Shown: piece after piece, positions 1-64,000 of the stretch
How positions within the stretch are numbered: position 1 is the first letter of the stretch
Layout of the letters: every line of letters begins with the position of its first letter
Assembly: GCF_000374165.1 (NCBI RefSeq)
Contig: NZ_KB893672.1
Span: 115,002 to 179,001, forward strand
DNA from: Parafrankia elaeagni
Lineage (GTDB): Bacteria > Actinomycetota > Actinomycetes > Frankiales > Frankiaceae
Length of the DNA: 64,000 bases
Direction: 5' to 3'
Program-made: the position numbers and the translations under genes
Notes under the pieces: model-generated
The model's input: the letters and a program-made list of their open reading frames with translations, nothing else
What the model was told of the DNA's origin: nothing
The model's database searches: none

Positions 1-88
1 TGGTCAGGAAGTCCCAGGCCCGCTGCTTGAGCGACCCGTCGATGTCCAGCCGCCTGCGGAACTGCCGGGACATGGTGATGTTGCTCAT
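1..88 (-). CDS. Partial CDS whose 3' part lies beyond the window; its start overlaps the stop of the upstream helicase gene (ATGA). It is the fourth gene of the coupled DISARM-like operon; product unknown (a DrmC/PLD-like role is possible but cannot be seen in 29 aa).
   Basis: On the minus strand an ATG at 88..86 is preceded by GGAGGAAC (reverse complement of 91..99). The reading frame MSNITMSRQFRRRLDIDGSLKQRAWDFLT continues past position 1. Its start overlaps the TGA of the 2287-aa ORF by 4 nt. Confidence 0.45.
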   Translation of the reverse strand, partial: MSNITMSRQFRRRLDIDGSLKQRAWDFLT

Positions 89-3000
89 CGGGTTCCTCCC
101 GTTGCCAGCAGGGCGGCGACCTGCGCCGGGTCGGGGTCGGCGATCCGCCATCCGTCGCCGGTGAGCTCGGCCCGCAGGTCCGCGTCGACATCCTCGGGGT
201 GCACGAGGACGGCGACCCGCGCGTCCGGCCAGGCGAGGTCGAGCGGGTAGCCGCCGGCTGTCTCGTGGCCCTGCTCGGGCAGCGGCACGCCGGCCTGGGC
301 CAGCCCGCGCAGCAGGTTCTTCTCGGCGTCGTCGAGCGCGTTGAGGACGAGGTCGGCCCACGGCGGCGAGAGAGCATCCGCCCGCGGCCGCACCGCTGTG
401 GTCTCCTCGGCCGTCCCGTCCCGGCCGGCCCCGTCAGCGCCGTCGGCGCTGTCGGCCCCGCGGGTTCCGGTCACGGCCCCGCCGGCCCCGGCCCCGGCCC
501 CGGTCCCGGTCCTGGGCTCGGGCAGCTCCACGGCCGCGGTGCCCGCCGCGTCGCCCGCCTCGGTGCCCGCCGCGTCAGCTGCCTCGATGCCCGGCTGGAC
601 GCCGTCCGCGGCCTGCTCGCCGGCGCACTGCGACAGCGCCAGCGGACGGGCGGTGCGGCCGGCATGGCCGCGGCCCAGATGGCCGAGGATGTTCGACAAC
701 GCCAGCCAGCTCCGCCAGGCCCGCACGCCGGCCTCGCTCGCCAGGCTCTCGTCGCTGTCGTCGAGAACGAGCACGCAGTCGAGGTCGTAGGGCGCACGAG
801 GCCAGCCGGCGGAGGCGACGGCGAGCCCGCCGCGCCGCCAGACCCAGCCCCGCAGGTCACCGGCCGCGGTGTGTTCCGGCGCGTCGTCGGACGGGTCGAG
901 CGCGGCCGCGGCGAGCCCGGCCAGGGCCGAACGGCTCCGGATCGGGGCTGGCCGGGCATCGACCAGCGCGAACGGCAGCCCGTCGGCGAATCTGTGCCAG
1001 GCCTGCGGACGCTGTGGCTCCATCACCCAGTCGAGAAGCTGGGTGACGGCGTCCGCGGTGGCCAGCCCGTCGGAAGCCGAACCCGCCGGGATTCCGCCAG
1101 CACGCGCCCGGACGAGCCGGCGCCGGACGTCGTCGTCGTACCAGGCGGCACCGGCCGCCGTCGCCCGCTCCCCGCGGGCCAGCGCCTCGAAGACCGCGAC
1201 GTCGTCGTCGGTGACCGCCCACACCACATGCCCCGCCTCGCGCAGCGCGGCCCGTTTCGCCGCGTCGTCGGCGATCCGGTTGTGGGCGGGGGTCGCGTGC
1301 CAGGTCCGGCCGTCGGTGAAGATGTAGACGCGCGGCACCTGTGGATCCTCGCAGAGCAGCTCGAAGTCGGGCCGGCAGCCGCTGACCCGGACCTGCGGAC
1401 GCAGCGTCCAGCGCCGGTGGACGGTGCCCGGCACCCCGAACCGCAGCTCCGTCCCGGTGAGCTGCGGGATCTCCCGCACGCTCGCCCCGCGGGCGCGCAG
1501 CGCGTCGGTGAACGTCCGCCGGAACCGCAGTTCCAGCGCACTGTCCAGGGACGGCAGCGGGATGTCGGCGACCGACCGCAGCCCGACCGGTTTCCATCTG
1601 TCGCCGAGCACCTCGGTGAGCATCTGCTCGGCCCGCGCGCGGGACGTCCGTTCGACGAGCCCCGGCGGGCTGAACGGCAGCAGGCACCGGGAGCAGGCCA
1701 GCAGCCCGTCCTCGGCGCACCCGCAGCCGGCGACCACGGCCAGGGCGGCGGTGAGCAGCTCGCGGACCCGGCCCGGCCGGGCCAGGTCGGCGAGGTAGCC
1801 GGTACCGCCGGGGACCCGGTCGTGCAGCAGCAGCGCCGTCCGCTCACTGCCGCCGACCGGCATCCGCACCTCCAGGACGTCGAGGTGATCCGGCGCGCCG
1901 CCGAGCAGCTCACGCAGGCCGAGCAGCAGCGCCGCCCGGAACGACGGCCCGGCGAACTGGTCCAGGGTGAACTGCGGCGGCAGCAGGATCCGCACCCCCT
2001 GGGTGCGCAGCGACCGCCCGAGCGCCAGCTCCCGCCACGGGACGTCGAGGCGGGTGCGGTGCGGGCACCAGGCCCGGTGCCGGGCCTGCTGCGGGTCGCG
2101 CACCCCGAGCTGCGCCGCCGGCACGATCCCGCAGCCGGGGCAGAGCAGGAACAGCGGCGCCCGCACCGCGGTGCCGGCCAGCATCCGCTCCGGCCCCTGC
2201 TCGACGGCGCGCCCCACGTTGACCCAGCGCACCTCCAGCTGGCGGACGTACTCGGCGCCGAACGGGTAGCCGCCGAGATGCCAGGCGTCGCTGATCTGCT
2301 CCGGGTCGACGTCCGCGGCGGCGACGACGGTGAACGGCAGCCGTTCGCGATCGTCGTGCGAGTCGGAGATGGTCGCCGCGTCCCGCGACACCTGCGCGGA
2401 GACCTTCTCCAGCGGCAGCACCGGCAGTGCCTGCCCGGTGTCGGTGATCCCGGCGTCGCCGCAGCGCGGGCAGGTGGCCGGCACCGCCGGCTCGTCGCCC
2501 TGGGAGTGCCGGTGCACCCGCGACCAGCCGCAGGACGGGCAGACCCGCCAGGTCTGCAGCAGCCCGTCGAGGTCGGTGCCGACGCTGACGGCGTCGATCC
2601 GCACGGCTGTCGCCTGGGCGTAGAAGGTGGCGCCGGGCGCCCACTCGGTGAGCGCGAGCGCGCTGCCGCGCTGGTAGCTGCGCGGCTCCTCGTGGTACTC
2701 GTGGGTGTCCTGGTCCATCCACTGCAGGGCGACGTCGAGGGTGACGGTGTCGTCGAGCAGGGTGTAGTTCGGCAGCACCCCGCGTTCCTCCAGCGCGCTG
2801 ACCCAGAACTGGGTGGCCAGCGCCTGCCGCCGGTCGCGCAGGAACCGCAGCTCGGCCTTGGCGAGCCGGTGGGCGGTGACGTCGTCGGCGGTGGCCGTCA
2901 GGCGGTTCGCGGCGACGGCCAGCTCGGGCAGGCTGTCCTGCAGGGCGCCCCGCCGGTGCCCCAGCTCGTCGGCCTCCCGGCGGTACTCGACCGCCGCCCG

Positions 3001-6000
3001 CCGCAGCAGCCTCGCCAGCCCGGAGACCGCCTCGCCCTCGTTCGGCCCGGAGGCTGTGCCCGGTGCCGCGCCGGCCCAGGTGCGCAGGTGGTCGGCGGTG
3101 TCCGGGCGTACGGCGGCGCCGAACAGGGCCAGGAACTCCTCGGTGTACGCCGCCGCGTTCGCCTCGGCGTCGGCGAGCAGATCGCCGAGCCAGGTGCCCG
3201 GCGCCCAGCCCGCCTCGGGGAACACCCCGGCGGCGGTCTGCGGATCCTGGGCGCCGGCGCGGGAACGCCGGTCCACCAGCCAGGCCACGTACTGGCGCTC
3301 CAGGATCTCCACCGCGTCCAGGTAGGTCGCCGGCGGCCGGACATCGCCGTCGATGAGCGCCAGCGGGTCGGCGAGGCGCTGCGTGTCGTGCCCCCGGCCC
3401 TTCACATAGGCCAGGACCAGCGCGTTCCCCGTCAGCCGCCCGGCCCGCCCGACCCGCTGCACATAGGAGGCGACGGTGCGCGGCAGCGACCCGAGCATCA
3501 CCGTCGACAGGTCGCCGATGTCGATGCCCAGCTCCAGCGTCGGCGTCGCCGCCAGCACGTTCGGCACCGCCGGCCCGCCACCCTCGCGGAACTGCCGCTC
3601 CACGTCGAGGCGGACGGCGTCCGGCAGCAGCGAGGTGTGCTCGTGCGCCACCACCCGGCGCATGTCGACGCTGCGGTACAGGTGCCGGTAGTAGTCGTCG
3701 CCGCGCGGGGCCCGGCGCAGGTGACCCGGGCAGGCCTGGCGCAGGCAGGCGGCGTCCGCCAGGTCGTCGACGGTGCGCCGGGTGCCCGGGGTGAGCGTCT
3801 GGCAGACGTCGCAGCGCAGCGCCAGCGCCCCCGCCGCCAGCCCGTCCGGGTCGGCCGCGCTGACCACGACCTGCGCCGGGTCGAGCAGGAAGACCGTCGC
3901 GTTCGTCTCCGTGCGCCGCCGCGACAGCCAGCCCGCGTCGGCCATCTCCTCCAGCAGCGCCCGGGTCACCAGCCCGCCGTCGCGTGCCGTCAACCGCAGC
4001 TGGCGCTGCGCCCAGCGGGCGTACCAGGAGGCCGGCCCGGTGATGCTGTCGAACGTCGCCGTCCGCTCGGACGTCCGCCCCGTCGTCGGGAACGTCGGCG
4101 CCGGCCGGCCCGGCGGGAACGCCGGCAGCCCCTCACCGCGCGCCGCCCGCCGGCCCCCGGTGAGGAACCAGCGGTTCCCGTCATGCTCGACGAACGACTC
4201 CAGCCAGCGATGCCAGATCCCGCCCTGCACCCGGACCCGCTCCAGCACACCCCGCGCCCACGCCACCAGCCGGGCGTCGTCGAGCGCCGCACCGAGAGCC
4301 TCGTCGTTCTCCGCCGACAGCGAATGCTGCTGGCGGGCCCGCGCCACCGCCCGGCCCGCGACCCGGGCCAGCGCCTCGCCGTGGCCGGTGTCGACCTCGG
4401 CGACGGCCGCCCCGGTCAGCTCCAGGGTGCGCCCGGTACGGGCGTTGAGCCCGAACTCCAGCGCCGCGTCGAACGCGAGGCGCCGCTCGACGAACTGCCG
4501 GGCCCGGTTCTGCTCCGGCCTCCCGCCGCCGGGCTGCCAGTAGCCGCGGAACGCCGCCCACTCCGCCAGCGCCGGCGGCACCAGCCGGTAGCGGCGCACC
4601 GGGTCGTCCCCGGCCCGCTCCATCGCCTCCCGGGCCAGGTCGGCGACGGTCAGCGGCCCGCCGTGCTCGATCGTGTCGAACAGCGCCGCCCGCAGGCTCA
4701 GCGCATGCGACCGGGCCTGGACGAACCCCGCCGTGTGCGCCGCGTCCTGCACACTGTCGGTGAACAGCAGCGTCTTCTTCTCCGCGGTGTCCAGATGCGC
4801 CGACCCGAACAGCGCGGACAGCGTCACCGACGTCAGCGTCGACACCCCGCTGCCGAGGAAGCGGATGCCGTCCGGCTGCCGGCACGACGGGCAGGTCTGC
4901 GCCCGCGCCCCGGTGTCGTCATCCCAGGCGGTCAGCACCGGGATGTGGGTGCTCTCGTCCGGCTCCCCGTCGGCCGCCGGCTGCGCCGTGAGAATCAGCG
5001 TCGACGTGTCCAGCCACAGCAGGCCCTCGACGGACGTCGCCCCGCCCCCACTCGCTGCTCCGTCGGCTGTCCCGCCGGCCGTTCCGGCCCCTTCCGCGGT
5101 GTCGGCGTCGGCGGCGTCGGCGGCGTCGGCGGCGTCGGCGGTGCCGGCGGTGCTTGCGTCGGCACCGGCGGTGTCGGCATCGGCGGTGTCGGCATCGGCG
5201 ATCACGGCGGCGGCCTCGCCCGGGGCGTGCAGCAGCGCCCGGAACCGCTGGTCACCGGCCCGCGAGGCCCGCCGGACGGTCGTCTCCGAGGCATCGACCG
5301 CCCGCCCCACCAGGGTGCGCAGCGCCCCCCACCCGGCCCGGCCGCAGTGCCGGCAGTACAACGCCGGCAGGTACAGGTCGAGATCGGCGTGCGCCCCGTC
5401 GTCCGACCAGCGGAACGCCGCGGTGGGCGACACCCGCCGGTCGATCCGGGTCACCTCCCGCACCCACAGCTGCGTGTCCACCCCCAGCAGCCGGCGGCCC
5501 ACCGCCGGCTCGGCGTTAGCCCGCGCCCGCGCCTGGGAGAGCAGCCCGAGGTAGGCCTCGACGACGGCCATCCCATCCGCCCGCCCCGCACTGGTGTCGT
5601 CGGGCAGCATCTCCCTCGCGAGGTCCCGCATCGACGCCGGACGCAGCGCCGCGGCGAGCAGCCCCTCGGTCAGCGGGTGCGCCGCCAGGACGGCGGGAAG
5701 CCGGTCACCGCGGCGCAGCCGGCGGATCTCGGCGGCGGAGAACTCGGCCCCGTCGCCGTCCCGGGCGACCAGCGCGCCGAGCAGCGCGTCGGCGACCTGC
5801 TCCGGGCCCTCCGCAACGGCCGCACGGACAGTCCCGGCGAGCAGCCGGGTGTCCGGCAGCCGCCGGATCGACACATCGGGCGTCGGACGGCTGTGCTCGC
5901 GGCGCCAGTCGTCCGGCGCCATCCGCTGCTCGACCACCACCGCGTCCGCCTCGAACCGGCGGCCGAAGACAGTCTCGGCGAACACCCGCATCGCGGCGAA

Positions 6001-6948
6001 CGCCCCGTCCGCCCCGCCGTCCGCGCGCTCGCCCTCGCCCTCCGGCGCGGTCTCGTCAGTGTTCTCGGCGTCGTCCGGGTCCGCGGCGCTGTCGGCGCTC
6101 CCGGCACCGAGCGTCGCGGAGGTGGCGACCGGCACCACGTCACCCAGCGGCGCACCGGCCCGCGCCACACCCAGCATCGACCCGAGCCGGCGCAGCAGCA
6201 TCGCCACATCGGTGCCCTGCGCACCGTCGTAGGTGTGGAACTCGTCCAGGCACACGTAGGCGAGGGACGCCTGCGCGCCGTCCCACAGGCCGCGGTCGTT
6301 GGCACGCAGCAGCAGATGATCGAGCATCTTGTAGTTCGTCAGCAGGATGTCCGGCGGATCGGAGCGCATCACCTCCCGGGAGGTGATCAGGCCTGCCTGG
6401 CTGACCTGCGTGCGCTGGCCCTGCTGCTCCCCGGTGTAGATCCCGGCGGTCAGCCCGCCCAGGCGCGGGTCACCGGTCAGCATCCCGGCGAGCCGGCCCG
6501 CCTGGTCGTTCGCCAGCGCGTTCATCGGGTAGAGGATCAGCGCCTTCACCCCGCGCTGCCCCTGCCGCCGCATCCGCAGCGCATGATCGATGATCGGGAC
6601 GAGGAACGCCTCCGTCTTGCCCGACCCGGTGCCCGTCGTGACGATCGTCGGCCGCGGCCGCCCGTGCTTCGACGACAGCCGCTCGAACGCCTGCGCCTGA
6701 TGCACATACGGGACGAAGTCCCGCGGCCACCAGTCCAGCGGCTCCGCCCACGCCCCGTCCGCCGGCCGGAACGGCAGCCGCAGCCGGGCATACGGACCGC
6801 GGAAAATACCCTCCTCCGGGTCACCGAGGAACGTCGTCAACGCGGCGCGGACGTCGTCGTCGGTCAGCGCGAACGTGGTCGCCAGATAGTCCGTCAGGGC
6901 ACGGCGCAGGTCAGCCGCCTGCAGCGACGGCAGCAGCGGGGCGGTCAT
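85..6948 (-). CDS. Giant superfamily-2 DExH helicase carrying a DUF1998 (MrfA/YprA-type) Cys4 zinc ribbon, with a C-terminal extension containing two DUF559/Vsr-like (PD-(D/E)xK-like) endonuclease-like modules. DrmA/DrmB-like or Lhr/BrxHI-like.
   Basis: Walker A 'TGTGSGKTEAF'; DExH box 'LDEFHTYDGAQG'; helicase-C-like region 'LELGIDIGDLSTVML...RVGRAGR'. Cys4 cluster 'CPSCGW...CPRCG' typical of DUF1998. 'PDFELLCED..RVYIFTDGRTWH...DDAAKRAALREAGHVVWAVTDDDV' matches the DUF559 endonuclease pattern, and a second degenerate copy 'LDLAWPDARVAVLV...LTGDGWRI' lies at the extreme C-terminus. Low-complexity linker (ADTADADTAG...; PGPGPG). Confidence 0.8.
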   Translation of the reverse strand: MTAPLLPSLQAADLRRALTDYLATTFALTDDDVRAALTTFLGDPEEGIFRGPYARLRLPFRPADGAWAEPLDWWPRDFVPYVHQAQAFERLSSKHGRPRPTIVTTGTGSGKTEAFLVPIIDHALRMRRQGQRGVKALILYPMNALANDQAGRLAGMLTGDPRLGGLTAGIYTGEQQGQRTQVSQAGLITSREVMRSDPPDILLTNYKMLDHLLLRANDRGLWDGAQASLAYVCLDEFHTYDGAQGTDVAMLLRRLGSMLGVARAGAPLGDVVPVATSATLGAGSADSAADPDDAENTDETAPEGEGERADGGADGAFAAMRVFAETVFGRRFEADAVVVEQRMAPDDWRREHSRPTPDVSIRRLPDTRLLAGTVRAAVAEGPEQVADALLGALVARDGDGAEFSAAEIRRLRRGDRLPAVLAAHPLTEGLLAAALRPASMRDLAREMLPDDTSAGRADGMAVVEAYLGLLSQARARANAEPAVGRRLLGVDTQLWVREVTRIDRRVSPTAAFRWSDDGAHADLDLYLPALYCRHCGRAGWGALRTLVGRAVDASETTVRRASRAGDQRFRALLHAPGEAAAVIADADTADADTAGADASTAGTADAADAADAADADTAEGAGTAGGTADGAASGGGATSVEGLLWLDTSTLILTAQPAADGEPDESTHIPVLTAWDDDTGARAQTCPSCRQPDGIRFLGSGVSTLTSVTLSALFGSAHLDTAEKKTLLFTDSVQDAAHTAGFVQARSHALSLRAALFDTIEHGGPLTVADLAREAMERAGDDPVRRYRLVPPALAEWAAFRGYWQPGGGRPEQNRARQFVERRLAFDAALEFGLNARTGRTLELTGAAVAEVDTGHGEALARVAGRAVARARQQHSLSAENDEALGAALDDARLVAWARGVLERVRVQGGIWHRWLESFVEHDGNRWFLTGGRRAARGEGLPAFPPGRPAPTFPTTGRTSERTATFDSITGPASWYARWAQRQLRLTARDGGLVTRALLEEMADAGWLSRRRTETNATVFLLDPAQVVVSAADPDGLAAGALALRCDVCQTLTPGTRRTVDDLADAACLRQACPGHLRRAPRGDDYYRHLYRSVDMRRVVAHEHTSLLPDAVRLDVERQFREGGGPAVPNVLAATPTLELGIDIGDLSTVMLGSLPRTVASYVQRVGRAGRLTGNALVLAYVKGRGHDTQRLADPLALIDGDVRPPATYLDAVEILERQYVAWLVDRRSRAGAQDPQTAAGVFPEAGWAPGTWLGDLLADAEANAAAYTEEFLALFGAAVRPDTADHLRTWAGAAPGTASGPNEGEAVSGLARLLRRAAVEYRREADELGHRRGALQDSLPELAVAANRLTATADDVTAHRLAKAELRFLRDRRQALATQFWVSALEERGVLPNYTLLDDTVTLDVALQWMDQDTHEYHEEPRSYQRGSALALTEWAPGATFYAQATAVRIDAVSVGTDLDGLLQTWRVCPSCGWSRVHRHSQGDEPAVPATCPRCGDAGITDTGQALPVLPLEKVSAQVSRDAATISDSHDDRERLPFTVVAAADVDPEQISDAWHLGGYPFGAEYVRQLEVRWVNVGRAVEQGPERMLAGTAVRAPLFLLCPGCGIVPAAQLGVRDPQQARHRAWCPHRTRLDVPWRELALGRSLRTQGVRILLPPQFTLDQFAGPSFRAALLLGLRELLGGAPDHLDVLEVRMPVGGSERTALLLHDRVPGGTGYLADLARPGRVRELLTAALAVVAGCGCAEDGLLACSRCLLPFSPPGLVERTSRARAEQMLTEVLGDRWKPVGLRSVADIPLPSLDSALELRFRRTFTDALRARGASVREIPQLTGTELRFGVPGTVHRRWTLRPQVRVSGCRPDFELLCEDPQVPRVYIFTDGRTWHATPAHNRIADDAAKRAALREAGHVVWAVTDDDVAVFEALARGERATAAGAAWYDDDVRRRLVRARAGGIPAGSASDGLATADAVTQLLDWVMEPQRPQAWHRFADGLPFALVDARPAPIRSRSALAGLAAAALDPSDDAPEHTAAGDLRGWVWRRGGLAVASAGWPRAPYDLDCVLVLDDSDESLASEAGVRAWRSWLALSNILGHLGRGHAGRTARPLALSQCAGEQAADGVQPGIEAADAAGTEAGDAAGTAAVELPEPRTGTGAGAGAGGAVTGTRGADSADGADGAGRDGTAEETTAVRPRADALSPPWADLVLNALDDAEKNLLRGLAQAGVPLPEQGHETAGGYPLDLAWPDARVAVLVHPEDVDADLRAELTGDGWRIADPDPAQVAALLATGGTR
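5095..5210 (-). repeat. 9-nt tandem repeats (gcggcgtcg)n encoding an Asp/Ala/Thr-rich low-complexity linker inside the helicase gene.
   Basis: gtcggcgtcggcggcgtcggcggcgtcggcggcgtcggcggtgccggcggtg... On the coding strand this gives 'DAADAADAADADTAEGAGTAG'. Confidence 0.7.
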
Positions 6949-9900
6949 CCGGGCAGCTGCCCGTGTGCCTCGGCCTGCGCCTTCTTCGCCTCCCGCTCGG
7001 CGGTCAGTCGGCTGAAGTGCTCGTGCGCGATGCGCAGGTCCGTCTCCCGGTTCACCCCGCTGAACGGCCCGGCATAGTTCCGGTCGGGCCCGTTGAGCGT
7101 GTGGACCCGCTCTCCGGCCGCGGTCGCCTTGTCGAGCTGCTTCGCGAGATCAGCCGGCAGCTGCCGCCCGAACGAGTCGTACCGCGCCTTGCGCTCATAG
7201 TCCTGCAGCACGGGGAACTGTGTCCGGTAAACGGTAACCAGCTCGTCCGCGGTGAGGCCGAGCATCACGGCCACGATTGCGTCGATCTCCACCAACGCCT
7301 GCCGCCGATCCGCCGCCCGCCGCAGCGGAGTCCCCCACTCCCACTCCGCCGAGACCTCCCCGATCTCCGCCCGCTCCCGGTAGGCCACCCCGACCCCAGG
7401 CACCCACCGGTCCTCCCGCCACGCGGGATCCCAGAGCTCCGCCCAGAGCGGCGCGTACGGCCGCACCAGGCAGTTCAACCGCAACGTCCGCAGCACCAAG
7501 TCTGCCTCCAGTGCATGCCCTCGCACATGCGGGAACCGGCGTATCAGCCCCTGATTCACTTCCGAGCCGGCGCATTTGACAAAAAAATCGGTTGTCAGGG
7601 AACACCACGTTCCGACAGCCATAATCAAATCTACTGGGTCGGGTATCGAGAGTGTCAGGACTGTGTTCACGTGGCTAGGTCCGGGAGGGATCAAAGCTGC
7701 GTGCAGGCTTCTGACGGTGGCGGGGTCGGTCATGCGTCGCCAGGCTAGTCGGAAGCTGTCGCTACTCGGACGGCCATTCCACTGCGGATAGGCGGCGTGG
7801 TACTCGGGGGCGGGTTTGGATCGCTGATATGTTGTTCTCGGAACGAAGTTCTCGGAAATCTTTTCCAGATTGATGGATTCGATATCTTGTCTTTTTACGG
7901 AGATCTCGGTAGGTTGCTGAAAAAGTGGTGTTGCGACCGATATATGAGGTCCTTGTAGGATTGTATTTGACCATGTTGCTGGTATGCTCGGGCGGCGCTC
8001 GAACCATCCGCGCTGGCGGTCCGCTGATTCGTGCCACCCCGCGGTCCAGGAGATTTCGAGCCTGCCGAGTCGAGGTGCGTTGGCGAGCTTTGCGAGTACT
8101 GCTGCGCTGGAGGTGTTGACCGGGAACAGCATCCTGGCCTGTTCGTACGATGTCCCTGGTTCGTCGAGAAGATCGGCCCAGGTCTGGAGCGCCTTCCTGT
8201 CGACCTTCGTTATCCGGGCTTGGTGGGGTCGGGTATCCCAATCTCCGTGCTCATCGCGAACGCCTGGCTGTGGGCCCGAACTGTCGTGGGAGAGCGACCG
8301 ATCGATTACCTGAGGTTCGTATAGCCAGCTGGCGTGAAGGAACGTGACATCTCGTGGTGAGCCGTATACGTGTGTGCCGAAGGTGCGCGTATGTTGAATC
8401 TCCGGAAAAAGTTTCCGTTCGTTGCGGTACTGCCAGTGGCGGCGTAGTTGCCGATATGTAGCAAGCCGTAGGCTTGCTGCCCGTGTTTCGGTGAAGTGAG
8501 ATTCTGGATGAATCAGAGATGTTATTCCTCGGGGGTTCATGGATTTCCAGGTGCGGTCCATGAAGCAGCGGTAGAGGTCTGGCTGAAGGCCGTGGAGGAG
8601 CGGTCGTTCGATTGGACTGCCGAGGTGGGCGTTGAGACCAGCCTGCTCGGCGCGTTGGTCGATGTACCAGGTCTCGGCGGCGGGCAGGTGGAAGGTGCGC
8701 TTACGGCGCTCGGTCTTTTCTTGCTCGGCCGCAGTGGGCACGAGACACCACCACGGGTCGTGCTCGGCGAGCACCCCGGCTTCGTCCCAGTCGGGGCGGA
8801 CCCAGGGAGGGTTTCCGACCTGGAGGTCGAAGCCGCCGTGTGTGAAGACCTGGGGGAAGTCGAGTTCCCAGTGGAAGAAGCCTTGGCGGTCGGAGATCTC
8901 CTCCGCCACCCGGAGCCAGGGGATGTCGTGTAGGGCCTCGTCGACGGGTCTTGCGGCGGCGAAGGTGCGGTCGAGTTCTTCGGCGTCGTCGAGGCCGGCC
9001 CACGAAAGGTCGTCGGCGAAGGCGGACTGGCCGTTCTTCTCGTTCCGTCCCGGCTTCGTGGCCTTGCCGAGCAGGGCCTCCAGACCGGTGAGCCATGCGT
9101 CCAGGTCCGGGGCGGGAATCTCAGTGGTCACAGGCCAGGACCACAGGGCGCACCAGGCGTCCATCGCGCGGCGCAGGCGGCGGTAGGCGCTGTTCGGATC
9201 GTTGAGAACCTTCTCGACCTGCTCGCGGGTCACCGGCTCTGTCGACGGTTCCGCGGAACCGTCCGCGCCCCAGACCGGGGTGGTGCGGCGGATACCGGCC
9301 TCGGCGATCTGCAGGCGGCGCCGGGAAAGTTCCCAGAGCACCTCGACCCGCTGAGCCAGGCGTGCCAGCCGGTTCTGCTGCTCCTTGCCCGGGGTGCGCA
9401 GCACGCCGGCCCGCCAGGCCCGCAGCCGCTCGCGTGCCTCAGGTGCGTACGTCTTCGCCTCAGCGGTGTCGACGACCGCGCCCCAGCCCGCCGCCGGCAG
9501 CAGGAAGTGGTGGATACCGGCGCCTACCGGAGGAACTGAGTCGTCCGGCAGCGCTGGGTCGTGCAGGGGGACGTCCGTCGGAACGGTGGTGAGCCATTCC
9601 TTCTTCTTCAGCAGCGCGGGGGCGTAGACGGCGCGGCGGGCGCCGATGAGGCTGTTGCCGCGGCGCAGGTGCAGGCCGAACCAGGGGGCGGCCAGGCCGG
9701 CCTGCATGGTGTCGAGCCACAGGGAGACCTCGGCGAGTTCGACGGCGGTGGCGTTCAGGTCCACCCCGTACACCTGGTGCAGCGCCAGATACGCCTTCAC
9801 CCGCTGCAGCTCGGCCGGGTACTGCTCGGCGGGAATGCGCTCGTCGCGTTCGTCCTGCGCCCGGGCGAGGTAGGCGGCGGCGAGCTGGCGGACGGCCTCG

Positions 9901-11654
9901 ATCGCGAACGCGCCCGATCCGAGGGCCGGCTCGCAGATGGTCATCTTCAGGATGTCCGCGGCTCGGGTGGTAGTGCCGTCCTGGTCGAGCAGTTCCTCCA
10001 GCGCGTGGTGGACGACGGAGCGGGTGAGGACCTCTGGCGTGTAGTACGACGCAGACTGCTGCCGCTCCCGCCCGGCGAGGCGGTAGACGAACGACCCTCG
10101 GGGGTGCAGCCGCGGCTTCGGTTCGCCGGTGTTCTCGTCGCGGTCGAGGACGAACGAGTCGGCGGGCACGTCGTTGACGCGCTCGGCGGGCAGCAGCCAG
10201 GTGCCGCCGGAGGGGTCGCCGCCCTTCGCGACCTCGTACAGGTCGGTGTCGGCGATGATTCCCGACCAGGACATCAGCCCCTCGTAGACGGCGCCGAGCT
10301 GGTTGATGCCGAGTTCGCCGTAGGAGATGAACCCGCGGTCGCTGCCCTTCTTCACTTTCGTCAGCAGCAGGTGGCGCAGCACCCGCTGCAGTGCCTCGTT
10401 GCCCAGGCCCACCTCGTCGATGAGGGCCGTGGCATCCGCGGCGAACAGGTCGGAGCGCAGCGGCTGGAACACCAGCCCGTCCCCGGCCGGCGCCCCTGAC
10501 TCCGCGTCCGCGGTCTCGTCCGCAGCTGTGGTGTGGCCCTTGTCGACGAGGACGAACAGCTTGTGCAGTGACTCGTACAGGTGCCGGCCGCGGCGGGCCC
10601 GGTCCGACGACAGGTCGGTGAGGATCAGGTCCCGCAGCCGGTCCAGCCCGTAGCCGGCCTGGTACTCCGGTGCCTGGACGGGCAGCACCTCCAGCTGCGG
10701 CGACGCCTCCGCGTACAGCAGGAACAGGATCCGGTAGAGGAACCGCAGCGACTGCCGGGTCAGATCACGGCCCAGGTTCGGGACGTCGATGACGTCCAGC
10801 CCGGCCGCCTGCCGCCGCGCCACCACCTCGTTCGCGATGATCTCCACCGACAGGCGGACGCCCTCGCGCAGGTCCGCGGAGACGCCGACGGTGTGCTGCA
10901 CCGACTTCTCCAGCAGGCCCAGCCACGGGGCCACCCCGTCGTCGGCGGGCAGCAGCAGGTCCGGCCCGGCCATCGCGGCGACGTGCTCCAGCTCGCCGGC
11001 CGCCCGGACGTCGCGGCGGTCGACGACGACACCCAGGTCGACGGCGAGCCAGCGTCCCTCCGGCCACCGGCTGCGCTCGGCGAGCAGCACCCACCTGCCC
11101 GCCTGTACCAGCACGAACGGCGGGGCGTCGTCGGTCAGGAAGACGCTGGAGACGGCCTTCGCGACGGAGGCCTGCGGCTTGCCGTCGACGACCGCCGGGT
11201 CGAGGAGCTGCCCGATCCGCGGGCCGGCCGCGTCCGGCGTGGTCAGGATGTCCTCGACCGCCCCGGCGGGGGTTGCTTCCAGGATGAGCAGTGCCGTCCC
11301 GGTGGGGGAGGGGTGCACCGCCGCGGCGGGCAGCCGCACCTCGTCCCCGGAACGGTCCGACACCCAGGGCGTCGGCTCCCGGTCGAGCCGCAGCGCCCGG
11401 CGTACCTCCCGGTGCACCTCGCGGACGTCCTCGTCGGACGGCTGCTCGCCCAGCCCGCCGAACAGCCGGGCCAGCGGGGTGGCCGCGTCGCGCAGCGCCG
11501 AGCGGGCGGTGAGGTGGCCCTCGTCCTCCTCGGCCTTCCAGCGGGTGCGCAGGGCCAGCACCTCGGCGAGGAAGCTGCCGGTGCGGGCGTCCGAGGTCAG
11601 GTAGTGCTCGGAGATCCACGACTCGCCGACGATCACCGCGTCGAAGCTGGGCAT
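6945..11654 (-). CDS. Large N6-adenine DNA methyltransferase (type IIG / PglX / DrmMI-like), 1569 aa.
   Basis: Catalytic motif IV 'VGNPPWVRPDWDE' (NPPW). Size and architecture fit BREX PglX and DISARM DrmMI. The stop overlaps the helicase start (ATGA) and the start overlaps the SNF2 stop (TGATG). An internal low-GC patch at about 7.76–8.56 kb falls in the C-terminal, putative target-recognition part. Confidence 0.85.
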   Translation of the reverse strand: MPSFDAVIVGESWISEHYLTSDARTGSFLAEVLALRTRWKAEEDEGHLTARSALRDAATPLARLFGGLGEQPSDEDVREVHREVRRALRLDREPTPWVSDRSGDEVRLPAAAVHPSPTGTALLILEATPAGAVEDILTTPDAAGPRIGQLLDPAVVDGKPQASVAKAVSSVFLTDDAPPFVLVQAGRWVLLAERSRWPEGRWLAVDLGVVVDRRDVRAAGELEHVAAMAGPDLLLPADDGVAPWLGLLEKSVQHTVGVSADLREGVRLSVEIIANEVVARRQAAGLDVIDVPNLGRDLTRQSLRFLYRILFLLYAEASPQLEVLPVQAPEYQAGYGLDRLRDLILTDLSSDRARRGRHLYESLHKLFVLVDKGHTTAADETADAESGAPAGDGLVFQPLRSDLFAADATALIDEVGLGNEALQRVLRHLLLTKVKKGSDRGFISYGELGINQLGAVYEGLMSWSGIIADTDLYEVAKGGDPSGGTWLLPAERVNDVPADSFVLDRDENTGEPKPRLHPRGSFVYRLAGRERQQSASYYTPEVLTRSVVHHALEELLDQDGTTTRAADILKMTICEPALGSGAFAIEAVRQLAAAYLARAQDERDERIPAEQYPAELQRVKAYLALHQVYGVDLNATAVELAEVSLWLDTMQAGLAAPWFGLHLRRGNSLIGARRAVYAPALLKKKEWLTTVPTDVPLHDPALPDDSVPPVGAGIHHFLLPAAGWGAVVDTAEAKTYAPEARERLRAWRAGVLRTPGKEQQNRLARLAQRVEVLWELSRRRLQIAEAGIRRTTPVWGADGSAEPSTEPVTREQVEKVLNDPNSAYRRLRRAMDAWCALWSWPVTTEIPAPDLDAWLTGLEALLGKATKPGRNEKNGQSAFADDLSWAGLDDAEELDRTFAAARPVDEALHDIPWLRVAEEISDRQGFFHWELDFPQVFTHGGFDLQVGNPPWVRPDWDEAGVLAEHDPWWCLVPTAAEQEKTERRKRTFHLPAAETWYIDQRAEQAGLNAHLGSPIERPLLHGLQPDLYRCFMDRTWKSMNPRGITSLIHPESHFTETRAASLRLATYRQLRRHWQYRNERKLFPEIQHTRTFGTHVYGSPRDVTFLHASWLYEPQVIDRSLSHDSSGPQPGVRDEHGDWDTRPHQARITKVDRKALQTWADLLDEPGTSYEQARMLFPVNTSSAAVLAKLANAPRLGRLEISWTAGWHESADRQRGWFERRPSIPATWSNTILQGPHISVATPLFQQPTEISVKRQDIESINLEKISENFVPRTTYQRSKPAPEYHAAYPQWNGRPSSDSFRLAWRRMTDPATVRSLHAALIPPGPSHVNTVLTLSIPDPVDLIMAVGTWCSLTTDFFVKCAGSEVNQGLIRRFPHVRGHALEADLVLRTLRLNCLVRPYAPLWAELWDPAWREDRWVPGVGVAYRERAEIGEVSAEWEWGTPLRRAADRRQALVEIDAIVAVMLGLTADELVTVYRTQFPVLQDYERKARYDSFGRQLPADLAKQLDKATAAGERVHTLNGPDRNYAGPFSGVNRETDLRIAHEHFSRLTAEREAKKAQAEAHGQLPG

Positions 11655-14600
11655 CAGACGTTCCCCCCGTCGCTTTCGCTGCCGGAACCGCTGGTGGCCG
11701 CCGGGATCACGACGGCGGGGATCACGACGGCGAGCGGGCGCAGCAGCCGCTGGCTGGCGCGCAGCGAGCGCGCGATCTCCTCCTCGAGGCTGACCTGCTT
11801 CGACAGGCGGCGAACCTTCGCCAGCCCCGGCCCGGTCATGTCGAGTTCGAGCCGGGCGGCCTGCTCCCGCCAGCGGGTCCGCCGGTTCGACCAGCCGGCC
11901 AGCCGCCGTTCCAGGTCGGAGTGCTGGATGTCCTCGGCCATGTCGAGGGTGCGGGCCGCCGCGTCGATCGCGGCCGGCACCAGCGCGCGCAGCTCGTCGC
12001 TGACCGCCGCCGGGCCCGGGTTCACCGCCGGTTCCCGCTCGCCGGGCCCGGGGATCAGCCCGGTGCCCGCGAACAGCTCCAGTCCCTCGACGACCTGCGC
12101 GAGCGGCAGGTCGGCCCGGCCGGTCGGGAACTCGACGGCGACCATCTGGCGGGTCACGACCTGGCCGCGCCGGTTCATCAGCGTCGCGATCACCAGCACC
12201 CGCGGGGCGTCCACCGGCCCGCGCACCAGCGGCACCTCGTTGCGGCCGCCGGCCGCGAGCACCTTGTCCGCGGCCCAGTCGAGCACCGGGTGCAGGGGGG
12301 AGAGGAAATGAGCCTCCGGCCAGGTGGACGGGGTGGGCGCGGCGACCTCGCGGGCCTTCGCGGGACGTCCCGCGCGCTTCGCCGGGGTGAGACCCTTCGG
12401 CCCGCTCGCGGTCACCAGGGCCGACTGGGCCGGGGCGCCGCCGGCCTGCCCCTCGCGGGCCGCGCGTAGGCCGTCCAGCGCGACCGACGGGGTGACGGCG
12501 AGCAGCAGCTGCTCCCGGATCCCGCGCTCCGCGACGTACGACGCCGGCAGCGCGTCGAGGCGCACCCGCAGGTCGCGCGGCGGGCGCAGCGCGATCAGGC
12601 TCTTGTCCCGGAAGACCTTCCAGCCGACACCGCCGCGGGCCGGGTCCTTGTCGTCCGGCGCTCGGGTGGGATCGTCGTACACCTCGGCGACCGCGTCGGC
12701 GAGGAAATCGGCGTCGGTGGGGTACAGCGACTCACGCGGGCGGTCCGGGGGAACGGGCGGCAGGTCGTCACCGGCGGCGGCGAAATCCTCGTCGAAGAAG
12801 GAGTCGAAGAAGTCGTCGGCTCCGTGCCCCGCACCGGGGTCGGGCACGACCTCGTCCAGGTTCTGCCCGCGGGCGAGCGCGTCCCGGATCGCGTCTTCCT
12901 CGCCGCTCGCCGAATGCAGGTGCATCAGCGTCGCCGCGTCGCCCAGCGTCGTGTGGGCGAGGTGTTCCTTGGCCAGCAGGCGCTGCAACACCCGGATATC
13001 GCCGCTGAACCGGTCGTCGGAGGGCACCAGCGCCAGCGCCGTGATCCGCGGCGGGTGCTTCTGCCCGTACCGGTCGATCCGCCCGTTGCGCTGCTCGATC
13101 CTGATCAACGACCAGGGGATGTCGACGTGGATCAGGTGGTGGCACTGTGCGTGCAGGTTGACGCCCTCGCTGGCGACGTCCCCGGTGATCAGCAGCCGGA
13201 CGGGGCTCGCCGTCGTCTTGAAGTCGTCGACGATGCGCTCCTGCTCGACGTCCGGCAGGCCGCCGTGCATGACGGCGATCTGGTTGCGGGCGAGGCCCAG
13301 GAGGTCGGGCAGCTCGCGGGCGAGCCAGCGCAGGGTGGCGACCCGCTCGGCGAACAGCACCGCGCGGGTCGTCGAGCGGGCGCCGACACCGATGGTGCGC
13401 AGGTACTCGGCGAGCGCGGTGAGCTTGGCGCTCTCCCCGGCCAGGGCCAGCTCGGTGAGGTCGCGCAGCCGCTCGAGGGCCTGCCGTTCCGGCTCGTGAT
13501 CGCCGCCGCGCTGGGCGCCGCCGCCCTGGGCGGTGAGCCGCTTGAGGCGGGCCTCGGTGGTCTCCAGCAGCGCGGCGGGGGAGGAGAGGAACGCCTTCGC
13601 CAACGTCCACGGGAACAGCGCCGACCCGCGGCCCGCGACCGGGGACGGGCCGTCCTGCGGGTACAGCCAGGTCCGGGAGATCTCCGTGGCGATCGCGTCC
13701 TCCGCCGGCGAGGCGGCCACCGGGATCACCTCGGGCTCGGGGCGCAGCGCCCAGTCGGCGCCGACTTCCGCGGCGACCTCGGGGGAGTGGCGGTGCCGGC
13801 GGATGAACAGCCGCTCCACATCCGCGACGTCGTACTCGCCGTCCGGGCCGACGGCCGTCGGGTCGAGCAGCCGCAGCAGCTCCGCGAACGACTCCTTCTT
13901 CCCGTTGTGCGGTGTCGCCGACGCCAGGACCAGCGCCTCCGTGTTCGGCGCGAGAACCCGCGCGAGCTCGTTGTTCAGCGTGCCGGTGTTCGTCAGGTTG
14001 TGCGACTCGTCGATGACAACGACATCCCACCGGTGCCGTTCCAGAAAAGATCGGTACCGCGGCGATTTCAACGTGTCGATCGAGACGATGATGCGGCGGT
14101 AGAACGTGAACGGGTTCCGGCTCGCCGGCAGGTTCTGCCGCACCCGCTGCAGCCCGTCGCTGTCGAGCCGGACGAGCGGCAGCCCGAACCGGCACCACAG
14201 TTCGTGCTGCATCTGCTCCAGGACGTGCCGGGGCGTCACCACCAGCACCCGGTCGGCCCGCCCGCGCCGGGTCAGCTCCGCGAGGAGCATCCCGATCTCC
14301 AGGGTCTTGCCGAGGCCGACGGCGTCCGCGATGAGCACCCGGGGCCGCAGGTTCGCCGGGGACAGCGCGTGGGCGACCGCCCGTCGCTGGTAGTCGAGCC
14401 GGTCGACCAGCATCCCGTCGGCCACGGTCAGCGAGGTCTCGCCGGCCGGCATCGGCGTCCGGCGCAGGGTGGCCTCCAGCCACAGCCGGGTGCGCCGGTG
14501 CCGCGGGGAGCCGTCCGGGAGCAGCTCCGCCTCGCGGGGGTCCAGCAGCTCGATGTGGTCGAGCCCGCTGAAGAAGGTCGCCGTGGTCTCCCGCACGAGC

Positions 14601-14713
14601 TCACCGAGGCCGACCACCTCCAGCCGCCAGCCGTCCGTGCCCTGCTCGGCCCCTGTGACCAGCCACTCCTCGTCCCGGACCACCACGATCGAACCCGGCG
14701 CGAACGTCGTCAC
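11654..14713 (-). CDS. SNF2-family helicase/ATPase (DrmD-like).
   Basis: Motif I 'ADAVGLGKTLEIGML'; motif II 'VVIDESHNL'; 'LASATPHNG'; C-terminal helicase motifs. A GTG at 14713 is preceded by GAGGAG; the ORF track extends to 14755, so the alternative is a longer N-terminus. Confidence 0.85.
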   Translation of the reverse strand: MTTFAPGSIVVVRDEEWLVTGAEQGTDGWRLEVVGLGELVRETTATFFSGLDHIELLDPREAELLPDGSPRHRRTRLWLEATLRRTPMPAGETSLTVADGMLVDRLDYQRRAVAHALSPANLRPRVLIADAVGLGKTLEIGMLLAELTRRGRADRVLVVTPRHVLEQMQHELWCRFGLPLVRLDSDGLQRVRQNLPASRNPFTFYRRIIVSIDTLKSPRYRSFLERHRWDVVVIDESHNLTNTGTLNNELARVLAPNTEALVLASATPHNGKKESFAELLRLLDPTAVGPDGEYDVADVERLFIRRHRHSPEVAAEVGADWALRPEPEVIPVAASPAEDAIATEISRTWLYPQDGPSPVAGRGSALFPWTLAKAFLSSPAALLETTEARLKRLTAQGGGAQRGGDHEPERQALERLRDLTELALAGESAKLTALAEYLRTIGVGARSTTRAVLFAERVATLRWLARELPDLLGLARNQIAVMHGGLPDVEQERIVDDFKTTASPVRLLITGDVASEGVNLHAQCHHLIHVDIPWSLIRIEQRNGRIDRYGQKHPPRITALALVPSDDRFSGDIRVLQRLLAKEHLAHTTLGDAATLMHLHSASGEEDAIRDALARGQNLDEVVPDPGAGHGADDFFDSFFDEDFAAAGDDLPPVPPDRPRESLYPTDADFLADAVAEVYDDPTRAPDDKDPARGGVGWKVFRDKSLIALRPPRDLRVRLDALPASYVAERGIREQLLLAVTPSVALDGLRAAREGQAGGAPAQSALVTASGPKGLTPAKRAGRPAKAREVAAPTPSTWPEAHFLSPLHPVLDWAADKVLAAGGRNEVPLVRGPVDAPRVLVIATLMNRRGQVVTRQMVAVEFPTGRADLPLAQVVEGLELFAGTGLIPGPGEREPAVNPGPAAVSDELRALVPAAIDAAARTLDMAEDIQHSDLERRLAGWSNRRTRWREQAARLELDMTGPGLAKVRRLSKQVSLEEEIARSLRASQRLLRPLAVVIPAVVIPAATSGSGSESDGGNV

Positions 14714-15117
14714 GTAGCTCCTCGCCCCCCGATCCCCCATGCGCGAACGGCACAAGGGCGAGAAGTCACCCTATAGAGCCATCTATTTGCGCGAGTCGGG
14801 CCTGCCGATGGGGTGCGGAGAGCGACGGGGGCGGTCGGGTGAGGTCGCGGGCCGCCGGTGCATAGGCGCCGCATAGGCGCATAGCGGTCTGGGGCCCCTT
14901 CGTCGCACTCTGTGTGGGAGGTGGCATAAGGTGCCCGAAGGTGGGCGTACGCGGCAGCGCGTACGGGAGTGCCGATGGTGGGGGAGACGGTTCGGGCGGC
15001 AACGCCCTGCGCGTCGCCACGGCAGGCTGCATCCCACGACGAGGGGCACCGCGTCACCCCCGTGCCTGCCCCGAGGCCGCGGCACGCGGCGTCGGGTGGA
15101 GTGAGGGGGCGGGCGCG

Positions 15118-18100
15118 ATGGGGGCGAAGATCGTCGTCCATGGTCCGTGGAGCGGGCCGGGCGAGGAGAAGACCGCGGTCTACCTGCGCGATCATCTGGA
15201 CGAGCGGTGGACGGTCGTCTGCGGCCGCCAGCTCGTCGCCGGCTCGGGTACCCGTGACTCCGACTTCATCGTGGTCGGGCCGAACAGCGTCACCGTCATC
15301 GAGGAGAAGTCCTGGCGGGTCGACCTGATCGGCACCGAGGAGCGCTGGTACGAGCGCAGGACCATGGAGGAGCGGGGCAACCCGATCAACCAGGCCGTCG
15401 GTGTCGCCCGGATCCTCGCCGGCAACCTCACCCGCTATGACCGGCAGCTCGCCTCCGCGCTCAGGAGCGCCGCGCCGCCTGGCCAGAAGCAGCTGCACCT
15501 CGTCCACTCGCTGGTCGTGATGTCCTCACCCGAGGTCACCTTCCAGATCGAGGACCCGCGGGCGTCGAGCCAGGTCGTGCGGCTCGACGGCTGCGAGAAG
15601 CGCCTGCGCGAGATCGACCGCTCGGTCGCGGCGCACTTCGACCTGGCCCCGTTCCGCGAGGCGGTCCTGTCCGTCGTCACCGGTCTGCGGCCGCGGCCGG
15701 AGCTGCCGAAGATGCTCGGCGCCTACGAGATCGTCGGCAACCTCGAGCCGACCCCGCGGGGCCCCCGCTACGTCGGCAGGCATCCGGACGGCTCGGTGCG
15801 GGTGCTGCTCACCTACGAGCGCCAGGGCCTCACCGAGGCCGAGCTCAAGGCGAGCGACGAGCTGATCCTGCGCGAGTACGAAGCGATGCGGCGCCTCGCC
15901 CACCTGCATCGGGTCTTCCCCGTCGACCCGTACTTCGGCGTCCACGACGACCAGATGTGGGTCGCTCCGATGCGTCCGCCGGGCCCGAGCCAGAAGACGC
16001 TGCGTTATCTGATCCGGGCCGGGCGGCAGCCGTCGGCCGCCACCTTCGCCACCATCGCCGCGGACGCGTTCGCCGGGCTCGCCGACATCCACGCGGCGGG
16101 CATCACCCACCGGGCGCTGAACCCGAGCCGGATCCTGGTGACCCCGGAGACCAGCCGGGTCGTGTTCTCCGACTTCCTGATCGCGAAGATCGCGGACGAG
16201 CGCACGGTGATCGACGCGGACGACGTCGACCACGACGGCGGGCCGTTCCGGGCCCCGGAATGCCGACGCACCGCGCACCTGGCCATCCACCCGTCGGACG
16301 TCTACTCGCTGGCGCTGTGCCTGCTCGGCTGGTGGGAGCTGCGCCAGTCCGACCCGCCGCGCGAGCCGCAGGCGCCGCCGTCCCTGCCGGACCGGGTCCG
16401 CGCGGCGCTGAACGAGTGCTTCGCCGCGCTGCCGCAGGACCGCCCGTCGGCCCGCGAGGTGGCGGACCTGCTGGCCGCGCACCTGGCCGAGGAGCGCAAG
16501 CGCCTGGTGCGCCCCGCGCCGGGCGTGAAGATCGGCAAGTACGAGCTGGTGCGCCAGCTCGGTGACGGTGCCACCGCCACCACCTGGCTCATGCTCGACC
16601 GCGCGTTCGACGTCCACCACACGCTCAAGATCATGAAGTCGGCCGAGCTGGTGGACAACCTGCGCGGCGAGTTCGTCCTGCTGCACAAGCTCAAGCACGA
16701 CCGGATCGTCCGGGTGCACGACTACCTGCTCGAACCGCCCGGCCCGGCACTGATCTCCGAGTACGTCGAGGGCCGCACCGTCGCCCAGCTCGCGCCCCGG
16801 CTGCGCGGCAGCCTCGGCGCCGCCCGCCGGATCCTCGCCGACATCCTCGACGCGCTCGCGTATGCCCACCACCGTGATGTGCTGCACCGCGACCTGTCCC
16901 CGAACAACATCATCGTCGACGCGGACGACCGGGCGACCCTGATCGACTTCGGGGTGGCCTCCCGCGCGGAGGGCGAGGCGCACAGCCTGGTCGGCACGCT
17001 GCCCTACCAGGCGCCGGAGATCGCGGCGGACGGCGCCTGGTCGCCGGCGGCGGACCTGTACTCGCTGGCCGTGCTGGTCTTCGAGGCGCTCGTCGGCCGC
17101 CTGCCCTACGCGGTCGACGGAGCGCAGCGCAACAAGTACCTTCTCGTCGCCCCGTCGCCGGAGGAGATCGCGGCGGCGGGCACCGCCGGCACCATGTTCC
17201 TGGACGTCCTGGCCCGCGCCAGCCACCCGGACCCGGCGACCCGCTTCCCCTCCGCGGCAGCGTTCCGGGACGCCGTCGAGGCCGCGTTCGAACCGCCGCC
17301 CCTGCCGCCCCCGCAGGCGCTGCCGTTCCCGCCGGCCCTGTCGTTCCCGCCGGCCCCGCCGTCGACGCCGGCCGGGGCGGCCCTGCCAGCGGAGAGCGCG
17401 GAGACCGTACGGCTGGCCGTCCCCGCGCAGACCGACGCGGAGGCGCCGTCGTCCGCGGCTACGACAGCACCGGCAGCAGTGACAGCACCGGCAGCAGTGA
17501 CAGCACCGGCAGTGGTGGCGGTGCCGGCAGTGGTGGCGGTGCCGGCAGCGGCGGTGCGACCGACGGCGGTGGGGACGCCCGCCGACCAGGCGCAGCGTGA
17601 GCTGGTCGTCAACCCGGCCGTCGACGAGATCCGGCAGCTGTTCCGCAACAGCAGACTCGGCAACCGGGGCAACCGGGGACTGGACTCCGAGTTCGCCGAC
17701 CAGACCTACATCCCGACCCGTCTCGACGACAGGCTGATGCCGCGGATCATCGACCATCGGCCCCGGCTCGTCGTCTTCAGCGGGAACCCGGGTGACGGGA
17801 AGACTGCATTCTTGGAACGGCTCGGTGTCGAGCTGCGGCGCCGCGGCGCGCGCGTCCTGGAGAGCGACGCGGCCGGCTGGCGGATGACGCTCGACGGGCA
17901 CGAGTTCGCCTCGGTCTACGACGCCAGCGAGTCGCACGAGGGCATCTCGGCGGACCAGCTGCTGCGCCGTGCGCTCGACCCGCTCAACGACCAGGCCAGG
18001 GACGGTCGCTACACCGCGCTGCTGGCCGCGAACGACGGCCGCCTGCTCGACTTCTTCGACCGCGAGGCCCACCGTTACCCGCGGATCACGCAGGTGCTCG

Positions 18101-19341
18101 GCGGTGGCGCCGGGACCGACGCCGACGCCGGGGGCGGCGCAGAGGCCGAGGCCGGTGCCGGTGGAACCGGGAACGCCGCGGGTGTGCTGCGGATCGATCT
18201 CAAAGGCCGGTCGATGGCGTCGGTGGGCCTGGCAGCAGGCTCGCTGACGGTGCGCATGCTCGACGCGCTGCTGACCGACGAGCTGTGGGCGGCGTGCGGC
18301 GGCTGCGCGGCCGAACACCGCTGCCCGATCGCGGCCAACGCCCGCGGCCTGCGTGACGGGCGGGTCCAGGAGCGGCTGCACCGGCTGGTGCTCACCTCGC
18401 ACCTGCGCCGCGGCCGCCGCCCCACGATCCGTGATCTGCGTTCGGCGCTCGCCTACCTGGTGACCGTCGACCTGGGCTGCACCGACATCCACGCCGAGTT
18501 CGGTGACGGTTTCGGGAATCCCGCCCGCCCGGAGCGGCACTTCAGCGCGGCAGCGTTCGGTGCCGAGGCCGGGCGCGACCGGCTGCTCGACGAGTGGCGC
18601 AGCCTGGACCCCGCAGCGGTGCCGGCGCCGCGGGTGGAGCGGTGGCTGGCACCCGGCACCCGTTCCCCGGCGGACATCGCCCGCGCCAAGCGGCTCCGGT
18701 ACTTCACCGCGACCGACGCGGAGCTCGCCGCCGTCGACCACCTCGGCCCGTACCAGCATCTCGACGAGTTCCGCGCCCTGCTCGCCAAGCCCACCCCCGG
18801 CCCCGGCGGTGCCGACGCAGGCCCCGGCGCGGCAGGCCCCGAGGCGGCAGGCCCCGGCGCGGCAGGCCCCGGGGCGGCGGGGCACCGGGTCGCGGTGGTG
18901 TCGAAGCTGCTGCGCGGCCTGTCACGCTGCATCGGGCCGGTCGGCTACGACGGCGACGGGGTCGCGGTCTCGGTGGGCGAGCCCTCCGAAGAGGGCGGCG
19001 CGGTCGTCAAAGTGCTGCCCACCGACGAGTTCGACGTCGTCGTGGCGGACGTCGACGACCGGTTCGTCGAGACGGCGGCCGACATCGTCATCCTCCGGCA
19101 CCGTTCCGGGCAGGTGAGCCTGCCGGTCGACGTCGACCTGTTCGAGCTGCTGATGCGCGCGAACGCCGGCTTCCTGCCGACCAACCCCGAGGTCGCGCCG
19201 CTGCTGGAGGAGCTGGGCCTGTTCCGCTCCGGCCTCACCCTCCAGCCAGCCAGCCGGGTGATCATCATCGAGCCTGACGGCCGGCGGAACGTCATCAGGG
19301 TGACCGGAACGACCATCGAGCTGCTGCGGGACGTCCGATGA
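15118..19341 (+). CDS. Multidomain NERD nuclease-like domain, degenerate (pseudo)kinase, active Hanks-type Ser/Thr kinase, Ala/Pro-rich linker and P-loop NTPase protein; PglW-like.
   Basis: NERD-like 'EKTAVYLRDHL...DSDFIVVGPNSVTVIEEKSW'. Kinase 1 is degenerate ('ITHRALNPSRILV', 'SDF'). Kinase 2 is canonical ('LKIMK', 'VLHRDLSPNNIIVD', 'DFG', 'GTLPYQAPE'). C-terminal Walker A 'VVFSGNPGDGKTAFL'. An ATG at 15118 follows a GAGGGGG Shine-Dalgarno; the upstream 68 ORF codons are Gly-rich junk. The stop overlaps the next start (ATGA). Confidence 0.8.
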   Translation: MGAKIVVHGPWSGPGEEKTAVYLRDHLDERWTVVCGRQLVAGSGTRDSDFIVVGPNSVTVIEEKSWRVDLIGTEERWYERRTMEERGNPINQAVGVARILAGNLTRYDRQLASALRSAAPPGQKQLHLVHSLVVMSSPEVTFQIEDPRASSQVVRLDGCEKRLREIDRSVAAHFDLAPFREAVLSVVTGLRPRPELPKMLGAYEIVGNLEPTPRGPRYVGRHPDGSVRVLLTYERQGLTEAELKASDELILREYEAMRRLAHLHRVFPVDPYFGVHDDQMWVAPMRPPGPSQKTLRYLIRAGRQPSAATFATIAADAFAGLADIHAAGITHRALNPSRILVTPETSRVVFSDFLIAKIADERTVIDADDVDHDGGPFRAPECRRTAHLAIHPSDVYSLALCLLGWWELRQSDPPREPQAPPSLPDRVRAALNECFAALPQDRPSAREVADLLAAHLAEERKRLVRPAPGVKIGKYELVRQLGDGATATTWLMLDRAFDVHHTLKIMKSAELVDNLRGEFVLLHKLKHDRIVRVHDYLLEPPGPALISEYVEGRTVAQLAPRLRGSLGAARRILADILDALAYAHHRDVLHRDLSPNNIIVDADDRATLIDFGVASRAEGEAHSLVGTLPYQAPEIAADGAWSPAADLYSLAVLVFEALVGRLPYAVDGAQRNKYLLVAPSPEEIAAAGTAGTMFLDVLARASHPDPATRFPSAAAFRDAVEAAFEPPPLPPPQALPFPPALSFPPAPPSTPAGAALPAESAETVRLAVPAQTDAEAPSSAATTAPAAVTAPAAVTAPAVVAVPAVVAVPAAAVRPTAVGTPADQAQRELVVNPAVDEIRQLFRNSRLGNRGNRGLDSEFADQTYIPTRLDDRLMPRIIDHRPRLVVFSGNPGDGKTAFLERLGVELRRRGARVLESDAAGWRMTLDGHEFASVYDASESHEGISADQLLRRALDPLNDQARDGRYTALLAANDGRLLDFFDREAHRYPRITQVLGGGAGTDADAGGGAEAEAGAGGTGNAAGVLRIDLKGRSMASVGLAAGSLTVRMLDALLTDELWAACGGCAAEHRCPIAANARGLRDGRVQERLHRLVLTSHLRRGRRPTIRDLRSALAYLVTVDLGCTDIHAEFGDGFGNPARPERHFSAAAFGAEAGRDRLLDEWRSLDPAAVPAPRVERWLAPGTRSPADIARAKRLRYFTATDAELAAVDHLGPYQHLDEFRALLAKPTPGPGGADAGPGAAGPEAAGPGAAGPGAAGHRVAVVSKLLRGLSRCIGPVGYDGDGVAVSVGEPSEEGGAVVKVLPTDEFDVVVADVDDRFVETAADIVILRHRSGQVSLPVDVDLFELLMRANAGFLPTNPEVAPLLEELGLFRSGLTLQPASRVIIIEPDGRRNVIRVTGTTIELLRDVR

Positions 19342-21017
19342 CACTGCGCATACCCAGGGAGCTGCGCTCCTACCAGTTCGACCGGCTGACCGGCGTCGAG
19401 CTGAACGACTTCGACGTCGACCGGTTCCTGCCCGTGCTGTTCGAGATGGTGGAGACGAAGGGCCGTCGGTTGGCCCGGTCGAACGCCGACGCGACGGATC
19501 CGGACAGGTACGTCGAGGCGCTCGCCGCGCACCCGAACCTGCACGGCTTCGACGACGAGCACGGCCGCGCGGTGCTGACACAGTGGGTCAACAGCAGCGT
19601 CGTCCGGCTCGGCCACAGCGGCCGTGGCCACCGGGACGTCCAGCTGGCCGCCGTCCAGCCGATCCACATCGGCGCCTACCGCGCCGGCCTGCCGGTCGAG
19701 GGCACCCGGCACCGCAAGGTGCACCTGGTCGTCTACCGGCTGCTGAAGGACGCGCTGCTGCGCCGCGGCGCCACCGACCCGGAGCAGACGCTGCAACGGC
19801 TGTTCCGGGAGGCGTTCGGCCGCGGTGTCACGATCGACTCGCAGTTCGTCCCCGCCTTCGACGGGAAGACCGACGACCTCGACGCGAACGTCCTGCTCAG
19901 CCTCTACTACCTGGAGGGCTTCCAGCCCGGCAAGGTGCTGACCCGCCGGACCGAGCTCGACTGGAGCCCGGTCATGCCCGGGTTGATGATCTCCCTCGGC
20001 GACCTGCTGCTCGACTTCCTCACCGTCTACCGCAACCGGCTGCCCACGACCGCGCTGGCGCGTCACCTGGCCGCGCTGCTCAACATCGGCCTGTTCACGA
20101 TGACGCTGCGGCTGTTCAGCGTGGTCGGCGAGCTGTGCCGCGGCGGGGACGGCGGGGGCGGCGGCGACGGCGAGAACCGGCCGCTGCCGGCCGACCTCAG
20201 CCGCGACCTGCATCCCGCCCGCACCGAGATCTACGTCGACTTCACCCGCCAGACCGGCGGTGACTCCGACCGGCTGGCCGGCGAGTGCGTCGCCCGCGAC
20301 CTGGAACGGCTGCCCGCCTACTTCGAGGACATGATCCTGCTCAAGACCCTCGACCGGTACGCGAGCAGCGAGCAGAAGCTCCGGCCGTACGTGGAGGGCC
20401 GGCGCGGCCCGGACTGGCTGGTCGCCCTGGTCGGGATCCGCGACCTCGAATACGTCGAGTGGCGCGCGGGCCTGGACCTCGAACGGATCGTCGACACGAC
20501 CCGGGCCGAGCTGCGGACGTCCGAGGAGGACGCCCGGGCGGAGCTGGCCGGCCTCGCGCCCGGCGGGTCGCAGCTGGACGTCCTGCTCGCGGCACTGCGC
20601 CAGTCCCAGGCGTCGAAGGCGGTGACCAGCGCCGGTAGCTGGCTGTGGAACACCGGTGGCCTGCGCAAGCAGGCAGGGCTGCTGCGCGGGAACCTGCACG
20701 GCCGGCGGGCGTGGCGGTACGCGATGACCGACGAGCTGCTCACCACCATGCTGTTGACCACCCTGATGGACCGGGCGGCCGGCGCCCCGGCGCCCCGGGT
20801 GCGACTGGCCGACCTGCTCGACACCCTGGAACACCGCTGGGGCCTGCTGATCCACCGTCCACCCGCCGCGCGCGACGACGCGTCCGCGCGTGCGGTCGCG
20901 AGCCAGAACCTGGCGGCCTTCACCGGCCGGCTGCACCAGATGGGCTTCTTCGCTGACCTCGCCGACGACTTCAACGCCCAGTATGTGATCAACCCCCTTG
21001 CCGGAGCGCGGCGATGA
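19338..21017 (+). CDS. Hypothetical 559-aa protein, middle gene of the kinase operon; no recognisable domain.
   Basis: Its start overlaps the upstream stop (ATGA) and its stop overlaps the downstream start (ATGA). GC3-rich codon usage on this strand. Confidence 0.6.
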   Translation: MTLRIPRELRSYQFDRLTGVELNDFDVDRFLPVLFEMVETKGRRLARSNADATDPDRYVEALAAHPNLHGFDDEHGRAVLTQWVNSSVVRLGHSGRGHRDVQLAAVQPIHIGAYRAGLPVEGTRHRKVHLVVYRLLKDALLRRGATDPEQTLQRLFREAFGRGVTIDSQFVPAFDGKTDDLDANVLLSLYYLEGFQPGKVLTRRTELDWSPVMPGLMISLGDLLLDFLTVYRNRLPTTALARHLAALLNIGLFTMTLRLFSVVGELCRGGDGGGGGDGENRPLPADLSRDLHPARTEIYVDFTRQTGGDSDRLAGECVARDLERLPAYFEDMILLKTLDRYASSEQKLRPYVEGRRGPDWLVALVGIRDLEYVEWRAGLDLERIVDTTRAELRTSEEDARAELAGLAPGGSQLDVLLAALRQSQASKAVTSAGSWLWNTGGLRKQAGLLRGNLHGRRAWRYAMTDELLTTMLLTTLMDRAAGAPAPRVRLADLLDTLEHRWGLLIHRPPAARDDASARAVASQNLAAFTGRLHQMGFFADLADDFNAQYVINPLAGARR

Positions 21018-24000
21018 CCGATCTCAGCCCCCTGCTGGCCACCCGGGTCGCCCACCGGCTGGTGACCGACTTCCTGCAGGCAGCACCCCCCGGCCGCTGC
21101 CTGCGGCTCGATCACCTTCGCCTCGACGACTGCCATGCGGTACGCGACGCGGCGATCGCCGCACTCGCCGAAACAGCGATGGGCGCCGGCTGCGTGGTCG
21201 CCGTCCTCGGCACCGACGTCAGCGCCAGCGACGCGATCGTCTCCCCCGAACGCGCGATCGAGCTGCGTAACCGCAAATCGACCGCGCTCCTGCTGCTCGT
21301 GCCCGCGGGCACCGACAGCCCGGCGGCCAGCAGCCTGGACAACTCGTTCGAGTCGATCGACATCGAGGACCTGTTCGGGAAGATCATTCGGGACGCGCTG
21401 CAGCCGCTTGACCGGCCCCTGCGAGAGCTGTTCGCCGAAGTCCAGGCGGCGGCGCGCGGCAACGCGTTCCCACGCTCACGCCAGGCCCGGGCCGAGTACC
21501 TGCTCGCCGTCGGTGCCACCGCCGCCGACCCGGTCGCGGGCGGCCTCGCGGCCGCGCAGCACGTCGCCGGAACGCACCTGCACCTGTTCGGCCTGATCCC
21601 GGACCAGGGCGGCGCGTCATTCGTCTCCCGGCTCGCCGCGAACGCCCAATGCGTCAAGGAACTGGTCAAACCGGCCCGCTCGCAGACGGACGCACGCACC
21701 CGGCTCGCGGAATGCCCGCTGCGCCAGGACGACGAGCGCTACCGCGAGATCGAGCGGTACCTCGTCGCACTGCCCCGCCTGTCCCAACGGGCGTGGCTGC
21801 GCGACCTGGCCTCCGACGACAACGCCGACCTGGCCTTCAACCGCTGGCCGCTGGACCTCCCCACCGACAGCGACCTGATGGCGCTGCAGGTCGAGCCGTT
21901 CGCCAACGCCGAAGGGATCATCGCGGCGAGCACCGGCCTGCGCGCCGGCGCGGACGGCGAGGCACCCACCTGCTCGGCCCGCGGCGGCTTCGTGAAGATC
22001 ACCTGGACGACGGAACCCGCCAAGCCGAAGGACGTGGCCCGCTGGCAGGTGGAGATCATCCCGTCGGAGGAGTTCTACGGCGCCGAAACCGATTTCGACG
22101 TCACCCTGCCCGCGGCGAAGGTAGCCGGCAGCAGGCACAGCCACCGGCTGACGGTGAACGTCGACACCGAAGAGGCCGAACGGGTGCCGGCGCTGGTGAC
22201 CGTCCGGGTCAGCGCCCTGGACCGCAACAACCAGGTGCTGCGGCTGCGTGACGGTGCCCCCGCCCAGGCCACCAGCAAGGAGTTCGCGCTCGACGACGCG
22301 CCGCCGCCGGAGAGCACCGCCGTCCGGCGCGACACCGCGGTCTCCCTGCCGGTGGCGCGGCTGCGCGCCGAACAGGCCGGCGCGGACACCGACATCGAGA
22401 CGCCCGAAGGCTGGCAGACCGCCGACCTGGCCTACCTGCAGCTGCGCTTCGGCCGGGGCAGCAGGACACACCTCACCCGGATCGGAGTGAGCGCACCGCT
22501 GCGCGAGCTGTCCACGCGCGTACTCGCCGAGCCGGAGACCGTCGGCAGGTACGAAGCCGAGGTGGGCGGCGGCCAGCTGCTCGCCGCGGCGACCGCCACC
22601 GCGGCCGGCCCCGACTGGCCATCGGGCGCGGGCCGGGCGTTCCTCGCCGCCCGCCGGGAGTTCTTCGAGGCGGTCCGCGCCCAGCCCGGTCGCGGCCTGC
22701 TCGAAGTCGCCGCCGTCTCCGACGAGCTGGCCGCGCTCGGGGCGAAGTACACCGCTGCCTACGGACGGATCCTGCGCCGGGACTCCAGCGCCCCCGACCC
22801 GCGGGTGCTCACCTCGATCGACACCCTTCGGCTGCGCATCCGCCTCGGCCGGCGCCACCCGGTGGACGCCCTGATCATGCTGCCCACCCATCCGCTGCGC
22901 GTTGCCTGGTACCTCGGCTACCACGCCGAGCTGGAACAGTGGCGCACGAAAATGCGGACACTGGCGGCGAAGGACCGCCGCGACGACGCCGACCTCGACC
23001 TGCTCGCCAGGCTGTCACCCGCCCGGCTGCCGTTCCTGCTCGCCGGCCCGGACGGCGCGCCCCACGTGTTCGCGCAGAACCTGCGGCTGCTCTACGGGCT
23101 GTACCTACCCGTGGACGAGGCTGACCCGGCGACGGCTGTCAGCGAGACGGTGACCGTGCTCGGCCTGCCGAGCGCCGATGCCAGCGTCGGCGAAGTGCCG
23201 CCCGCCCGGCTCGCCGACCGCATCCGGCTCTACCGGAACACTCACCGCAGCCCCGAGCGGCTGCGGATCCTGGCGACCAACCCGGGCAGCGGCGAGTTCC
23301 TCGGTGAGGCCCTGCGCGTCGTCACCGCCGACACCGGCGATCTCGCTGACACGGGCGACCCCGCCGGCACCGGCACCGGCACCGGCACCGGCACCGGACG
23401 CGAGCTCGGCGAGGACGAGGCCGTCACGGCGCCACACGTCTGGATCGAGGTGTTCGGCGAGGGCGCCTCGGAGACGAACCCGCTGCCCGGCCTGCGCCAG
23501 CTGCAGCGCGACATCGCCGACAACCGCACCCGACGGAGCAGCGACTTCCTCGACCCGGCGCTGGAGATCTCCGCCGCCCCCTTGGACGCGATCGAAGCAG
23601 CCCGGGACGCCCATCTGGCGGTGCTCGCCGACATCAGCCGCCCCCAGCTGCACATGAGCGTCGCCGAAACCAGCGGCGGCAGCGTCTCCTTCCGTGGGCT
23701 CATTACCCAGCTGGTTACCCGACGCGACCCGACCGAGCTCGCCTGGGACGTGGGGATCGAGTTCCCCACGGCGCGCGGCGCGGACTCCACACCCGTCACC
23801 GACCTGCACCGTCGCTTCGCCGAAACCGTCTCAAGCCTGTTCACCGCCGGCGGGGACGAGACGACGAGCGGAGACCGTACGGCGGCCAGCGCCGACCCGG
23901 CTGACCCGGCTGACCCGGCTGACCCGGCGAGGGACGACCGGGCCATGCGGACGGCCCGGATCCGAGTCCAGGTCGACGGCGACACCCGACGGGTGCTCGG

Positions 24001-26248
24001 CCTCGCGCATGACCGGTGCGACTGGGTCGTCGTCCTGGACCGTTTCCTCGGCCTGGACCTGTTCGACGACCCGTCGCGGCGATCCTTCGACGGGCGGCGC
24101 TACATCCTCGACTACGCGCCCGAGTTCCTCGACGGCCTCGGCCACCAGATGGCCATCACGACGGCGCACCGGGCCGACGTCGAGAAGATGTTCCTGCGGG
24201 CGATGACCGAGCTCGGTTTCGAACAGCCCGGTGAGTCGGTGTCCTCGGTGGTCGACGAGCTGCTCCTCGTCTCCGGCCGGCTGATCCTCGCCGCGACCGG
24301 CAACGACAAACGCGCCAAGGAGGCAGTCGCGCTCGCCGCCGTCGTCTCCCATCTGCGCCGGCGCGGCGAACTCGCCGACACGATCATCATCCCGGTTGAC
24401 GCGCACCTCGACCTGTTCGGGCCGCGCGCCCACCGCGGCGGCGCCCACGGCGAGAAAGCGCGACGCTGTGACCTGCTGCTGGTGCGCTTCCCGGGACGCC
24501 GGCTGCACATCGAGGCCGTCGAGGTGAAATCACGCGGGATGCTCGACAGCGAAGACCTCGCCCGCGGCATCGACGCTCAGGCCCGGGCGACCATCGACGT
24601 CGTCCAGCGGCTGTTCTTCGCCGAGCCGGCGCGCATCGACCAGCCGCTGCAACGGACCCGGCTCGCCACCCTGCTCCGGTACTACCTGCGGCGCGCGGCG
24701 CGACGCGGGCTGATCACCGACGCGGCGACGTTCGGCCGGATGCAGGAAGGCATCGACCGGCTCGACACCGCCGACCCCTCGGTCTCCTACCAGCAGAGCG
24801 GCTACATCCTCGTCCAACGAGGCGACGGCGTGGACGAGTTCACCATGGGCGAGACGCGCATCCACCCACTGACAGCCGCGGACCTCGGGGTCGAGACTCC
24901 CGCTGCGGACACCCCCGCGGACACCCCTGCCCTGGACGTGGACGGAACGCCTGAGTCGCCTGAGCGGCCGGAACTGCCTGAGCGGCCGGAACTGCCGGAG
25001 TCGTCGGGATCATCGGAACCGTCGGAACCGTCGGAACCGTCGGGATCGTCGGGATCGTCGGGATCGTCTGAGGGTGAGCGGTCCGGGCAGTCCGACGCCT
25101 CCGACGCCTCCGACGTGGCACCGGCCGGTGGCGAGACGTCCAGCCCGACATCCGTCCCGGAGACCGGCGGAGCCTCCGTGCGTCGTGCTTCTTCTGGCGC
25201 GCTGGAAGTCGTCCGGGTGCCGGTCGGACGAACACTGCCCCCGGAGGAGGACGTCGTCTGGGAAGTTGCCACGATCGGCAGCCCCCACCTGTTCATCCTC
25301 GGAATTCCCGGGCAGGGGAAGTCGGAGACGACGATCCGGCTGCTGCAGGGCGCCGCCGGGAGTGGCCTGCCCGCGCTGGTCATCGACTTCCACGGCCAGT
25401 TCAGCTCCGACCCACGCCGTCCTCGGTCACTGCGGGTGCAGGACGCGGCGGCCGGGCTGCCGTTCTCACCGTTCGAGCTGACCGAAGCCGGCGGACGGCA
25501 CGCGTACAAGATGAACGCGCTGTCCATCTCGGAGATCTTCGCCTACGTCTGCGGACTGGGCGACATCCAGCGCGACGTGGTCTACCAGGCTCTGATCAGC
25601 CGCTATGAGGCGCACGGCCACGGTCAGCTCGCGCCGCCGCAGGGCATCCCCACACTGGACGAGGTACGCGACGCCATCGCGGCCCTGGAGAAGGAACGCG
25701 GGGTGGCGAACGTCCTCGCCCGCTGCCGCCCATTGCTCGAATACGGCCTGTTCACCGACAACACCGGTGTGAAGGTGCAGGACCTGATCCGCGACGGCCT
25801 GGTGGTCGACCTGCACGGCTTCGCCGAAGTGGAACAGGCGCAGGTCGCCGCCGGTGCGTTCCTGCTCCGCAAGATCTACAAGGACATGTTCACCTGGGGC
25901 CAGAGCGGGGAGCTACGGCTCGCCATCGTCCTCGACGAAGCACACCGCCTCGCCAAGGACGCGACCCTGCCCCGGCTGATGAAGGAAGGCCGCAAGTTCG
26001 GCGTCGCCGTCGTCGTTGCCAGCCAGGGCATAGACGACTTCCACCCCGACGTCCTCGCCAACGCCGGCACCAAAATCATCTACCGGGTCAACTACCCGCA
26101 GTCCCGCAAGGCAGCCGGATTCCTGCGCACCCGCACCAGCAAGGACCTCTCCGAGGAACTCGAGCAGCTCCCGGTCGGCAACGCCTACGTCCAGACCCCG
26201 AACATGGCTGTCGCCCGCCGCACCCGCATGCTCCGCCCCGAGACGTGA
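21014..26248 (+). CDS. 1744-aa protein with a C-terminal HerA/FtsK(DUF87)-like P-loop ATPase domain; the N-terminal 1300 aa are uncharacterised.
   Basis: Walker A 'ILGIPGQGKSETT'; Walker B 'LAIVLDEAHRLA'; 'VVVASQGIDDFHPDVLANAGTKIIYRVN' is typical of HerA/DUF87 ATPases. An acidic/Pro/Ser linker 'ESPERPELPERPELPESSGSSEPSEP...' and a (GT)5 repeat are present. Confidence 0.7.
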   Translation: MTDLSPLLATRVAHRLVTDFLQAAPPGRCLRLDHLRLDDCHAVRDAAIAALAETAMGAGCVVAVLGTDVSASDAIVSPERAIELRNRKSTALLLLVPAGTDSPAASSLDNSFESIDIEDLFGKIIRDALQPLDRPLRELFAEVQAAARGNAFPRSRQARAEYLLAVGATAADPVAGGLAAAQHVAGTHLHLFGLIPDQGGASFVSRLAANAQCVKELVKPARSQTDARTRLAECPLRQDDERYREIERYLVALPRLSQRAWLRDLASDDNADLAFNRWPLDLPTDSDLMALQVEPFANAEGIIAASTGLRAGADGEAPTCSARGGFVKITWTTEPAKPKDVARWQVEIIPSEEFYGAETDFDVTLPAAKVAGSRHSHRLTVNVDTEEAERVPALVTVRVSALDRNNQVLRLRDGAPAQATSKEFALDDAPPPESTAVRRDTAVSLPVARLRAEQAGADTDIETPEGWQTADLAYLQLRFGRGSRTHLTRIGVSAPLRELSTRVLAEPETVGRYEAEVGGGQLLAAATATAAGPDWPSGAGRAFLAARREFFEAVRAQPGRGLLEVAAVSDELAALGAKYTAAYGRILRRDSSAPDPRVLTSIDTLRLRIRLGRRHPVDALIMLPTHPLRVAWYLGYHAELEQWRTKMRTLAAKDRRDDADLDLLARLSPARLPFLLAGPDGAPHVFAQNLRLLYGLYLPVDEADPATAVSETVTVLGLPSADASVGEVPPARLADRIRLYRNTHRSPERLRILATNPGSGEFLGEALRVVTADTGDLADTGDPAGTGTGTGTGTGRELGEDEAVTAPHVWIEVFGEGASETNPLPGLRQLQRDIADNRTRRSSDFLDPALEISAAPLDAIEAARDAHLAVLADISRPQLHMSVAETSGGSVSFRGLITQLVTRRDPTELAWDVGIEFPTARGADSTPVTDLHRRFAETVSSLFTAGGDETTSGDRTAASADPADPADPADPARDDRAMRTARIRVQVDGDTRRVLGLAHDRCDWVVVLDRFLGLDLFDDPSRRSFDGRRYILDYAPEFLDGLGHQMAITTAHRADVEKMFLRAMTELGFEQPGESVSSVVDELLLVSGRLILAATGNDKRAKEAVALAAVVSHLRRRGELADTIIIPVDAHLDLFGPRAHRGGAHGEKARRCDLLLVRFPGRRLHIEAVEVKSRGMLDSEDLARGIDAQARATIDVVQRLFFAEPARIDQPLQRTRLATLLRYYLRRAARRGLITDAATFGRMQEGIDRLDTADPSVSYQQSGYILVQRGDGVDEFTMGETRIHPLTAADLGVETPAADTPADTPALDVDGTPESPERPELPERPELPESSGSSEPSEPSEPSGSSGSSGSSEGERSGQSDASDASDVAPAGGETSSPTSVPETGGASVRRASSGALEVVRVPVGRTLPPEEDVVWEVATIGSPHLFILGIPGQGKSETTIRLLQGAAGSGLPALVIDFHGQFSSDPRRPRSLRVQDAAAGLPFSPFELTEAGGRHAYKMNALSISEIFAYVCGLGDIQRDVVYQALISRYEAHGHGQLAPPQGIPTLDEVRDAIAALEKERGVANVLARCRPLLEYGLFTDNTGVKVQDLIRDGLVVDLHGFAEVEQAQVAAGAFLLRKIYKDMFTWGQSGELRLAIVLDEAHRLAKDATLPRLMKEGRKFGVAVVVASQGIDDFHPDVLANAGTKIIYRVNYPQSRKAAGFLRTRTSKDLSEELEQLPVGNAYVQTPNMAVARRTRMLRPET
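23366..23397 (+). repeat. (GGCACC)5 hexanucleotide repeat encoding a (GT)5 linker in the 1744-aa ATPase protein.
   Basis: ggcaccggcaccggcaccggcaccggcaccgga. Confidence 0.85.
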
Positions 26249-26250
26249 CC

Positions 26251-26289
26251 CCGGTGCGGGCCGCTTTCGGCAGCAGCGGCCGGCACCGG
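26251..26289. terminator. GC-rich inverted repeat between the convergent genes; candidate bidirectional terminator.
   Basis: ccggtgcgggccgc-tttcggcagca-gcggccggcaccgg, directly after the TGA at 26246–26248. Confidence 0.4.
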
Positions 26290-26327
26290 GATGGCCGGTG
26301 GTCGCCGACGGCTTGTGGACGGACGCG

Positions 26328-27137
26328 TCAGGTGTGTTTCCCGTCGACATAGACGTCGACCTTCTCGTCGTAGAAGCAGACCAGGCCGGCGATGCGGATG
26401 CTCTCGGGCAGTGGGGTGCGGTAGAGCCAGACGACGTCCTCGTGGATCTTGTCGTTGACCTGGACGGAGAAGTAGCCGGCGGTGCCCTTGTAGGGGCAGT
26501 GGGTCGCGGAGTCGGAAGGCACCAGCAGTTCTGTCCGCACGTCGGTCAGCGGCAGGTAGTAGCGCGGGCGGATGCCGGACTCGAACAGCGCGACCGGGCG
26601 GACGGAGTCGGCGACTGTCACGCCGTCGATCTCCACGCGGACGTGTCGGGAGCTGGAGAGGGCATCGATGCGGTGGTAGGGGTTGCGCGCGTGCCCGTAG
26701 ACGATCTCGTCCTCCTCCAGCCATACGTCCATCGCGTCCCAGTCGAGCCGGACGAGGCCGCGCAGCTGCGGGATGGGGGAGTCGGGGTAGGTGCCTGCGG
26801 CGTCCGGCGCTGTCCGGTCGGCGATGACCACGTCGTGGCGGACGGCGTCGCCCCGGCTCGGCGAGCGCGTGGTCTTCCCGTTCGGTTCGAGGGTCGCGCG
26901 GACGTCCTCGGCGGGCAGATAGTAGACGGGGTAGTGCGGGCCTTCCCAGACCAGTACGGGGCGGATCGTGTCCACGACGACATGGCCGCCGAGCAGTGCT
27001 CTGACCCGCTTGTTCGCCTGCTCGGCGTGGACCCGCCCCCGGCCGGTGGTGGCTGCCGGCTTCACCGACCCGGCCGCCGGAAGGGCGGCCGCACCCGCGG
27101 GTGCGGGTGTGGTGCTGGTGGGAGGAGGTGTTGTCAT
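26328..27137 (-). CDS. DUF427 domain-containing protein (tandem DUF427 repeats).
   Basis: Two copies of 'YYLP..DV' and the 'CPYKGTAGYFSV' signature; Pro/Thr/Ala-rich N-terminus. Confidence 0.7.
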   Translation of the reverse strand: MTTPPPTSTTPAPAGAAALPAAGSVKPAATTGRGRVHAEQANKRVRALLGGHVVVDTIRPVLVWEGPHYPVYYLPAEDVRATLEPNGKTTRSPSRGDAVRHDVVIADRTAPDAAGTYPDSPIPQLRGLVRLDWDAMDVWLEEDEIVYGHARNPYHRIDALSSSRHVRVEIDGVTVADSVRPVALFESGIRPRYYLPLTDVRTELLVPSDSATHCPYKGTAGYFSVQVNDKIHEDVVWLYRTPLPESIRIAGLVCFYDEKVDVYVDGKHT

Positions 27138-27285
27138 GGCGTCTTGTTCCTTCCGCCGCGTCCGCCCACGTCTGCCCGCGTGTGCGGTTTTCCGTCAGGC
27201 CATTCGATCGCGTGCCAGGCGCCAGGTCCAGCGGAACGTCGCGCCGAGGGCGCGGGTGGCGGGAGGCTCGCCGTGCCGGCCGGGT

Positions 27286-29667
27286 TCACCGAGTCGGGTC
27301 AGAGTGGCCGGGGCCGGGGCCGGGGCCGGGGTTGGGTTCGGGGAGCTGGCGAATCCCTGCCCACACGGTGTCACGAGCCCGCGTGATCGCCACGTACAGC
27401 TGTCGGCGTTCCAACCGGGTGCGTTCATGGAACGCGTCGGCAGCCTCGGAAGGGCGCCGGGGGCCGGGGAAGAGATTACGGTCGGGTAGGCAGACATGGG
27501 CGAAGTCGAGGGCCTTGGCGCGGTGGTACGTTCCGACCTTGACGCCTTCACCGTTGGTTCCGTCGTAGTCCATCAGCGATATTGCCGGAATTCCGTGCCC
27601 AGCGAGCACCCGCAGCCAGTGGAACTCTGCCTCGTTCGTCGACACGAGCACGGCCATGTCGCCATACCGGATATCTCTGTCGGCATGCAGCTCCGTGAGA
27701 TGCTTGCACAGTGCCGTGTCCTGCGCGGCGGTGTCTGGCACGGTGACTTCCGTTATCTCACCTCCGGGGCGCTCGATGTCGACGTCGCGCTGTCCGCGTT
27801 CCGGGGTGCCGTCGAGATCGTCGAAGCTGTCGTCGGCGATCACTGTCTGGGCGTGGTGCAGGATCTCCGCCCGGTTACGGTAGTTTCGCGTCAACACCGT
27901 GGAACGTCCCACGACGGGGACACCTGCCTCGGCGAGGGTGAATCCGCCCGGGTAGATGGACTGCTGACCGTCGCCGACGACAAGCAGGCCGTCGGGCTTG
28001 TCTCCGACGAAGGCGTGCAGCAGTTGGAGGCCGACACACGTCAGGTCCTGCACCTCGTCGACGATCACCGCGTCGTAGCGGGTCTCGGAACTTTCGCGAA
28101 CCAGGTCACGAGCCAGGAGCAGCACATCGTCGCGGTCGAGGACACCGCGTTCCGTTCGGAGCTGCTCGTACCGTTCGTAGAGATCCCAGACCGCGCGTCG
28201 GTGGGCCGGTTGCAGCGGCGTACTGCGTCCTACTCGCGCCAGTCCGGCGTACTGCGAGTAGGAGGTGAGGCCCCGGCCCTTGATGACGATCGCGATCTCG
28301 TCCTGCCAGTACTGGGGGCCGAGACCGAGTCCGAGGCCGGGCAGGACCGAGTGCTGTCCAACCTGCGCCCAGGCCCGTGAGAAGCAGGTGTCGGCGATGT
28401 CCTGCAGGTGCCGGCCCGCCAGGTCGTGATCGCGAAGACAGCGGGCGGCGACGGCGTGGACGTTGATGAACTCGATGCGCTCGACATGATCGGGCGCCAT
28501 CCGGGTCAGCAGAGCGCGGTAGACCGGACCAAGCGTGCGCACCTTCGACGTGAACAGCACCCGGTCTCCGCGGGTGGCCAGGAACTTGGCGCGATGTAGC
28601 GCGACGACCGTCTTGCCGGTGCCCGCCGCGCCCCGGACACGTGCCGGACCAGACCACTTCCGGCCGGCAAAGCGCGCCTGCGCCGGGTGCAGCCAGGTCA
28701 TCCATGTCTCGATCGGTTCACGGGCGGCGGCGTTGAGCAGCTCCTGCCACAGTTCGTCGCGACTCAGCAACGAGCCCTGACCGGTCAACGGACCTTCACC
28801 CGGTTCACCGGCCTCCGAGAGGTCGGGCCGGGCCGACGGCCCTGGGGCGGACGTCCGCCTGCCGGCGGGGGGCGGATCTTCCCGGCGTGCCAGCGGGTGT
28901 CCCGCCGGCCGGGAGGTCAGCACTACCTGGTGCGCGGCGCGGGGCATCGGAGGACATCCACGCTCCAGTTCGTCCAGTAGCCGTTCGACGAGGTCAGGGG
29001 TCAGGCGAGCGCCCCGACGCGCCAGCTCCCTGGCGAGGTCGTGCTCCCCGAGCACGGTCACCGCGTCGATCGGTTCCCGGATGTTCCTGCGCCCGGCCAG
29101 GGCGAGCAGCGCCACCACCTCGGTCGGTGGCAGGCCCGCATCTGCCAGCACCTCCGCCACCGCGGCGGCCTGATCCACAAGCTTGCGAATGTCGTCATCC
29201 GCATCGGCGTCGCCGCGCCACAAACGGCCGCGCTCGACGGAGGCCTCCCGCCAGTTCTTCACGTCCACGACGAAGACCCCGCCGGGCCCCACCAGGATCA
29301 CGTCGATGTTGGCCCTGCGGGTGCCCGGCCACTGCCTGTCCGGCAGCACATGCCACCCGGCATTCTCCATAGCTATCAGCGCCCGGGTCACGTTCTGCTC
29401 GGCCCGGCCACCGGCTTCCCACCGCTGGCGATGGCGGTTCAGCTGGTGCTGGGTGTCGTTCAGATGCTGGATCTGCCGCTCGACTCCGGCGATCTCCATG
29501 CCGAGCAGCACGGCCTGACCGAGGGCGGACGGCTCCGGCAGCGAGCGGATGCCCCTCGCTGCTCTGGCGCCCGGGAGCGCCGCGGTGGTGCGGGGCCGCG
29601 GCCTCTCTGCATCGACGGTCGGAACAGCAGTGTCGGGGAGCATCGACGGTGATTCGTGGGCACGCAC
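27286..29667 (-). CDS. NERD-domain protein fused to a UvrD/REP-like superfamily-1 DNA helicase.
   Basis: NERD 'NIDVILVGPGGVFVVDVKNWRE'; Walker A 'GAAGTGKTVVALHRA'; Walker B 'DAVIVDEVQDL'; C-terminal helicase motifs 'DFAHVCLPD...YVAITRARD'. Confidence 0.8.
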   Translation of the reverse strand: MRAHESPSMLPDTAVPTVDAERPRPRTTAALPGARAARGIRSLPEPSALGQAVLLGMEIAGVERQIQHLNDTQHQLNRHRQRWEAGGRAEQNVTRALIAMENAGWHVLPDRQWPGTRRANIDVILVGPGGVFVVDVKNWREASVERGRLWRGDADADDDIRKLVDQAAAVAEVLADAGLPPTEVVALLALAGRRNIREPIDAVTVLGEHDLARELARRGARLTPDLVERLLDELERGCPPMPRAAHQVVLTSRPAGHPLARREDPPPAGRRTSAPGPSARPDLSEAGEPGEGPLTGQGSLLSRDELWQELLNAAAREPIETWMTWLHPAQARFAGRKWSGPARVRGAAGTGKTVVALHRAKFLATRGDRVLFTSKVRTLGPVYRALLTRMAPDHVERIEFINVHAVAARCLRDHDLAGRHLQDIADTCFSRAWAQVGQHSVLPGLGLGLGPQYWQDEIAIVIKGRGLTSYSQYAGLARVGRSTPLQPAHRRAVWDLYERYEQLRTERGVLDRDDVLLLARDLVRESSETRYDAVIVDEVQDLTCVGLQLLHAFVGDKPDGLLVVGDGQQSIYPGGFTLAEAGVPVVGRSTVLTRNYRNRAEILHHAQTVIADDSFDDLDGTPERGQRDVDIERPGGEITEVTVPDTAAQDTALCKHLTELHADRDIRYGDMAVLVSTNEAEFHWLRVLAGHGIPAISLMDYDGTNGEGVKVGTYHRAKALDFAHVCLPDRNLFPGPRRPSEAADAFHERTRLERRQLYVAITRARDTVWAGIRQLPEPNPGPGPGPGHSDPTR

Positions 29668-30504
29668 GTAGCGATCTCCTCACCTGGTGTCACAGATGAG
29701 GATAAGTCGGTAGGCTGATGTTTGCCTCTGTTTAGGGCGAATGAGGTCGCTCGAAGCTCGGCGAGAGACTTTTAGCGTCGAAAGCGCCGATTCGCATCAA
29801 ACAAATGTTCGAGCATGCCGCTGCGATGCGCGCCTCGCGCCGGATGGGGCTGGCGCAGCTGCCTGGGGCAGGCGGGACCACGGCGTGATCACAATCTTGC
29901 CGTGGACGTGGCGTCCGGGCTCGCGTCGGCGCCGCCGGTCGCGCGCACGCCATCGGAGGCATTGGGCCCGGCTGCGCTTGCCCCGGCGATCGCCTGTGAG
30001 TGCTGGGGCGACACGGCTGACGGCGACGACTTCAGTGAGGTCGCTCGGCGGGCACTCGGCGGACTCTCGGCGAAGTGCGGGCGCCAGGGCCTTCTGTCGA
30101 TGGCCGCCGGCTGGGGCGGACGGAGGCCTTCCGAAGTCTTCAGGGCGTGCGGGAAACCGGTCCTGCAGTTCACGGACTTCACGTCATGCCGGGTTCCCGG
30201 TGGGAATCCGAATCGGCGATCTCGTCGGACCTGCCGCGGCGGTTGGCCGGATCCGGAACAACCCCGTCAGGAAGGCGATAGCGGGGAGGGGCCCCGGGTC
30301 CGGCGTGTTCCAATGCGTGGGAAGTCGGGGCGGCGGTCACCACCGCCGGTGTTTCTGATCGGAGCTCTGTGCCATGGCATCCTCGGTCACGTCGGAATCT
30401 GATTTTCGCCAGATGGCGGGGTTTTCCTGGTCCGTGACGCCTGGCCTCGTCCGGAACCGTGAGGTGGTCGGCGTGAATGCGGATCGACGTCACTGCTGAT
30501 CGCT

Positions 30505-30945
30505 GTGCATTCCTCCGCCGATCCGCCCGGTGCGGCACTGTTCGATCGCGTCGAGCTGGGCGCGTCCTTCCGCGTGGCGCTGGCCGTTGTGGCGGTCGCG
30601 CTGGCGCTGGTGGGCGTCTGGCTCCTGGTCCGTCTGCTGCTCTTCCCGCTGCGCAGGCTGCGTGGGCTGCGGGGGCGCGGGGTGGCCTCCTCCCGCACCG
30701 AGCTGACGGGTCGGGTGTGCGTCATCCGCACCGGCCGGGTGGGCCCTGAGTTCGGCCAGGCGGAGGTCAGGGCGGCCGACGGGTCGTCCGCGCTGGTCCA
30801 GGTGCGACATCCGAACCTCAACCCGTTGCTGCAGGCGGGCAGTTCCGCCGTGATCTACAGCTATGACCCTGCCGGCGAGTTCTTCTGGGTGAGCCCGCTG
30901 GACTTCACCCGTGAGCTGGACCGCGACCTCCCCGCGGCCGACTGA
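30505..30945 (+). CDS. NfeD-family membrane protein (OB-fold partner of SPFH/flotillin).
   Basis: N-terminal transmembrane segment 'VALAVVAVALALVGVWLLVRLLL' followed by a β-rich OB-like region 'GRVCVIRTGRVGPEFGQAEVRAADGSSALVQVRH'. Lies immediately upstream of the flotillin gene. GTG start. Confidence 0.6.
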   Translation: MHSSADPPGAALFDRVELGASFRVALAVVAVALALVGVWLLVRLLLFPLRRLRGLRGRGVASSRTELTGRVCVIRTGRVGPEFGQAEVRAADGSSALVQVRHPNLNPLLQAGSSAVIYSYDPAGEFFWVSPLDFTRELDRDLPAAD

Positions 30946-30961
30946 GAGCGTAGGAAAGCAG

Positions 30962-33040
30962 ATGAGCCTCGTTGCGATAGTCCTGGGCGTGTTGTTCGGT
31001 GTCGTCATTCTCGTCGCGCTGGGCGCAGTCGTCGCGGTCAGCCGGCTGTCCCGCCGGGTGGAACAGGGAAAAGCTCTTATCATCTCGCGGTCCAAGAAGG
31101 TCGACGTCACCTTCACCGGTGGGATCGTGTTGCCGATCCTGAACCGCGCGGAGGTGATGGACATCTCCGTCAAGACGATCGAGATCCGGCGGACCGGCCG
31201 GGAGGGGCTGATCTGTCGGGACAACATGCGGGCGGACATCCGCATCACGTTCTTCGTCCGGGTCAACAAGACAGTCGAGGACGTCATCAAGGTGGCGCAG
31301 GCGATCGGCACCGCGCGGGCCAGTGACCAGACGACACTGCAGGAGCTCTTCAACGCCAAGTTCTCGGAAGCGCTGAAGACCGTCGGCAAGCAGTTCGACT
31401 TCGTCGACCTCTACACGAAGCGCGAGGACTTCCGAGACCAGATCATCCAGGCCATCGGCCGCGATCTGAACGGCTACAGCCTGGAGGACGCCGCCATCGA
31501 CTTCCTCGAGCAGACCCCGATGAGCCAACTCGACCCGGCCAACATCCTCGACGCCCAGGGCATCCGGAAGATCACCGAACTGACCGCGATCGAGCATGTC
31601 CGTACCAACGAGTTCCAGCGCCAGGAGGAGAAGGAGGTCACCCGCCAGGACGTCGAGGCGCGGGAGACGATTCTCGAGCTCGAGCGGCGGCAGGCCGACG
31701 CCGAGACCAGGCAGGAGCAGGAGATCGCGACGTTGCGGGCCCGGGAGGAGGCGGAGACCGCCCGGGTGCAGGCCGAGGAACGGCTGAAGGCGACCTCCGC
31801 GGCGCTGCGCGCCGACGAGCAGCTCGGCATCCAGCGGGAGAACCAGGCCCGGGAGATCGCCGTCGCGGAGAAGAACCGGGAGCGGGTCATCGCCATCGAG
31901 ACCGAGCGGATCGAGAAGGACCGCCAGCTCGAGGTCGTCGCCCGTGAGCGGGAGACCGAGCTGTCCCGGGCCGCCAAGGACAGGGAACTGGAAGTGCAGA
32001 AGCAGGCGGTCGCCGAGGTGCTCCGTGACCGGATCGCCGTGGAGCTGACGGTCGCCGAGCAGGAGGAGGGCATCAAGCGACTGCGGGCCGTCGAGGATGC
32101 GGAGCGGCTGCGGCAGGCTCTGGTGATCGAGGCGGAGGCCGAGGCCCAGCAGGCTCTCGTCAAGGACATCAAGGCGGCCGAGGCCGCCGAGGAGGCCGCC
32201 GGCCACCGGGCGCGGGAGACGGTGGTCCTCGCCGAGGCCCGGCAGCGGGCCGCCGATCTGGACACCCGCGCCAAGATCCAGCTGGCCCAGGGCCTGCAGG
32301 CCGAGGCCGCCGCCCAGGGACTGGCCGCGGCCACGGTGCGGGAGCGGGAGGCGGAGGCGATCGAGAAGGTCGGTCGGGCCGAGGCCGTGGTCGACCGGGA
32401 GAAGGCACTGGTCGCCGCGGCGGCGATCCGGGAGCGGCTGCGGGGCGAGGCCGACGGCCTCACCGAGAAGGCGGCGGCGATGGCGGCGTTGGACGAGGCG
32501 AGCCGGGGCCACGAGGAGTACCGGCTGCGGCTGGAAGCCGAGAAGGAGATCCGGCTCGCCGGCCTCGACATCCAGCGTCGGATCGCCGAGTCCCAGGCCG
32601 TGGTGCTGGCGGCCGGACTGGAGAACGCCGACATCGACATCGTCGGCGGCGAGAGCATGTTCTTCGACCGGCTGCTGAGCTCGGTCACCATGGGCCGGGC
32701 GGTGGACGGCTTCGTCGACCACTCCACCGTCGTCGGGGGCCTGGCGGGCAACTGGCTGGACGGCTCGGCGGACTTCACCGCGGATCTGACCCGGATGCTC
32801 GGTTCGCTGGGCTCCGGTGACGTCCAGAACCTCACGGTGTCGGCGCTGCTCCTGCAGATCCTCAAGGGGGGCGGGCTGGACGCCGCCAGGCTGCGGGAAC
32901 TGGCGGACGTGGTGGCCGGCACGGCGCAGCCGGAGACCACGCCCGCCGCGGCGACGAGGTCCGCCGCCACCGCGAAGCCCACGGCCACCGCGAAGCCCAC
33001 GGCCACCGGTGGTGCCACCGGCCGTGGCACCACCCGCTGA
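30962..33040 (+). CDS. Flotillin / SPFH (band-7) family protein with a long coiled-coil.
   Basis: N-terminal transmembrane 'MSLVAIVLGVLFGVVILVALGAVVAV'; SPFH core 'VDVTFTGGIVLPILNRAEVMDISVKTIEIRRTGREGLICRDNMRADIRITFFVRVN'; extended E/R/A-rich heptad region; AGGAAAG Shine-Dalgarno before the ATG at 30962. Confidence 0.85.
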   Translation: MSLVAIVLGVLFGVVILVALGAVVAVSRLSRRVEQGKALIISRSKKVDVTFTGGIVLPILNRAEVMDISVKTIEIRRTGREGLICRDNMRADIRITFFVRVNKTVEDVIKVAQAIGTARASDQTTLQELFNAKFSEALKTVGKQFDFVDLYTKREDFRDQIIQAIGRDLNGYSLEDAAIDFLEQTPMSQLDPANILDAQGIRKITELTAIEHVRTNEFQRQEEKEVTRQDVEARETILELERRQADAETRQEQEIATLRAREEAETARVQAEERLKATSAALRADEQLGIQRENQAREIAVAEKNRERVIAIETERIEKDRQLEVVARERETELSRAAKDRELEVQKQAVAEVLRDRIAVELTVAEQEEGIKRLRAVEDAERLRQALVIEAEAEAQQALVKDIKAAEAAEEAAGHRARETVVLAEARQRAADLDTRAKIQLAQGLQAEAAAQGLAAATVREREAEAIEKVGRAEAVVDREKALVAAAAIRERLRGEADGLTEKAAAMAALDEASRGHEEYRLRLEAEKEIRLAGLDIQRRIAESQAVVLAAGLENADIDIVGGESMFFDRLLSSVTMGRAVDGFVDHSTVVGGLAGNWLDGSADFTADLTRMLGSLGSGDVQNLTVSALLLQILKGGGLDAARLRELADVVAGTAQPETTPAAATRSAATAKPTATAKPTATGGATGRGTTR

Positions 33041-33050
33041 GGCCGGCAGC

Positions 33051-36000
33051 GTGGCCCCGACCCCGACCCCGACTTCGACCCGGCCGGCCGTGACCGAGCG
33101 GCGGGCCGTGACCGAGCAGCAGGCTGCGACCGAGCAGCAGGCCGTGACCGAGCAGGGTGTGACCGAGCAACAGGGCGCGACTGACGGGGACAGCTACGAG
33201 GTGCTGCGGGCCCGGTTGGCCGAGCAGGCAGCGGAGCTGACCCGCCGGGCCGACATTCTCAACGCCCGCCGGCTGGCGGTGTTCGGCGGCAGTGGGCTCC
33301 GCCTGCTCGGCGCCGAGCAGGTCAGCACCCGGCGTCCCTGCGTGCCGCAGGACATCGTGGCACTCGGTGAGTACCTGCTGCTCGGCAGCAACCTGCCCAC
33401 CGGCCTGCCTGCCGCCCTCCCCACCGCGCTCCCCGTCGGTTCGATGCCCGGCGGGGAGGAACCTGCGGAGGTCACCGACGCCCTGTCACTGCACCGCCTG
33501 GTCCGAGCCGTCGGCGGCGGCGGGGACACGGAGGCCGGCGGCTCCCGCTTCCGGTTCGACGACGCGGGCCCGGACGGGGACGTCCTGCCCGGCGTCCTGC
33601 CCGGCGTCCTGCATGACCCGACGCTGCACCGTGACTTCCGCGAGCTCTACCGGTACTACCGTGACACCCGGCTGCTCCGGCTTCGGCGCCTCGACGACAG
33701 AGTGCTCGCCGTCTTCCAGACCGGCCGCCGGCCGGAGGACATCCGGGTGCTGCGGTGGTGGACCGGCACCCGCGGCACCGTCGACTACCTGGACAATCTT
33801 GGCGAGCGGGACCATGTCCTCCCGCCGGCGCACGACCTCGACTGGATCGCCGCCAGCCGCGACGATCACGTGCTGGGACGACACCCGCACGTCTCGGTGC
33901 AGGGGGCCGTGTTCGTCTCCACCGTCGGCGGGGCCCTCACCGTCAAGACCGAGAACGACACCGAAAGCGCCGACGGGATCTACCGCGAGCCCGTCGACGA
34001 GCCGCTGCAGAGCCTGGCCGACGCCGACATCCAGCATGCCCGGGTCGGGCCGCTGGTCCTGCTGCGGATCCGGCCGTACAAGGAGACCGGGTGGCGGCAC
34101 CTGGTGTTCAACACCCGCAACGCCCGGATCGTGCGCCTCGACGGGATCGGGCAGGGATGCCGACGGCTGCCCGCGGAGCAGGGGATCATCTTCGCCGACG
34201 GCTACCACCTGGCCACCGGCACCGTCCGCACCTTCGGCACCCTCGGTACCGACTCGTCCGACCTGGAGTTCGACCTGGAGTTCGACCGGGTCGTCCACGC
34301 GCCCGGCGGGGAGGACGTGCTCTACGTCTTCCACGCCCGGAACACGGGCCGGTTCCTCCTGCTGCCGTACAACGTGATCCGCCAGGATGTCGCCACGCCG
34401 CTCGCCTGCCATGGCTACGCCCTGTTCGGCGACGGCACCCTGGTCCTGCTGCGAACCCCGCCTGCCGCGCCCGCTCGCACCCACGCCGTGCAGATCTGGC
34501 AGACGCCGTACGGACACACAGCCGAATCCACGACCGCGACCGTGACCGTGACCGGGCCGCTGGAGCGGATCGGCAACGCGGACCTGGTGCAGGGGATCTC
34601 GGACTGCATCTCGGTGGCACGCCTGGTGGCGGAGATGACGCCGTCCCGCGCCGTGCTCGAGGCGCTGATCGGGGCCTGCGGCCGGGCGTTCGACCGGTAC
34701 CACTGGCTGGGCGACCCGGCCCTCGGTGACCCCGGTGACCCCGGCGCCCCCGGTGACCCCGGCGCCCTCGGCGATCTCGCTGACCTCGGCGCGCCGCTCG
34801 CCGAGGTCCGGGCCACCGCCGAGCGGATGCTCGCGGAGTTCGAGACGGTCCAGGTACTCGCCGAGGCAGCCCGGGCCACGCTCGCCACCGCCGCCGCCGA
34901 GGTCGACACCCTGCTCCGGCGCGTCCGCGACGAGACACCGCGGACCGCCGGCGCGGCCGTGACGGCGCTCGCCGACCTGCGCCGGGCCCAGGGCCGCCTG
35001 GTCGCGCTGCGCGACGTCCGCCACATCGACCTGGCGCGGATCGACGCACACGCGGCCGAGCTGGACGCCGGGATCACGGCCGCCGGCCGGCGCGCGGTGG
35101 AGTTCCTGCAGGGCGACGGTGCCTTCGCCGACTACCACGCGGAAACCGAGCAGCTGGCCGCGCAGGCGGCAGCCATCGCCAGCGCCGCGGCCGCGGCACC
35201 GATCGCCGAGCGGCTCGCCGCACAGACCGCCGGCCTGGAAACCGTCGTCGAGATCGTCACCGGCCTCGACATCGTCGACACCGCCGTGCGCACCCACCTC
35301 CTGGACCGGATCGGCGAGGTCTTCGCCGACGCCAACAGGGTGCGGGCCATCCTGGACGCCCGCCGCGGGCAGCTGTTCGACACCGAGAGCCGGGCCGTGT
35401 TCGCGGCCGAGTCCGCGCTGCTCGGCCAGGCCGTCACTGCCGCGCTGACGATCGCCGACACCCCTGAGCGCTGCGACGAGCAGCTGGGACGACTGCTCGT
35501 CTCGCTGGAACGCCTGGAAGCGCGCTTCGGCGACTCCGACGACGCCGGCGCCGAGCTCGCGGCCCGGCGGGCCGACCTCTACGACACGTTCTCCGCCCGC
35601 CGCCAGGAGCTGGTGCAGGCGCGGACGCGGCGGTCCGGCCGGCGAGCCGACTCCGCCGGACGGATCCTGACCGGCATCCGCCGCCGCTGCGTCGGCCTGC
35701 GCTCCCTCGACGAGATCAACACCTACTTCGCGACCGACCCGATGGTGACCACGCTGCACGGCATCGTCACCGAGCTGCGTTCCCTCGGCGAGCAGATCCG
35801 CGCGGACGAGATCGCCGGCCGGGTCGAGGCGGCGCGCCTGGACGCCCGCCGGGCCCTGCGCGACCGGGCCGACCTCCACGAGGGCGACGCGGTCCTCCGC
35901 CTCGGGCGTCACCTGTTCACGGTCAACACCCAGCCGGTCGACCTCGCTCTCGTCCCCGACGGGGACGACCTGGCGTTGGTGGTCACCGGGACGGACTACC

Positions 36001-38351
36001 GCCGCCCCGTCCGCGCCGCCTCCTTCGCGCAGACCAGGGCGTTCTGGGATCAGCCGCTGCCGTCGGAGTCACCCCAGGTGTACCGGGCCGAGTACCTGGC
36101 CACGCGGATCCTCGCCGACGCCGTGGCCGGAGCGGGTGGGTTGTCCGTCGCCGCGCTGGCCGAGGCGGCGGACACCGGGAACGATCTGCTCGAGCTGGTG
36201 CGCCGGGCGGCCGGGAGCCGCCACGACGAAGGGTACGAGCGCGGCGTCCACGACCGGGACGCCGCCAGGATCCTCGCCGCGCTGGCCCGGTCCTACCGGC
36301 AGGCGGGGCTGCTGCGTTACCCGCCGGCCGTCCGGGCCGCCGCGCAGCTGTTCTGGGCCTGCGGCACCGACGACGCCGGCCGCGCGGCCTGGGGCCGCCG
36401 GGCCGCGTCGCTGGCCCGGGCGCGGGCCGCGTTCCGCCCCACCCGGCAGACCGGGCCGAAACAGATCGACGACCTGTGCGCCGAGCTCGCCGTCGCCGTC
36501 GCGGAGTTCCTCACCGGCACCGGCACCGGCACCGGCACCGGGACCGGGACCGGGACCGGGACCGGGACCGGGACCGGGACTGGGACTGGCACTGGCCGCG
36601 CGCACCCGACCGCTCTCGCCGACCTGACCGCCCTCGTCGAGGAGCTCGGCGGCGTCGACATCGTCGGGGAGTACCTGTTCGAGGAGCTCGCCGGCGAGCC
36701 CGCCGGGTTCGTGACCAGCGCCGCCGCGCGCGAGCTGCACACCCGCTTCCGGCGGGCGCTCGGAGAGCTGGGCGTCGGCGACAGCTTCGACCACGATCTG
36801 CGGGCCTTCGACGACGACCTGACGGCCCGCTACCAGCTCGCGGCAGCCTGGCTGGGCACCTTCCACCCGGCCAGCGGGCCCGACGCCGGAAACACCGCGG
36901 ATATGGAGGACACCTCGAGTACGACGAACGCCGCGGGCCCCCAGGACGCCGCGGGCGGCGTGGCCGACATCCCGGAAGCGGTCGCCGTACTGGTCTGCGG
37001 CTCGCGGCTGCCCCGGCACGACTCGTCGGCCCACCTGGCAACCAGCGTCGACGGCCTGCTCGGCAGCCATCCGCGCCTCGAGGGCGGACGGCTTGAGCTG
37101 CGCCTCGACGAGACCCTGGCACGCACCCACCGATTCCACACCGAACGGGTCCCCGCCCACCGTGCCTACCGGCGGGCGCGGGACGAGCTGATCTCCCAGG
37201 AGCGCCGGCGGCTGCGGTTGGACGAGTACCAGGCGACGGTGCCGGCCAGCTTCGTCCGCAACCGGCTCGTCGACGAGGTCTACCTGCCGCTCGTCGGCGC
37301 GAACCTGGCTCGCCAGCTCGGCACCGCGGGCGACGGCAGCCATCCCGACCGGATGGGCCTGCTGCTGCTCGTCTCGCCGCCCGGCTACGGCAAGACCATG
37401 CTGATGGAGTACGTGGCGAGCCGCCTCGGCCTGGTGTTCGTGAAGGTCGACGGCCCGGCGCTCGGCGGCGCCGTCACCTCGCTCGACCCCGCCGCCGCAC
37501 CCGACGCGGCCGCCCGCCGCGAGATCGAGAAGATCTCCTTCGCGCTCGAGCTGGGCAGCAACGCGCTGCTCTACCTGGACGACATCCAGCACACCGCGCC
37601 CGGACTGCTGGAGAAGTTCATCCCGCTGTGCGACACCCAGCGTCGGATGGACGGTGTCTGGGACGGCCAGGCCCGCACCTACGACCTGCGCGGCAAACGC
37701 TTCGCCGTGTGCATGGCGGGCAACCCCCACACCGAGTCCGGCGGACGGTTCCGCGTCCCGGACATGCTCGCCAACCGCGCCGACGTGTGGAACCTCGGTG
37801 ACGTCCTCTCCGGCCGGGACCAGCTTTTCGCCCGCAGCTATCTGGAGAACGCGGTCACGTCCAACCCGGTGCTGGCCCCGCTCGCCGGCCGCGAGCACGC
37901 AGACCTGGAACTCCTGATCCGGCTGGCGGAGGGCGACCCCTCGGCGCAGCCCGACCGGCTCAGCTATCCGTACCCGCAAGCCGAGCTGGACCAGATTCTG
38001 GCCGTGCTGCGCAAACTGGTGCGTGTCCAGCAGGTCGTGCTCGCCGTCAATCGCGCCTACATCGCCTCGGCCGGGCAGGACGACGCGGCCAGGACCGAAC
38101 CGCCCTTCCTGCTGCAGGGCTCCTACCGGAACATGAACAGGCTGGCGGAGCACATCGTCCCGGTGATGAACGACGAGGAGCTGGACGCCCTGATCCACGA
38201 CCACTACCTCGCCGAGGCGCAGACCCTCACCTCCGGCGCTGAGGCGAACCTGCTCCGGTTCGCCGAGCTGCGCGGATCGCTGACCCCGGACCAGGCCACC
38301 CGATGGGCCGAGGTGAAGGCCCGCCACCAGCGGAGCCGGGACACCCGCTGA
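33051..38351 (+). CDS. Giant protein (about 1770 aa) with a C-terminal AAA+ (AAA_5/MoxR-like) ATPase module, flotillin-associated; start uncertain.
   Basis: Walker A 'LLLLVSPPGYGKTMLMEYVA'; Walker B 'ALLYLDDIQH'. N-terminal TEQQA-type repeats. (GT)13 linker encoded by a hexanucleotide repeat at 36516–36594. A GTG at 33051 is the first start after the flotillin stop. Confidence 0.65.
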   Translation: MAPTPTPTSTRPAVTERRAVTEQQAATEQQAVTEQGVTEQQGATDGDSYEVLRARLAEQAAELTRRADILNARRLAVFGGSGLRLLGAEQVSTRRPCVPQDIVALGEYLLLGSNLPTGLPAALPTALPVGSMPGGEEPAEVTDALSLHRLVRAVGGGGDTEAGGSRFRFDDAGPDGDVLPGVLPGVLHDPTLHRDFRELYRYYRDTRLLRLRRLDDRVLAVFQTGRRPEDIRVLRWWTGTRGTVDYLDNLGERDHVLPPAHDLDWIAASRDDHVLGRHPHVSVQGAVFVSTVGGALTVKTENDTESADGIYREPVDEPLQSLADADIQHARVGPLVLLRIRPYKETGWRHLVFNTRNARIVRLDGIGQGCRRLPAEQGIIFADGYHLATGTVRTFGTLGTDSSDLEFDLEFDRVVHAPGGEDVLYVFHARNTGRFLLLPYNVIRQDVATPLACHGYALFGDGTLVLLRTPPAAPARTHAVQIWQTPYGHTAESTTATVTVTGPLERIGNADLVQGISDCISVARLVAEMTPSRAVLEALIGACGRAFDRYHWLGDPALGDPGDPGAPGDPGALGDLADLGAPLAEVRATAERMLAEFETVQVLAEAARATLATAAAEVDTLLRRVRDETPRTAGAAVTALADLRRAQGRLVALRDVRHIDLARIDAHAAELDAGITAAGRRAVEFLQGDGAFADYHAETEQLAAQAAAIASAAAAAPIAERLAAQTAGLETVVEIVTGLDIVDTAVRTHLLDRIGEVFADANRVRAILDARRGQLFDTESRAVFAAESALLGQAVTAALTIADTPERCDEQLGRLLVSLERLEARFGDSDDAGAELAARRADLYDTFSARRQELVQARTRRSGRRADSAGRILTGIRRRCVGLRSLDEINTYFATDPMVTTLHGIVTELRSLGEQIRADEIAGRVEAARLDARRALRDRADLHEGDAVLRLGRHLFTVNTQPVDLALVPDGDDLALVVTGTDYRRPVRAASFAQTRAFWDQPLPSESPQVYRAEYLATRILADAVAGAGGLSVAALAEAADTGNDLLELVRRAAGSRHDEGYERGVHDRDAARILAALARSYRQAGLLRYPPAVRAAAQLFWACGTDDAGRAAWGRRAASLARARAAFRPTRQTGPKQIDDLCAELAVAVAEFLTGTGTGTGTGTGTGTGTGTGTGTGTGTGRAHPTALADLTALVEELGGVDIVGEYLFEELAGEPAGFVTSAAARELHTRFRRALGELGVGDSFDHDLRAFDDDLTARYQLAAAWLGTFHPASGPDAGNTADMEDTSSTTNAAGPQDAAGGVADIPEAVAVLVCGSRLPRHDSSAHLATSVDGLLGSHPRLEGGRLELRLDETLARTHRFHTERVPAHRAYRRARDELISQERRRLRLDEYQATVPASFVRNRLVDEVYLPLVGANLARQLGTAGDGSHPDRMGLLLLVSPPGYGKTMLMEYVASRLGLVFVKVDGPALGGAVTSLDPAAAPDAAARREIEKISFALELGSNALLYLDDIQHTAPGLLEKFIPLCDTQRRMDGVWDGQARTYDLRGKRFAVCMAGNPHTESGGRFRVPDMLANRADVWNLGDVLSGRDQLFARSYLENAVTSNPVLAPLAGREHADLELLIRLAEGDPSAQPDRLSYPYPQAELDQILAVLRKLVRVQQVVLAVNRAYIASAGQDDAARTEPPFLLQGSYRNMNRLAEHIVPVMNDEELDALIHDHYLAEAQTLTSGAEANLLRFAELRGSLTPDQATRWAEVKARHQRSRDTR
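36516..36594 (+). repeat. Hexanucleotide tandem repeat (GGCACC/GGGACC), about 13 copies, encoding a (Gly-Thr)13 linker.
   Basis: ggcaccggcaccggcaccggcaccgggaccgggacc...gggactgggactggcactggc. Confidence 0.9.
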
Positions 38352-38377
38352 TCCGTCCAGCTCTCGGGACGGATCAG
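38348..38377. terminator. Perfect 11-bp inverted repeat spanning both stop codons of the convergent genes; bidirectional terminator candidate.
   Basis: ctgatccgtcc-agctctcg-ggacggatcag. Confidence 0.45.
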
Positions 38378-38871
38378 TGCGGGCGTATCGCCGTCCGATG
38401 GGCGGATTCGAGGCGTTCGAGCGGGCCGGGGCCTCCGGTGCGGGGCTTCGGTGCGGCGCCGAGGTGGCGGGCTCGGAGCTCGTCCATGAACGCCTCGATG
38501 AAGGGCCTGCCCTCGGCCCGCATGAGCTCCTGGCGTGCCCGGAGCTCGGGGTCGCCCGTGCGCCAGTCGAGCCCCCAGTCGCCGAGTGCGTACAGGATCG
38601 GGAGCGTCTGGATGCCGGCCTCGGTGAGGCTGTAGCGGCCCCGCTGCCCGCGGGGGGCATCCTGCTTCGACAGGATGCCCGCGGTGACGAGCTTCCTGAG
38701 CCGGGCGGCGAGGATGTTCGAGGCGATGCCCTCGAGGGAGCCGGCGAGCAGTTCCCGGAAGTGGCGGCGGTCGCCGAAGATGATGTCTCGCAGCACGAGG
38801 AGCGACCACTGGTCGCCGAGCGCCTCGACGGCGGCGTTGATCGGGCACCCCGAACGCGGTGCGGCATCCAT
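38374..38871 (-). CDS. HxlR-family winged-helix transcriptional regulator.
   Basis: 'CPINAAVEALGDQWSLLVLRDI' matches the HxlR signature (CP[IV]..A...[GS]..W..LIL). Confidence 0.8.
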   Translation of the reverse strand: MDAAPRSGCPINAAVEALGDQWSLLVLRDIIFGDRRHFRELLAGSLEGIASNILAARLRKLVTAGILSKQDAPRGQRGRYSLTEAGIQTLPILYALGDWGLDWRTGDPELRARQELMRAEGRPFIEAFMDELRARHLGAAPKPRTGGPGPLERLESAHRTAIRPH

Positions 38872-38932
38872 CGGCTGCCCCCCTCCAGTGCTTGCAAACT
38901 ACCACCACCTCGATCTAGGCTCGGACCGAAGT

Positions 38933-38945
38933 GCTTGCATAATGC
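38933..38945. promoter_or_regulatory. Palindrome TTGCAT-A-ATGCAA, plus an upstream repeat of AGTGCTTGCA, in the HxlR/DHFR divergent intergenic region; candidate HxlR operator.
   Basis: 13-bp perfect palindrome. 'agtgcttgca' occurs at 38885–38894 and 38928–38937. Confidence 0.4.
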
Positions 38946-38963
38946 AATCGGTAGGAGGCTGCG

Positions 38964-39574
38964 TGGCCGGTCGATTTGTGTACTGGATGAACGTCTCCCT
39001 CGATCTGCTGATCGAGCGCGCGCCGGGCGAGGATGGTGGCGGCGACTGGCTTCGCATCGGCGACGCCCTGCATCGCGAGTTCAACGCCCGCGCCCGTGAG
39101 CTGACGCTCATGGTGCAGGGACGCACCACGTTCGAGATCATGGAGAAGTTCTGGCCCGCGGCGCGGGCCGATGCCTCGTTGCCCGACTACATGCGCGAGT
39201 ACGGCGAGATCTGGACCTCGAAGTCAAAGATCCTCGTCTCCCGCACCCGGGCGGAGGCCGGGCACAACACGCGGGTGGTCGGCGGGAACGACGCGATCGA
39301 GCAGCTCGCGGAACTCCGGGCACGCACCGACGGCGCGATCGGCGTCGGCGGCGCGACCCTCGCCACCGGCCTTCTGCGCGCCGGGCTGCTCGACGAGCTC
39401 CTGCTCTTCACCCATCCCGTCATCCTCGGGTCCGGCCGGCCGCTGTTCGACGCGGACGACCGCGAGCTCGGCCCAGGCCTCGACGTCGACCTCGACCTGC
39501 TTGAACATGCTTCGTTCGAGGCCGGCGTCACCATGCACCGCTACGCCGTGCGCGCTGCCACGGCAACGCCCTGA
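38964..39574 (+). CDS. Dihydrofolate reductase family protein (RibD C-terminal domain-like / YwjB-like).
   Basis: 'YWMNVSLDLLIERA...', 'GRTTFE', 'KILVSRT...VVGGNDAIEQLAELRARTDGAIGVGGATLATGLLRAGLLDELLLFTHPVILGSGRPLF'. TAGGAGG Shine-Dalgarno before the GTG at 38964. Confidence 0.7.
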
Positions 39575-39715
39575 CGCCGCGGCCCGGCGAGTACTGGCTC
39601 CGGCTCGCCCGGAGTGGGGGCCGGGGTGGGGAGGAGGGCGGCGGGGGCATGGAGGGGTGAATGCTGCTGCCTGTTGGCCGCCAGTTAGCGCCAGAAAGCG
39701 CTGTATGATGAAAGG

Positions 39716-40288
39716 GTGAATCTCAAGGACTGGGCTGCGGCGAACGGGGTCGGGTACTCGACCGCCCGTCAGTGGTTCCTTGAGGGCAGGCTGCCCGTGC
39801 CCGCGCGCAGGGTCGGTGGGCTGATCCTGGTCGACGAGCCGGCCCGGCCGGCGGCGGTGGAGACGGTCGCGGTGTACGCCCGGGTCTCGTCCGCCGACCA
39901 GCGATCGGATCTTGACCGGCAGGTCGCGCGGGTCACCATGTGGGCGGCTGGGCAGGGCCTGCCGGTCGGCCGGGTCGTGACCGAGGTCGGCTCCGCGCTG
40001 AACGGGCACCGCCGGAAGTTCCTCGCCCTGCTACGCGACCCGGCCGTGACCACGATCGTCGTCGAGCACCGGGACCGGTTCGCCCGGTTCGGCGCCGAGT
40101 ACGTCGAGGCCGCGCTCGCCGCGAACGGCCGGCGCCTGCTGGTCGTCGACCCCGCCGAGGTCGATGACGACCTCGTCCGGGACATCACCGAGATCCTCAC
40201 GTCGATGTGCGCTCGGCTCCACGGCCGCCGGGCCGCGGTGAACCGCGTCCGGCGCGCGGTCGCTGCCGCGACCGAGGCTGCCGAATGA
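39716..40288 (+). CDS. tnpA: IS607-family transposase TnpA (serine recombinase).
   Basis: 'YARVSSADQRSDLDRQ' (catalytic Ser region); 'VVEHRDRFARFG'; N-terminal MerR-type HTH. Confidence 0.85.
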   Translation: MNLKDWAAANGVGYSTARQWFLEGRLPVPARRVGGLILVDEPARPAAVETVAVYARVSSADQRSDLDRQVARVTMWAAGQGLPVGRVVTEVGSALNGHRRKFLALLRDPAVTTIVVEHRDRFARFGAEYVEAALAANGRRLLVVDPAEVDDDLVRDITEILTSMCARLHGRRAAVNRVRRAVAAATEAAE

Positions 40289-41613
40289 CGACGACGCAGG
40301 CGTTCCGGTTCGCGCTCGACCCGAACGACGCCCAGCTTGCCGGCCTGCGCCGCCACGCCGGGGCGGCCCGGTTCGTCTACAACTGGGGCCTGGGCTTCGT
40401 GAAGGCCGCGCTCGCGCAGCGCGACGCGGAGCAGAGCTACGGCCTGGCCGGTGATGCGCTGACCGTGGTGCCGTGGACGCTGCCCGCGCTGCGGCTGCGC
40501 TGGAACCAGGTGAAGAACGACGTCGCGCCGTGGTGGGGCGAGTGTTCGAAGGAGGCGTTCTCCGCCGGACTCGACCAGTTGGCCCGCGCGTTGAAGAACT
40601 TCTCCGACTCGAAGAACGGGAAGCGCGGGGGACGGCGGGTCGGTTTCCCCCGGTTCAAGAAGCGAGGGAAGGCCCGCGACTCCTTCCGGTACACGACCGG
40701 CGCCTACGGCCCAGCCGGCGACCTGCACGTCAGGCTACCCCGGATCGGCCGCGTCAAGGTCCACGAACCGATGGGAGCGCTCACCGGCCGGTTGGCCGAG
40801 GGGCGGGGACGGCTGCTCGGCGCGACCGGGTCCCGCACGGCGGGCCGCTGGTTCGTGTCGTTCACCGTGCAGGCCGAACGGGAGGTTCCCGAAGCGCCGT
40901 CACCACGGCAGCGGGCCGGCGGGCCGGTCGGTGTCGATGCCGGCGTGAAGCACCTCGCGGTCCTCTCGACCGGCGAGCAGGTCGACAACCCGAAACCACT
41001 CGCCCGCTCCCAGCGGAAGCTACGGAAGGCGTCCCGGGCCTACTCCCGGTCGAAGCCGGGCAGCGCCGGCCGCCGGCAACGCGCCGCCCGGCTCGGAAAG
41101 ATCCACGCGCACGTCGCGAACCAGCGACGCGACGGCCTGAACAAGCTCACCACCCGGCTCGCCACGAACCACGACGTGGTCGTCGTCGAGGACCTGCACG
41201 TCGCCGGCATGGTCCGCAACCGGCGCCTCGCCCGCGCCGTCGCCGACACCGGGATGGCCGAAATCCGCCGCCAACTCGACTACAAGACCCGGTGGTACGG
41301 CTCACGGTTGCACATCGCGAACCGCTGGTACCCAAGCTCGAAGACCTGCTCCGGCTGCGGCTGGCGAAACCCAAGCCTGACGCTGTCGGACCGCACGTTC
41401 CACTGCCAGTCCTGCCACCTGGTGATCGACCGTGACACCAACGCGGCGGTCAACCTGCGCAACCTCGTCGCCGCCAGTACATCGGAGACGCACAACGCCC
41501 GTGGAGCCGACCATAAGACCCCGCTCGCGGGGCCGGTGGCTGTGAAGCGGGAACCGGGCACGGCCGCGGCCGGTCAGACCCGGGGTGCCCCACCGCAAGG
41601 TGAGGCGGCATGA
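40285..41613 (+). CDS. tnpB: TnpB (OrfB, IS605/IS607 family; RuvC-like RNA-guided nuclease).
   Basis: 'FRFALDPNDAQ' N-terminus; RuvC-like 'VGVDAGVKHLAVLSTG' and 'VVVVEDLHVAGM'; zinc finger 'CSGCGW...CQSCH'; 'NAAVNL'. The ωRNA is expected across the 3' end and downstream of the gene. Confidence 0.85.
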   Translation: MTTTQAFRFALDPNDAQLAGLRRHAGAARFVYNWGLGFVKAALAQRDAEQSYGLAGDALTVVPWTLPALRLRWNQVKNDVAPWWGECSKEAFSAGLDQLARALKNFSDSKNGKRGGRRVGFPRFKKRGKARDSFRYTTGAYGPAGDLHVRLPRIGRVKVHEPMGALTGRLAEGRGRLLGATGSRTAGRWFVSFTVQAEREVPEAPSPRQRAGGPVGVDAGVKHLAVLSTGEQVDNPKPLARSQRKLRKASRAYSRSKPGSAGRRQRAARLGKIHAHVANQRRDGLNKLTTRLATNHDVVVVEDLHVAGMVRNRRLARAVADTGMAEIRRQLDYKTRWYGSRLHIANRWYPSSKTCSGCGWRNPSLTLSDRTFHCQSCHLVIDRDTNAAVNLRNLVAASTSETHNARGADHKTPLAGPVAVKREPGTAAAGQTRGAPPQGEAA

Positions 41614-41618
41614 CAGCG

Positions 41619-41837
41619 CTATCCAGCACTGTCATGCAACGGGAGCAGGTGGTTCTCGCCGGGGACGATGGTGGTGCGGGTGTCGGGGAGCATCGTGGCG
41701 AGGTGGTCGACCAGTTCCGGGTGGTCGAGCGCCAGCTGTAGCGCGAACACGCAGCCGGAGGAGTGCGCGAGCACCCGGGCCCGCTCGATCCCGAGGCGGC
41801 GCAGCAGATCCGCGGACTCGGCGGCGTGGGCGGCCAC
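41619..41837 (-). pseudogene. Remnant of an α/β-hydrolase gene (nucleophile elbow joined directly to the C-terminal His region); probably non-functional.
   Basis: 'LAHSSGCVFALQLALDHPELV' (GxSxG-like elbow) is joined within about 50 aa to 'IVPGENHLLPLHDSAG'. The N-terminal 90 aa and the cap/core are missing. Abuts the tnpB end. Confidence 0.35.
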
Positions 41838-41904
41838 CGACAGCGGCTCGGCGGGCGCGGGGTCGGAGTACCCGGTGCGGGTGACGCGGATTCGGATCGG
41901 CTGG

Positions 41905-42288
41905 TCAGTCGGCGTAGAGGCGGATCTCGATGCCGTCGGGGTCGTGGAGGCCGACGAGAACGGTGCCGCCGTGGTGGCCGGTGACGATGCCGCCGTGTTT
42001 CTGGTCCAGGGCGACCAGGTGGTCGGCCCAGGCGTGGATGCCGTCGCGGGTCGGCACGCCGAGTGCGACGAGGTCGAAGCCGGCGAGGGCGGCGGCGCGC
42101 TCGGGATCCTGCCGGAGCGCGATCTGGGTGGTGCCGTCCGGGGCCTTGAGGGCGACGCCGCGGAGCTCGCCGTCCTCGGTGAACTCGATCGCCACCTCGA
42201 GGTCGAATACCTGCCGGTACCAGTCGCGGCTGGCGCGGACGTCGCTGACCGGGATCTTCACGTGGTGGATCGGTGCGAGGTCAGGCAT
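41905..42288 (-). CDS. VOC-family (glyoxalase / bleomycin-resistance / dioxygenase fold) protein.
   Basis: 'IHHVKIPVSDVRASRDWYRQVFDLEV'; 'GIEIRLYAD'. AAGGAG Shine-Dalgarno 6 nt before the ATG at 42288. Confidence 0.7.
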   Translation of the reverse strand: MPDLAPIHHVKIPVSDVRASRDWYRQVFDLEVAIEFTEDGELRGVALKAPDGTTQIALRQDPERAAALAGFDLVALGVPTRDGIHAWADHLVALDQKHGGIVTGHHGGTVLVGLHDPDGIEIRLYAD

Positions 42289-42303
42289 GCTCTCTCCTTT
42301 GGT

Positions 42304-42317
42304 TAGAGTCAACTCTA
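42304..42317. promoter_or_regulatory. Perfect palindrome TAGAGTCAACTCTA in the 56-bp VOC/TetR divergent intergenic region; candidate TetR operator.
   Basis: 6-bp arms with a 2-bp spacer, centred between the two start codons. Confidence 0.45.
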
Positions 42318-42344
42318 GTGACTCATTGGAGTAGTCTCTAGCGA

Positions 42345-43019
42345 GTGGGTGATGTCGTCAAGGACGAGCAGAGTCGGGTCAGGGACAAGCCGAGCCGGGC
42401 CGAGAAGACCAGGCTCACCAGGCGGCGGATCATCGCCGCGGCGGCGGACCTGTTCCTCGGCCAGGGCTATGGAGCGACGACGCTCGACCAGGTCGCGGGG
42501 CGCGCGGGCGTCGCCGTGCAGACCGTCTACTTCCACTTCGGGAACAAGGCGACACTGCTCAAGGAGGCGCTCGACGTGGCCGCCGTCGGCGACGACGAAC
42601 CGGTCGCACTCCTTGACCGCCCGTGGCTCGAGGAGATGGCCGCCGAACCCGACCCGGTCCGGGTGATCGAGCTCTGGACGGCCGGTGGTCGCGAGATCAT
42701 GGAGCGGGTGGCGCCGCTGCTCGCCGTCGTCCGCGGCACCGTCGGCACCGACCCGGACCTCGCGGCGCAGTGGAACGTGAACGAGAACCAGCGCCGCACC
42801 GCGTTCCGCGCCCTCGCCGGCCTGCTCGCCGACCGCACGGCCCTGCGCCCCGGACTCACCGTCGAGGACGCCGCCGAACTTGCCTTCCTGATCACCAGCG
42901 CCGAGAACTACATCGTCGCCACCGGCCCCCTCGGCTGGGCGCCCGAACGCTGGCAGCGGACCACGACCACGCTCCTGGTCCGGGCCCTGCTCGACGGGAC
43001 GGAAGGATCGGCTGGCTGA
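42345..43019 (+). CDS. TetR/AcrR-family transcriptional regulator.
   Basis: HTH 'TTLDQVAGRAGVAVQTVYFHFGNKATLLKEAL' preceded by 'RLTRRRIIAAAADLFLGQGY'. GTG start. Confidence 0.85.
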   Translation: MGDVVKDEQSRVRDKPSRAEKTRLTRRRIIAAAADLFLGQGYGATTLDQVAGRAGVAVQTVYFHFGNKATLLKEALDVAAVGDDEPVALLDRPWLEEMAAEPDPVRVIELWTAGGREIMERVAPLLAVVRGTVGTDPDLAAQWNVNENQRRTAFRALAGLLADRTALRPGLTVEDAAELAFLITSAENYIVATGPLGWAPERWQRTTTTLLVRALLDGTEGSAG

Positions 43020-43147
43020 AACGCCCAACCGGTACTGACAGCGAACCTGCGCCCCACGGGGACGGAGCGTCGCTGACCCGGCCGGAACGGCGCGCACGGC
43101 GGGGTAGCCGTCGGCTGCATCAGATCGCCGTTCGGCTGAGCCATCCC

Positions 43148-44452
43148 GTGAAGCTCGTCGTACTCGGATTCCTGGCGACGGTCGCCGCCGCGACCGTCCT
43201 CCTGCTGCTGCCGGTCGCCGCGGAACCCGGTGTGGACACCACTTTCCGGGAGGCGCTGTTCACCGCTACCGGCGCTTCCAGCGGGGCGCTGGCCATCGTC
43301 GACACATCGACCCACTGGTCGGCTTTCGGCGAGGTCGTGGTGATGACCGCCGTCGCGCTCGGCGGCCTCGGGTTCATGACGTCGGCATCCCTGCTGGGGC
43401 TGCTGGTCTCGCGCCGGCTCGGGCTGCGGATCCAGGTGCTCACCGCGGCCGAGACCCGGTCTCTGGGGCCGGGCGATGTCCGGCGGGTGCTGCGCGGGGT
43501 CGCCGCGACCACCTTCTCCATCGAGGCGGTGACCGCGCTCGTCCTGTTCGGACGCCTGTGGTCCGGTTATGACGAGCCGGTCGGCCGGGCCGCCTATCTC
43601 GGGGTCTTCCATTCGATCACGGCGTTCAACAACGCCGGCTACGCGCTCTACCCGGACAATCTCATGGGGTTCGCGACCGACCCGGTCATCATTCTCGCGA
43701 TCGGTCTCGCGGCGATCCTCGGTGGTCTCGGCTTCCCGGTGCTCTTCGAGTTGCGCCACGAACTGCGCACTCCGGGGGCCTGGTCGACGCACACCAGGAT
43801 GACCTTGCTCGGCTACGGGATCCTGCTGGTCGGCGGAGCGGTCGCCGTCGCGGCGCTGGAATGGCGGAACCCGGCGACGCTCGGCCCGCTGGGCTACCCC
43901 GGGAAAGTGCTGAACGGCTTCTTCGGGAGTGTCACGGCGCGTACCGCCGGCTTCAACGCGATCGACTACGGCCAGGCCGATCCGGCCACCCTAATCGTCA
44001 CCGACGTGCTGATGTTCATCGGCGGCGGCAGCGCCAGCACGGCCGGCGGCATCAAGGTCACCACGTTCATGATTCTCTTTTTCGCGATCATCGCGGAGGC
44101 GCGCGGTGACGAGACCGTCGACGCGTTCGGCCGGCAGGTCCCCCACACGGCGCTGCGCCAGGCCATCGCGGTGGCCCTGCTCGGGATCGCGATCGTCGTC
44201 CTCGGGACGCTGAGCATCCTGACCGTCAGCGACCACTCTCTCGATCAGGTCCTCTTCGAGGTCACGTCGGCCTTCGGCACGGTCGGGCTCAGCACCGGGA
44301 TCACCGCGCAGCTGCCGGCGTTCGGCCAGTACGTGCTCGTCGTCCTCATGCTCGTCGGCCGCATCGGTCCCATTACCCTGGCCTCGGCGCTGGCCCTGAG
44401 GGAACGGCGCCGGCTCTACCGGCTGCCCGAGGAACGCCCGATCGTCGGGTGA
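43148..44452 (+). CDS. trkH: TrkH/KtrB-family potassium uptake membrane protein; start uncertain.
   Basis: Multiple membrane-pore-membrane repeats with 'GGLGF' and 'GFN' selectivity-like motifs: 'ALGGLGFMTSASLLGLL', 'RTAGFNAIDYG', 'GGGSASTAGGIKVTTF', 'GTVGLSTGIT'. There is no ATG between the TetR stop and the conserved core; GTG at 43148 is used. Confidence 0.75.
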   Translation: MKLVVLGFLATVAAATVLLLLPVAAEPGVDTTFREALFTATGASSGALAIVDTSTHWSAFGEVVVMTAVALGGLGFMTSASLLGLLVSRRLGLRIQVLTAAETRSLGPGDVRRVLRGVAATTFSIEAVTALVLFGRLWSGYDEPVGRAAYLGVFHSITAFNNAGYALYPDNLMGFATDPVIILAIGLAAILGGLGFPVLFELRHELRTPGAWSTHTRMTLLGYGILLVGGAVAVAALEWRNPATLGPLGYPGKVLNGFFGSVTARTAGFNAIDYGQADPATLIVTDVLMFIGGGSASTAGGIKVTTFMILFFAIIAEARGDETVDAFGRQVPHTALRQAIAVALLGIAIVVLGTLSILTVSDHSLDQVLFEVTSAFGTVGLSTGITAQLPAFGQYVLVVLMLVGRIGPITLASALALRERRRLYRLPEERPIVG

Positions 44453-44546
44453 CGGCCGGGCCCTGACCGACCTGGCCGGGCCCTGACCGACCTGGCCGGG
44501 CTACCTGCGAACCGGGCTACTACGAGCAGGAGTGGGGTGACGAAGG

Positions 44547-45227
44547 GTGGGGCGGGACAGGCATCCGAACGCCGTGCTGATCATCGGGCTGGGGCGGTTC
44601 GGGGGCACGCTCGCCGAGGCACTGCAACGCCAGGGCCAGCACGTGGTGGCCGTCGACGAGAACCGTGAGCTCGTCCAGGAGTGGTCGGGAACGCTGACGC
44701 ACGTCGTCGAGGCAGACGCGACGAACGAGGCGGCGCTCCGCCAGCTCGGTGCTGACGGTTTCGAACGGGCGGTCGTCGCCATCGGCACCGGCATCGAGGC
44801 GAGCCTGCTGGCCACCGGCGTGCTGCTCGACCTGGGCGTGACCGAGGTCTGGGCGAAGGCGATCACCCGTCAGCATGGCCGGATTCTGGAGCGGATCGGC
44901 GCGTCGCACGTCGTCTACCCCGAACGCGACGCCGGCGAGCGGGTCGCCCACCTGCTCTCCGGCCGGCTCACCGACTTCGTCGAGTTCGACCAGGGGTTCG
45001 CGATCGCCAAGCTGCGCGCCCCGCGGTCGATCTGTGGCAGCACACTGCGGGACCTGGCACTGCGCAGCCGCTTCGGCGTGACGGTCGTCGCGGTGAAACG
45101 ACCTGGCGGCGAGTTCGGCCCGACCGAGTCGGCCACCGCCCTCAACCGCGACGACATGATCGTCGTCACCGGCCGCACCGAGCACATCGAACGCTTCGCC
45201 ACCGAGACCGGGACCCGCGCCCACTGA
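44547..45227 (+). CDS. trkA: TrkA/KtrA potassium transporter regulatory subunit (RCK N- and C-domains).
   Basis: Rossmann 'VLIIGLGRFGGTLAEAL' (GxGxxG) followed by a TrkA-C-like domain 'DFVEFDQGFAIAKLRAPRSICGSTLRDLALRSRFGVTVVAV'. Confidence 0.85.
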   Translation: MGRDRHPNAVLIIGLGRFGGTLAEALQRQGQHVVAVDENRELVQEWSGTLTHVVEADATNEAALRQLGADGFERAVVAIGTGIEASLLATGVLLDLGVTEVWAKAITRQHGRILERIGASHVVYPERDAGERVAHLLSGRLTDFVEFDQGFAIAKLRAPRSICGSTLRDLALRSRFGVTVVAVKRPGGEFGPTESATALNRDDMIVVTGRTEHIERFATETGTRAH

Positions 45228-45253
45228 CCCGTTCGCCGGGCTTCGGCAACACG

Positions 45254-45640
45254 TCAGCGGGCGAGCGCGACTCGTTCCTCGGCTTCCACGCTGCGGTTCC
45301 ATTCGCCCTTGGACTCCTGCCAGCCGTCCTCGTCCGCGCCGAGACGCCAGTAGCCGGAGATCGACAGCTGCCGCGGTGTCAGCCCGCGCTCGACCCGCAG
45401 AATGCGCCGCAGCTGCTTCACCATGGTGGCTTCGCCGTGCACGAACGCCTGGCCGGTGCCGGACGGCAGGTCGAGAGCGGCGACGGCCCTGACCGCCAGC
45501 TCGCCGACCTGACGCTGGCCGCGGTGGAGCCAGGTGACGACGGCGCCGGCCGGCGCGTCGAGCGGGATCTCCTCGTCGCTGCCGCCGACCTCGACGAACA
45601 CGTGGACCGGCACGCCGGTCGGGGTCCGCTCCAGCGACGC
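45254..45640 (-). CDS. Siderophore-interacting protein (SIP/ViuB family), C-terminal NAD(P)-binding half only; truncated or split gene.
   Basis: 'VHVFVEVGGSDEEIPLD...VTWLHRG...QAFVHGEATMVKQLRRILRVERGLTPRQLSISGYWRLG' matches the SIP C-terminal domain. The FAD-binding half is not found. The upstream region is occupied by an iron box. Confidence 0.45.
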   Translation of the reverse strand, partial: ASLERTPTGVPVHVFVEVGGSDEEIPLDAPAGAVVTWLHRGQRQVGELAVRAVAALDLPSGTGQAFVHGEATMVKQLRRILRVERGLTPRQLSISGYWRLGADEDGWQESKGEWNRSVEAEERVALAR

Positions 45641-45698
45641 CGTGTCTCCTCGCGGTCGGAGTGGAAGAGCAGGTGCCGGCCGACGTGAGCCGGATACT

Positions 45699-45717
45699 TT
45701 AGGTAAAGATAACCTAC
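45699..45717. promoter_or_regulatory. IdeR/DtxR-type iron box in the low-GC divergent promoter region.
   Basis: TTAGGTAAAGATAACCTAC matches the consensus TTAGGTTAGGCTAACCTAA at 15 of 19 positions and is palindromic. It sits in the only AT-rich stretch of the region, between the SIP remnant (minus strand) and the YihY gene (plus strand). Confidence 0.65.
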
Positions 45718-45872
45718 CTTGTCTATCGGGACGTATCCATCGCACCACCGACCTGGAGGCCCACCGTGACCACTCCCGCGCACCCCGGCCGCAGACTGTT
45801 CGTCTGAGTCCGTGTCGCCGGCAATCCGCATCGGAGGGTGCGGGGCGGCGTTCCGCCGGAGACGCTGTCGGT

Positions 45873-46973
45873 ATGGAAGGCGCCTCGACAGGAGTGGCCC
45901 GGCAGCTCGTGGCACTGGGCCGGGAGGTCGTCGACGGCCTGCGTGGCCACGATCTCGCGCTGATATCCGCCGGAGTCACCTACTACGCCGCGATCGCGCT
46001 GGTCCCGGGCGTGCTGGTCGCGATCAGTCTGATCGGCCTGTTACTCGGCGAGGCGCGCGCCCACGAGCTCGGCAGCTCGCTGGCCGAGGCCCTGCCCGGC
46101 GGTCTGGGCGCGCCCGCGGTTGTCGACACGGCGTTCCAGGCCGCGACGACGATGTCGCCGCTGGTCGTGGCGGGTGCGGCGGTTCCGGCCACGTTCTATG
46201 GCGAAGGGCTGCGCCGGGCGTTCGTGCGGCTCGCCGGACAGCGCGAGGATCTGGTCGGATGGCGCGGCCGCCTCAGCGTGCTGCCGCTTCTCGCCGCCGC
46301 GCCGGTGCTGCTGCTCCCGGTGCTGCTCGTGACACCGGTGCTGGCGCGGCTGTTCGCCGACAGCGGCCTGTCGGCGGCCCTCGGTGTGGTCGTCGCGTTC
46401 ACGGTCGACTGGCTGGTACTGACCGCGACCCTGACCTTCGTCTACCGGGTGGTCGGCCCAGGCCGGCCGGCCTGGGCGGCGACGCTGTGCGCGGCGGGAG
46501 CAACCGGATCCTTCGTCGCCGGGTTCGTGCAGGGCTTCGTGCTCTTCCTGTCGTTCACCCTGGATCTCGGTCTGCCGTTCGGTGGTTTCCGGCCGGTGGG
46601 GGCGGCCGTCGCGGTCGGCTTCTGGCTCTTCCTGCTCCACCTCATCGTCCTGGTCGGGTACGGACTCGCCCTGCGCCTCGGCGAGCACGACGGCGGGTCG
46701 GTGTCCCTGCGTCGCCTGGTGCCATCCATCCGCCACCGAAAGCGCGTCAGGGCCGCTGGCACACAATCCTGTCGGCGGAACTCGGAGGAGGCACGATGTG
46801 CGAGGGCGCGGACGAGACCAACTGGGCCGGGAACATCGTCTACCGGGCAGGCCGGCGCGTCGCGCCCACGTCCGTCGAGGAGCTCTGTGAGATCGCGGCC
46901 GGCTGCGGTCGGGCCCGGCCTGTCGGCACGCATCACTCGTTCAACACGATCGCGGACACGGCGGGGACGCTGA
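45873..46973 (+). CDS. YihY/BrkB (virulence factor BrkB / ribonuclease BN-like) family membrane protein; C-terminal extent uncertain.
   Basis: 'LISAGVTYYAAIALVPGVLVAISLIG', several transmembrane segments, 'LTFVYRVVG...'. The frame stays open to 46973 and overlaps the next gene by 179 nt. Confidence 0.6.
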   Translation: MEGASTGVARQLVALGREVVDGLRGHDLALISAGVTYYAAIALVPGVLVAISLIGLLLGEARAHELGSSLAEALPGGLGAPAVVDTAFQAATTMSPLVVAGAAVPATFYGEGLRRAFVRLAGQREDLVGWRGRLSVLPLLAAAPVLLLPVLLVTPVLARLFADSGLSAALGVVVAFTVDWLVLTATLTFVYRVVGPGRPAWAATLCAAGATGSFVAGFVQGFVLFLSFTLDLGLPFGGFRPVGAAVAVGFWLFLLHLIVLVGYGLALRLGEHDGGSVSLRRLVPSIRHRKRVRAAGTQSCRRNSEEARCARARTRPTGPGTSSTGQAGASRPRPSRSSVRSRPAAVGPGLSARITRSTRSRTRRGR

Positions 46974-48067
46974 TCTCGACCGCCCGGCTGCCCGCCGTGT
47001 TCCGGGTCGACGCCGACGCGCGTGAGGTCACCGTGAGTGCCGGGACCCGCTACAGTGCTCTCGCCCGCGAGCTGGACGCGCGGGGCTGGGCGTTGCGGAA
47101 CCTCGGCTCGCTGCCCCACATCTCGGTCGCCGGTGCGTGCGCGACGGCGACGCACGGCTCCGGTGACCGCAACGGGAATCTGGCGACTTCCGTCGTCGCG
47201 CTCGATCTCGTCACCGCCTCCGGCGACATCGTCACCGTTCGCCGGGGCGTGGACGGCGACTTCGCCGGTCACGTCGTCGCACTCGGCGCGCTGGGGGTGG
47301 TGGTGGCGGTGACGCTCGCCATCGTGCCGGCATTCCGTGTCCGGCAGAACGTCTACCAGGGCCTGACACGCGCCGCGTTGCTGGAGCATCTCGACGACAT
47401 CTTCGCCGCGGCCTACAGCGTCAGCGTCTTCACGACCTGGCGCCCCGAGTCGTCCCTGCTGTGGGTGAAGCGACGGGTCGCGGCGACCGACGAGGCCGTT
47501 CCGGCGCCGGCGGAGATGTTCGGAGCCCGGGCACTCGACCATCCGGTCCACCCGGTATCCGGCCTCGACCCGATCCACACGACGCAACAGCTCGGCGTTG
47601 CCGGTCCGTGGCACGAACGACTGCCGCACTTCCGGTCAGGCTTCACCCCCAGCGCCGGGAACGAGCTGCAGTCGGAGTACTTCGTCTCCCGCGACCGCGC
47701 CGCCGCGGCGGTTGAGGCGATCCACCAGATCGGCGAGCAGATCCGGCCAGCCCTGCACGTCAGCGAACTGCGCTCGATCGCCTCCGACGATCTGTGGCTC
47801 AGCCCGACCCACAGCCGTGAGTCGATCAGCCTGCATTTCACCTGGCGGCCGGCCGAAGCCGCCGTCACCCGCGCCGTGGCCGTGGTGGAACGCCAGCTGG
47901 CACCCTTCGAGCCCCGCCCGCACTGGGGAAAGATCTTCGCCCTGCCGCCGGAGACCATCCGCGCCTCCTACCCGCGAGCCGCGGACTTCACCGCGCTGGC
48001 CGGACGCCGCGACCCGACCGGCGTCTTCCGCAACACGTTCCTGGCGAACACGTTGGGCCTGGCGTGA
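46795..48067 (+). CDS. FAD-linked oxidoreductase of the alditol/xylitol oxidase – gulonolactone oxidase (VAO/PCMH) family.
   Basis: 'TNWAGNIVY' N-terminal signature; 'HISVAGACATATHGSG' FAD-binding; C-terminal 'HWGK' ALO-type region. GGAGGAG Shine-Dalgarno before the ATG at 46795. Confidence 0.75.
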
Positions 48068-48113
48068 TCAGGTAAGACGCACGACGCCTGACCGGGGTGC
48101 GGCGCCTGGTCGA

Positions 48114-48678
48114 TCAGGACGGTTCGCGTGGACTGGGGTCGGACGCGACGAACGTCGCCACCCCGCCGACGAGCTCCACCCGGTGGTTGGCGAAAGCCGC
48201 GCCGAGTGCTCGGTCCAGAGCTTCCGCCTGGTCGTCGACGTTGTGAAAGACGCCTTTCCGGTTGTAGAAGGCGAGCAATGTCCGTGCCGGCCTGGACAGC
48301 TTCGCCGCGGTGGCCAGGATGGTCGAGCCGAACAGCACCGCCTGGGGCGACATGGCCGGCCGGATCGAGGTCAGCAGCCGGCCTGTCTTGGTTTCGAGGT
48401 CACCGGGCATGCAGTGCAGCAGGTAGTTCACGCCGACCGAGTCGAACGGCGCACCGGGTAGCTCACCCACCGGTTCGAGTGCGTTGTGGACCGCGGTTCT
48501 CGGGGCGAACCGCCTGATCCTGGCCGAGGCCGTACGCAGGGCATTCTGGTTGAGGTCCACCAGCGTCACAGCTGGGTTCGGGGTGGGCCACCGCGCCTTG
48601 TCTAGGCGGCCTGACCGGCGAGCACGTCGGCGGAAAGGTCTTCGGATCCGGACCCGTGACTGTCGGCGGTTGACGTCA
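48114..48678 (-). pseudogene. Small class I SAM-dependent methyltransferase apparently split by a frameshift near 48600.
   Basis: Downstream frame: 'AVTLVDLNQNALRTA...FDSVGVNYLLHCMP' (post-motif I and motif II). The upstream frame 'MTSTADSHGSGSEDLSADVLAGQAA*' ends in a stop where the glycine-rich motif I is expected. Confidence 0.35.
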
Positions 48679-48842
48679 TGCGGAAAGTCTTGTCTGTCTG
48701 GTCGCGGTGCGCGAGCAGTGTCGGGCGAAGAACCTCACCGCCGAGGAGAGCCGAGGAGACATGACGATCGGCAGCAGTGCCGGCCGCTGGCCGGCTGAGT
48801 ACCGTCGGCAGATGCGACGGGTCCCGTCGGTGTCCAACCCGT

Positions 48843-50363
48843 TCACCGGCTCGTCGAAGGAGGAGCCGGCACGCTCGCGTTCTGATCGGTTCCGCCCATG
48901 AGTCGTCGATCGTGGGGGAGGCCGGCCGCCGCTTCAAGCGCGCCCAGCTCGGCCTCGACGAGTTCCGGCAGCCGTGTCCCGTCCCGCACCGACTCGTCCA
49001 TCGTGAAACCGATGCACGCCTGACCGTCCAGCCCGCCGAGCAGGACCGCCAGGCGCTGGCCTGCGGGGAGCGGAGGGGTGGGCAGGGCGGCGATGACCGG
49101 TCGACCGAGGATCTCCATCGGGCCGGTCAGACCACCCGGGTTGGACGCGGTCAGCGCGAAGATGTGGGACATGATCCCGGTGGACAGCGCGGCCGGTCGC
49201 AACGGTGCGGGAACCGCCCCGAGGAAGAGGCGTTCCGCGACGCCTGGAGTCCCGCCCCGCTTGTGCCGGACGGTCTGCCGGCGGATCGCCTCCACGCGGC
49301 GGTGGACCGACGCCTCATCGTGAGGCAGCGCGATCCGCACGGTGGTCAGGTAGTTGCTCACGTGGTCCCGCTCGGCCGCCCGGCGAGTGCTGACCGGCAT
49401 CGCGGCGTGCAGCCGGCCCCGGCCAGTCCGGCCAGTCCGGCCAGTCCGGCCAGCCCGGCCGGCGCCAGGGCCGGACTGGCCGGACTGGCCGGAGCCGAGG
49501 CGTGGCCAGGCACGCAGAGCGCCGGCGAGCGCCGCCAGGAACACGTCGTTCACGGTTACCGCGTGGGCGCGGCTGATCGCCCGTAGCCTGGCCAGATCCA
49601 CCTCCAGCCAGAAGTGGCGCGGGTATCCCGTGGGCGCCGCCGAGAGCGGGCCGATCGTGGCCGTCCGGGCGAGCCATCCGAGTGAGTGGGCGGTGGCCCG
49701 GCAGACAGCTCGAGGGCCGGGCCGACGGTCCGGCGACCTCCGCGGAGGTTCACGCTCCGATCCCGGGCCGGACAGGCCGAACAGCTTTCCCAGCACCAGG
49801 TTCAGCGCCGTCCCGTCCATCCACACGTGGCTGGCGCGGTACAGCAGGGTGAAGCCGCCATGGTGGGGGCCGTGGAGCAGCCAGAGTTGCCACGGCGGTG
49901 CATCCAACGAGATCTCGACCGCTGACAGCCGTCCCACCGCCTCGCGCAGCCCGGTGAGCCCCGGTTCCGCGGGGAGCCGGTACTCGTGGACGTGCCGGGC
50001 CGGGTCGAAACCGACGTCTGCCACCCAGGCCAGTCGGCCGCGTCCTGTCGAGGCGATCCGGTGGGTCAGTGGAGGAAAGTCGCGTGCCCGGTCCGCGACC
50101 AGCTCGCGCAACGCCTGGACCTCGGGCGCGGGGCCGTCGGCGACCAGCAGGTAGCCGACCGTGAGTGGCGTCCTGGGAAATGCTCGCTGGTATCCGAGTA
50201 CGAGCGCGTCCGTCGGGGTGAGTGGCCGGGCGGGAACATCGGCGCGGTAACCGCTGTGTGTCGCATTCCGTTCCTGCGTCTGCGCTGCCCCGTCGCTTTC
50301 CTCGCAGGGGTGACGTGCCTGGTCCACGCGCGAGGCCTGCCACCAGAAACCCGGGCGCGTCAT
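48843..50363 (-). CDS. Wax ester synthase/diacylglycerol acyltransferase (WS/DGAT)-like O-acyltransferase; start uncertain.
   Basis: N-terminal 'LTPTDALVLGYQRAFPRTPLTVGYLL'; active-site-like 'YRASHVWMDGTAL' (HHxxxDG variant); about 470-aa size. Confidence 0.55.
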   Translation of the reverse strand: MTRPGFWWQASRVDQARHPCEESDGAAQTQERNATHSGYRADVPARPLTPTDALVLGYQRAFPRTPLTVGYLLVADGPAPEVQALRELVADRARDFPPLTHRIASTGRGRLAWVADVGFDPARHVHEYRLPAEPGLTGLREAVGRLSAVEISLDAPPWQLWLLHGPHHGGFTLLYRASHVWMDGTALNLVLGKLFGLSGPGSEREPPRRSPDRRPGPRAVCRATAHSLGWLARTATIGPLSAAPTGYPRHFWLEVDLARLRAISRAHAVTVNDVFLAALAGALRAWPRLGSGQSGQSGPGAGRAGRTGRTGRTGRGRLHAAMPVSTRRAAERDHVSNYLTTVRIALPHDEASVHRRVEAIRRQTVRHKRGGTPGVAERLFLGAVPAPLRPAALSTGIMSHIFALTASNPGGLTGPMEILGRPVIAALPTPPLPAGQRLAVLLGGLDGQACIGFTMDESVRDGTRLPELVEAELGALEAAAGLPHDRRLMGGTDQNASVPAPPSTSR

Positions 50364-50850
50364 GGTATGCCGCCCTGACCGGCGTCGATGAGTCGTTGCG
50401 ACATTGTCACAGTCGGCTCCCTGGATGGATGAGAAAAGTGATTACGTCCGAAACGCTGTGCCGTGTCGCGGTAAATTGGGCGCGAGGTGGCCCGTAAGCC
50501 GAATGGCAGGGCCGAACATACGCGCGGGTCGCCGCCGGAATACCAGGGAAACGCCAGGGCCTGGGCCCGGTTTTTCTGGCTGGCATCCGCTCGGATGCCT
50601 GATGGCCGCCGGGAGCGTGCCTGATGGCACCGGGAGCGGCCGAGGAACGGCCGAGGAACGGCCGAGGAGCGACCGGCGGGTCGGCGGGCCGGCGCCGATC
50701 TCCGGCATCGGATCCACCACCCGTGGCGACGCATGGTTGTCATGTGGGCACGTTTTGCGACCATCTGGCGGTGGCGTGACCCTGTAGGGGTGAGAGGGGC
50801 AGGCCGGGCCCACCCGATGGACACCGGCGAGCACAAGGGGAGGAGCGCTC

Positions 50851-52287
50851 ATGTCGGCACAGGTGCTCACACTGGGAGGCCAGCGCCAGACGCTCTCGGA
50901 CGAGACGGTCGAGGAGATCCGTACGATCTTCCACGGGCAGGTTCTGACCTCGGGCGACGTCGGGTACGACGACGCGCGAGTCATCCAGAACGCCATGCTC
51001 GACCGCAGACCGGGTCTGATCATCCGGTGTACCGGCGCCGCCGACGTCGTTGACGCCGTCCGTCTCGCCGCAACGCGGGACCTGCTCGTCGCCGTCCGCG
51101 GCGGCGGCCACAGCATCGCCGGGGCCTCCACGGCCGACGACAGCCTGATGATCGATCTGTCGGGGATGCGGGGTGTCTGGGTCGACCCGGAACAGCGGCG
51201 TGTGCGGGTGGCAGGTGGCGCGACCTGGGGTGACGTCGACCGTGAGACGCAACTGCACGGGCTCGCGGTACCCGGGGGAATAGTGTCGACCACGGGTGTG
51301 GCTGGTCTGACGCTCGGTGGCGGGATCGGCTGGTTGCACCGCAGGTACGGGCTGGCCTGCGACGCGCTGCGTGCGGCCGAGGTCGTCACGGCCAGCGGCG
51401 AGGTCGTGCGGTGCAGCACCTCCGAGCACGAGGACCTGTTCTGGGCGCTGCGCGGCGGGGGCGGCAACTTCGGCGTGGTGGTGACCTTCGAGTTCGAGGC
51501 GTATCCGCTCGGCCCGGTGGTCTGGAACAGCGTGGTCGTCTACCCGATCGACGCCGCTGCCGAGGTGCTTCCCCGCTGGCAGGACTGGACGTCCACCGTC
51601 CCCGAAGAGGTCACCGGCCGTGCCCTGCTGTGGTCGCTGCCGGCGGTGCCGGCACTCCCGCCCGCTGTACACAACCGCGACGTGTTCATCGCGGCCGCCC
51701 TGTACGCGGGCGACCCGGACAAGGGCCGGCGGGCGTGTCGGGCGCTTGCCGAGTTCGGCTCGCCGCTCGCTGACATGAGCCAGGCCCTGCCGTACCGGAC
51801 AGCGCAGTCCTCCTTCGACCCCTTCTTCCCGAAGGGCGGGCTGCAGAGTTACTGGAAGTCCGTCTACCTGGACCGACTCGACGAGGAGGTGACCGCGTTC
51901 GTGGTCCGCGTCGGCCAGGACCGCCCGCACCCGATGACCATGGTGCACATGCCTCTCCTGGGAGGCGCCATGTCGCGGGTCGGGGCGGCGGAAACCGCGT
52001 TCGGCGATCGCAGCGCCCGACACATGCTGAGCCTCGACGGAAACTGGCTGGACCCGGCCGACAACGCCGCGAACATCCGTTGGGTGCGCGAGGCCTACGA
52101 CGAGGCCGTCACGCTGCGGGCCGCGTCGGGCACCTACCTCAACTTCGGCGGCGACGCCGATCTCGACGACGCCGACCGGGCACGGGCCTGGGGACGCAAC
52201 GTCGAGCGTCTTCGGCAGGTCAAACGCAGCTACGACCCGGAAAACCGCTTCCGGCTCAACCCCAACATCCCTCCCGCCAAGGGCTGA
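50851..52287 (+). CDS. FAD-binding oxidoreductase, berberine-bridge-enzyme-like (PCMH plus BBE domain).
   Basis: 'LIIRCTGAADVVDAVRLA...VAVRGGGHS' FAD-binding; C-terminal 'YDPENRFRLNPNIPP' BBE signature. AAGGGGAGGAG Shine-Dalgarno. Confidence 0.85.
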   Translation: MSAQVLTLGGQRQTLSDETVEEIRTIFHGQVLTSGDVGYDDARVIQNAMLDRRPGLIIRCTGAADVVDAVRLAATRDLLVAVRGGGHSIAGASTADDSLMIDLSGMRGVWVDPEQRRVRVAGGATWGDVDRETQLHGLAVPGGIVSTTGVAGLTLGGGIGWLHRRYGLACDALRAAEVVTASGEVVRCSTSEHEDLFWALRGGGGNFGVVVTFEFEAYPLGPVVWNSVVVYPIDAAAEVLPRWQDWTSTVPEEVTGRALLWSLPAVPALPPAVHNRDVFIAAALYAGDPDKGRRACRALAEFGSPLADMSQALPYRTAQSSFDPFFPKGGLQSYWKSVYLDRLDEEVTAFVVRVGQDRPHPMTMVHMPLLGGAMSRVGAAETAFGDRSARHMLSLDGNWLDPADNAANIRWVREAYDEAVTLRAASGTYLNFGGDADLDDADRARAWGRNVERLRQVKRSYDPENRFRLNPNIPPAKG

Positions 52288-52528
52288 GTCGACGCATTGG
52301 GGCTGACGGACGCCATGACCGGTGGCGTGCGGTCTGATCCTCTGCTGCCTTCAGGGCCGCATGCGCGCCGAGGCCCACCGGGCGCGGCATCGTGCCCGCG
52401 CGGCCGACACCGTGACGATACGGTCTGTGCGCCAGCGTGAGATGTCGAAGAACAGGACGGGGCACGCGGGTGGCCGCCGGCGGCATGGTCGGCGGGTCGG
52501 TTTCCGCCGGTCAGATCGAGGAGTAGCC

Positions 52529-52990
52529 GTGGACCCGTTGTCGCTGCAGAAACTGATCGACTCCGAGGAGTTCGCACTTGATCACGCCGGCCTCGCCGTG
52601 CTGCCGTTCGATGTGTGCATCCGGCTGCTGGGGACGGTGCCGGTGGGCCGGGTGGCCTTCGTATCGGACGGCGAGGTGGTCCTGCTGACCGTCAACCACG
52701 CGATGGACGGCAACAGTGTGGTCTTCCGGTCGGCCGTCGGCTCCAAGCTGTCGGCGGCGGTGAACCATGACCTGGTCTCCTTCCAGGCCGACTGCTTCGA
52801 CCCGGTGACCAAGGCGGGGTGGAGCGTCCTGGTCACCGGTGCGGCCAGGGCCGTCGTCGAAGGTGCCCAGACCGCGGCACTGGAGCGCCTGGGCCTGGAG
52901 CCCTGGGCGGACGTCATCGAGCGGCCCTACTGGATCCGGATCGTCCCGCGGTCGGTGACCGGGCGGGCGGTCGTGCGCTCGGAAAGCTGA
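52529..52990 (+). CDS. Pyridoxamine 5'-phosphate oxidase-family (PPOX / F420-dependent-like) small protein.
   Basis: 'CIRLLGTVPVGRVAFVSDGEVVLLTVNHAMDGNSVVFRSAVGSKL...GWSVLVTGAARAV'. GAGGAG Shine-Dalgarno before the GTG at 52529. Confidence 0.6.
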   Translation: MDPLSLQKLIDSEEFALDHAGLAVLPFDVCIRLLGTVPVGRVAFVSDGEVVLLTVNHAMDGNSVVFRSAVGSKLSAAVNHDLVSFQADCFDPVTKAGWSVLVTGAARAVVEGAQTAALERLGLEPWADVIERPYWIRIVPRSVTGRAVVRSES

Positions 52991-53316
52991 CCTTCGACCC
53001 GGCCGCGCTGGCGAGCCGGCCGCGGGCCTCGAACGACTGCGAGCATCAGGGAGTCACCGGCTGGAGTCACCGGCTGCCGAAGCCGCCGAGGCCATCGCTG
53101 GGCAGCCTCGAACGGAAGGTGCTCCACCCGCGCGGTGCCGGCGACCCGGCGAAGTGCCAGCGCCCCGGCGAGGGCCAGCCCCACGGCAACGGCCACGACG
53201 AGGTCGACCACCAGTGTCACCGCGCCCGTCAGTACCATCACGGCCAGTTCACCGCGTCCGGCACGGGCCAGGGCCCGGACGGCGTCGGTCTCCACCATGC
53301 GGATCGCGGTCGCCAC
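52927..53316 (-). pseudogene. Fragment resembling the C-terminal membrane part of a SulP-family anion transporter (no STAS domain).
   Basis: 'ELAVMVLTGAVTLVVDLVVAVAVGLALAGALAL'. Only about 129 aa; overlaps the PPOX gene end by 64 nt. Confidence 0.3.
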
Positions 53317-53584
53317 CAGGACACCGGCGAGCCTCGGTCACGGACCTGCCGCTGCAGCCCGGCATCAGCCCGTTCGGCCTGGCCGCCGCCGAGATGATGT
53401 ACGCCGGGGTCGTGACCCGGATCGGCGGTGGCGTCGACAGTCCCCAGAGGGGTCCAGACCCTCACGAGGTCGGCCATGCGCGGTCGGGTCCAGTGCGGGT
53501 CAACGATGGTTTGTGCACCCAACCAGCACTAATGCGAACCTGAACCTGCAGGTGGGGGGCGCGGATCCTGGCCAGGACGGGATC

Positions 53585-53605
53585 TTGACGTTATGACTAC
53601 GTCAA
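53585..53605. promoter_or_regulatory. Inverted repeat TTGACGT-N7-ACGTCAA overlapping the first ATG of the Fic ORF; candidate operator.
   Basis: ttgacgt tatgact acgtcaa. Confidence 0.4.
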
Positions 53606-54756
53606 TCTATCGTCGATGTATGTTGTTCCCCACTCCCGCTCTCAAGCCTGCCGACGATCAGGTGCTCAGGGAGATCGATGGCATGCGGGGCGGGTTGCGG
53701 CACCAGATCGGGTCCACGCCGGCGAAATGGACTGAAGGGCTCCGGAAGTTCCTGACCGCCGATGCCGTCGCGGCGTCGAACTCCATCGAGGGTTTCAAGG
53801 TGGCCACGATCGACGTCGAGGATCTGATGGCCGGTGAGCGCGATGTCGAGGTCTCGGACGAGAACCGGGAGGAGACTCTCGCCTATCAGCGGATGATGAC
53901 GTACGTCCAGACCCTCCACGACGCCGAGGACTTCAGCTACAGCAAAGGCCTGCTCAACGGGTTGCACTGGATGTTGCAGGGCCACCGTCACACCGGGCGT
54001 AGGCCGGCCGGGCAGTGGCGCCGCGGCCCCGTCTACGTCACCGACGCCCGCGATCCCAGCATCGCGGCCTACACGGCCCCGGGCGCCGATTCCGTCCCGG
54101 TGCTGATGGAGGAACTCGTCGACTGGCTCAGCACCGACGACGACACCCACCTGCTGGTGCGGGCGGCGATGGCACATCTGCACCTGGTGTCCATCCACCC
54201 CTGGGCCGACGGGAACGGCCGGATGTCCCGTTCGCTGCAGACGCTCATGATTGCCCGCGAAGGTGTTCTGGCCCCGGAGTTCTCGTCCGTCGAGGCGTGG
54301 CTCGGCCGCCCCGGCAACACCTGGGAGTACTACCGCGAACTCGCCGACCGGGGCCCGACGTACCTTCCCGACCAGGACGTCTCCAGCTGGATCAGGTTCA
54401 ACCTGACCGCCTACCACCAGCAGGCCCAGACCGTTGCGGGCCGGCTCGACCGCTCCGGGCGAGTATGGCGCGCACTCTCCGAGTTCGCCGAGACCACCGG
54501 TCTGGACGAGCGCGTGGTCACGGCCCTGCACGACGTGGCCATGGCTGGGCGCGTCCGTCGCTCACGCTACGAGCAGGCCGAGAGCCTGAGCCTGCAACAG
54601 GCGCAACGCGACCTCCGCGACCTCACCACCGCACAGGTCCTGGAACCGGTCGGGCGAACCCGAGCCCGCTACTACACGGCAGGCCCCCGCTTCCCCCAGC
54701 CGGCGCTTGACATCGCACGCACGCCCATGACCCTGAGAAATCCATACATCAGCTGA
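53593..54756 (+). CDS. Fic/DOC-family protein (class II, with an N-terminal inhibitory helix); the start may be the ATG at 53620.
   Basis: Fic motif 'HPWADGNGRMSR'; inhibitory-helix motif 'SNSIEG' ([ST]xxxE[GN]). Confidence 0.8.
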   Translation: MTTSIYRRCMLFPTPALKPADDQVLREIDGMRGGLRHQIGSTPAKWTEGLRKFLTADAVAASNSIEGFKVATIDVEDLMAGERDVEVSDENREETLAYQRMMTYVQTLHDAEDFSYSKGLLNGLHWMLQGHRHTGRRPAGQWRRGPVYVTDARDPSIAAYTAPGADSVPVLMEELVDWLSTDDDTHLLVRAAMAHLHLVSIHPWADGNGRMSRSLQTLMIAREGVLAPEFSSVEAWLGRPGNTWEYYRELADRGPTYLPDQDVSSWIRFNLTAYHQQAQTVAGRLDRSGRVWRALSEFAETTGLDERVVTALHDVAMAGRVRRSRYEQAESLSLQQAQRDLRDLTTAQVLEPVGRTRARYYTAGPRFPQPALDIARTPMTLRNPYIS

Positions 54757-55355
54757 CAGGTAACCCGGCGATCCGCAGGCCGACGTCGACTGGTGATCGG
54801 GTGAGCTTCCACGAGTACATCCCGCCGATTCGGAGGGTCCGCTCATCCCCGTCGCCGGCGACCGTCGTGATCCGCCGGAAGCGCGGCGGGAAGATCGGCA
54901 CCTGATCCCGTCCAGCCACCCTGCTGCACATCGGCCCACCCGCCCCTCTACGCACCGTTCGACCCGCCGCCGTCGGAGGATCCAGCCACTGACTCCGACC
55001 CCGGCCGACGCGGCCCGTCCGCCGGGGTCGGAGTTCGCTGCTTTCGCAGCTCACGGGCTCGGCGGGAATACCCGTGCCCGCGCCGCCGCGGCTCGGCCGC
55101 CGAAGACCGGCACGGCCGGCCCGGAAGGCCCGGGGATAACTTTGCGTGACTTTCCGCAAATGACTCCCCTTCGGGATGGGGGTTCCTTAATCTGTTGTTC
55201 GACGGGTTTTCGTGGATCGTCTCGGGTGCGGCTTGTGTGCCCGTGGCGAACCCCTCTGTGTGCAACGGGAACCGTCGCCGTCCCGCCGCTTGCCTGGGAG
55301 CAGGTAACGGCGCCGGAGGCGCGTGTCCCGCGTTTCGTCCTGACGGATCGCGGCT

Positions 55356-56048
55356 GTGTTGGGGGACATCGTGGCGCCGGAGGAGTTCAACCTGAAGTTG
55401 GGTCCGAAGGGCAGGCCTGAACATTTTTTCCGTGGTCTCGACGATGTCGAGATCTCCAAGAAGAAGATCGGCCTCACGTACCACCATATAGTGCCGTACA
55501 GCAAGCTCAGGGACTTCTGGAACAAGCTCGTCGAGAGCAGGGACATCGAGAAGCTCGAATTTCTCCCACACCTCCGAGGCGGTATCAGTGGAGGAACTTA
55601 CGTCGATGTTCTCTCTCCCGTCGGGAAGCTTGGCGGCGCCGACGCGCTGCAGGCGGCCGACCTGGTCTCGAAGATCTATTCGGGTGCGATTCGCCATGGC
55701 TCGGAAGCCAAGTTGCGTCCCACTGGATGGGACAATCTCATGGGCGTCTACGCCTGGATCCCCGGAAACCTCTTCGTGGGCCCTCAGAATCGATTCGACG
55801 ACCCCCGTGACAAGCTTGACGAAGCAGCCTCCAGTGTAATAGGCAGCGTCAGGGGGAAGCGCTACGACAAGCTTTCCGAAGCCTACACGCAGATCCTTCG
55901 ATACCTGGAAGGGTCGTCCGGCAGAAAATTCGCCCTACCCGCTTCGAACGCGCTGCGTGAGGTGGTCACGCGCGTGGGAATCCAAAGGTACAACGACAAG
56001 GACTGGACCTGGATCGAGGGCAGGGAAGGGCCGCAGATCCAGAGGTGA
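55356..56048 (+). CDS. Hypothetical protein encoded by a distinctly lower-GC (about 55 %) gene; no recognisable family.
   Basis: GTG start; Lys-rich, with AAG/AAA and GAT codons unusual for this genome; 'YHHIVPYSKLRDFWNKL', 'YAWIPGNLFVGPQNRFDDPRD'. Confidence 0.45.
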   Translation: MLGDIVAPEEFNLKLGPKGRPEHFFRGLDDVEISKKKIGLTYHHIVPYSKLRDFWNKLVESRDIEKLEFLPHLRGGISGGTYVDVLSPVGKLGGADALQAADLVSKIYSGAIRHGSEAKLRPTGWDNLMGVYAWIPGNLFVGPQNRFDDPRDKLDEAASSVIGSVRGKRYDKLSEAYTQILRYLEGSSGRKFALPASNALREVVTRVGIQRYNDKDWTWIEGREGPQIQR

Positions 56049-56192
56049 CGGTGGGCGGTGGGTGTGATGCCGTCGGTCGGTCCCGGTGTGGCGGTGGCGC
56101 TGGCTGTGCCCCGTGCCGGCCGGAAAAAGACATGCCGTGGTTTTCGAGAAAGTGCCTGGACGTAAAAGACCCTGATCCGAGAGAGGGGTTCA

Positions 56193-59100
56193 GTGGATCT
56201 CGATGCCCTGAAAACGCATCTCCTGAGCCTGGGTGATCCACCGACGCTACGGGCCGCGGACACCGCGCTCCCCACGCGGCTGCGCGCCATCCTGGCCACT
56301 TTCCCGGACGGTGTCTGCCCGGCCGCGGCGGGCACCGGGCGACCGGAGGTGGACGCCGGGCGGACGACGCTTTCGCTCTCGCTCAGCTGGGCGTCGCCCG
56401 CCTGGCCCGTCGGCGCCGCCGTGACCATGGCTGTGACGGGTGTGTCGGTGGCCGTGACGAGCCAGGGCCTGGTCACCGCCGCGCTCAGCGGCACGTTCGA
56501 CACGGTTGAGGTCGTGTCGACGATCACCGCGGACGACCTCGGGCGCCTCGCCGTCGCCGTGCGGCCGGTGCGTCCCGAAGCCTTCGCCGCCGAGCTGGAG
56601 AAGCTCGGCCGGCGCCTGGCCGGCGACACCGTCTGGCAGGAGGCGGCAGCCGGGCTGAGCGCGGTCGACTTCAACCCCGCGGATATTGCCGGCTTTGATT
56701 ACCGCCTGGTCGAGAAGGCGGCTGCCGAACCGGTGGCCTATGCGGTGGACGCCATGGCGATCGTGGCCTCGCTCACCATCAGGAAGCTGCCGCTCGACAT
56801 AGCCGTGTGGTTTCCGCGGCTGGCCCTCACCGGCACACTGGCGGATACGCGACCGGTCCTTGTCCGGTCCCTGCTGGAGTCGTTCGGCCTACCCGGGGAC
56901 GAGGTTCCCGCGGACTGTGCCGTCAGCGAACTGTCGTTCGCCGCCGTCCTCGGGGACGAGTACCTCCTTCGGATGGCGGCCACAGGTGAGTGGTCGATCG
57001 GCCCCCTCGCGCTCAGATCCCTGTCCCTGTACGTCTACTACGCGAACGGCGGGGGATTCACGGCCCGGGTCGGGGGCACGGTGTCGATCGGCTCCGCGCT
57101 GAGTATCGACATCTCGGCCGGGAAGGAGGGCGGCGCGCAGGGCGGCTGGGCCTTCAGCGGCGGCCTCACTGCAGGCGAGACCCTCGGCATGGCGGAGGTG
57201 ATCGACGCGCTGGGGCTGACCGACGTGCCCGGGCCGGTCAGGTCTCTCGAACTCACCACCCTGACGCTCTCGCACACCACCGGTTCGGCCACCCTCGACT
57301 TCGTCTGCGAGGGAGACCTGGCCGTCGCGGACGGGGTCACGGCCACGTTCCGCGTGACGGTGACCCGCGACGGCTCGGGTACGCGGTACGGCGGAACACT
57401 CGACATCGACGGCTTCGTCTTCGAGGTCGACTTCGACGAGGAGAGATCCGGCGCCGACATACTCGTCGCCACGTATCACGGTGCCGCGGAGGGCACCGAG
57501 ATCGTGCTGCGGGACCTGGTCGCGCATTTCTCCGCCGACCTGGCGGCCGACGTTCCCGACAGCCTGCGGATCGGGCTGAAGGACGCCAAGTTCGTGCGGG
57601 TGAAACCCGCGGGTGGTCCGGCCCGGTTCTGCGTCGGTGTGGACCTCTCGGCGGGTTTCGACCTTGCCCAGCTTCCGCTCGTCGGCGGGTTCCTGTCGAC
57701 GTTCGGGACGGTGAGTGTGGAGAATCTGCAGGTCCTCTACAGCTCCGGAGTCCTCGACGCCCAGACGGTCGCCGCGGTCAACCGGCTGCTCGGGCCGGCC
57801 AAGGTGGTGGTCCTTCCGCAGGCCGGGCTGGCGGCGGGCGTCGCCGCGCTGGCCGAGCTGCGGATCGGGACGGAGACCACGTCGGTCGCTCTCGGCGTGC
57901 CACCCTCGAACGCCGGCGGCGGCGAGCTCCCCGGAGGATCCGGCGCCGCCAGCACCCCGAGCGCCGCCAGCACCTCCAGCACCTCCAGCACCTCCAGCAC
58001 GTCCAGCGCCCCGAGCACGTCCAGTACGCCTGACACGTCCGGGACGGGTGCCTCCAGCGTCCACTGGGTGTCGGTGCAGAAGCAGCTCGGCATCGTGCAC
58101 GTCAACCGGGTCGGGGTGATGTACCAGCACAACGTGCTGCTGGTCGCGCTGGACGCGTCGGTCGCCCTCGGCCCGCTGGCCCTCTCGCTCGACGGCCTGG
58201 CGGTCGGCTCCCGGCTGGACAGGTTCGCGCCGACGTTCCGCCTCGACGGCCTCGGGATCGGCTACAGCGCCGCTCCGGTGGAGATCTCCGGCGCGCTGCT
58301 GCACCTGCCCGACGACCAGCTTCCCGACACGGTGGCGTTCCAGTACGACGGCACGGCCACGGTCGGCCTGCAGAGCTTCTCGCTGGCGGGTCTCGGTTCG
58401 TACGCGCAGCTGACGGACGGCGCACCCTCGCTGTTCGTCTTCGCCCAGCTGGAGGCGCCGCTGGGCGGGCCGCCGCCGGTCATCGTGACCGGACTGATGG
58501 CCGGGTTCGGCTTCAACCGGGAACTGACGCTGCCGAGCCCGAGGGAGGTCTCCGGCTTCCCGCTCCTGAGCCTGCACAAGCAGGGCCCCGGCTCCGGGCA
58601 CAAGCCCTCCCACGTGCTCGACGTCCTGGAAGGGCGTGAGCCGGCCGTGGCCGGCAGCCAGCCGCGGCGGTGGATCGCCCCCCGCGAGGGCGCGTACTGG
58701 CTGGCCCTCGGGGTGGAGTTCACCGTGGCCGAGGTGGTGAACGCCAAGGTGCTGCTGGCCGCGGAGATCGGCGCGGAGCTGGCCCTGGCCGTGCTGGGCC
58801 TCGCGACGATCCAGCTGCCGCTGCCCACCGAGTCCGCCACCACCACCTACGTGTACGCGGAGCTGGGCGTGGAGGCCGTCATCCGGCCCCTCCAGGGCAG
58901 CGCCGAGATCGCCGCGCAGCTCTCCCCGGCCTCGTACGTGCTGACGCCCGCCTGCCACCTCACCGGCGGGTTCGCCGCGGCGACCTGGTTCGGGAACAAT
59001 CCGCACGCCGGGCAGTTCGTCGTCACCCTCGGCGGCTACCACCCCGCGTTCCGCCGGCCCTCCTACTACCCCGACGCGCCGCGGCTGGGGATCGACTGGG

Positions 59101-60314
59101 CGGTCAGCGGCAGCGTGTCGATCAAGGCCCAGGCGTATCTGGCCGTCACGCCGTCGTGCGCGATGGCGGGCGCGCGGCTGGAGGTCCTCTTCCACGAGGG
59201 CCCCATCCGGGCCTGGTTCACGGCGCAGGCCGACGTGCTGCTGTCCTGGCGGCCGTTCTTCTTCGACGCGCGCATCTCGGTGAGCATCGGCGCGTCCGGC
59301 AGCGTCAACCTGGGGATCCTGCACGTCACGATCAGCGGTTCGATCGGCGCGACCCTGCACCTGTGGGGGCCGCCGACCGGCGGTTCGGTCACCGCGCACT
59401 TCCCCCTCATCGACGTGACCGTCAGCTTCGGCGGCTCCCGCGGGGGAGCCGGGACCGAGGCGCTGGGGTGGGACGTGTTCGCCAGCCTGCTCCCGAAGCC
59501 GGCGGACGTCGTCACCATCGCGCCGGTCTCCGGCGTCGACAGCGCCGTGGAGGACCCCGGCACAGGAGCCCAGGGCACAGGAGCCCAGGGCACAGGAGCC
59601 CAGGGCGCGGGCGCCCAGGGCGCGGGCGGCAAGGTGTGGCAGGCGCGTGCCCGGGACCTGCGGCTGTTCACCCAGTCCGCGGTGCCGGCCAGCCACCTGC
59701 GGACGGGCGACGCGCCCCTGGCCTCGTCCGAGCCCGGGGACGGCCCCCTGGTCGACGTGCGTCCCATGGACCGCACCGGCCTGGTCGGCGAGCACCGGCT
59801 GAGACTCTTCTACGCGAACAGCGCCGCGTCGACGGACGGCTGGACGTTCACCGCCCGCACCCGGGGCGTGCCCGCGTCGTTGTGGGGCGCCCCGCCGACC
59901 CCGTTCAGCCACACGCCGTCGGGACCCAGCGCCGAGGTGCTGGCGGACCGGCCGGTCGGCTTCGATGTCCAGGCGCCGCGGCCCGAGCTGGCCGTCTCGC
60001 GCGGGGTCTTCCCGCTCAGCGAGTACAGCGAGGACGAGCTGCCGCCCGGCCTGTCGCCGCTGCCCCGGGAGCCGGCCGCCAACCGCGACGTCGTCGGCGT
60101 GCCCGACCCGTCCTGCGTGGACCTTCTCGGACGCCTCGACCGTGGCGACGCGAGGAACGGGCGCGACGAGATGTACGCCGCCCTGGCCGACGCCAAGCTG
60201 CTCACCGACCTCCACGACAGCACCCTGGCGGGCCTCGCGGCGGGCGCGGCCCACTTCTACAGCCAGGCACCCATGATCCAGAGCACCGCCCAGGACGCGG
60301 GGAGCCGCGGATGA
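56193..60314 (+). CDS. Very large (1373 aa) uncharacterised protein, first gene of a coupled three-gene operon.
   Basis: A GTG at 56193 sits 8 nt after AGAGAGGGG. GC3-rich on this strand. Ser/Thr-rich linker 'STSSTSSTSSTSSAPSTSSTP'. 15-nt repeat encoding QGTGA ×3. The stop overlaps the next start (ATGA). Confidence 0.6.
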   Translation: MDLDALKTHLLSLGDPPTLRAADTALPTRLRAILATFPDGVCPAAAGTGRPEVDAGRTTLSLSLSWASPAWPVGAAVTMAVTGVSVAVTSQGLVTAALSGTFDTVEVVSTITADDLGRLAVAVRPVRPEAFAAELEKLGRRLAGDTVWQEAAAGLSAVDFNPADIAGFDYRLVEKAAAEPVAYAVDAMAIVASLTIRKLPLDIAVWFPRLALTGTLADTRPVLVRSLLESFGLPGDEVPADCAVSELSFAAVLGDEYLLRMAATGEWSIGPLALRSLSLYVYYANGGGFTARVGGTVSIGSALSIDISAGKEGGAQGGWAFSGGLTAGETLGMAEVIDALGLTDVPGPVRSLELTTLTLSHTTGSATLDFVCEGDLAVADGVTATFRVTVTRDGSGTRYGGTLDIDGFVFEVDFDEERSGADILVATYHGAAEGTEIVLRDLVAHFSADLAADVPDSLRIGLKDAKFVRVKPAGGPARFCVGVDLSAGFDLAQLPLVGGFLSTFGTVSVENLQVLYSSGVLDAQTVAAVNRLLGPAKVVVLPQAGLAAGVAALAELRIGTETTSVALGVPPSNAGGGELPGGSGAASTPSAASTSSTSSTSSTSSAPSTSSTPDTSGTGASSVHWVSVQKQLGIVHVNRVGVMYQHNVLLVALDASVALGPLALSLDGLAVGSRLDRFAPTFRLDGLGIGYSAAPVEISGALLHLPDDQLPDTVAFQYDGTATVGLQSFSLAGLGSYAQLTDGAPSLFVFAQLEAPLGGPPPVIVTGLMAGFGFNRELTLPSPREVSGFPLLSLHKQGPGSGHKPSHVLDVLEGREPAVAGSQPRRWIAPREGAYWLALGVEFTVAEVVNAKVLLAAEIGAELALAVLGLATIQLPLPTESATTTYVYAELGVEAVIRPLQGSAEIAAQLSPASYVLTPACHLTGGFAAATWFGNNPHAGQFVVTLGGYHPAFRRPSYYPDAPRLGIDWAVSGSVSIKAQAYLAVTPSCAMAGARLEVLFHEGPIRAWFTAQADVLLSWRPFFFDARISVSIGASGSVNLGILHVTISGSIGATLHLWGPPTGGSVTAHFPLIDVTVSFGGSRGGAGTEALGWDVFASLLPKPADVVTIAPVSGVDSAVEDPGTGAQGTGAQGTGAQGAGAQGAGGKVWQARARDLRLFTQSAVPASHLRTGDAPLASSEPGDGPLVDVRPMDRTGLVGEHRLRLFYANSAASTDGWTFTARTRGVPASLWGAPPTPFSHTPSGPSAEVLADRPVGFDVQAPRPELAVSRGVFPLSEYSEDELPPGLSPLPREPAANRDVVGVPDPSCVDLLGRLDRGDARNGRDEMYAALADAKLLTDLHDSTLAGLAAGAAHFYSQAPMIQSTAQDAGSRG
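59559..59630 (+). repeat. 15-nt tandem repeat (ggcacaggagcccag ×3, plus degenerate copies) encoding QGTGA/QGAGA repeats.
   Basis: ggcacaggagcccagggcacaggagcccagggcacaggagcccagggcgcgggcgcccagggcgcgggc. Confidence 0.8.
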
Positions 60315-62782
60315 GCCCGAGCCCGCAGCACCCCGCCCGCGACACGATCCCCCTCGGGGACCTCGAGCTGCACGACCACTATCTGCCCGCCCTGCCCGCC
60401 GGCGACTACCGGATCGAGGTCACCCACACCCTGCGCGGCGGGGCGCAGGGCGGCGCGCCGGTCGTCGGCGGGCCGTTCACCGCCGTCCAGACGTTCACCG
60501 TCCGTGGCCCGCAGGTGCGGATCGACGCCGACGCGGTTGTCGCCAGACAGCCTCCCGACGCCTCGAGCGGCAGGTTCGCGGAGGTCCTGCCGCACGTGGT
60601 GCTCGGTGACCCCATGCTGCCGTGGGAACGCCCACTGACCGGGGGGTCGCGCGACACCCCGTGGCTGGCACTGCTGGTGCTCACCGACGATCAGCTCGTC
60701 GGTGGCACCACCGCCCCGACCCGCACCATCTCCGCCACCGTGGCGGACTTCCTGGCCGACGACCCCGCTGTGCTCAAGCCCGCGCTGACCAGGGAGTCCG
60801 ACGTCAGCCTCGGCGACCCGTGCGTGTACATCCAGGTCGCGGCGGCCGAGTTCCAGGCCGTGGCGCCCCGGCTGGACGAGCTGCGCTTCCTCGCCCACTG
60901 CCGCGGTGCCAACACCGGGGACCGGCCCATCCTGGGCCTGACGGAGGACGGACTGTTCTCCGTCGTCGTCGCCAACCGCTTCCCGACCGCCGCCCCACCC
61001 GGCTCCGACCCCGGGACGGGCACGAAGAACATCGTGCATCTCGTCTCCCTGGAGGGCCACGAGCGGATCCTCGTGGACGCGCCAGACCTCCGGGGCCACT
61101 CCTCGGTGGCGCTGCTGTCCCTGTGCAGCTGGTCGTTCCAGGCCCAGCCCGACCGCGAGGCGGACTTCGCCGACCTCGCCGAGGGACTCACCCGCACGCC
61201 GTCCGGCTCCCGGGCCGGACGCGAGGAGATGTGGCTCCGGCTGCCCGCCCCGCCGCAGGGCACCGCCGCCGGCACCGCCACCGCCGGCACCGCCACCGCC
61301 GGTACAGCCACCGCCGCCGGGCGGCAGGTGGCCCGGCGGCTCGGCGACGGGTACCTGCCGTTGCCCTACCTGACCCGTTCGGGCGAGGCCACCTACGGCT
61401 GGTACCGCGGGCCGCTCACCCCCGTGCTGCCCGCAACCACCGACCAGGCGGCGCGGGCCACCACCGCCGACGCGCTCATCGCCTACGACCCGGCCTGGGG
61501 CAGTTTCGACCTGTCGCTGGCCGCCGCGTTCGAGACCGGCCGGGCCCTCGCCCTCGCCGACGCCCCCTTCGCCCAGCACCTGCTCGCGTTCAAGCAGGCC
61601 ACCCGGCACCTGGTGGACACCCTGCACCACCAGGCCACCAGCACCCACCTGCAGCAGGACGGCAGTGGGCGTACGGGCACGGGCACACGGCCGGGGACGG
61701 CGCGCGCGGCGTTCGGCGCGCTGCTCGACGGCCACCTGCTCACCGCCCTCGGCACGCAGCCGGGCCGGCCCCGCGCCGCGTGGTCCCCGCCAGCACCCGC
61801 CGTGCCGCCCGCCGACCCGGCCGGCGGGCTCGAGGCCGTGCTGCGCTCCGACGCCACCCGGGCCGCCCTCGCCGCGGCGATGGACGCCGACGACGGCCTC
61901 GGGGAACACCTCACCCGGGTCGCGGACTGGCTCGGCCGGCTCCTGCTGCTCCACCCCGTGCCGTTCACCCACCTGGTGCCCGACGAGCGGATGCTGCCGC
62001 GGGAGTCGCTGCGTTTCTTCCACCTCGACCCCAGCTGGCTGGACGCCGTGGTCTCCGGCGCCCTCAGTATCGGCGCGCAGTCCAGCCGGGACACCCTCCA
62101 GGACCAGATCGTCGCCGCCACCATCCGGGCCGCGGCGGCGCGGAAGGCGGCCGGGTACCGCGCCACGCAGCGCGGCACCGCGACGGGGGAGTCCACGCCC
62201 GAGGGGCCCACGTCTGGTGCCGCCGTGTCCGGTGCCGCCGTGTCCGGTGGCACCGCGTCCGGTGGCGACTCCGTTCTCGGGCCGGTCTCCGGTCTGCTGC
62301 TGCGCTCGGCGCTCGTCTCCGGCTGGCCGAACCTGGCTGTCCGCGCCAGCGACGCGGCGGGTGAGCCGCTGCCCATCCTGCGGATGGACCACCTGTCACC
62401 CACCGTGCTGCTGTGCCTGTTCGGCGGCCTGCCCGCGGCCGTCGAGCTCAGGGAGCCCCAGGAGGGCTTCCGGTTCGGCGTCGAGGACCACGGACTGATC
62501 CCGCTGCGGAACCTGCTGGCCCCGCCCCGCTCATCCGGGGGCCGCCCGCTCGGCGAGCAGCTCGGCCCCGACGTCACCTTCCCCGTCCTGGACCACCTCA
62601 GGGCCGGTGCCGGCGGCGGACGGATCCTGGACCTCGGTTCGCTCATCCCCGCGCTGACAGCGGCTCTGGACGCCGCGCACGGCACCGCCGTCGGCCCCGT
62701 CGGCCCCGCCGACCTGGCCCTGCAGATGGTCAAGGTCCCCGAGGCCATCCGCTTCACCGGCCCGAACGGAGACCGAGGTTGA
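60311..62782 (+). CDS. 823-aa uncharacterised protein, second gene of the operon.
   Basis: ATG at 60311 overlapping the upstream TGA. (AGT)(ATAGT)-type low-complexity region 'AAGTATAGTATAGTATAAG'. The stop overlaps the next putative start (TTGA). Confidence 0.55.
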   Translation: MSPSPQHPARDTIPLGDLELHDHYLPALPAGDYRIEVTHTLRGGAQGGAPVVGGPFTAVQTFTVRGPQVRIDADAVVARQPPDASSGRFAEVLPHVVLGDPMLPWERPLTGGSRDTPWLALLVLTDDQLVGGTTAPTRTISATVADFLADDPAVLKPALTRESDVSLGDPCVYIQVAAAEFQAVAPRLDELRFLAHCRGANTGDRPILGLTEDGLFSVVVANRFPTAAPPGSDPGTGTKNIVHLVSLEGHERILVDAPDLRGHSSVALLSLCSWSFQAQPDREADFADLAEGLTRTPSGSRAGREEMWLRLPAPPQGTAAGTATAGTATAGTATAAGRQVARRLGDGYLPLPYLTRSGEATYGWYRGPLTPVLPATTDQAARATTADALIAYDPAWGSFDLSLAAAFETGRALALADAPFAQHLLAFKQATRHLVDTLHHQATSTHLQQDGSGRTGTGTRPGTARAAFGALLDGHLLTALGTQPGRPRAAWSPPAPAVPPADPAGGLEAVLRSDATRAALAAAMDADDGLGEHLTRVADWLGRLLLLHPVPFTHLVPDERMLPRESLRFFHLDPSWLDAVVSGALSIGAQSSRDTLQDQIVAATIRAAAARKAAGYRATQRGTATGESTPEGPTSGAAVSGAAVSGGTASGGDSVLGPVSGLLLRSALVSGWPNLAVRASDAAGEPLPILRMDHLSPTVLLCLFGGLPAAVELREPQEGFRFGVEDHGLIPLRNLLAPPRSSGGRPLGEQLGPDVTFPVLDHLRAGAGGGRILDLGSLIPALTAALDAAHGTAVGPVGPADLALQMVKVPEAIRFTGPNGDRG

Positions 62783-64000: not shown

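Follow-up and report, generated by a model that had tools for sequence, protein, structure and literature searches.

A probable ARMADA type II anti-phage defense operon, armABCD, in a Parafrankia-like actinobacterium

The window analyzed here, a 64,000-nucleotide stretch of DNA, opens with four minus-strand genes that overlap stop to start throughout and encode an SNF2 helicase, an NPPW adenine methyltransferase, a DExH/DUF1998 helicase, and a product cut off by the window edge. We refer to these genes as armA, armB, armC, and armD (Table 1). The maximal armA ORF spans 11654-14755 (1033 aa), and armD starts at 88 and leaves the window at its edge. Because the minus strand has a codon-position GC1/2/3 profile of 0.78/0.56/0.94 and its products have thousands of homologs, it is beyond doubt the coding strand. 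A plus-strand ORF at 199-7077 (2292 aa) was rejected as a high-GC shadow ORF. Direct reading of the sequence gives TGATG at 11652-11656 for the armA/armB junction (TCTGATGCC), an overlap of 1 nt, and ATGA at 6945-6948 and 85-88 for the armB/armC (GGATGACC) and armC/armD (CGATGAGC) junctions, respectively. The B/C and C/D junctions of Parafrankia EAN1pec and Escherichia coli Sakai overlap in a comparable way. The original prediction of a translationally coupled operon is borne out by these junctions, and Pfam domains confirm its proposed parts, namely an SNF2 helicase, an N6-adenine methyltransferase, and a helicase that joins DrmA-like and DrmB-like (DUF1998) portions in one polypeptide. Such tight overlaps suggest that the Arm proteins are co-translated in balanced amounts and hence form a multiprotein complex.

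Table 1. Features of the arm operon, with positions counted from the first nucleotide of the window.
Feature	Residues	Position	Strand	Description	Basis or motifs
armA		11654..14713	-	SNF2/RapA (BrxHII-like) helicase, ~1019 aa	Pfam; E. coli ArmA alignment
armB		6945..11654	-	PglX/type IIG-like N6-adenine DNA methyltransferase, 1569 aa	Pfam; PADLOC; E. coli ArmB alignment
ArmB SAM-binding motif	575-583	9906..9932	-	EPALGSGAF	Aligned with EPAMGSAAF of E. coli ArmB
ArmB catalytic motif	948-951	8802..8813	-	NPPW	Aligned with LGNPPWL of E. coli ArmB
ArmB hypervariable block	~1000-1400	7455..8657	-	Low GC3	Identity and GC3 drop
armC		85..6948	-	YprA-family DExH helicase-nuclease, 2287 aa	Pfam DEAD, Helicase_C, MZB
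ArmC RecA1/DEAD domain	83-280	6109..6702	-		GSGKT 108, DEFH 235, SAT 277
ArmC Helicase_C match	1103-1172	3433..3642	-	Inside RecA2	QRVGRAGR at 1164
ArmC MZB/DUF1998 domain	1671-1756	1681..1938	-	Zinc-binding domain	Pfam PF09369
ArmC Vsr-type module	1801-1929	1162..1548	-	PD-(D/E)xK nuclease	Predicted active
ArmC middle C-terminal domain	1930-2115	604..1161	-	Alpha/beta fold	
ArmC linker	2116-2190	379..603	-	Ala/Gly/Asp/Thr low-complexity	In-frame short tandem repeats
ArmC terminal module	2191-2287	88..378	-	Small, well modelled	Conserved in homologs
armD, 5' end		1..88	-	29 codons	Identical to Parafrankia ArmD N-terminus

ArmA carries the Pfam domains SNF2-rel_dom and Helicase_C, with GLGKT as its Walker A motif and DESH as motif II. 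It aligns with ArmA of E. coli O157 at 34% identity over 886 aa (E 1e-134) and matches RapA structures at E 3e-29. The gene most likely starts at a GTG at 14713 rather than at the TTG at 14755, because both annotated Parafrankia orthologs begin VTTFAPGS and a GAGGAG lies upstream. The best PADLOC match of ArmA is DrmD (2.9e-88), and its top NCBIfam model is DISARM_DrmD at 324 bits, below the equivalog cutoff of 610.

ArmB shares 35% identity over 1378 aa with ArmB of E. coli O157. It contains the Pfam domains Eco57I and MmeI_Mtase, and the PADLOC model REase_MTase_IIG (PDLC03611) spans all 1569 aa with 1330 bits, whereas PADLOC DrmMI models match partial stretches (1.1e-52); matches to PglX models are weak. 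In E. coli ArmB, substitution G605A in the SAM-binding (GxG) motif weakens defense, and N971A in the NPPW motif abolishes it (PMC12458937). Within the hypervariable block, identity to Parafrankia ArmB falls to 54-79%, compared with ~95-100% in the most conserved upstream stretches, and GC3 falls to 0.57-0.68 from ~0.9 upstream. We infer that this block is probably the target-recognition region, and the low-GC3 segment may represent a horizontally exchanged specificity cassette common to several phyla. A GC3 dip was seen in all seven armB genes examined, that of E. coli included.

The domain content and the full-length IIG match of ArmB would also suit a stand-alone type IIG restriction-modification enzyme that lies among unrelated helicase genes. 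We give this reading very little chance. Pfam identifies no nuclease domain in ArmB, armB is translationally coupled to both of its neighbors, and the four-gene order is kept in more than 60 genomes from many genera. Moreover, the E. coli homolog works only in combination with ArmA, ArmC, and ArmD (PMC12458937, PMC13463889).

ArmC aligns with ArmC of E. coli O157 at 29% identity over ~2080 aa with a score of 661 bits, compared with 129 bits for E. coli DruE, in which the similarity is confined to helicase motifs. The expected DUF1998 profile match is present in the helicase (PF09369, E 2.6e-8, 34.9 bits against a cutoff of 24.2). The proposal that this protein is the equivalent of DrmA, on the other hand, finds little support, as the best PADLOC models are DruE3/DruE at 1.7e-86 versus 2e-20 for DrmA, and the NCBIfam model DISARM_DrmAL reaches 23 bits against a cutoff of 999. 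The closest solved structure is a 2108-aa helicase (entries 9tu7-9tuc, 3.5e-42) whose printed alignment agrees with that of E. coli Sakai DruE; YprA/MrfA (6znp) and Lhr-type helicases are also detectable relatives. Judged by these sequence comparisons, the protein is an ArmC ortholog that resembles type II ArmC more than it does DruE or DrmA.

The DruE profiles and the structural match raise the alternative of a Druantia-type system, composed of a DruE helicase and accessory genes. Druantia type III (druH-druE) does resemble the locus in its YprA-family helicase of ~2100 aa with a C-terminal nuclease. However, the DruE matches extend no further than the helicase core plus the DUF1998 region, the partners DruH, DruA-D, DruM, DruF, and DruG are absent from the operon genes and neighbors scanned, and E. 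coli ArmC scores far above E. coli DruE. Conversely, the methyltransferase and the SNF2 and UvrD-like helicases of the arm system are missing from Druantia III. The C-terminus of type III DruE carries PLD-like domains (PMC12458937), whereas the modules in ArmC are of the Vsr type. A Druantia system is therefore very unlikely, although it ranks above the stand-alone enzyme.

The first C-terminal module of ArmC contains the motifs RPD(1861)F and IFTD(1879)GRTWH(1884), in which D1861, D1879, and H1884 are invariant among 46 homologs, and it is predicted to be an active Vsr-type nuclease. This assignment was made from structure and motif rather than from Pfam, in which the DUF559-related PF18741 (REase_MTES_1575) gives a sub-threshold match (E 6.9e-5, 23 bits against a cutoff of 38). 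At the far end of the protein, the terminal module has no ExDG/H motif, some relatives have Ser in place of the acidic residue of its LDLAW sequence, and the module is present twice in Glutamicibacter-type proteins; it is probably an inactive Vsr/DUF559-like domain. The region equivalent to the middle domain was labelled "inactive EEP?" in the ARMADA paper (PMC12458937); an EEP-like fold is not recognizable in the middle domain of ArmC. The linker that follows has pLDDT values below 50 and tandem repeats at 426-593. The original prediction described two DUF559/Vsr-like modules, one intact-looking and one degenerate, that might place the nuclease within the helicase itself. The intact and degenerate pair stands, given the invariant Vsr-type residues of the one and their absence from the other, but the DUF559 profile (PF04480) has no match in ArmC in the Pfam search. 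A nuclease built into the helicase likewise agrees with the predicted active site. The fusion of helicase and DUF1998 with C-terminal nuclease modules had been called unusual; it is instead the published defining architecture of ArmC, and in type II ArmC proteins the active nuclease is frequently, though not invariably, followed by inactivated domains of the EEP-like and Vsr-like kinds (PMC12458937).

The 29 visible residues of ArmD are 100% identical to the N-termini of ArmD from Parafrankia EAN1pec (821 aa) and FMc2 (802 aa). In five actinobacterial relatives, of which these two are the closest, the fourth gene encodes a UvrD/GajB-like helicase of ~740-820 aa with the Pfam domains UvrD-helicase, AAA_19, and UvrD_C and PADLOC matches to GajB. 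The two Parafrankia proteins align with E. coli ArmD over the full length, N-terminal domain included, at 34% identity. The N-terminal domain of ArmD is described as RelE-like in the ARMADA literature; Pfam and PDB sequence searches detect no RelE fold there, and the best match is a weak one to ParE_like, in E. coli ArmD only (E 0.07-0.08). The suggestion that the fourth gene would be a PLD-type drmC thus does not hold, since it is a UvrD/GajB-like helicase in every relative examined. A downstream gene unlike PLD was the first half of the refuting outcome laid down in the original prediction.

Taken together, these features correspond to ARMADA type II, as defined by Bell et al. 2025 (bioRxiv 10.1101/2025.09.15.676423), with systems in E. 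coli NCTC 12900, ATCC 8739, and EDL933/Sakai (z5899-z5902); the validated E. coli O157 system is L007, or z5899-z5902 in EDL933 (PMC13463889). The gene order of type II is strict, with a BrxHII/RapA-like SNF2 helicase, a PglX-like methyltransferase, a YprA-like helicase, and a GajB-like helicase. In the window, the first three genes and the beginning of armD follow this order, each overlapping the next; ArmB, with its GxG and NPPW motifs, is an N6-adenine methyltransferase of the PglX-like kind, and ArmC ends in a predicted active Vsr-type nuclease, as the type II definition has it. The A-B-C-D order with a UvrD-like fourth gene is kept in the five annotated relatives, from Parafrankia, Rhodococcus, Mycolicibacterium, and Glutamicibacter. 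A census of 80 genomes placed ArmA immediately upstream at 76 of 77 loci and ArmC on the downstream side at 68 of 80; at all 39 loci with sufficient flank, ArmD came after ArmC. NCBIfam offers no model that reaches its cutoff for the operon proteins, and no ARMADA model is among those matched.

In E. coli, phage protection needs all four arm genes (PMC12458937, PMC13463889) and is direct, without abortive infection. The Walker A and B motifs of ArmA and ArmC, Walker A of ArmD, and NPPW of ArmB are each required, and mutation of ArmD Walker B or ArmB GxG merely weakens defense (PMC12458937). Of the eight residues altered in E. coli, six fall in motifs present here (GLGKT and DESH of ArmA, GSGKT and DEFH of ArmC, EPALGSGAF and NPPW of ArmB), and the remaining two belong to ArmD, beyond the window. 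The locus and the E. coli systems share their gene set and order, the B/C and C/D stop/start coupling, and the catalytic motifs, and their ArmA, ArmB, and ArmC proteins are homologous for the greater part of their length (29-35% identity). Both also have a Vsr-type module with conserved catalytic residues followed by further domains in ArmC and, as seen in the closest relatives, an N-terminal domain followed by a UvrD-like helicase in ArmD. They differ in that sequence identity is merely ~30-35%, ArmC is 170 aa longer here, mostly through in-frame low-complexity repeat inserts, and the host is an actinobacterium of 72-76% GC. Also unlike in E. coli, the window has no tRNA gene and no Druantia III or Zorya II neighbors, and the closest relatives have a Ser/Thr kinase-TPR gene after armD. 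We conclude, with a probability of about 0.9, that the locus is an armABCD operon encoding an ARMADA type II anti-phage defense system of a Parafrankia-like actinobacterium.

The original prediction instead assigned the locus to DISARM class 1, as a variant with DrmD, DrmMI, a fused DrmA-DrmB, and DrmC either downstream or replaced by the fused nuclease. DISARM class 1 reportedly consists of drmD, drmMI, drmA, drmB, and drmC (Ofir et al. 2018). The PADLOC matches of ArmA to DrmD and of ArmB to DrmMI favor this assignment, as does the rank of DISARM_DrmD among the NCBIfam models, and in both loci a YprA-family helicase and a DUF1998 module accompany an SNF2 helicase and an N6-adenine methyltransferase. 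The two systems probably also have in common that they recognize unmethylated DNA whose ends are single-stranded. However, the DrmD score lies below its cutoff, DrmA is matched weakly, and the helicase and DUF1998 are split in DISARM but form a single 2287-aa polypeptide here, with no separate DrmB. The fourth gene, judged by the relatives, adds a UvrD-like helicase, and the predicted nuclease is a Vsr-type domain on ArmC; a PLD domain is found in none of the window ORFs scanned, and DrmC is likewise missing from the relatives. In the published tree, ARMADA helicases cluster with those of Druantia, apart from the DISARM/Dpd branch (PMC12458937). DISARM class 1 is thus very improbable, if the most credible of the alternatives. 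The resemblance noticed in the original prediction is nonetheless real, because ARMADA stands for "disARM-related Antiviral Defense Array," and component types common to the two systems have been remarked upon (PMC12458937, PMC13463889). The locus is an ordinary member of the family published in 2025, a relative of DISARM rather than a variant of it.

BREX, the other system named earlier, was rejected because neither PglZ nor BrxC occurs among the window ORFs scanned; BrxA, BrxB, and BrxL are likewise absent from them. A kinase encoded at 14914-19341 matches PglW models through its kinase domain only. The likeness to BREX lies in the PglX-like ArmB, the BrxHII-like ArmA, and the need for the methyltransferase in defense.

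UvrD-family helicases act in repair, and YprA/MrfA and Lhr-type helicases are detectably related to ArmC, so that the operon could be read as a housekeeping DNA-repair module of a YprA/MrfA-like helicase with UvrD-like and SNF2 helicases. This is the least probable of the alternatives. The operon contains a specificity-variable DNA methyltransferase, the island also holds the defense-type genes NERD-kinase, DndH/HerA-like ATPase, and NERD-UvrD, and IS elements interrupt the operon in Rhodococcus rhodnii, one of five genomes examined directly. [quoted passage not shown]

For the ARMADA type II system, we propose a mechanism whose steps of self-marking, loading at single-stranded DNA or forks, and Vsr cutting are modeled on DISARM, BREX, and Druantia. 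ArmB would methylate adenine in a host-specific motif read by its hypervariable C-terminal block, thereby marking self DNA. ArmA, as a RapA/SNF2 translocase, and ArmC, as a 3'-5' helicase of the YprA type whose DUF1998 part forms a "canopy," would engage unmarked incoming or replicating phage DNA. Their loading would probably take place at single-stranded ends or at forks, in the manner demonstrated for DISARM DrmAB and Druantia DruE. The Vsr-type nuclease at the ArmC C-terminus would cut the DNA during helicase movement, and ArmD, a UvrD/GajB-like helicase whose small N-terminal domain has been described as RelE-like, may assist in unwinding or licensing. Deletion of armB in E. coli abolishes defense, and the deletion mutants could be grown and tested (PMC12458937, PMC13463889). 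BREX-like logic fits this result better than classical restriction-modification, and the idea that methylation marks self may therefore be incomplete.

At 14 of the 77 census loci, the immediate neighbor of armA is a gene for a Ser/Thr protein kinase, either of the kinase-TPR type with ~480-526 aa or shorter and made up of the kinase alone. This gene is divergent from armA in Nocardia, Amycolatopsis, and Haloechinothrix; in Streptomyces, Actinomadura, Spirillospora, and Glycomyces it is co-directional, and its ORF ends ~10-270 bp short of where the ArmA match begins. The two Parafrankia closest to the window have a Ser/Thr kinase(-TPR) gene after armD. The ARMADA paper (PMC12458937) and the part of its supplements consulted make no mention of a kinase. 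That ARMADA type II of Actinomycetota often works as a five-component, kinase-linked variant is a tentative and rather unlikely proposition; if the kinase did take part in the function of the system, a sensing or regulatory role like that of PglW in BREX type 2 would be conceivable, and the locus type would then be a new system variant. Insertions of foreign genes, among them genes of defense type, are common between armB and armC. Together with the low-GC3 block of armB, the kinase neighbors and these insertions offer concrete hypotheses rather than established features.

The main outcome of this analysis is a correction of labels, in that "DrmD + type IIG enzyme + DruE," as older tools have it, is one coherent ARMADA type II system. 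This relabelling matters for annotation because relatives of the ArmB methyltransferase are carried by at least 594 species-level genomes. With their clean translational coupling, conserved Vsr-type site, and naturally swapped armB specificity blocks, actinobacterial ARMADA systems could serve as comparison material for the family.

The operon is typical of ARMADA type II, the armABCD anti-phage system of Bell et al. (2025), which is already published and has been validated in E. coli. Its coding strand is the minus strand, and its ORFs show a GC3 of 0.84–0.95 with a GC2 near 0.5, within a window whose GC content is 69–76% across most of its length. A stop-to-start overlap had been predicted at every junction, and direct reading of the sequence confirmed it at all three. 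Translation of armA most likely begins at GTG 14713 rather than at TTG 14755, to judge from the sequence, because both annotated Parafrankia orthologs begin VTTFAPGS there and the codon is preceded by a GAGGAG. The 2292-aa ORF antisense to armC does not have the GC distribution over codon positions that genuine genes show in this DNA; it is a shadow ORF of the sort common in high-GC sequence, not a gene. A scan for sigma-70-type promoters and terminators between armA and the divergent gene, which was not designed for actinobacteria, returned no match, and no tRNA genes were found in the 64-kb window. Short tandem repeats that keep the reading frame (periods 6, 9, 12, 15, 21, and 24) give rise to low-complexity Ala/Asp/Gly/Thr stretches, of which the C-terminal one in ArmC is disordered in the structure model. 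These stretches are the probable source of much of the additional length of the window ArmC (2287 aa versus 2224–2235 aa in relatives); ArmD of Parafrankia EAN1pec carries a similar (DQA)n run.

Coordinates of the ARMADA operon, its neighbors, and features of related loci (L-numbers)
Feature	Sequence	Position	Strand	Description
armA (maximal ORF)	window	11654-14755	minus	very long ORF; SNF2 helicase; Pfam SNF2-rel_dom, Helicase_C; motifs GLGKT, DESH
armB	window	6945-11654	minus	very long ORF; methyltransferase; Pfam Eco57I, MmeI_Mtase; motifs EPALGSGAF (575), NPPW (948)
armC	window	85-6948	minus	very long ORF; big helicase; Pfam DEAD, Helicase_C, MZB/DUF1998 (1671-1756); motifs GSGKT (108), DEFH (235)
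armD	window	starts at 88, exits window	minus	fourth gene
armA/armB junction	window	11652-11656		TGATG
armB/armC junction	window	6945-6948		ATGA
armC/armD junction	window	85-88		ATGA
Low-GC3 block of armB	window	7455-8657	minus	ArmB residues about 1000-1400, after NPPW motif
First C-terminal module	ArmC	residues 1801-1929		RPD(1861)F, IFTD(1879)GRTWH(1884)
Tandem repeats, armC	window	5096-5200, 426-593		ArmC residues 571-645, about 2116-2190
Tandem repeats, armA 3' end	window	11703-11732
ORF antisense to armC	window	199-7077	plus	2292 aa
Three-gene operon	window	14914-26248	plus	divergent from armA
Operon protein 1	window			1475 aa; NERD / Ser-Thr kinase / AAA_16; mad6-, PglW-, PD-T4-6-like
Operon protein 2	window			559 aa; C-terminal part resembles mad7/SspG
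Operon protein 3	window			1744 aa; C-terminal DndH/mad8/HerA-like ATPase
NERD + UvrD-like helicase	window	27286-29667	minus	793 aa; PADLOC C3a187 'NERD+UvrD', GajB-like
Band_7/SPFH protein, then DUF3686 protein	window	30911-38351	plus	709 aa; 1844 aa, DUF3686/DUF7902/AAA_5
IS605-family OrfB/TnpB gene	window	40207-41613	plus	OrfB_IS605, Cas12f1-like TNB, HTH_OrfB_IS605
Fic-domain gene	window	53593-54756
DUF6603 protein	window	56193-60314		1373 aa
armB-armC insert	L013	8139-12202
armB-armC insert	L048	12150-17087
armB-armC insert	L077	14578-18124
armB-armC insert	L010	14593-18741
Kinase upstream of armA	L014, L016, L046, L055, L061, L068, L069, L078, L080, L083-L087
Kinase downstream of armD	L001 (Parafrankia)	19140-20696
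Kinase downstream of armD	L002 (Parafrankia)	19116-20069
Comparison locus	CP000820.1	6543194-6569868		Parafrankia EAN1pec

Profile searches gave a mixed picture. PADLOC returned pieces of three different systems: the SNF2 protein matched DrmD (2.9e-88), the methyltransferase matched the 'REase_MTase_IIG' model over its full length (1330 bits), and the big helicase matched DruE models (1.7e-86), with DrmA at just 2e-20. No NCBIfam model reached its cutoff on the operon proteins, DISARM_DrmD scoring 324 bits against a cutoff of 610 and DISARM_DrmAL 23 bits against 999. From these results came the first indication that the locus belongs to neither DISARM nor Druantia. The DUF1998 domain foreseen in the big helicase was matched by Pfam.

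The 2287-aa protein had no exact match in the assembly index, and comparisons were made with relatives. Thousands of homologs of about 2100–2290 aa occur across Actinomycetota, the nearest being those of Parafrankia sp. FMc2 (90% identity) and EAN1pec (86%). Parafrankia, Rhodococcus rhodnii, Mycolicibacterium phlei, and Glutamicibacter share a gene order of SNF2 helicase, methyltransferase (about 1530–1580 aa; its gene is broken by IS elements in Rhodococcus), big helicase, and a UvrD-type protein of 737–821 aa with UvrD-helicase, AAA_19, and UvrD_C domains. The 29 ArmD residues visible in the window (MSNITMSRQFRRRLDIDGSLKQRAWDFLT) match the start of this fourth protein in both Parafrankia genomes at every position, and the alignment of the Parafrankia protein with E. 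coli ArmD runs from end to end (34% identity). A RelE-like fold at the ArmD N-terminus was not detected by Pfam on three N-termini or on all 21 members of a sequence profile, nor by hmmsearch of that 21-sequence profile against PDB sequences.

The original prediction had read the locus as DISARM class 1 with a fused DrmA/DrmB. Its component types and its nuclease built into the helicase hold; its family assignment does not, as the fourth gene of the relatives is UvrD-type, no PLD protein is encoded in the loci of the four genera, and the DrmA/DrmB parts are unsplit. BREX is ruled out by the absence of PglZ and BrxC among the window ORFs scanned, and Druantia by the absence of DruH or any other Druantia partner. 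A stand-alone type IIG restriction-modification enzyme is likewise ruled out, since the methyltransferase has no detected nuclease domain and is locked into a four-gene unit. A DNA-repair reading was considered and rejected.

The arrangement is instead that described as ARMADA type II (PMC12458937), in which ArmA is a BrxHII/RapA-like helicase, ArmB a PglX-like methyltransferase, and ArmC a YprA-like helicase with a C-terminal Vsr nuclease predicted to be active, often followed by inactivated EEP and Vsr domains. The Frankia entries in the available portion of the supplement are ARMADA type I only. Our reference was the validated E. coli O157 system of strain Sakai (z5899–z5902 in EDL933), whose armABCD genes directly follow the Druantia III helicase DruE. 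The window SNF2 helicase is 34% identical to E. coli ArmA over 886 aa (E 1e-134), and the methyltransferase is 35% identical to ArmB over 1378 aa. The big helicase is 29% identical to ArmC over about 2080 aa (661 bits), and it matches DruE of the same E. coli island at 129 bits through helicase motifs only. Eight mutated residues impair the E. coli system; the motifs holding six of them (Walker A and B of ArmA and ArmC, GxG and NPPW of ArmB) are conserved in the window proteins, and the remaining two belong to ArmD and fall beyond the window. Searching with an alignment of six ArmB proteins brought up relatives from at least 594 species-level genomes; 80 loci were kept, and their neighbors were located by tblastn. 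ArmA lies directly upstream of ArmB in 76 of the 77 loci with enough flank, ArmC follows ArmB within 10 kb in 68 of 80, and ArmD follows ArmC wherever there is room (39/39). The four-gene order is thus a property of the family.

The last 508 residues of ArmC are conserved throughout the actinobacterial family. In an AlphaFold2 model of the C-terminal extension, built from 46 sequences (mean pLDDT 81), three domains are folded and a single low-complexity linker is disordered. The structure table for this extension lists, with unlabeled figures, the DUF559-type protein 3hrl (7.9), BsoBI 1dc1 (7.5), the homing endonuclease I-Bth0305I 3r3p (7.2), and E. coli Vsr 1cw0 (5.9; 25% identity over 106 residues); 3hrl, 1dc1, and 3r3p are also given for the ArmC Vsr domains in Table S2 of PMC12458937. 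Residues D1861, D1879, G1880, H1884, N1890, and D1895 are invariant in 46 homologs and E. coli ArmC, and the FxDGxxWH stretch aligns with an M. phlei Vsr protein (E 2.6e-5). Taken together, the modeled fold, these residues, and this alignment identify the first C-terminal module as a predicted Vsr-type nuclease with catalytic-type residues conserved, in agreement with the module originally described as intact-looking. The expected DUF559 match did not materialize: neither the DUF559 nor the Vsr model of Pfam matched the C-terminal pieces, the first giving only a sub-threshold match to the related REase_MTES_1575. No Pfam match was obtained for the middle or last piece or for the C-terminus of E. 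coli ArmC, and the 'EEP' assignment of the middle domain was not reproduced. In Glutamicibacter-type ArmC homologs (P0096, P0109, and P0120), the small terminal module occurs twice in tandem.

The low-GC3 block of armB encodes the least conserved part of the protein relative to its closest relatives (54–79% identity), versus about 95–100% in the most conserved stretches upstream. Its GC3 is 0.57–0.68, compared with about 0.9 in the rest of the gene. Each of the seven armB genes examined (the window, L001, L002, L004, L005, L007, and L008), which range from Frankia to E. coli, shows this dip; in E. coli O157 (L007), GC3 falls to 0.32–0.51 from about 0.65. No close donor appeared among the best 120 matches listed from 5.8 billion proteins (best identity 59%) or among the related loci compared (best 67%, Parafrankia FMc2). 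According to the mBio paper, armB is the gene that varies within the E. coli island. The block resembles a specificity (target-recognition) block that is exchanged horizontally.

The armB–armC junction, which has no insert in the window, holds one of 0.45–9.7 kb in 32 of 68 census loci. ORFs of host-like GC3 were absent from most of the longer inserts examined. Four were scanned and carry mainly defense-type or toxin-type genes: SLATT_5 with a reverse transcriptase and an HTH protein; two AAA_21/AAA_15 ATPases; a HipA_C-like protein with DUF222; and an HTH_31-DUF5753 protein. This junction seems to serve as a hotspot where other defense or toxin genes become embedded. A Ser/Thr kinase gene adjoins armA of actinobacterial ARMADA II in 14 of 77 census loci and lies downstream of armD in the two Parafrankia relatives. 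These kinases are either kinase-TPR proteins (about 480–526 aa) or short kinases, and their position and orientation differ by genus; the one copy scanned, from Parafrankia, is PD-T4-6-like according to PADLOC. Kinases are not mentioned in the ARMADA paper (PMC12458937).

Divergent from armA in the window is a three-gene operon that resembles the restriction modules of Dnd, Ssp, and MADS but lacks a nearby modification gene of its own. Its NERD-kinase gene adjoins armA in both Parafrankia relatives as well. Because the mad7-like and DndH-like genes lie beside ARMADA in no other locus among those compared, we treat the module as what is probably a separate system. The NERD + UvrD-like helicase, whose helicase part is about 30% identical to that of ArmD in many loci, is likely a stand-alone defense gene. 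Farther along, the Band_7/SPFH protein precedes the 1844-aa DUF3686 protein ('ATPase involved in DNA repair'), which had no PADLOC match. The IS605-family gene lies on the far side of the island, and beyond about 42 kb the genes look housekeeping (TrkH, TrkA, WS/DGAT, FAD oxidase); the Fic-domain and DUF6603 genes also lie in that part of the window.

In E. coli, protection depends on all four genes and on the ATPase and methyltransferase motifs, and it is direct and non-abortive (PMC12458937, PMC13463889). We propose that ArmB would place m6A on host DNA at a motif that its variable C-terminal block recognizes. ArmA and ArmC would engage unmarked phage DNA, probably at single-stranded ends or forks by analogy with DrmAB and DruE, whereupon the fused Vsr-type nuclease of ArmC may cut, with ArmD assisting. 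Deletion of armB in E. coli abolishes defense, and it proved possible to grow and test these mutants (PMC12458937, PMC13463889). This outcome is BREX-like, and a simple restriction-modification logic may therefore be wrong. The locus is not a new kind of system; its value lies in its correct labeling and in the side observations made around it.

Follow-up and report, generated by a model that had tools for sequence, protein, structure and literature searches.

The AT-rich patch in the armB gene of Parafrankia elaeagni is most probably (we give this reading a probability of about 0.8) an allelic specificity cassette of the ArmB methyltransferase, exchanged by recombination from a standing pool of alleles. 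The swapped-cassette reading is supported because GC3 is uneven along the gene and four related strains carry a different cassette. An earlier note on this DNA, a stretch of 64,000 nt referred to here as the window, had proposed a horizontally acquired or recombined target-recognition domain (TRD) module. The recombined part of that proposal is upheld by mosaic identity and by a TRD fold, but a recent origin in a low-GC donor is not supported.

The armB operon and related defence systems

Three genes are found in the order armA-armB-armC on the minus strand of the window, with overlapping stops and starts. The first gene of the operon, armA (11654..14755, minus strand), encodes a 1033 aa Swi2/Snf2 helicase that is RapA/BrxHII/DrmD-like and displays the Pfam domains SNF2-rel_dom, ResIII and Helicase_C. 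It matches PADLOC DrmD with 295 bits and NCBIfam DISARM_DrmD with 324 bits, the latter a score under the cut-off of the model, and it fits the part assigned to ArmA in 10.1101/2025.09.15.676423. The armA stop overlaps the armB start (junction 11654). The gene that carries the patch, armB (6945..11654, minus strand), encodes a PglX-like gamma-class N6-adenine DNA methyltransferase of 1569 aa, which is 100% identical to a database protein of Parafrankia elaeagni. ArmB shows the Pfam domains Eco57I and MmeI_Mtase and a full-length match to PADLOC PDLC03611 (1331 bits); no nuclease domain was identified in it. The armC gene (85..6948, minus strand) starts within the armB stop (junction 6945-6948) and encodes a 2287 aa YprA-family DExH helicase with a DUF1998/MZB zinc domain. 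Its Pfam domains are DEAD, Helicase_C and MZB; for the Vsr-type nuclease with which ArmC ends in ARMADA type II, there is no Pfam match at E <= 0.01. The top PADLOC matches of ArmC are to DruE (289 bits), in agreement with the statement in 10.1101/2025.09.15.676423 that ARMADA helicases are closest to Druantia helicases. A UvrD-like gene, armD, with Pfam UvrD domains, is seen after armC in three orthologous loci (L081, L083 and L084); its place here would be beyond the left edge of the window. In ARMADA type II, ArmD is a GajB-like UvrD helicase whose N-terminus bears a RelE-like domain. Between positions 6500 and 9500 there are no internal promoter-like sites and no Rfam match to known RNA families, and the four terminator-like sites (1.6 expected) are not clearly above shuffles.

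Gene order, domain content and E. coli homology agree with the ARMADA type II system as portrayed in 10.1101/2025.09.15.676423 and PMC13463889, and on these sequence grounds the armB operon is predicted to be an ARMADA type II anti-phage system. ArmB is 35% identical by tblastn, over aa 169-1497, to the methyltransferase of a four-gene E. coli operon with the same gene order. The E. coli alleles were reached from a plasmid tblastn match followed by megablast; armB genes of E. coli number roughly 527. In the chromosomal allele of SS17, the gene after the methyltransferase encodes WP_000937974.1, which is the type II representative in 10.1101/2025.09.15.676423. ARMADA type II is validated in E. 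coli NCTC 12900, ATCC 8739 and EDL933 (10.1101/2025.09.15.676423; PMC13463889). The order and domains of ArmA, ArmB and ArmC are shared with that system in the window, and ArmD in the orthologous loci. The GxG and NPPW motifs are at near-equal positions, G579-G581 and N948 here versus G605 and N971 in the E. coli protein; there, G605 contributes to defence and the N971A change abolishes it (10.1101/2025.09.15.676423). A further likeness is that E. coli alleles have a hypervariable low-GC3 block in the corresponding position. The host differs, being an actinobacterium (Parafrankia, 72% GC) in which the defence function is a prediction. According to PMC13463889, no gene of the E. coli island varies more than armB; the ARMADA papers are not known to localise this variation to the recognition domain.

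Kinship of the gene to PglX, DrmMI or type IIG enzymes, suggested previously, is correct as relatedness but not as membership, the gene being assigned to ArmB of ARMADA type II. PglX/BrxX of BREX is rejected, since ArmB scores 23-24 bits with the NCBIfam models of BREX PglX, whose cut-offs are 400-900. Sequence likeness of ArmB to PglX/BrxX and to MmeI-family type IIL/IIG enzymes is limited to the catalytic core. The partners differ as well, BREX having BrxA, B, C, L and Z whereas those of ARMADA are the helicases ArmA, ArmC and ArmD. A type IIG restriction enzyme is rejected because no nuclease domain was identified. Class 1 DISARM similarly has an adenine methyltransferase, DrmMI, beside DrmD-like Snf2 and YprA/DUF1998 helicases. 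However, the PADLOC DrmMI match (177 bits) covers short stretches only, the best being aa 513-674, while PDLC03611 covers the full length, and DrmMI is rejected. In addition, DrmC is absent, and armC is a fused DruE-like helicase in place of the split pair DrmA and DrmB. ArmB, in which a single recognition domain is fused to the methyltransferase, is also unlike HsdS of type I systems, a subunit of its own that carries two such domains as well as coiled-coil spacers.

Composition and layout of the low-GC segment

The low-GC cassette, as delimited by the GC3 profile and by a collapse of sequence identity, extends over aa ~960-1400 of ArmB (7455..8777, minus strand; 1323 nt). It has a GC content of 0.589 and a GC3 of 0.649, compared with a GC3 of 0.905-0.925 in the remainder of armB. 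In 300-nt windows GC goes down to 0.53-0.62 across positions ~7500-8700 from 0.69-0.80 on either side. In 500-nt windows the patch is the GC minimum of the entire 64 kb (0.548 versus a mean of 0.718, sd 0.039). Along the reading frame GC3 is 0.92-1.00 at aa 1-675, 0.82-0.88 at aa 676-975 and 0.38-0.76 at aa ~1000-1400, and then returns to 0.86-0.92. Windows in the cassette reach a GC3 as low as 0.57, or z = -6.8 relative to the other long genes present (nine of them, sampled as 229 windows of 100 codons, with mean GC3 0.922, sd 0.052 and minimum 0.73). GC1 is lowered in the patch too. The codons TTT, ATA, AAT and CAT are found in armB only within the patch; AAA occurs five times there and once elsewhere in the gene, and GAT nine times there and six times elsewhere.

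These GC and GC3 profiles bear out the composition drop that the earlier note had described in about this part of the armB C-terminal region, and the GC/GC3 plot that it had called for shows a strongly uneven GC3, falling from 0.92 to 0.61-0.65. The codons it had named as atypical behave as listed above. Its dimensions require correction. The patch measures ~1.2-1.3 kb and not 0.8-1 kb, its mean GC is 58% and not 45-55% (values of 42-55% are seen in single 150-nt stretches only), and the 59-mer quoted from 7900-8000 is at 7870-7928. Normal high-GC flanks are present at the 3′ end, but the catalytic part is not wholly 5′ of the patch, since the C-terminal half of the Eco57I domain lies inside it.

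The conserved high-GC part of armB carries SAM-binding motif I, PALGSGAF (aa 576-583; 9906..9929, minus strand), and catalytic motif IV is NPPW (aa 948-951; 8802..8813, minus strand), both read directly from the sequence. NPPW is within the last block that is strongly conserved between strains. The nucleotide identity over aa 923-962 is 92-98% in all Parafrankia pairs and drops afterwards; this block is the probable upstream anchor for recombination. The patch begins ~10-50 codons past NPPW. The methylase catalytic domain extends into the cassette with its C-terminal half (aa 1024-1076; 8427..8585, minus strand), in which the sequence LIHPESHF (8493..8516, minus strand) is found. When aa 940-1130 alone are compared with Pfam, positions 109-165 of the 171 in the Eco57I profile match with 30.7 bits (cut-off 25.3). 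An AlphaFold model displays beta strands at aa 1045-1111, and the last strands of the catalytic fold end at about aa 1111. The exchanged block includes the recognition domain together with the catalytic motifs past NPPW.

The target-recognition domain proper (aa ~1112-1340; 7635..8321, minus strand) is placed directly C-terminal of the catalytic domain, where the Eco57I profile match ends at aa 1076. The cassette segment modelled alone shows the fold of restriction-modification target-recognition domains with a pLDDT of 93.7, and by fold comparison this predicted fold matches recognition domains solved with DNA. There is no Pfam or NCBIfam match to aa 1105-1405 even at E <= 10, and membership is therefore assigned by fold and not by sequence. 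Fold comparison was used because a family-profile search of the sequences of solved structures gave noise alone (T-cell receptor chains, E about 0.2). A helical segment, still of low GC and helical in the models, follows the recognition domain (aa ~1341-1400; 7455..7634, minus strand). In allele comparisons this segment and the final strands of the recognition domain behave as a second sub-block that assorts separately. The C-terminal domain (aa 1401-1569; 6948..7454, minus strand) is conserved and of high GC, with a GC3 of 0.905. The probable downstream recombination anchor is a conserved block within this domain, TPLRRAADRRQALVEIDA (7278..7331, minus strand).

Identity patterns among armB alleles and alternative explanations

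Four orthologous Parafrankia loci, obtained by exact-protein look-up, show a nucleotide identity to the P. elaeagni gene of 88-100% in the flanks and 50-70% inside the cassette. Across the 15.6 kb operon, the collapse of identity to all four orthologues, down to 49-73%, is confined to the cassette. Each of these loci has its own, different low-GC3 cassette in the same place; a comparison of orthologous loci had been called for before, and it yields just such a replacement in the four related strains. Identity to the nearest homologue amounts to 95-100% outside the segment but to 60-79% within. The proportion of synonymous differences (pS) is 0.61-0.79 in the cassette versus 0.11-0.19 in aa 1-680, i.e. 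synonymous sites are saturated, and dN/dS is about 0.06-0.19 in the cassette and 0.05-0.28 in the flanks. Because pS is saturated and dN/dS is low, the cassettes appear to be old alleles swapped by recombination and not products of fast evolution in place.

The pattern extends beyond this genus. Among the 120 best proteins, the recognition domains are less than 70% identical in 32 of the 44 pairs having a backbone identity of at least 95%. In the set of 85 actinobacterial loci listed, L071 and L074 are 87% identical in the backbone but 34% in the cassette. Some sub-blocks are shared more closely than their surroundings. The window sequence and L081 are 86% identical at aa 1142-1201, and L081 and L083 are ~80% identical over aa 1282-1400 versus 57-63% upstream. 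The upstream boundary relative to the closest relative is gradual, going from 89% to 67% over aa 943-1100 with no clean breakpoint. In E. coli, identity between two armB alleles jumps abruptly from 95-100% in some windows to 40-60% in others, and the blocks that are shared differ by pair. For example, the E. coli alleles L086 and L088 show 100% identity at aa 1313-1437 but 40-71% at aa 1090-1287. A whole cassette found on different backbones (cassette identity at least 90%, backbone below 85%) was seen in no pair among the 85 loci and 120 proteins, a weak test, as each species was sampled by a single genome or each 90% cluster by a single sequence. Only cassette sub-blocks are shared between alleles, so that en-bloc transfer is a deduction from the mosaic patterns.

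A close parallel is the DNA recognition domain (DRD) of modA in type III systems of Neisseria and Haemophilus influenzae, which shows block mosaicism and en-bloc replacement and has a GC content significantly below that of its flanks (PMC3311624). ModA is a phase-variable type III beta-class Mod, however, and thus belongs to another methyltransferase class and another system. Its alleles are discrete and unchanged in several genetic backgrounds, with donors identified (PMC3311624); in this armB is unlike modA, as no shared whole cassette, donor or phase-variation repeat was found.

The GC3 of the cassette is lower than that of the flanks in all 85 actinobacterial loci listed (mean 0.67 versus 0.84, Wilcoxon p = 1e-15), and E. 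coli armB alleles show 0.28-0.36 in the cassette versus 0.6-0.7 in the flanks. With the dip present in each of these loci and in E. coli, low GC is a property of the module across the family and not of one recent import. The lower GC may reflect a separate evolutionary history of the cassette pool, for which a single recent import would not be needed. Long-lived alleles may have escaped the GC-favouring forces that act on the backbone, or they may have passed through AT-richer mobile DNA. A rather unlikely extension of this, and a tentative one, is that the AT shift is a general evolutionary state of ArmB cassettes and not a leftover of transfer. In one such account, balancing selection would keep cassette alleles for very long times, and alleles too diverged for homologous exchange and any GC-biased repair or selection would therefore drift toward mutational equilibrium. 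In another, more speculative one, the AT-rich patch would have a use, for instance in binding xenogeneic silencers (Lsr2 in actinobacteria and H-NS in E. coli) and so limiting expression of the downstream armC.

Accelerated evolution in place, without recombination, is very improbable. It could proceed by hypermutation, a diversity-generating retroelement or positive selection, with AT-biased mutation lowering GC3, and such a bias would account for a dip in every host. The rise of dN and dS together at a similar ratio is what a locally raised mutation rate predicts, and the lack of a whole cassette common to different backbones also fits. However, identity between E. coli alleles is block-like and not graded, different pairs sharing different blocks, and the Parafrankia blocks of 86% and 80% stand within a background of 55-65%. 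Even in pairs whose backbones are 95-98% identical, the cassettes have diverged as far as those of different families. Averaged over the segment, dN/dS (0.06-0.19) does not point to positive selection. Within the 64 kb window the segment has neither a second copy nor a template or inverted repeat, as a diversity-generating retroelement might have, and the variable region is about 1.3 kb long with synonymous change at saturation.

A one-off recent import of ~1.2 kb into this strain alone, the AT-richness being that of a low-GC donor and still unadjusted, is very improbable. It would agree with the position of the patch as the lowest GC of the window, with codons absent from the rest of armB, with the drop in GC1 and with a GC3 dip of -0.30, which no other of the first 81 loci measured exceeds. 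Yet the best match to the segment (aa 990-1400) in 5.8 billion 90%-identity clusters is 56-59% among the matches listed, which comprise proteins of at most 720 aa and do not include the full-length protein of the query. An exhaustive HMMER search of 1.84 billion representatives gives a best value of 58%, and the 120 best full-length homologues reach at most 66-68% per sub-block. With the best segment matches this far from identical (56-59%), no donor is found. The four sister Parafrankia loci with different low-GC3 cassettes of their own also speak against this import, as do the dip in all 85 actinobacterial loci listed and in the E. coli alleles and the partial tracking of host GC3 by cassette GC3 (slope 0.65, r 0.54 over the 85 loci).

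Programmed switching within one genome, by phase variation or by a shufflon-type inversion that trades the expressed cassette for a silent one, as happens at some type I hsdS loci, has a precedent in several restriction-modification and BREX specificity genes that are phase-variable (10.1101/2024.04.12.589231). It is highly improbable for armB, as no direct or inverted repeat touches 7455..8777, no second cassette copy is present in the 64 kb window, and the operon shows no sign of an invertase-type arrangement. An abrupt intragenic change of composition is also what a chimeric assembly or an insertion of foreign DNA would produce, and a C-terminal region without function might be in decay. 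Such an artefact or decay is refuted for practical purposes by an intact reading frame of 1569 codons, a segment colinear with the whole family and with many invariant residues, a PADLOC profile matched end to end, the pLDDT of the model and purifying selection on the segment (dN/dS). The pattern also recurs in five Parafrankia genomes that were assembled independently, the complete EAN1pec chromosome among them, as well as in complete genomes of E. coli.

A probable exchangeable specificity cassette in ArmB

In the preferred reading, that of a cassette exchanged from a standing pool, the exchangeable unit would comprise the post-NPPW catalytic motifs, the target-recognition domain and the helical spacer, situated between two conserved blocks. 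Homologous recombination would begin in the NPPW region or the C-terminal domain and at a few internal conserved points, and the whole cassette or sub-blocks of it would be replaced by deeply diverged alleles out of a large standing pool. Such replacement would leave close relatives with a common backbone and different recognition domains. As judged by the identity, fold and position of the domain, an exchange is expected to change specificity, and the cassettes probably differ in the sequences they target for methylation and defence. Cassette diversity may be maintained by phage-driven, frequency-dependent selection.

ARMADA was named only in 2025, and to our knowledge there is no published description yet of how it discriminates self from foreign DNA. 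The variability of armB is now placed in a defined block, consisting of the post-NPPW catalytic motifs, a recognition domain of the TaqI/HsdS/PglX type and a spacer, and this block appears to be exchanged between strains in Actinomycetota and E. coli alike. The prediction is that ARMADA recognises short strain-specific DNA motifs set by ArmB, as BREX and classical restriction-modification systems do. Module swaps are a familiar route by which restriction-like defences alter their targets. Exact boundaries are available for cassette-swap experiments and for typing of armB alleles. In hosts of 50% and 72% GC alike, the cassette has a consistent GC3 deficit, which provides a small, clean data set on the question of what makes exchangeable modules richer in AT than the sequence around them. 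For Frankia-type symbionts, the cassette would mean a barrier that varies from strain to strain and acts on phage, and probably on introduced DNA as well.

The armB gene and its neighbours

The 1569 aa methyltransferase encoded at 6945..11654 on the minus strand is identical to a protein of P. elaeagni that carries the annotation Eco57I-type methylase. The SAM-binding motif PALGSGAF is situated at amino acid positions 576–583 and the catalytic motif NPPW at positions 948–951 (8802..8813). Pfam shows Eco57I and MmeI_Mtase domains. One PADLOC 'type IIG' model matches the protein end to end; the matches to DrmMI and PglX models are restricted to the catalytic core. Upstream, a Swi2/Snf2 helicase gene (armA, 11654..14755) overlaps armB on the same strand, and downstream so does armC (85..6948), which encodes a 2287 aa DEAD/Helicase_C/MZB (DUF1998) helicase. 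The four closest Parafrankia loci each have a fourth co-directional gene after armC, with UvrD-helicase domains in Parafrankia sp. FMc2, P. soli and Frankia sp. Mgl5 and no Pfam match recorded in EAN1pec.

ARMADA type II was described in 2025 and defends E. coli against many phages, with the NPPW motif of ArmB being required (10.1101/2025.09.15.676423; PMC13463889). Over positions 169–1497 the window protein is 35% identical to a methyltransferase from E. coli whose operon has four genes in the same order, and in the E. coli SS17 chromosomal allele the gene after the methyltransferase encodes WP_000937974.1, the type II representative of the ARMADA preprint (10.1101/2025.09.15.676423). Judged by sequence, the window operon appears to have the ARMADA type II architecture armA-armB-armC-armD, armD being seen in the orthologous loci. 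The gene is named armB because of this architecture, the similarity to the E. coli enzyme and the WP_000937974.1 gene next to the SS17 allele.

A three-gene operon (14914–26248, plus strand) is divergent from armA. It encodes a 1475 aa NERD, Ser/Thr kinase and AAA_16 protein (14914..19341), a 559 aa protein with no Pfam match in the window (19338..21017) and a 1744 aa DUF87/HerA and TrwB-like ATPase (21014..26248). In FMc2, P. soli and EAN1pec the gene in the second position carries PF26611 MAD7, and three of the four Parafrankia loci have the NERD-kinase/MAD7/DUF87 operon adjoining ARMADA. The operon probably constitutes another defence system beside ARMADA. In Mgl5 the operon is missing, and armA is adjoined by a two-component system and unrelated genes. 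Thus ARMADA and the neighbouring system are separable modules. Also defence-like are a 793 aa NERD and UvrD helicase protein (27286–29667, minus strand) and an 1844 aa protein with DUF3686 ('ATPase involved in DNA repair'), DUF7902 and AAA_5 (32817–38351, plus strand), and the region resembles a defence island. Long open reading frames contain in-frame tandem repeats of 6, 15 or 18 nt (e.g. CCGGCA/CCGGGA runs) at 23325–23409 and 36481–36590, with further ones at 17445–17562, 18817–18876 and 59559–59618; these presumably encode low-complexity linkers.

The low-GC segment and what it encodes

The stretch at about 7400–8900, within the armB open reading frame, is the lowest in GC of the window (mean 71.8%), with a 500-nt minimum of 0.548 against a mean of 0.718 (sd 0.039). 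Read in frame, GC3 is 0.92–1.00 over aa 1–675, 0.82–0.88 over aa 676–975, 0.38–0.76 over aa ~1000–1400 and 0.86–0.92 from there to the end. The AT-rich patch that the earlier note described in this gene is therefore real: aa 960–1400 (7455..8777) show a GC of 0.589 and a GC3 of 0.649, versus 0.905–0.925 in the rest of armB. At 1.2–1.3 kb it is somewhat longer than the note had claimed, and with an average GC of 58% it is less extreme; the sequence quoted there is present, at 7870–7928. As a reference, nine long genes of the window gave 229 windows of 100 codons with a mean GC3 of 0.922 (sd 0.052); the lowest cassette window, with 0.57, falls 6.8 sd under that mean. Within armB the codons TTT, ATA, AAT and CAT are confined to the patch.

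A milder step precedes the cassette at ~8835–9630 (aa ~676–940; GC3 0.78–0.90 versus 0.92–1.00). Identity to EAN1pec goes down to 77–86% in the helical insertion that separates motif I from NPPW, and aa ~676–940 show about 1.5–2 times as much synonymous divergence as the N-terminal part. A second recombining region, less variable than the cassette, may lie here. GC below 0.64 (500 nt) is also found at 30801–31700, 53401–54000 and 55101–56300 (minima 0.628, 0.614 and 0.582), all weaker drops than the armB patch; a DUF6603 protein is encoded at 56193..60314.

The patch encodes the recognition domain. An AlphaFold model of aa 500–1569 (pLDDT 82.5, and >90 across most of the patch) is similar to BrxX/PglX, M.BseCI, CamA and M.TaqI. 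Fold matches are the PacII S subunit (11.4), M.TaqI (10.7), BpuSI (10.5) and BsaXI S (10.1), further the type I HsdS proteins (9.3–7.3) and MmeI (8.2). The catalytic domain is followed by the recognition domain, helices and a C-terminal region, which parallels the layout of PglX, whose recognition-domain residues determine the 6-bp BREX motif (10.1101/2024.04.12.589231). When aa 940–1130 are scanned alone, positions 109–165 of the 171-position Eco57I profile match aa 1024–1076 above the Pfam threshold. Thus the low-GC region also takes in the catalytic motifs downstream of NPPW.

Mosaic structure of armB

The FMc2 protein, the nearest homologue, is 95–100% identical over aa 1–900 and 1401–1569 and 60–79% identical over aa 1001–1400, a region where every homologue, near or distant, shows about 50–70% identity. 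A swapped cassette had been proposed, with a different one expected at the same position in related strains, and this is what the four orthologous loci display: DNA identity to the window is 88–100% in the flanks and 50–70% inside, and each locus carries its own differing low-GC3 sequence there. In the aligned operon (15.6 kb) identity to all four collapses nowhere else. It also dips, with steady GC, at 466–1056 (armC 3′ part, 77–84%) and 14610–14863 (armA 5′ end, 73–80%).

The proportion of synonymous differences is 0.61–0.79 in the cassette, i.e. saturated, versus 0.11–0.19 in the N-terminal two-thirds, and dN/dS in the cassette (~0.06–0.19) is near flank values. The segment is thus under purifying selection and is not in decay, and rapid adaptive evolution in place does not account for it. 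From these comparisons the cassettes appear to be old functional alleles placed in young backbones. The pattern is widespread. Of 44 pairs among the 120 best homologues that have a backbone identity of at least 95%, 32 fall below 70% in the recognition domain, some of them within Mycolicibacterium smegmatis and within M. gilvum; of 85 actinobacterial genome loci, two (L071 and L074) share 87% of the backbone and 34% of the cassette. No whole cassette common to different backbones was found in the 85 loci (one genome per species) or the 120 homologues, possibly a result of sampling one genome per species.

A locally raised mutation rate, that is, hypermutation in place, would likewise lift dN and dS together, so this explanation was examined by block structure. 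Between the window and FMc2, an 86% block (aa 1142–1201) stands out from a 63–67% background, and FMc2 and P. soli have a block of ~80% in common at aa 1282–1400. In E. coli, armB is found in 527 of 5426 complete genomes, on chromosomes, IncY plasmids and other plasmids, with most matches split in two or three pieces. Seven aligned alleles are 95–100% identical outside aa ~990–1460 (E. coli numbering, as for the positions that follow), and inside it identity switches abruptly between 95–100% and 40–60%, the shared blocks varying by pair. L086 and L088 are 40–71% identical over aa 1090–1287 and 100% over aa 1313–1437; L088 and L092 are ~100% identical to aa 1337 and 43–63% beyond. This hypervariable block of the validated E. 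coli ARMADA II armB genes is homologous in position to the window cassette, and at least two sub-blocks assort independently. Such block-wise switches are not graded divergence, and the cassette diversity is reassortment of diverged modules. A search of the 64-kb window for repeats, inverted repeats or further copies of the segment that might serve programmed switching or retroelement mutagenesis found none.

Base composition and proposed role

The AT-richness had also been taken as a mark of foreign origin, a reading that finds no support: no donor was found and the GC3 dip is family-wide. The best segment matches were 56–59% identical in 90%-identity clusters and 58% in an exhaustive HMMER search of 1.84 billion representatives, and full-length homologues reached at most 66–68% per sub-block. 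Cassette GC3 is below flank GC3 in all 85 actinobacterial loci (means 0.67 and 0.84, Wilcoxon p ~1e-15), with the deficit spanning aa ~960 to ~1440, and it follows host GC3 in part (slope 0.65, r 0.54). E. coli alleles show 0.28–0.36 in the cassette versus 0.6–0.7 in the flanks. The dip is thus a property of the ArmB family; at −0.30 the window's is the largest of the first 81 loci measured, which is why it was noticed. In modA12 of Neisseria and Haemophilus the variable specificity domain also has a GC below its flanks, which was taken as evidence of horizontal transfer (PMC3311624). Candidate causes are passage through AT-richer mobile DNA, or long-lived alleles evading GC-favouring forces that act on a recombining backbone.

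By fold, position and analogy with PglX and MmeI, the recognition domain presumably reads a short motif, at which ArmB would methylate the DNA of the host; specificity presumably differs among cassettes. In the working model of the cited papers, the helicases and nuclease of ARMADA would attack DNA without the mark. Phages in which the motif is lost or methylated would select for rare specificities. Other cassettes or sub-blocks would be imported by recombination, with anchors in the conserved block in and around NPPW (8802..8813) and in the conserved C-terminal domain (~7278..7454).

Alleles of type I hsdS and of type III mod genes have long been known to swap specificity domains, and PglX is expected to vary. 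The E. coli study, in the parts available, attributes most ARMADA island variation to armB with no position within the gene given (PMC13463889). New here are the localisation of the variable block with its boundaries, the joint movement of the post-NPPW catalytic motifs and the recognition domain, the sub-block structure, and a GC3 deficit extending across phyla. No surprise to a restriction-modification specialist, the cassette finding is useful for work on ARMADA.

Follow-up and report, generated by a model that had tools for sequence, protein, structure and literature searches.

The methylation-associated defence system (MADS) was described in Pseudomonas aeruginosa SMC4386 (Maestri et al., bioRxiv 10.1101/2023.03.30.534895; Cell Host Microbe 2024). 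MADS is reported to be methylation-dependent in P. aeruginosa, defence is lost upon deletion of mad6, mad7 or mad8, and the published detection model treats MAD6-8 as mandatory and MAD1-5 (regulator, methylase, specificity subunit, ATPase and DUF4276 nuclease) as accessory. The listed hosts include Streptomyces and other Actinobacteria, and incomplete operons and subtypes were noted. A 2026 review lists the restriction mechanism of MADS as unknown. Another group of described systems comprises the restriction complexes DndFGH (DptFGH) and SspFGH. SspFGH damages non-modified DNA, and nickase and translocase activity is reported for DndFGH (PMC11662687). Rakesh, Aravind and Krishnan (NAR 2024, PMC10853773), who also covered the architectures of DndG and DndH, reported DndF variants fused to a NERD domain and to an inactive and an active S/T/Y kinase, an architecture likewise found in PMC12839542. 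They presented the kinase tandem as one option among several N-terminal extensions that the DndF core can carry, proposed the fused kinase and NERD domains as back-up, possibly suicidal, effectors and found the DndFGH-type module to be commonly decoupled from the modification module. In the papers examined, we found no statement that MADS and DndFGH/SspFGH are a single family.

Here, we compared these systems with three consecutive genes (hereafter the trio) of Parafrankia elaeagni, located in a stretch of 64,000 nucleotides that we refer to as the window (Table 1). HMM matches, a predicted DndG fold and conserved motifs demonstrably place the trio among DndFGH/SspFGH-family modules, and we hold with good confidence that it represents a MAD6-MAD7-MAD8-like core of MADS within this family. 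The sequence-only reading had regarded the operon as distinct from any named defence system. This claim fails because genes 1 and 2 exceed the curated MAD6 and MAD7 equivalog cutoffs and the architecture has been published. The trio is a known system: the name MADS dates from 2023-24 and the account of the fusion architecture from 2024, and RefSeq labels gene 2 as MAD7.

Table 1 Features of the trio and its surroundings in the window, with predicted assignments
Feature	Positions	Strand	Basis
YprA-family helicase, 2287 aa; DEAD, Helicase_C and MZB domains; DruE-like; neighbouring operon	85..6948	-	
Type IIG Eco57I/MmeI-like restriction-methyltransferase, 1569 aa; neighbouring operon	6945..11654	-	PADLOC, Pfam, NCBI name
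SNF2 (BrxHII/DrmD-like) helicase, first gene of the ARMADA-type operon, outside the trio	11654..14755	-	
Divergent intergenic region, SNF2 gene / MAD6	14756..15117	.	
Gene 1, MAD6, DndF/SspF-type subunit with N-terminal NERD, pseudokinase and kinase, 1407 aa	15118..19341	+	NCBIfam, PADLOC
NERD (PD-(D/E)xK) nuclease domain, gene 1 aa 15-135	15160..15522	+	Pfam PF08378 1.4e-13
Degenerate kinase (pseudokinase), gene 1 ~aa 200-465	15715..16512	+	Pkinase stretch and PADLOC kinase matches aa 202-459
Canonical Hanks-type Ser/Thr kinase, gene 1 ~aa 473-740	16534..17337	+	Pfam Pkinase 4e-44
DndF/SspF-like P-loop (nucleotide-kinase-like) core and C-terminal domain, gene 1 ~aa 865-1407	17710..19338	+	PADLOC SspF
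Gene 2, MAD7, DndG/SspG-type DNA-binding subunit, 559 aa	19338..21017	+	
Gene 3, MAD8-like, DndH/DptH-type giant subunit, 1744 aa	21014..26248	+	PADLOC, homologue names
Middle region, gene 3 aa 560-1300: class I methyltransferase-like Rossmann fold, then nuclease domain	22691..24913	+	
PD-(D/E)xK restriction-endonuclease motif of gene 3, D1153 ... E1170-V-K1172	24470..24529	+	
HerA/FtsK-type ATPase, gene 3 aa 1393-1740	25190..26233	+	Pfam TrwB_AAD_bind, DUF87/HerA
NERD-UvrD (GajB-like) SF1 helicase	27286..29667	-	

Gene structure and subunit assignment

The three plus-strand ORFs exhibited a codon-position GC of the coding type (GC3 of 0.92, 0.93 and 0.89 for genes 1, 2 and 3) and are translationally coupled by ATGA stop/start overlaps at 19338-19341 and 21014-21017, as the sequence-only reading had recorded. 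Its notion of a co-expressed three-gene defence operon is likewise supported by the sequence. In homologous loci, ATGA, GTGA or TTGA joined genes 1 and 2 at 39 of 53 junctions, and ATGA or GTGA joined genes 2 and 3 at 27 of 53. The left limit of the operon had earlier been set at 14756; we rejected this position as the start of gene 1, whose ORF opens at GTG 14914. Since the homologue alignments begin there, ATG 15118 is the likely start. The divergent intergenic region contains a tandem GCATAGGCGC (x2) at 14860-14880, an 8-nt palindrome at 14946-14965 and an RBS-like GGAGTGAGGGGG upstream of ATG 15118; a search of this region for sigma-70 and terminator consensus sequences found none.

Searches with HMMs and PADLOC, as the sequence-only reading had suggested, yielded matches to mad6, mad7, mad8, SspG and DndH. 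Gene 1 passed the cutoff of the MAD6 equivalog (NCBIfam NF047741, 502.4 bits, cutoff 460) and matched PADLOC mad6 at 4.3e-52. Pfam (NERD, two Pkinase stretches and a weak AAA_16 match) and motif reading confirmed the succession of NERD domain, degenerate kinase, canonical kinase and Walker A read from the letters alone. The putative catalytic residues were strictly conserved. In the NERD domain, D49 and K64 were kept in 51/51 homologues and E63 in 50/51. The pseudokinase, which carries HRA and SDF, showed HR[A/G] at its catalytic motif and HRD in 0/51 homologues, so that the catalytic Asp is missing. By comparison, the second kinase (LKIMK, HRD, DFG, APE) retained K504, D592, N597 and E634 in 51/51 and DFG in 50-51/51. 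Walker A (GNPGDGKT) and the pair N972-D973 were invariant in all 51 homologues, and the latter may be the counterpart of the Asn-type Walker B or ND motif of DndF. SspF HMMs of PADLOC matched aa 831-1407 (1.5e-18, 3.3e-16 and 1.8e-14). As DndF HMMs matched only at E ~0.06, the F-subunit assignment rests on SspF.

Gene 2 matched the MAD7 equivalog over its full length (NF047733, 442.8 bits, cutoff 410) as well as mad7 and SspG in PADLOC. The identical protein already bears the MAD7 label in NCBI and in Pfam (PF26611). The structure predicted for gene 2, a model of moderate quality (pLDDT 66), showed the triple winged helix of the DndG fold.

The giant gene 3 product matched DndH at 1.5e-25 and, with its C-terminal ATPase, mad8 at 1.9e-17 in PADLOC, and its homologues carry the JGI name DptH. 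Matches to DndH and SspH covered mainly the ATPase. The HerA/DUF87-type C-terminus proposed earlier was recovered by Pfam and by comparison with PDB entries (HerA 4d2i, 1e-8; DptH C-terminal domain 7es4, 7e-5), and its Walker A, Walker B and sensor Q1671 were kept in 56/56 homologues. Structure prediction indicated a methyltransferase-like Rossmann fold in the middle region, in which the [DNS]PP[YFW] motif is absent. In the downstream nuclease domain, all 56 homologues had D1153 and 54/56 had E1170 and K1172, and the PD-(D/E)xK motif sits on predicted beta strands.

The F-subunit (P-loop core, Walker A, ND), G-subunit and H-subunit (methylase fold, REase, ATPase) features that we tested were thus all present in the trio. 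Its genes follow the F-G-H order of DndFGH/DptFGH and SspFGH. As in these modules, Walker A is intact in the F core, here accompanied by the invariant N-D pair, and a DndH-like protein of ~1700 aa joins a methylase fold that is inactive to an active REase motif and to a HerA/FtsK ATPase that bears the sensor Gln. The N-terminus of the H subunit in DndFGH/SspFGH comprises an inactive SWI2/SNF2 C-domain, an HTH and two beta-sandwiches. Beyond the ATPase, however, the trio resembles DndF and DndH models only weakly in sequence, and the clade groups with MADS rather than with canonical Dnd. Like many DndFGH modules, which often stand alone, the trio lacks nearby phosphorothioate modification genes, in which it differs from Dnd and Ssp; none of the modification models (DndABCDE, SspABCD) was among the PADLOC matches listed (up to 25 per list) for the window ORFs scanned with that library, several smaller ORFs being covered by NCBIfam. 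With MADS it shares the three-gene core of a NERD/kinase protein, MAD7 and a giant ATPase. In contrast to MADS, gene 3 stayed below the MAD8 equivalog cutoff (NF047742, 52 bits against 175), its match being confined to the N-terminal aa 27-226, and MAD1-5 are missing from the operon: NCBIfam models of these proteins had no match there or among the window ORFs scanned. The sole nearby methylase is a type IIG enzyme of another system.

Conservation and putative mechanism

The trio is conserved over two phyla. Gene order and strand were identical in 48/48 complete related loci from Actinomycetota and Chloroflexota, in line with the synteny that the sequence-only reading had proposed to examine. 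These loci lacked MAD1-5 and a recurrent methyltransferase; no methyltransferase family was matched by at least two of 114 non-redundant flanking ORFs. In Thermogemmatispora and a Planctomycete-like genome the trio sits among housekeeping genes, and further defence genes, among them GmrSD, CHAT-STAND, PLD-helicase and SoFic, lie in flanks of the trio. A UvrD-like helicase gene directly precedes MAD6 in 19 related loci (18 among the 48 complete ones), an addition that distinguishes them from DndFGH and of which we found no description in the papers examined. The MAD6-8 core of a "methylation-associated" system thus travels in two phyla without a recurrent methylase and often carries an extra UvrD-like helicase.

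We consider it likely that the trio functions as an ATP-driven, DNA-targeting restriction complex. By analogy with its relatives, complex formation, DNA translocation and nicking can be inferred as follows. The three translationally coupled proteins would assemble as one complex, and DNA would be bound by the DndG-like, winged-helix MAD7 together with the methylase/target-recognition region of MAD8, which is inactive. MAD8 would then use its HerA/FtsK ATPase to power movement on, or pumping of, DNA at the expense of ATP, and its PD-(D/E)xK nuclease would nick or cut DNA judged foreign, halting replication of the phage or plasmid. The P-loop core of MAD6 may act as nucleotide-binding sensor or regulator, and its active Ser/Thr kinase (with the pseudokinase) and NERD nuclease as regulatory or back-up effectors. 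The DndFGH link supplies concrete, testable catalytic residues for MADS restriction. Since the clade lacks MAD1-5, the self mark could be set by the neighbouring type IIG methylase or by another host methylase, or there could be none.

We tentatively propose, as a possibility rather than an expectation, that the Actinomycetota/Chloroflexota clade represents a methylase-independent, self-contained MADS core, i.e., a DndFGH-type machine often equipped with its own UvrD-like helicase. Self and foreign DNA may then be told apart without a modification gene, for example by the kinase and P-loop sensors or by the engagement site of the HerA/FtsK pump, and the Parafrankia trio may, as a secondary trait, also use the methylation mark set by the adjacent operon. 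If true, this proposal would openly unite MADS and DndFGH/SspFGH in one family.

The neighbouring operon and alternative readings

The divergent operon upstream of the trio had been called DISARM-like. ARMADA (Bell et al., bioRxiv 10.1101/2025.09.15.676423) fits better, given the DrmD/BrxHII, DruE plus MZB and Eco57I matches. The operon unites the features of this system, namely a BrxHII/RapA-like SNF2 helicase, a PglX-like type IIG methylase (PADLOC REase_MTase_IIG, 1330 bits; Pfam Eco57I) and a YprA-family helicase with MZB domain, in the gene order of ARMADA Type II, which some archaeal and cyanobacterial Type I systems also show. The fourth Type II gene, a downstream RelE-GajB-like helicase, would be expected to the left of window position 85. 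The same three-gene set occurs in L070-L072. The ARMADA description does not include MAD6-8 and concerns the neighbouring operon only, which is an independent ARMADA-type system, separate from the trio. Both stand side by side in a Parafrankia defence island and provide a natural case for asking whether a single methylation mark serves two restriction modules.

It would also be conceivable that the two operons form one functional unit, in which the methylase marks self DNA for MAD6-8 as MAD1-5 components do in the methylation-dependent MADS of P. aeruginosa. The head-to-head layout indeed recurs in Parafrankia sp. FMc2, P. soli and Frankia nepalensis (L001, L002, L005), and loci of Nocardioides (L058, L061) and Cellulomonas (L006) have an SNF2 helicase and/or an Eco57I-type methylase beside the trio, in one case on the same strand. 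Moreover, L069, a distant actinobacterial MADS of the canonical type, has an N6_Mtase and a mad5-like specificity subunit, found only in this locus, directly upstream of MAD6. However, among the 43 loci whose upstream sequence was long enough, just ~6 had such neighbours, and both the flanking-ORF survey and the housekeeping contexts described above speak against a joint unit. The ARMADA-type set is, besides, a self-contained named system with close relatives that lack the trio, and it is far commoner (>6600 relatives of the SNF2 helicase versus 493 family clusters). We therefore regard a composite system as unlikely.

We rate still lower the model of the sequence-only reading, in which a phosphorylation-based unit, with the kinase at its centre and the partners as accessories, acts as phage sensor, abortive-infection module or regulator. 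The invariance of the active-kinase motifs and the retention of the pseudokinase-kinase tandem in all 51 homologues are compatible with it, as are the best PADLOC matches of the kinase domain, which are stand-alone defence kinases (PD-T4-6), and the effector role proposed by Rakesh et al. Yet the tandem is only one of several N-terminal add-ons to the DndF/SspF core, the nuclease and DNA-pump motifs of the other two proteins are equally conserved, and relatives of the trio act on DNA. A purely phosphorylation-based module is improbable because gene 3 itself encodes a DNA-pump ATPase and a nuclease motif that is conserved. Regulation of the neighbouring system is unsupported, since each operon occurs without the other: most related loci have the trio without the ARMADA-type operon, and operons of the latter type lack the trio in Pseudofrankia, Geodermatophilus and Mycolicibacterium.

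The resemblance to PglW of the BREX type 2 (Pgl) system of Streptomyces coelicolor, which had also been pointed out, is real: aa 45-398 and 473-813 of gene 1 are collinear with the PglW profile, sharing the order of N-terminal NERD, pseudokinase and active kinase (a common architecture noted in PMC12839542). That the trio is a BREX type 2 remnant or variant is nevertheless effectively refuted, as suspected from the lack of PglZ and PglY/BrxC, by a PglW score of 127 bits against an NCBIfam cutoff of 990, by a C-terminal half that is SspF/DndF-like where PglW has a wHTH triad and an inactive STAND module, and by missing partners, with no match to PglZ, PglY/BrxC, BrxD or BrxHI among the larger window ORFs scanned and weak PglX matches that fall on the neighbouring type IIG methylase.

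The second NERD protein reported downstream of the trio is present; it proved to be a NERD-UvrD helicase encoded on the minus strand. It shares its best PADLOC model (C3a187) with the UvrD-like gene that precedes MAD6 in the 19 loci, to which it is just 25% identical, a weak link that makes it a possible accessory of the trio.

Assignment and gene structure of the MAD6-8 trio

The sequence-only reading had regarded the three plus-strand genes as an unnamed system. This view was rejected, as they belong to the methylation-associated defence system (MADS), a family already named and dissected. Genes 1 and 2 exceeded the cutoffs of the NCBIfam equivalogs MAD6 (502.4 bits vs 460) and MAD7 (442.8 bits vs 410, full length), and gene 3 matched the short MAD8 model with its N-terminal part only (52 bits, cutoff 175). 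PADLOC recovered mad6, mad7 and mad8; gene 2 also matched SspG, and gene 3 matched DndH. Gene 2 was already annotated: its product shares 100% identity with an entry from Parafrankia elaeagni listed by NCBI as "methylation-associated defense system protein MAD7", which is assigned to PF26611 (MAD7); our Pfam scan of gene 2 gave no domain match. With 493 clusters (50% identity, E <= 1e-3), MAD7 is a small family. Since the trio belongs to a known family, its novelty as a system is low. The three genes do form a real defence module, and the underlying observation was accurate: all quoted motifs were present in the trio proteins, and in the Pfam scan gene 1 showed NERD, two stretches of kinase and a weak match to AAA_16, and gene 3 showed TrwB_AAD_bind and DUF87 at its C-terminal end.

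According to Maestri et al. (bioRxiv 10.1101/2023.03.30.534895), the eight-gene operon mad1-8 of P. aeruginosa SMC4386 gives protection from several phages. Each of mad2-4 and mad6-8 is needed for defence, and mad5 could be deleted only if mad2 or mad3 was deleted too. Their detection model treats MAD6, MAD7 and MAD8 as mandatory and MAD1-5 as accessory; 33 systems were found in Streptomyces, and incomplete operons and probable subtypes were noted. Mad4 is a DUF4276 nuclease. A 2026 review still gives the restriction mechanism of MADS as unknown.

At a GC content of about 72%, long open reading frames arise by chance on both strands of the window. The codon-position GC of genes 1, 2 and 3 (GC3 0.92, 0.93 and 0.89) followed the pattern of real genes. 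The first start codon in the gene 1 frame is GTG 14914; homologue alignments begin at ATG 15118 (MGAKIVVHG), preceded by a purine-rich, ribosome-binding-site-like stretch, and the product thus comprises about 1407 aa. The ATGA overlaps were located exactly where claimed, at 19338 and 21014, and four-base NTGA overlaps recurred at the matching junctions of homologous loci. Exact-sequence look-up gave no match for gene 1, gene 3 or the gene of the YprA-family helicase, probably due to differing start calls. Consensus scans for promoters and terminators in the flanking intergenic regions found nothing. In the 362-nt intergenic stretch that separates the SNF2 gene from the divergent MAD6, a tandem repeat and a palindrome may serve as operator sites. 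The long low-complexity stretches in genes 1 and 3, and the shorter TG and ADP repeats upstream of the gene 3 stretch, are likely flexible tethers.

Features of the window, in window coordinates
Feature	Coordinates	Strand	Evidence or description
YprA-family helicase, 2287 aa, MZB domain	85-6948	-	PADLOC, NCBIfam, Pfam
Type IIG Eco57I-like methylase	6945-11654	-	PADLOC 1330 bits
SNF2/DrmD/BrxHII-like helicase	11654-14755	-	PADLOC, NCBIfam, Pfam
Tandem 10-mer (candidate operator)	14860-14880		GCATAGGCGC x2
Perfect 8-nt palindrome (candidate operator)	14946-14965		CGTACGCG/CGCGTACG
Gene 1 (MAD6)	15118-19341	+
Gene 1 linker, kinase to P-loop	~17350-17700	+	long Pro/Ala/Val repeats
Gene 2 (MAD7)	19338-21017	+
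Gene 3 (MAD8-like)	21014-26248	+
Gene 3 linker, ahead of HerA domain	~24880-25180	+	PE(R/L)PE / SG(S)S / SEP repeats
NERD-UvrD helicase	27286-29667	-
SPFH/Band-7 protein	30911-33040	+	Pfam
1844-aa protein (DUF3686, DUF7902, AAA_5)	32817-38351	+	Pfam
IS607-family element: TnpA (serine recombinase), TnpB RNA-guided nuclease	39716-41613	+	NCBIfam
Fic-domain protein (defence gene)	53533-54756	+	PADLOC SoFic 5.9e-43

Relationship to DndFGH, SspFGH and PglW

When the last 577 aa of gene 1 were scanned alone, three SspF models matched (1.5e-18 to 1.8e-14), and DndF models reached only E ~0.06. The middle of gene 3 showed a weak SspH match, its C-terminus matched HerA as well as structure 7es4, the C-terminal domain of DptH, and several of its homologues carry the JGI name DptH. 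The architecture of the trio is that described for DndFGH by Rakesh, Aravind and Krishnan (PMC10853773), who define DndF as a P-loop kinase core of derived type that may carry N-terminal fusions, DndG as a triple winged helix, and DndH as a protein of about 1700 aa in which an inactive SNF2 module is followed by an inactive methylase with TRDs, an active REase and a HerA/FtsK ATPase. In the same account, the Dnd modification genes are commonly decoupled from DndFGH. The NERD-pseudokinase-kinase triad of gene 1 is likewise the one common to PglW and a subset of DndF proteins (BREX survey PMC12839542). In the literature mentioning both systems, as far as examined, we found no explicit link between MADS and DndFGH; the equivalence made explicit here is a modestly interesting comparative point.

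Homologues of gene 1 (51) and of gene 3 (56) from the related loci were aligned and inspected for catalytic residues. In gene 1, D49, E63 and K64 of the NERD domain were kept in 50-51 of the 51 sequences. The first kinase showed HR[A/G] throughout and HRD in none; in the second, K504, D592, N597 and E634 were invariant and the DFG motif was present in 50-51. Walker A (GNPGDGKT) and N972-D973 of the P-loop were also invariant. In gene 3, the nuclease motif D1153 ... E1170-x-K1172 was retained in 54-56 of the 56 homologues, and Walker A, Walker B and the sensor Q1671 of the HerA domain were invariant. This conservation indicates that all activities predicted for genes 1 and 3 are under selection.

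Judged by homology, MAD6-8 most likely assemble into a complex of the DndFGH type. DNA would be bound by MAD7 and the TRD/inactive-methylase region, translocated in an ATP-driven manner by the HerA/FtsK domain, and nicked or cut by the MAD8 REase. The MAD6 P-loop would sense nucleotides, and the MAD6 kinase and NERD domain might have regulatory or back-up effector roles. Experimental support is provided by relatives: SspFGH damages DNA that lacks the modification and stops phages from replicating, nickase and translocase activities are reported for DndFGH (PMC11662687), and mad6-8 are essential to MADS defence (bioRxiv 10.1101/2023.03.30.534895).

Synteny and flanks of related loci

Searching genomes with a MAD7 alignment yielded 65 loci, most of them in Actinomycetota and Chloroflexota. 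Wherever enough sequence was available, the locus contained the full trio in one order and on one strand (48 complete); tblastn of gene 2 against plasmids gave no match. In 19 actinobacterial loci (within L006-L065), an SF1 helicase resembling UvrD (520-590 aa) abuts MAD6 upstream on the same strand (e.g., L007:4582-6198). It lacks a NERD domain, its best PADLOC model is C3a187 'NERD+UvrD', and it may represent a fourth component of the MADS/DndFGH subclade; its frequent occurrence beside the trio is modestly interesting. The NERD-UvrD helicase of the window was considered as its counterpart but is not claimed as such, since both share C3a187, yet only 25% identity (40 bits).

For the flanking genes we preferred a Pfam census to a regex scan for methylase motifs, whose matches were mostly false by Pfam. 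In 114 non-redundant ORFs from the flanks, each methyltransferase family was matched by one ORF at most; IS110 transposases, GmrSD and integrases were recurrent. Housekeeping genes surrounded the trio in Thermogemmatispora loci and a Planctomycete-like genome. The clade of the trio lacks MAD1-5, and it is modestly interesting that a "methylation-associated" core usually occurs there without a methylase partner. Within this clade, the best individual indication of a version linked to a methylase comes from Nocardioides caldifontis (L061:1-6213), where one strand carries a methylase fragment, two helicases (SNF2 and UvrD-like) and MAD6-8. In the distant relative Streptomonospora alba (L069:807-15409 and 18079-25409), N6_Mtase and a mad5-like specificity subunit are found directly upstream of MAD6-7-8 on the same strand, and a pPIWI_RE (prokaryotic Argonaute-related) cluster comes next; canonical-type MADS therefore occurs in Actinomycetota as well.

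The neighbouring ARMADA-type operon and the defence island

The divergent minus-strand operon had been labelled DISARM-like; ARMADA, with the same gene set and order, is the better match. We considered whether this operon and the trio constitute one system. An SNF2 helicase and/or an Eco57I-type methylase occurred near the trio in about six loci (L001, L002, L005, L006, L058 and L061). The SNF2 gene has close relatives in Pseudofrankia (74% identity), Geodermatophilus and Mycolicibacterium, which lie in helicase-methylase-YprA operons with no MAD6-8 nearby, and the flanks of the trio showed no recurrent methylase; the single-system proposal was thus rejected as the main reading. Because operon relatives occur without MAD6-8 and the SNF2 family is far larger (more than 10x the MAD7 family), we regard the trio and the operon as independent systems that share a defence island. 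In Frankia nepalensis an additional stand-alone Ser/Thr kinase of 424 aa (L005:4620-5894, minus strand) is situated between the SNF2 gene and MAD6.

Beyond both systems, the island comprises the NERD-UvrD helicase, SoFic and the IS607 element, which marks the region as mobile. The SPFH/Band-7 gene and the 1844-aa protein gene following it gave no PADLOC or NCBIfam match and may form an uncharacterised two-gene module. Within the type IIG methylase gene (window 6001-10000), GC dropped to 0.67-0.68 compared with 0.73-0.77 in its neighbours, a possible sign that the target-recognition region was swapped or evolves fast.
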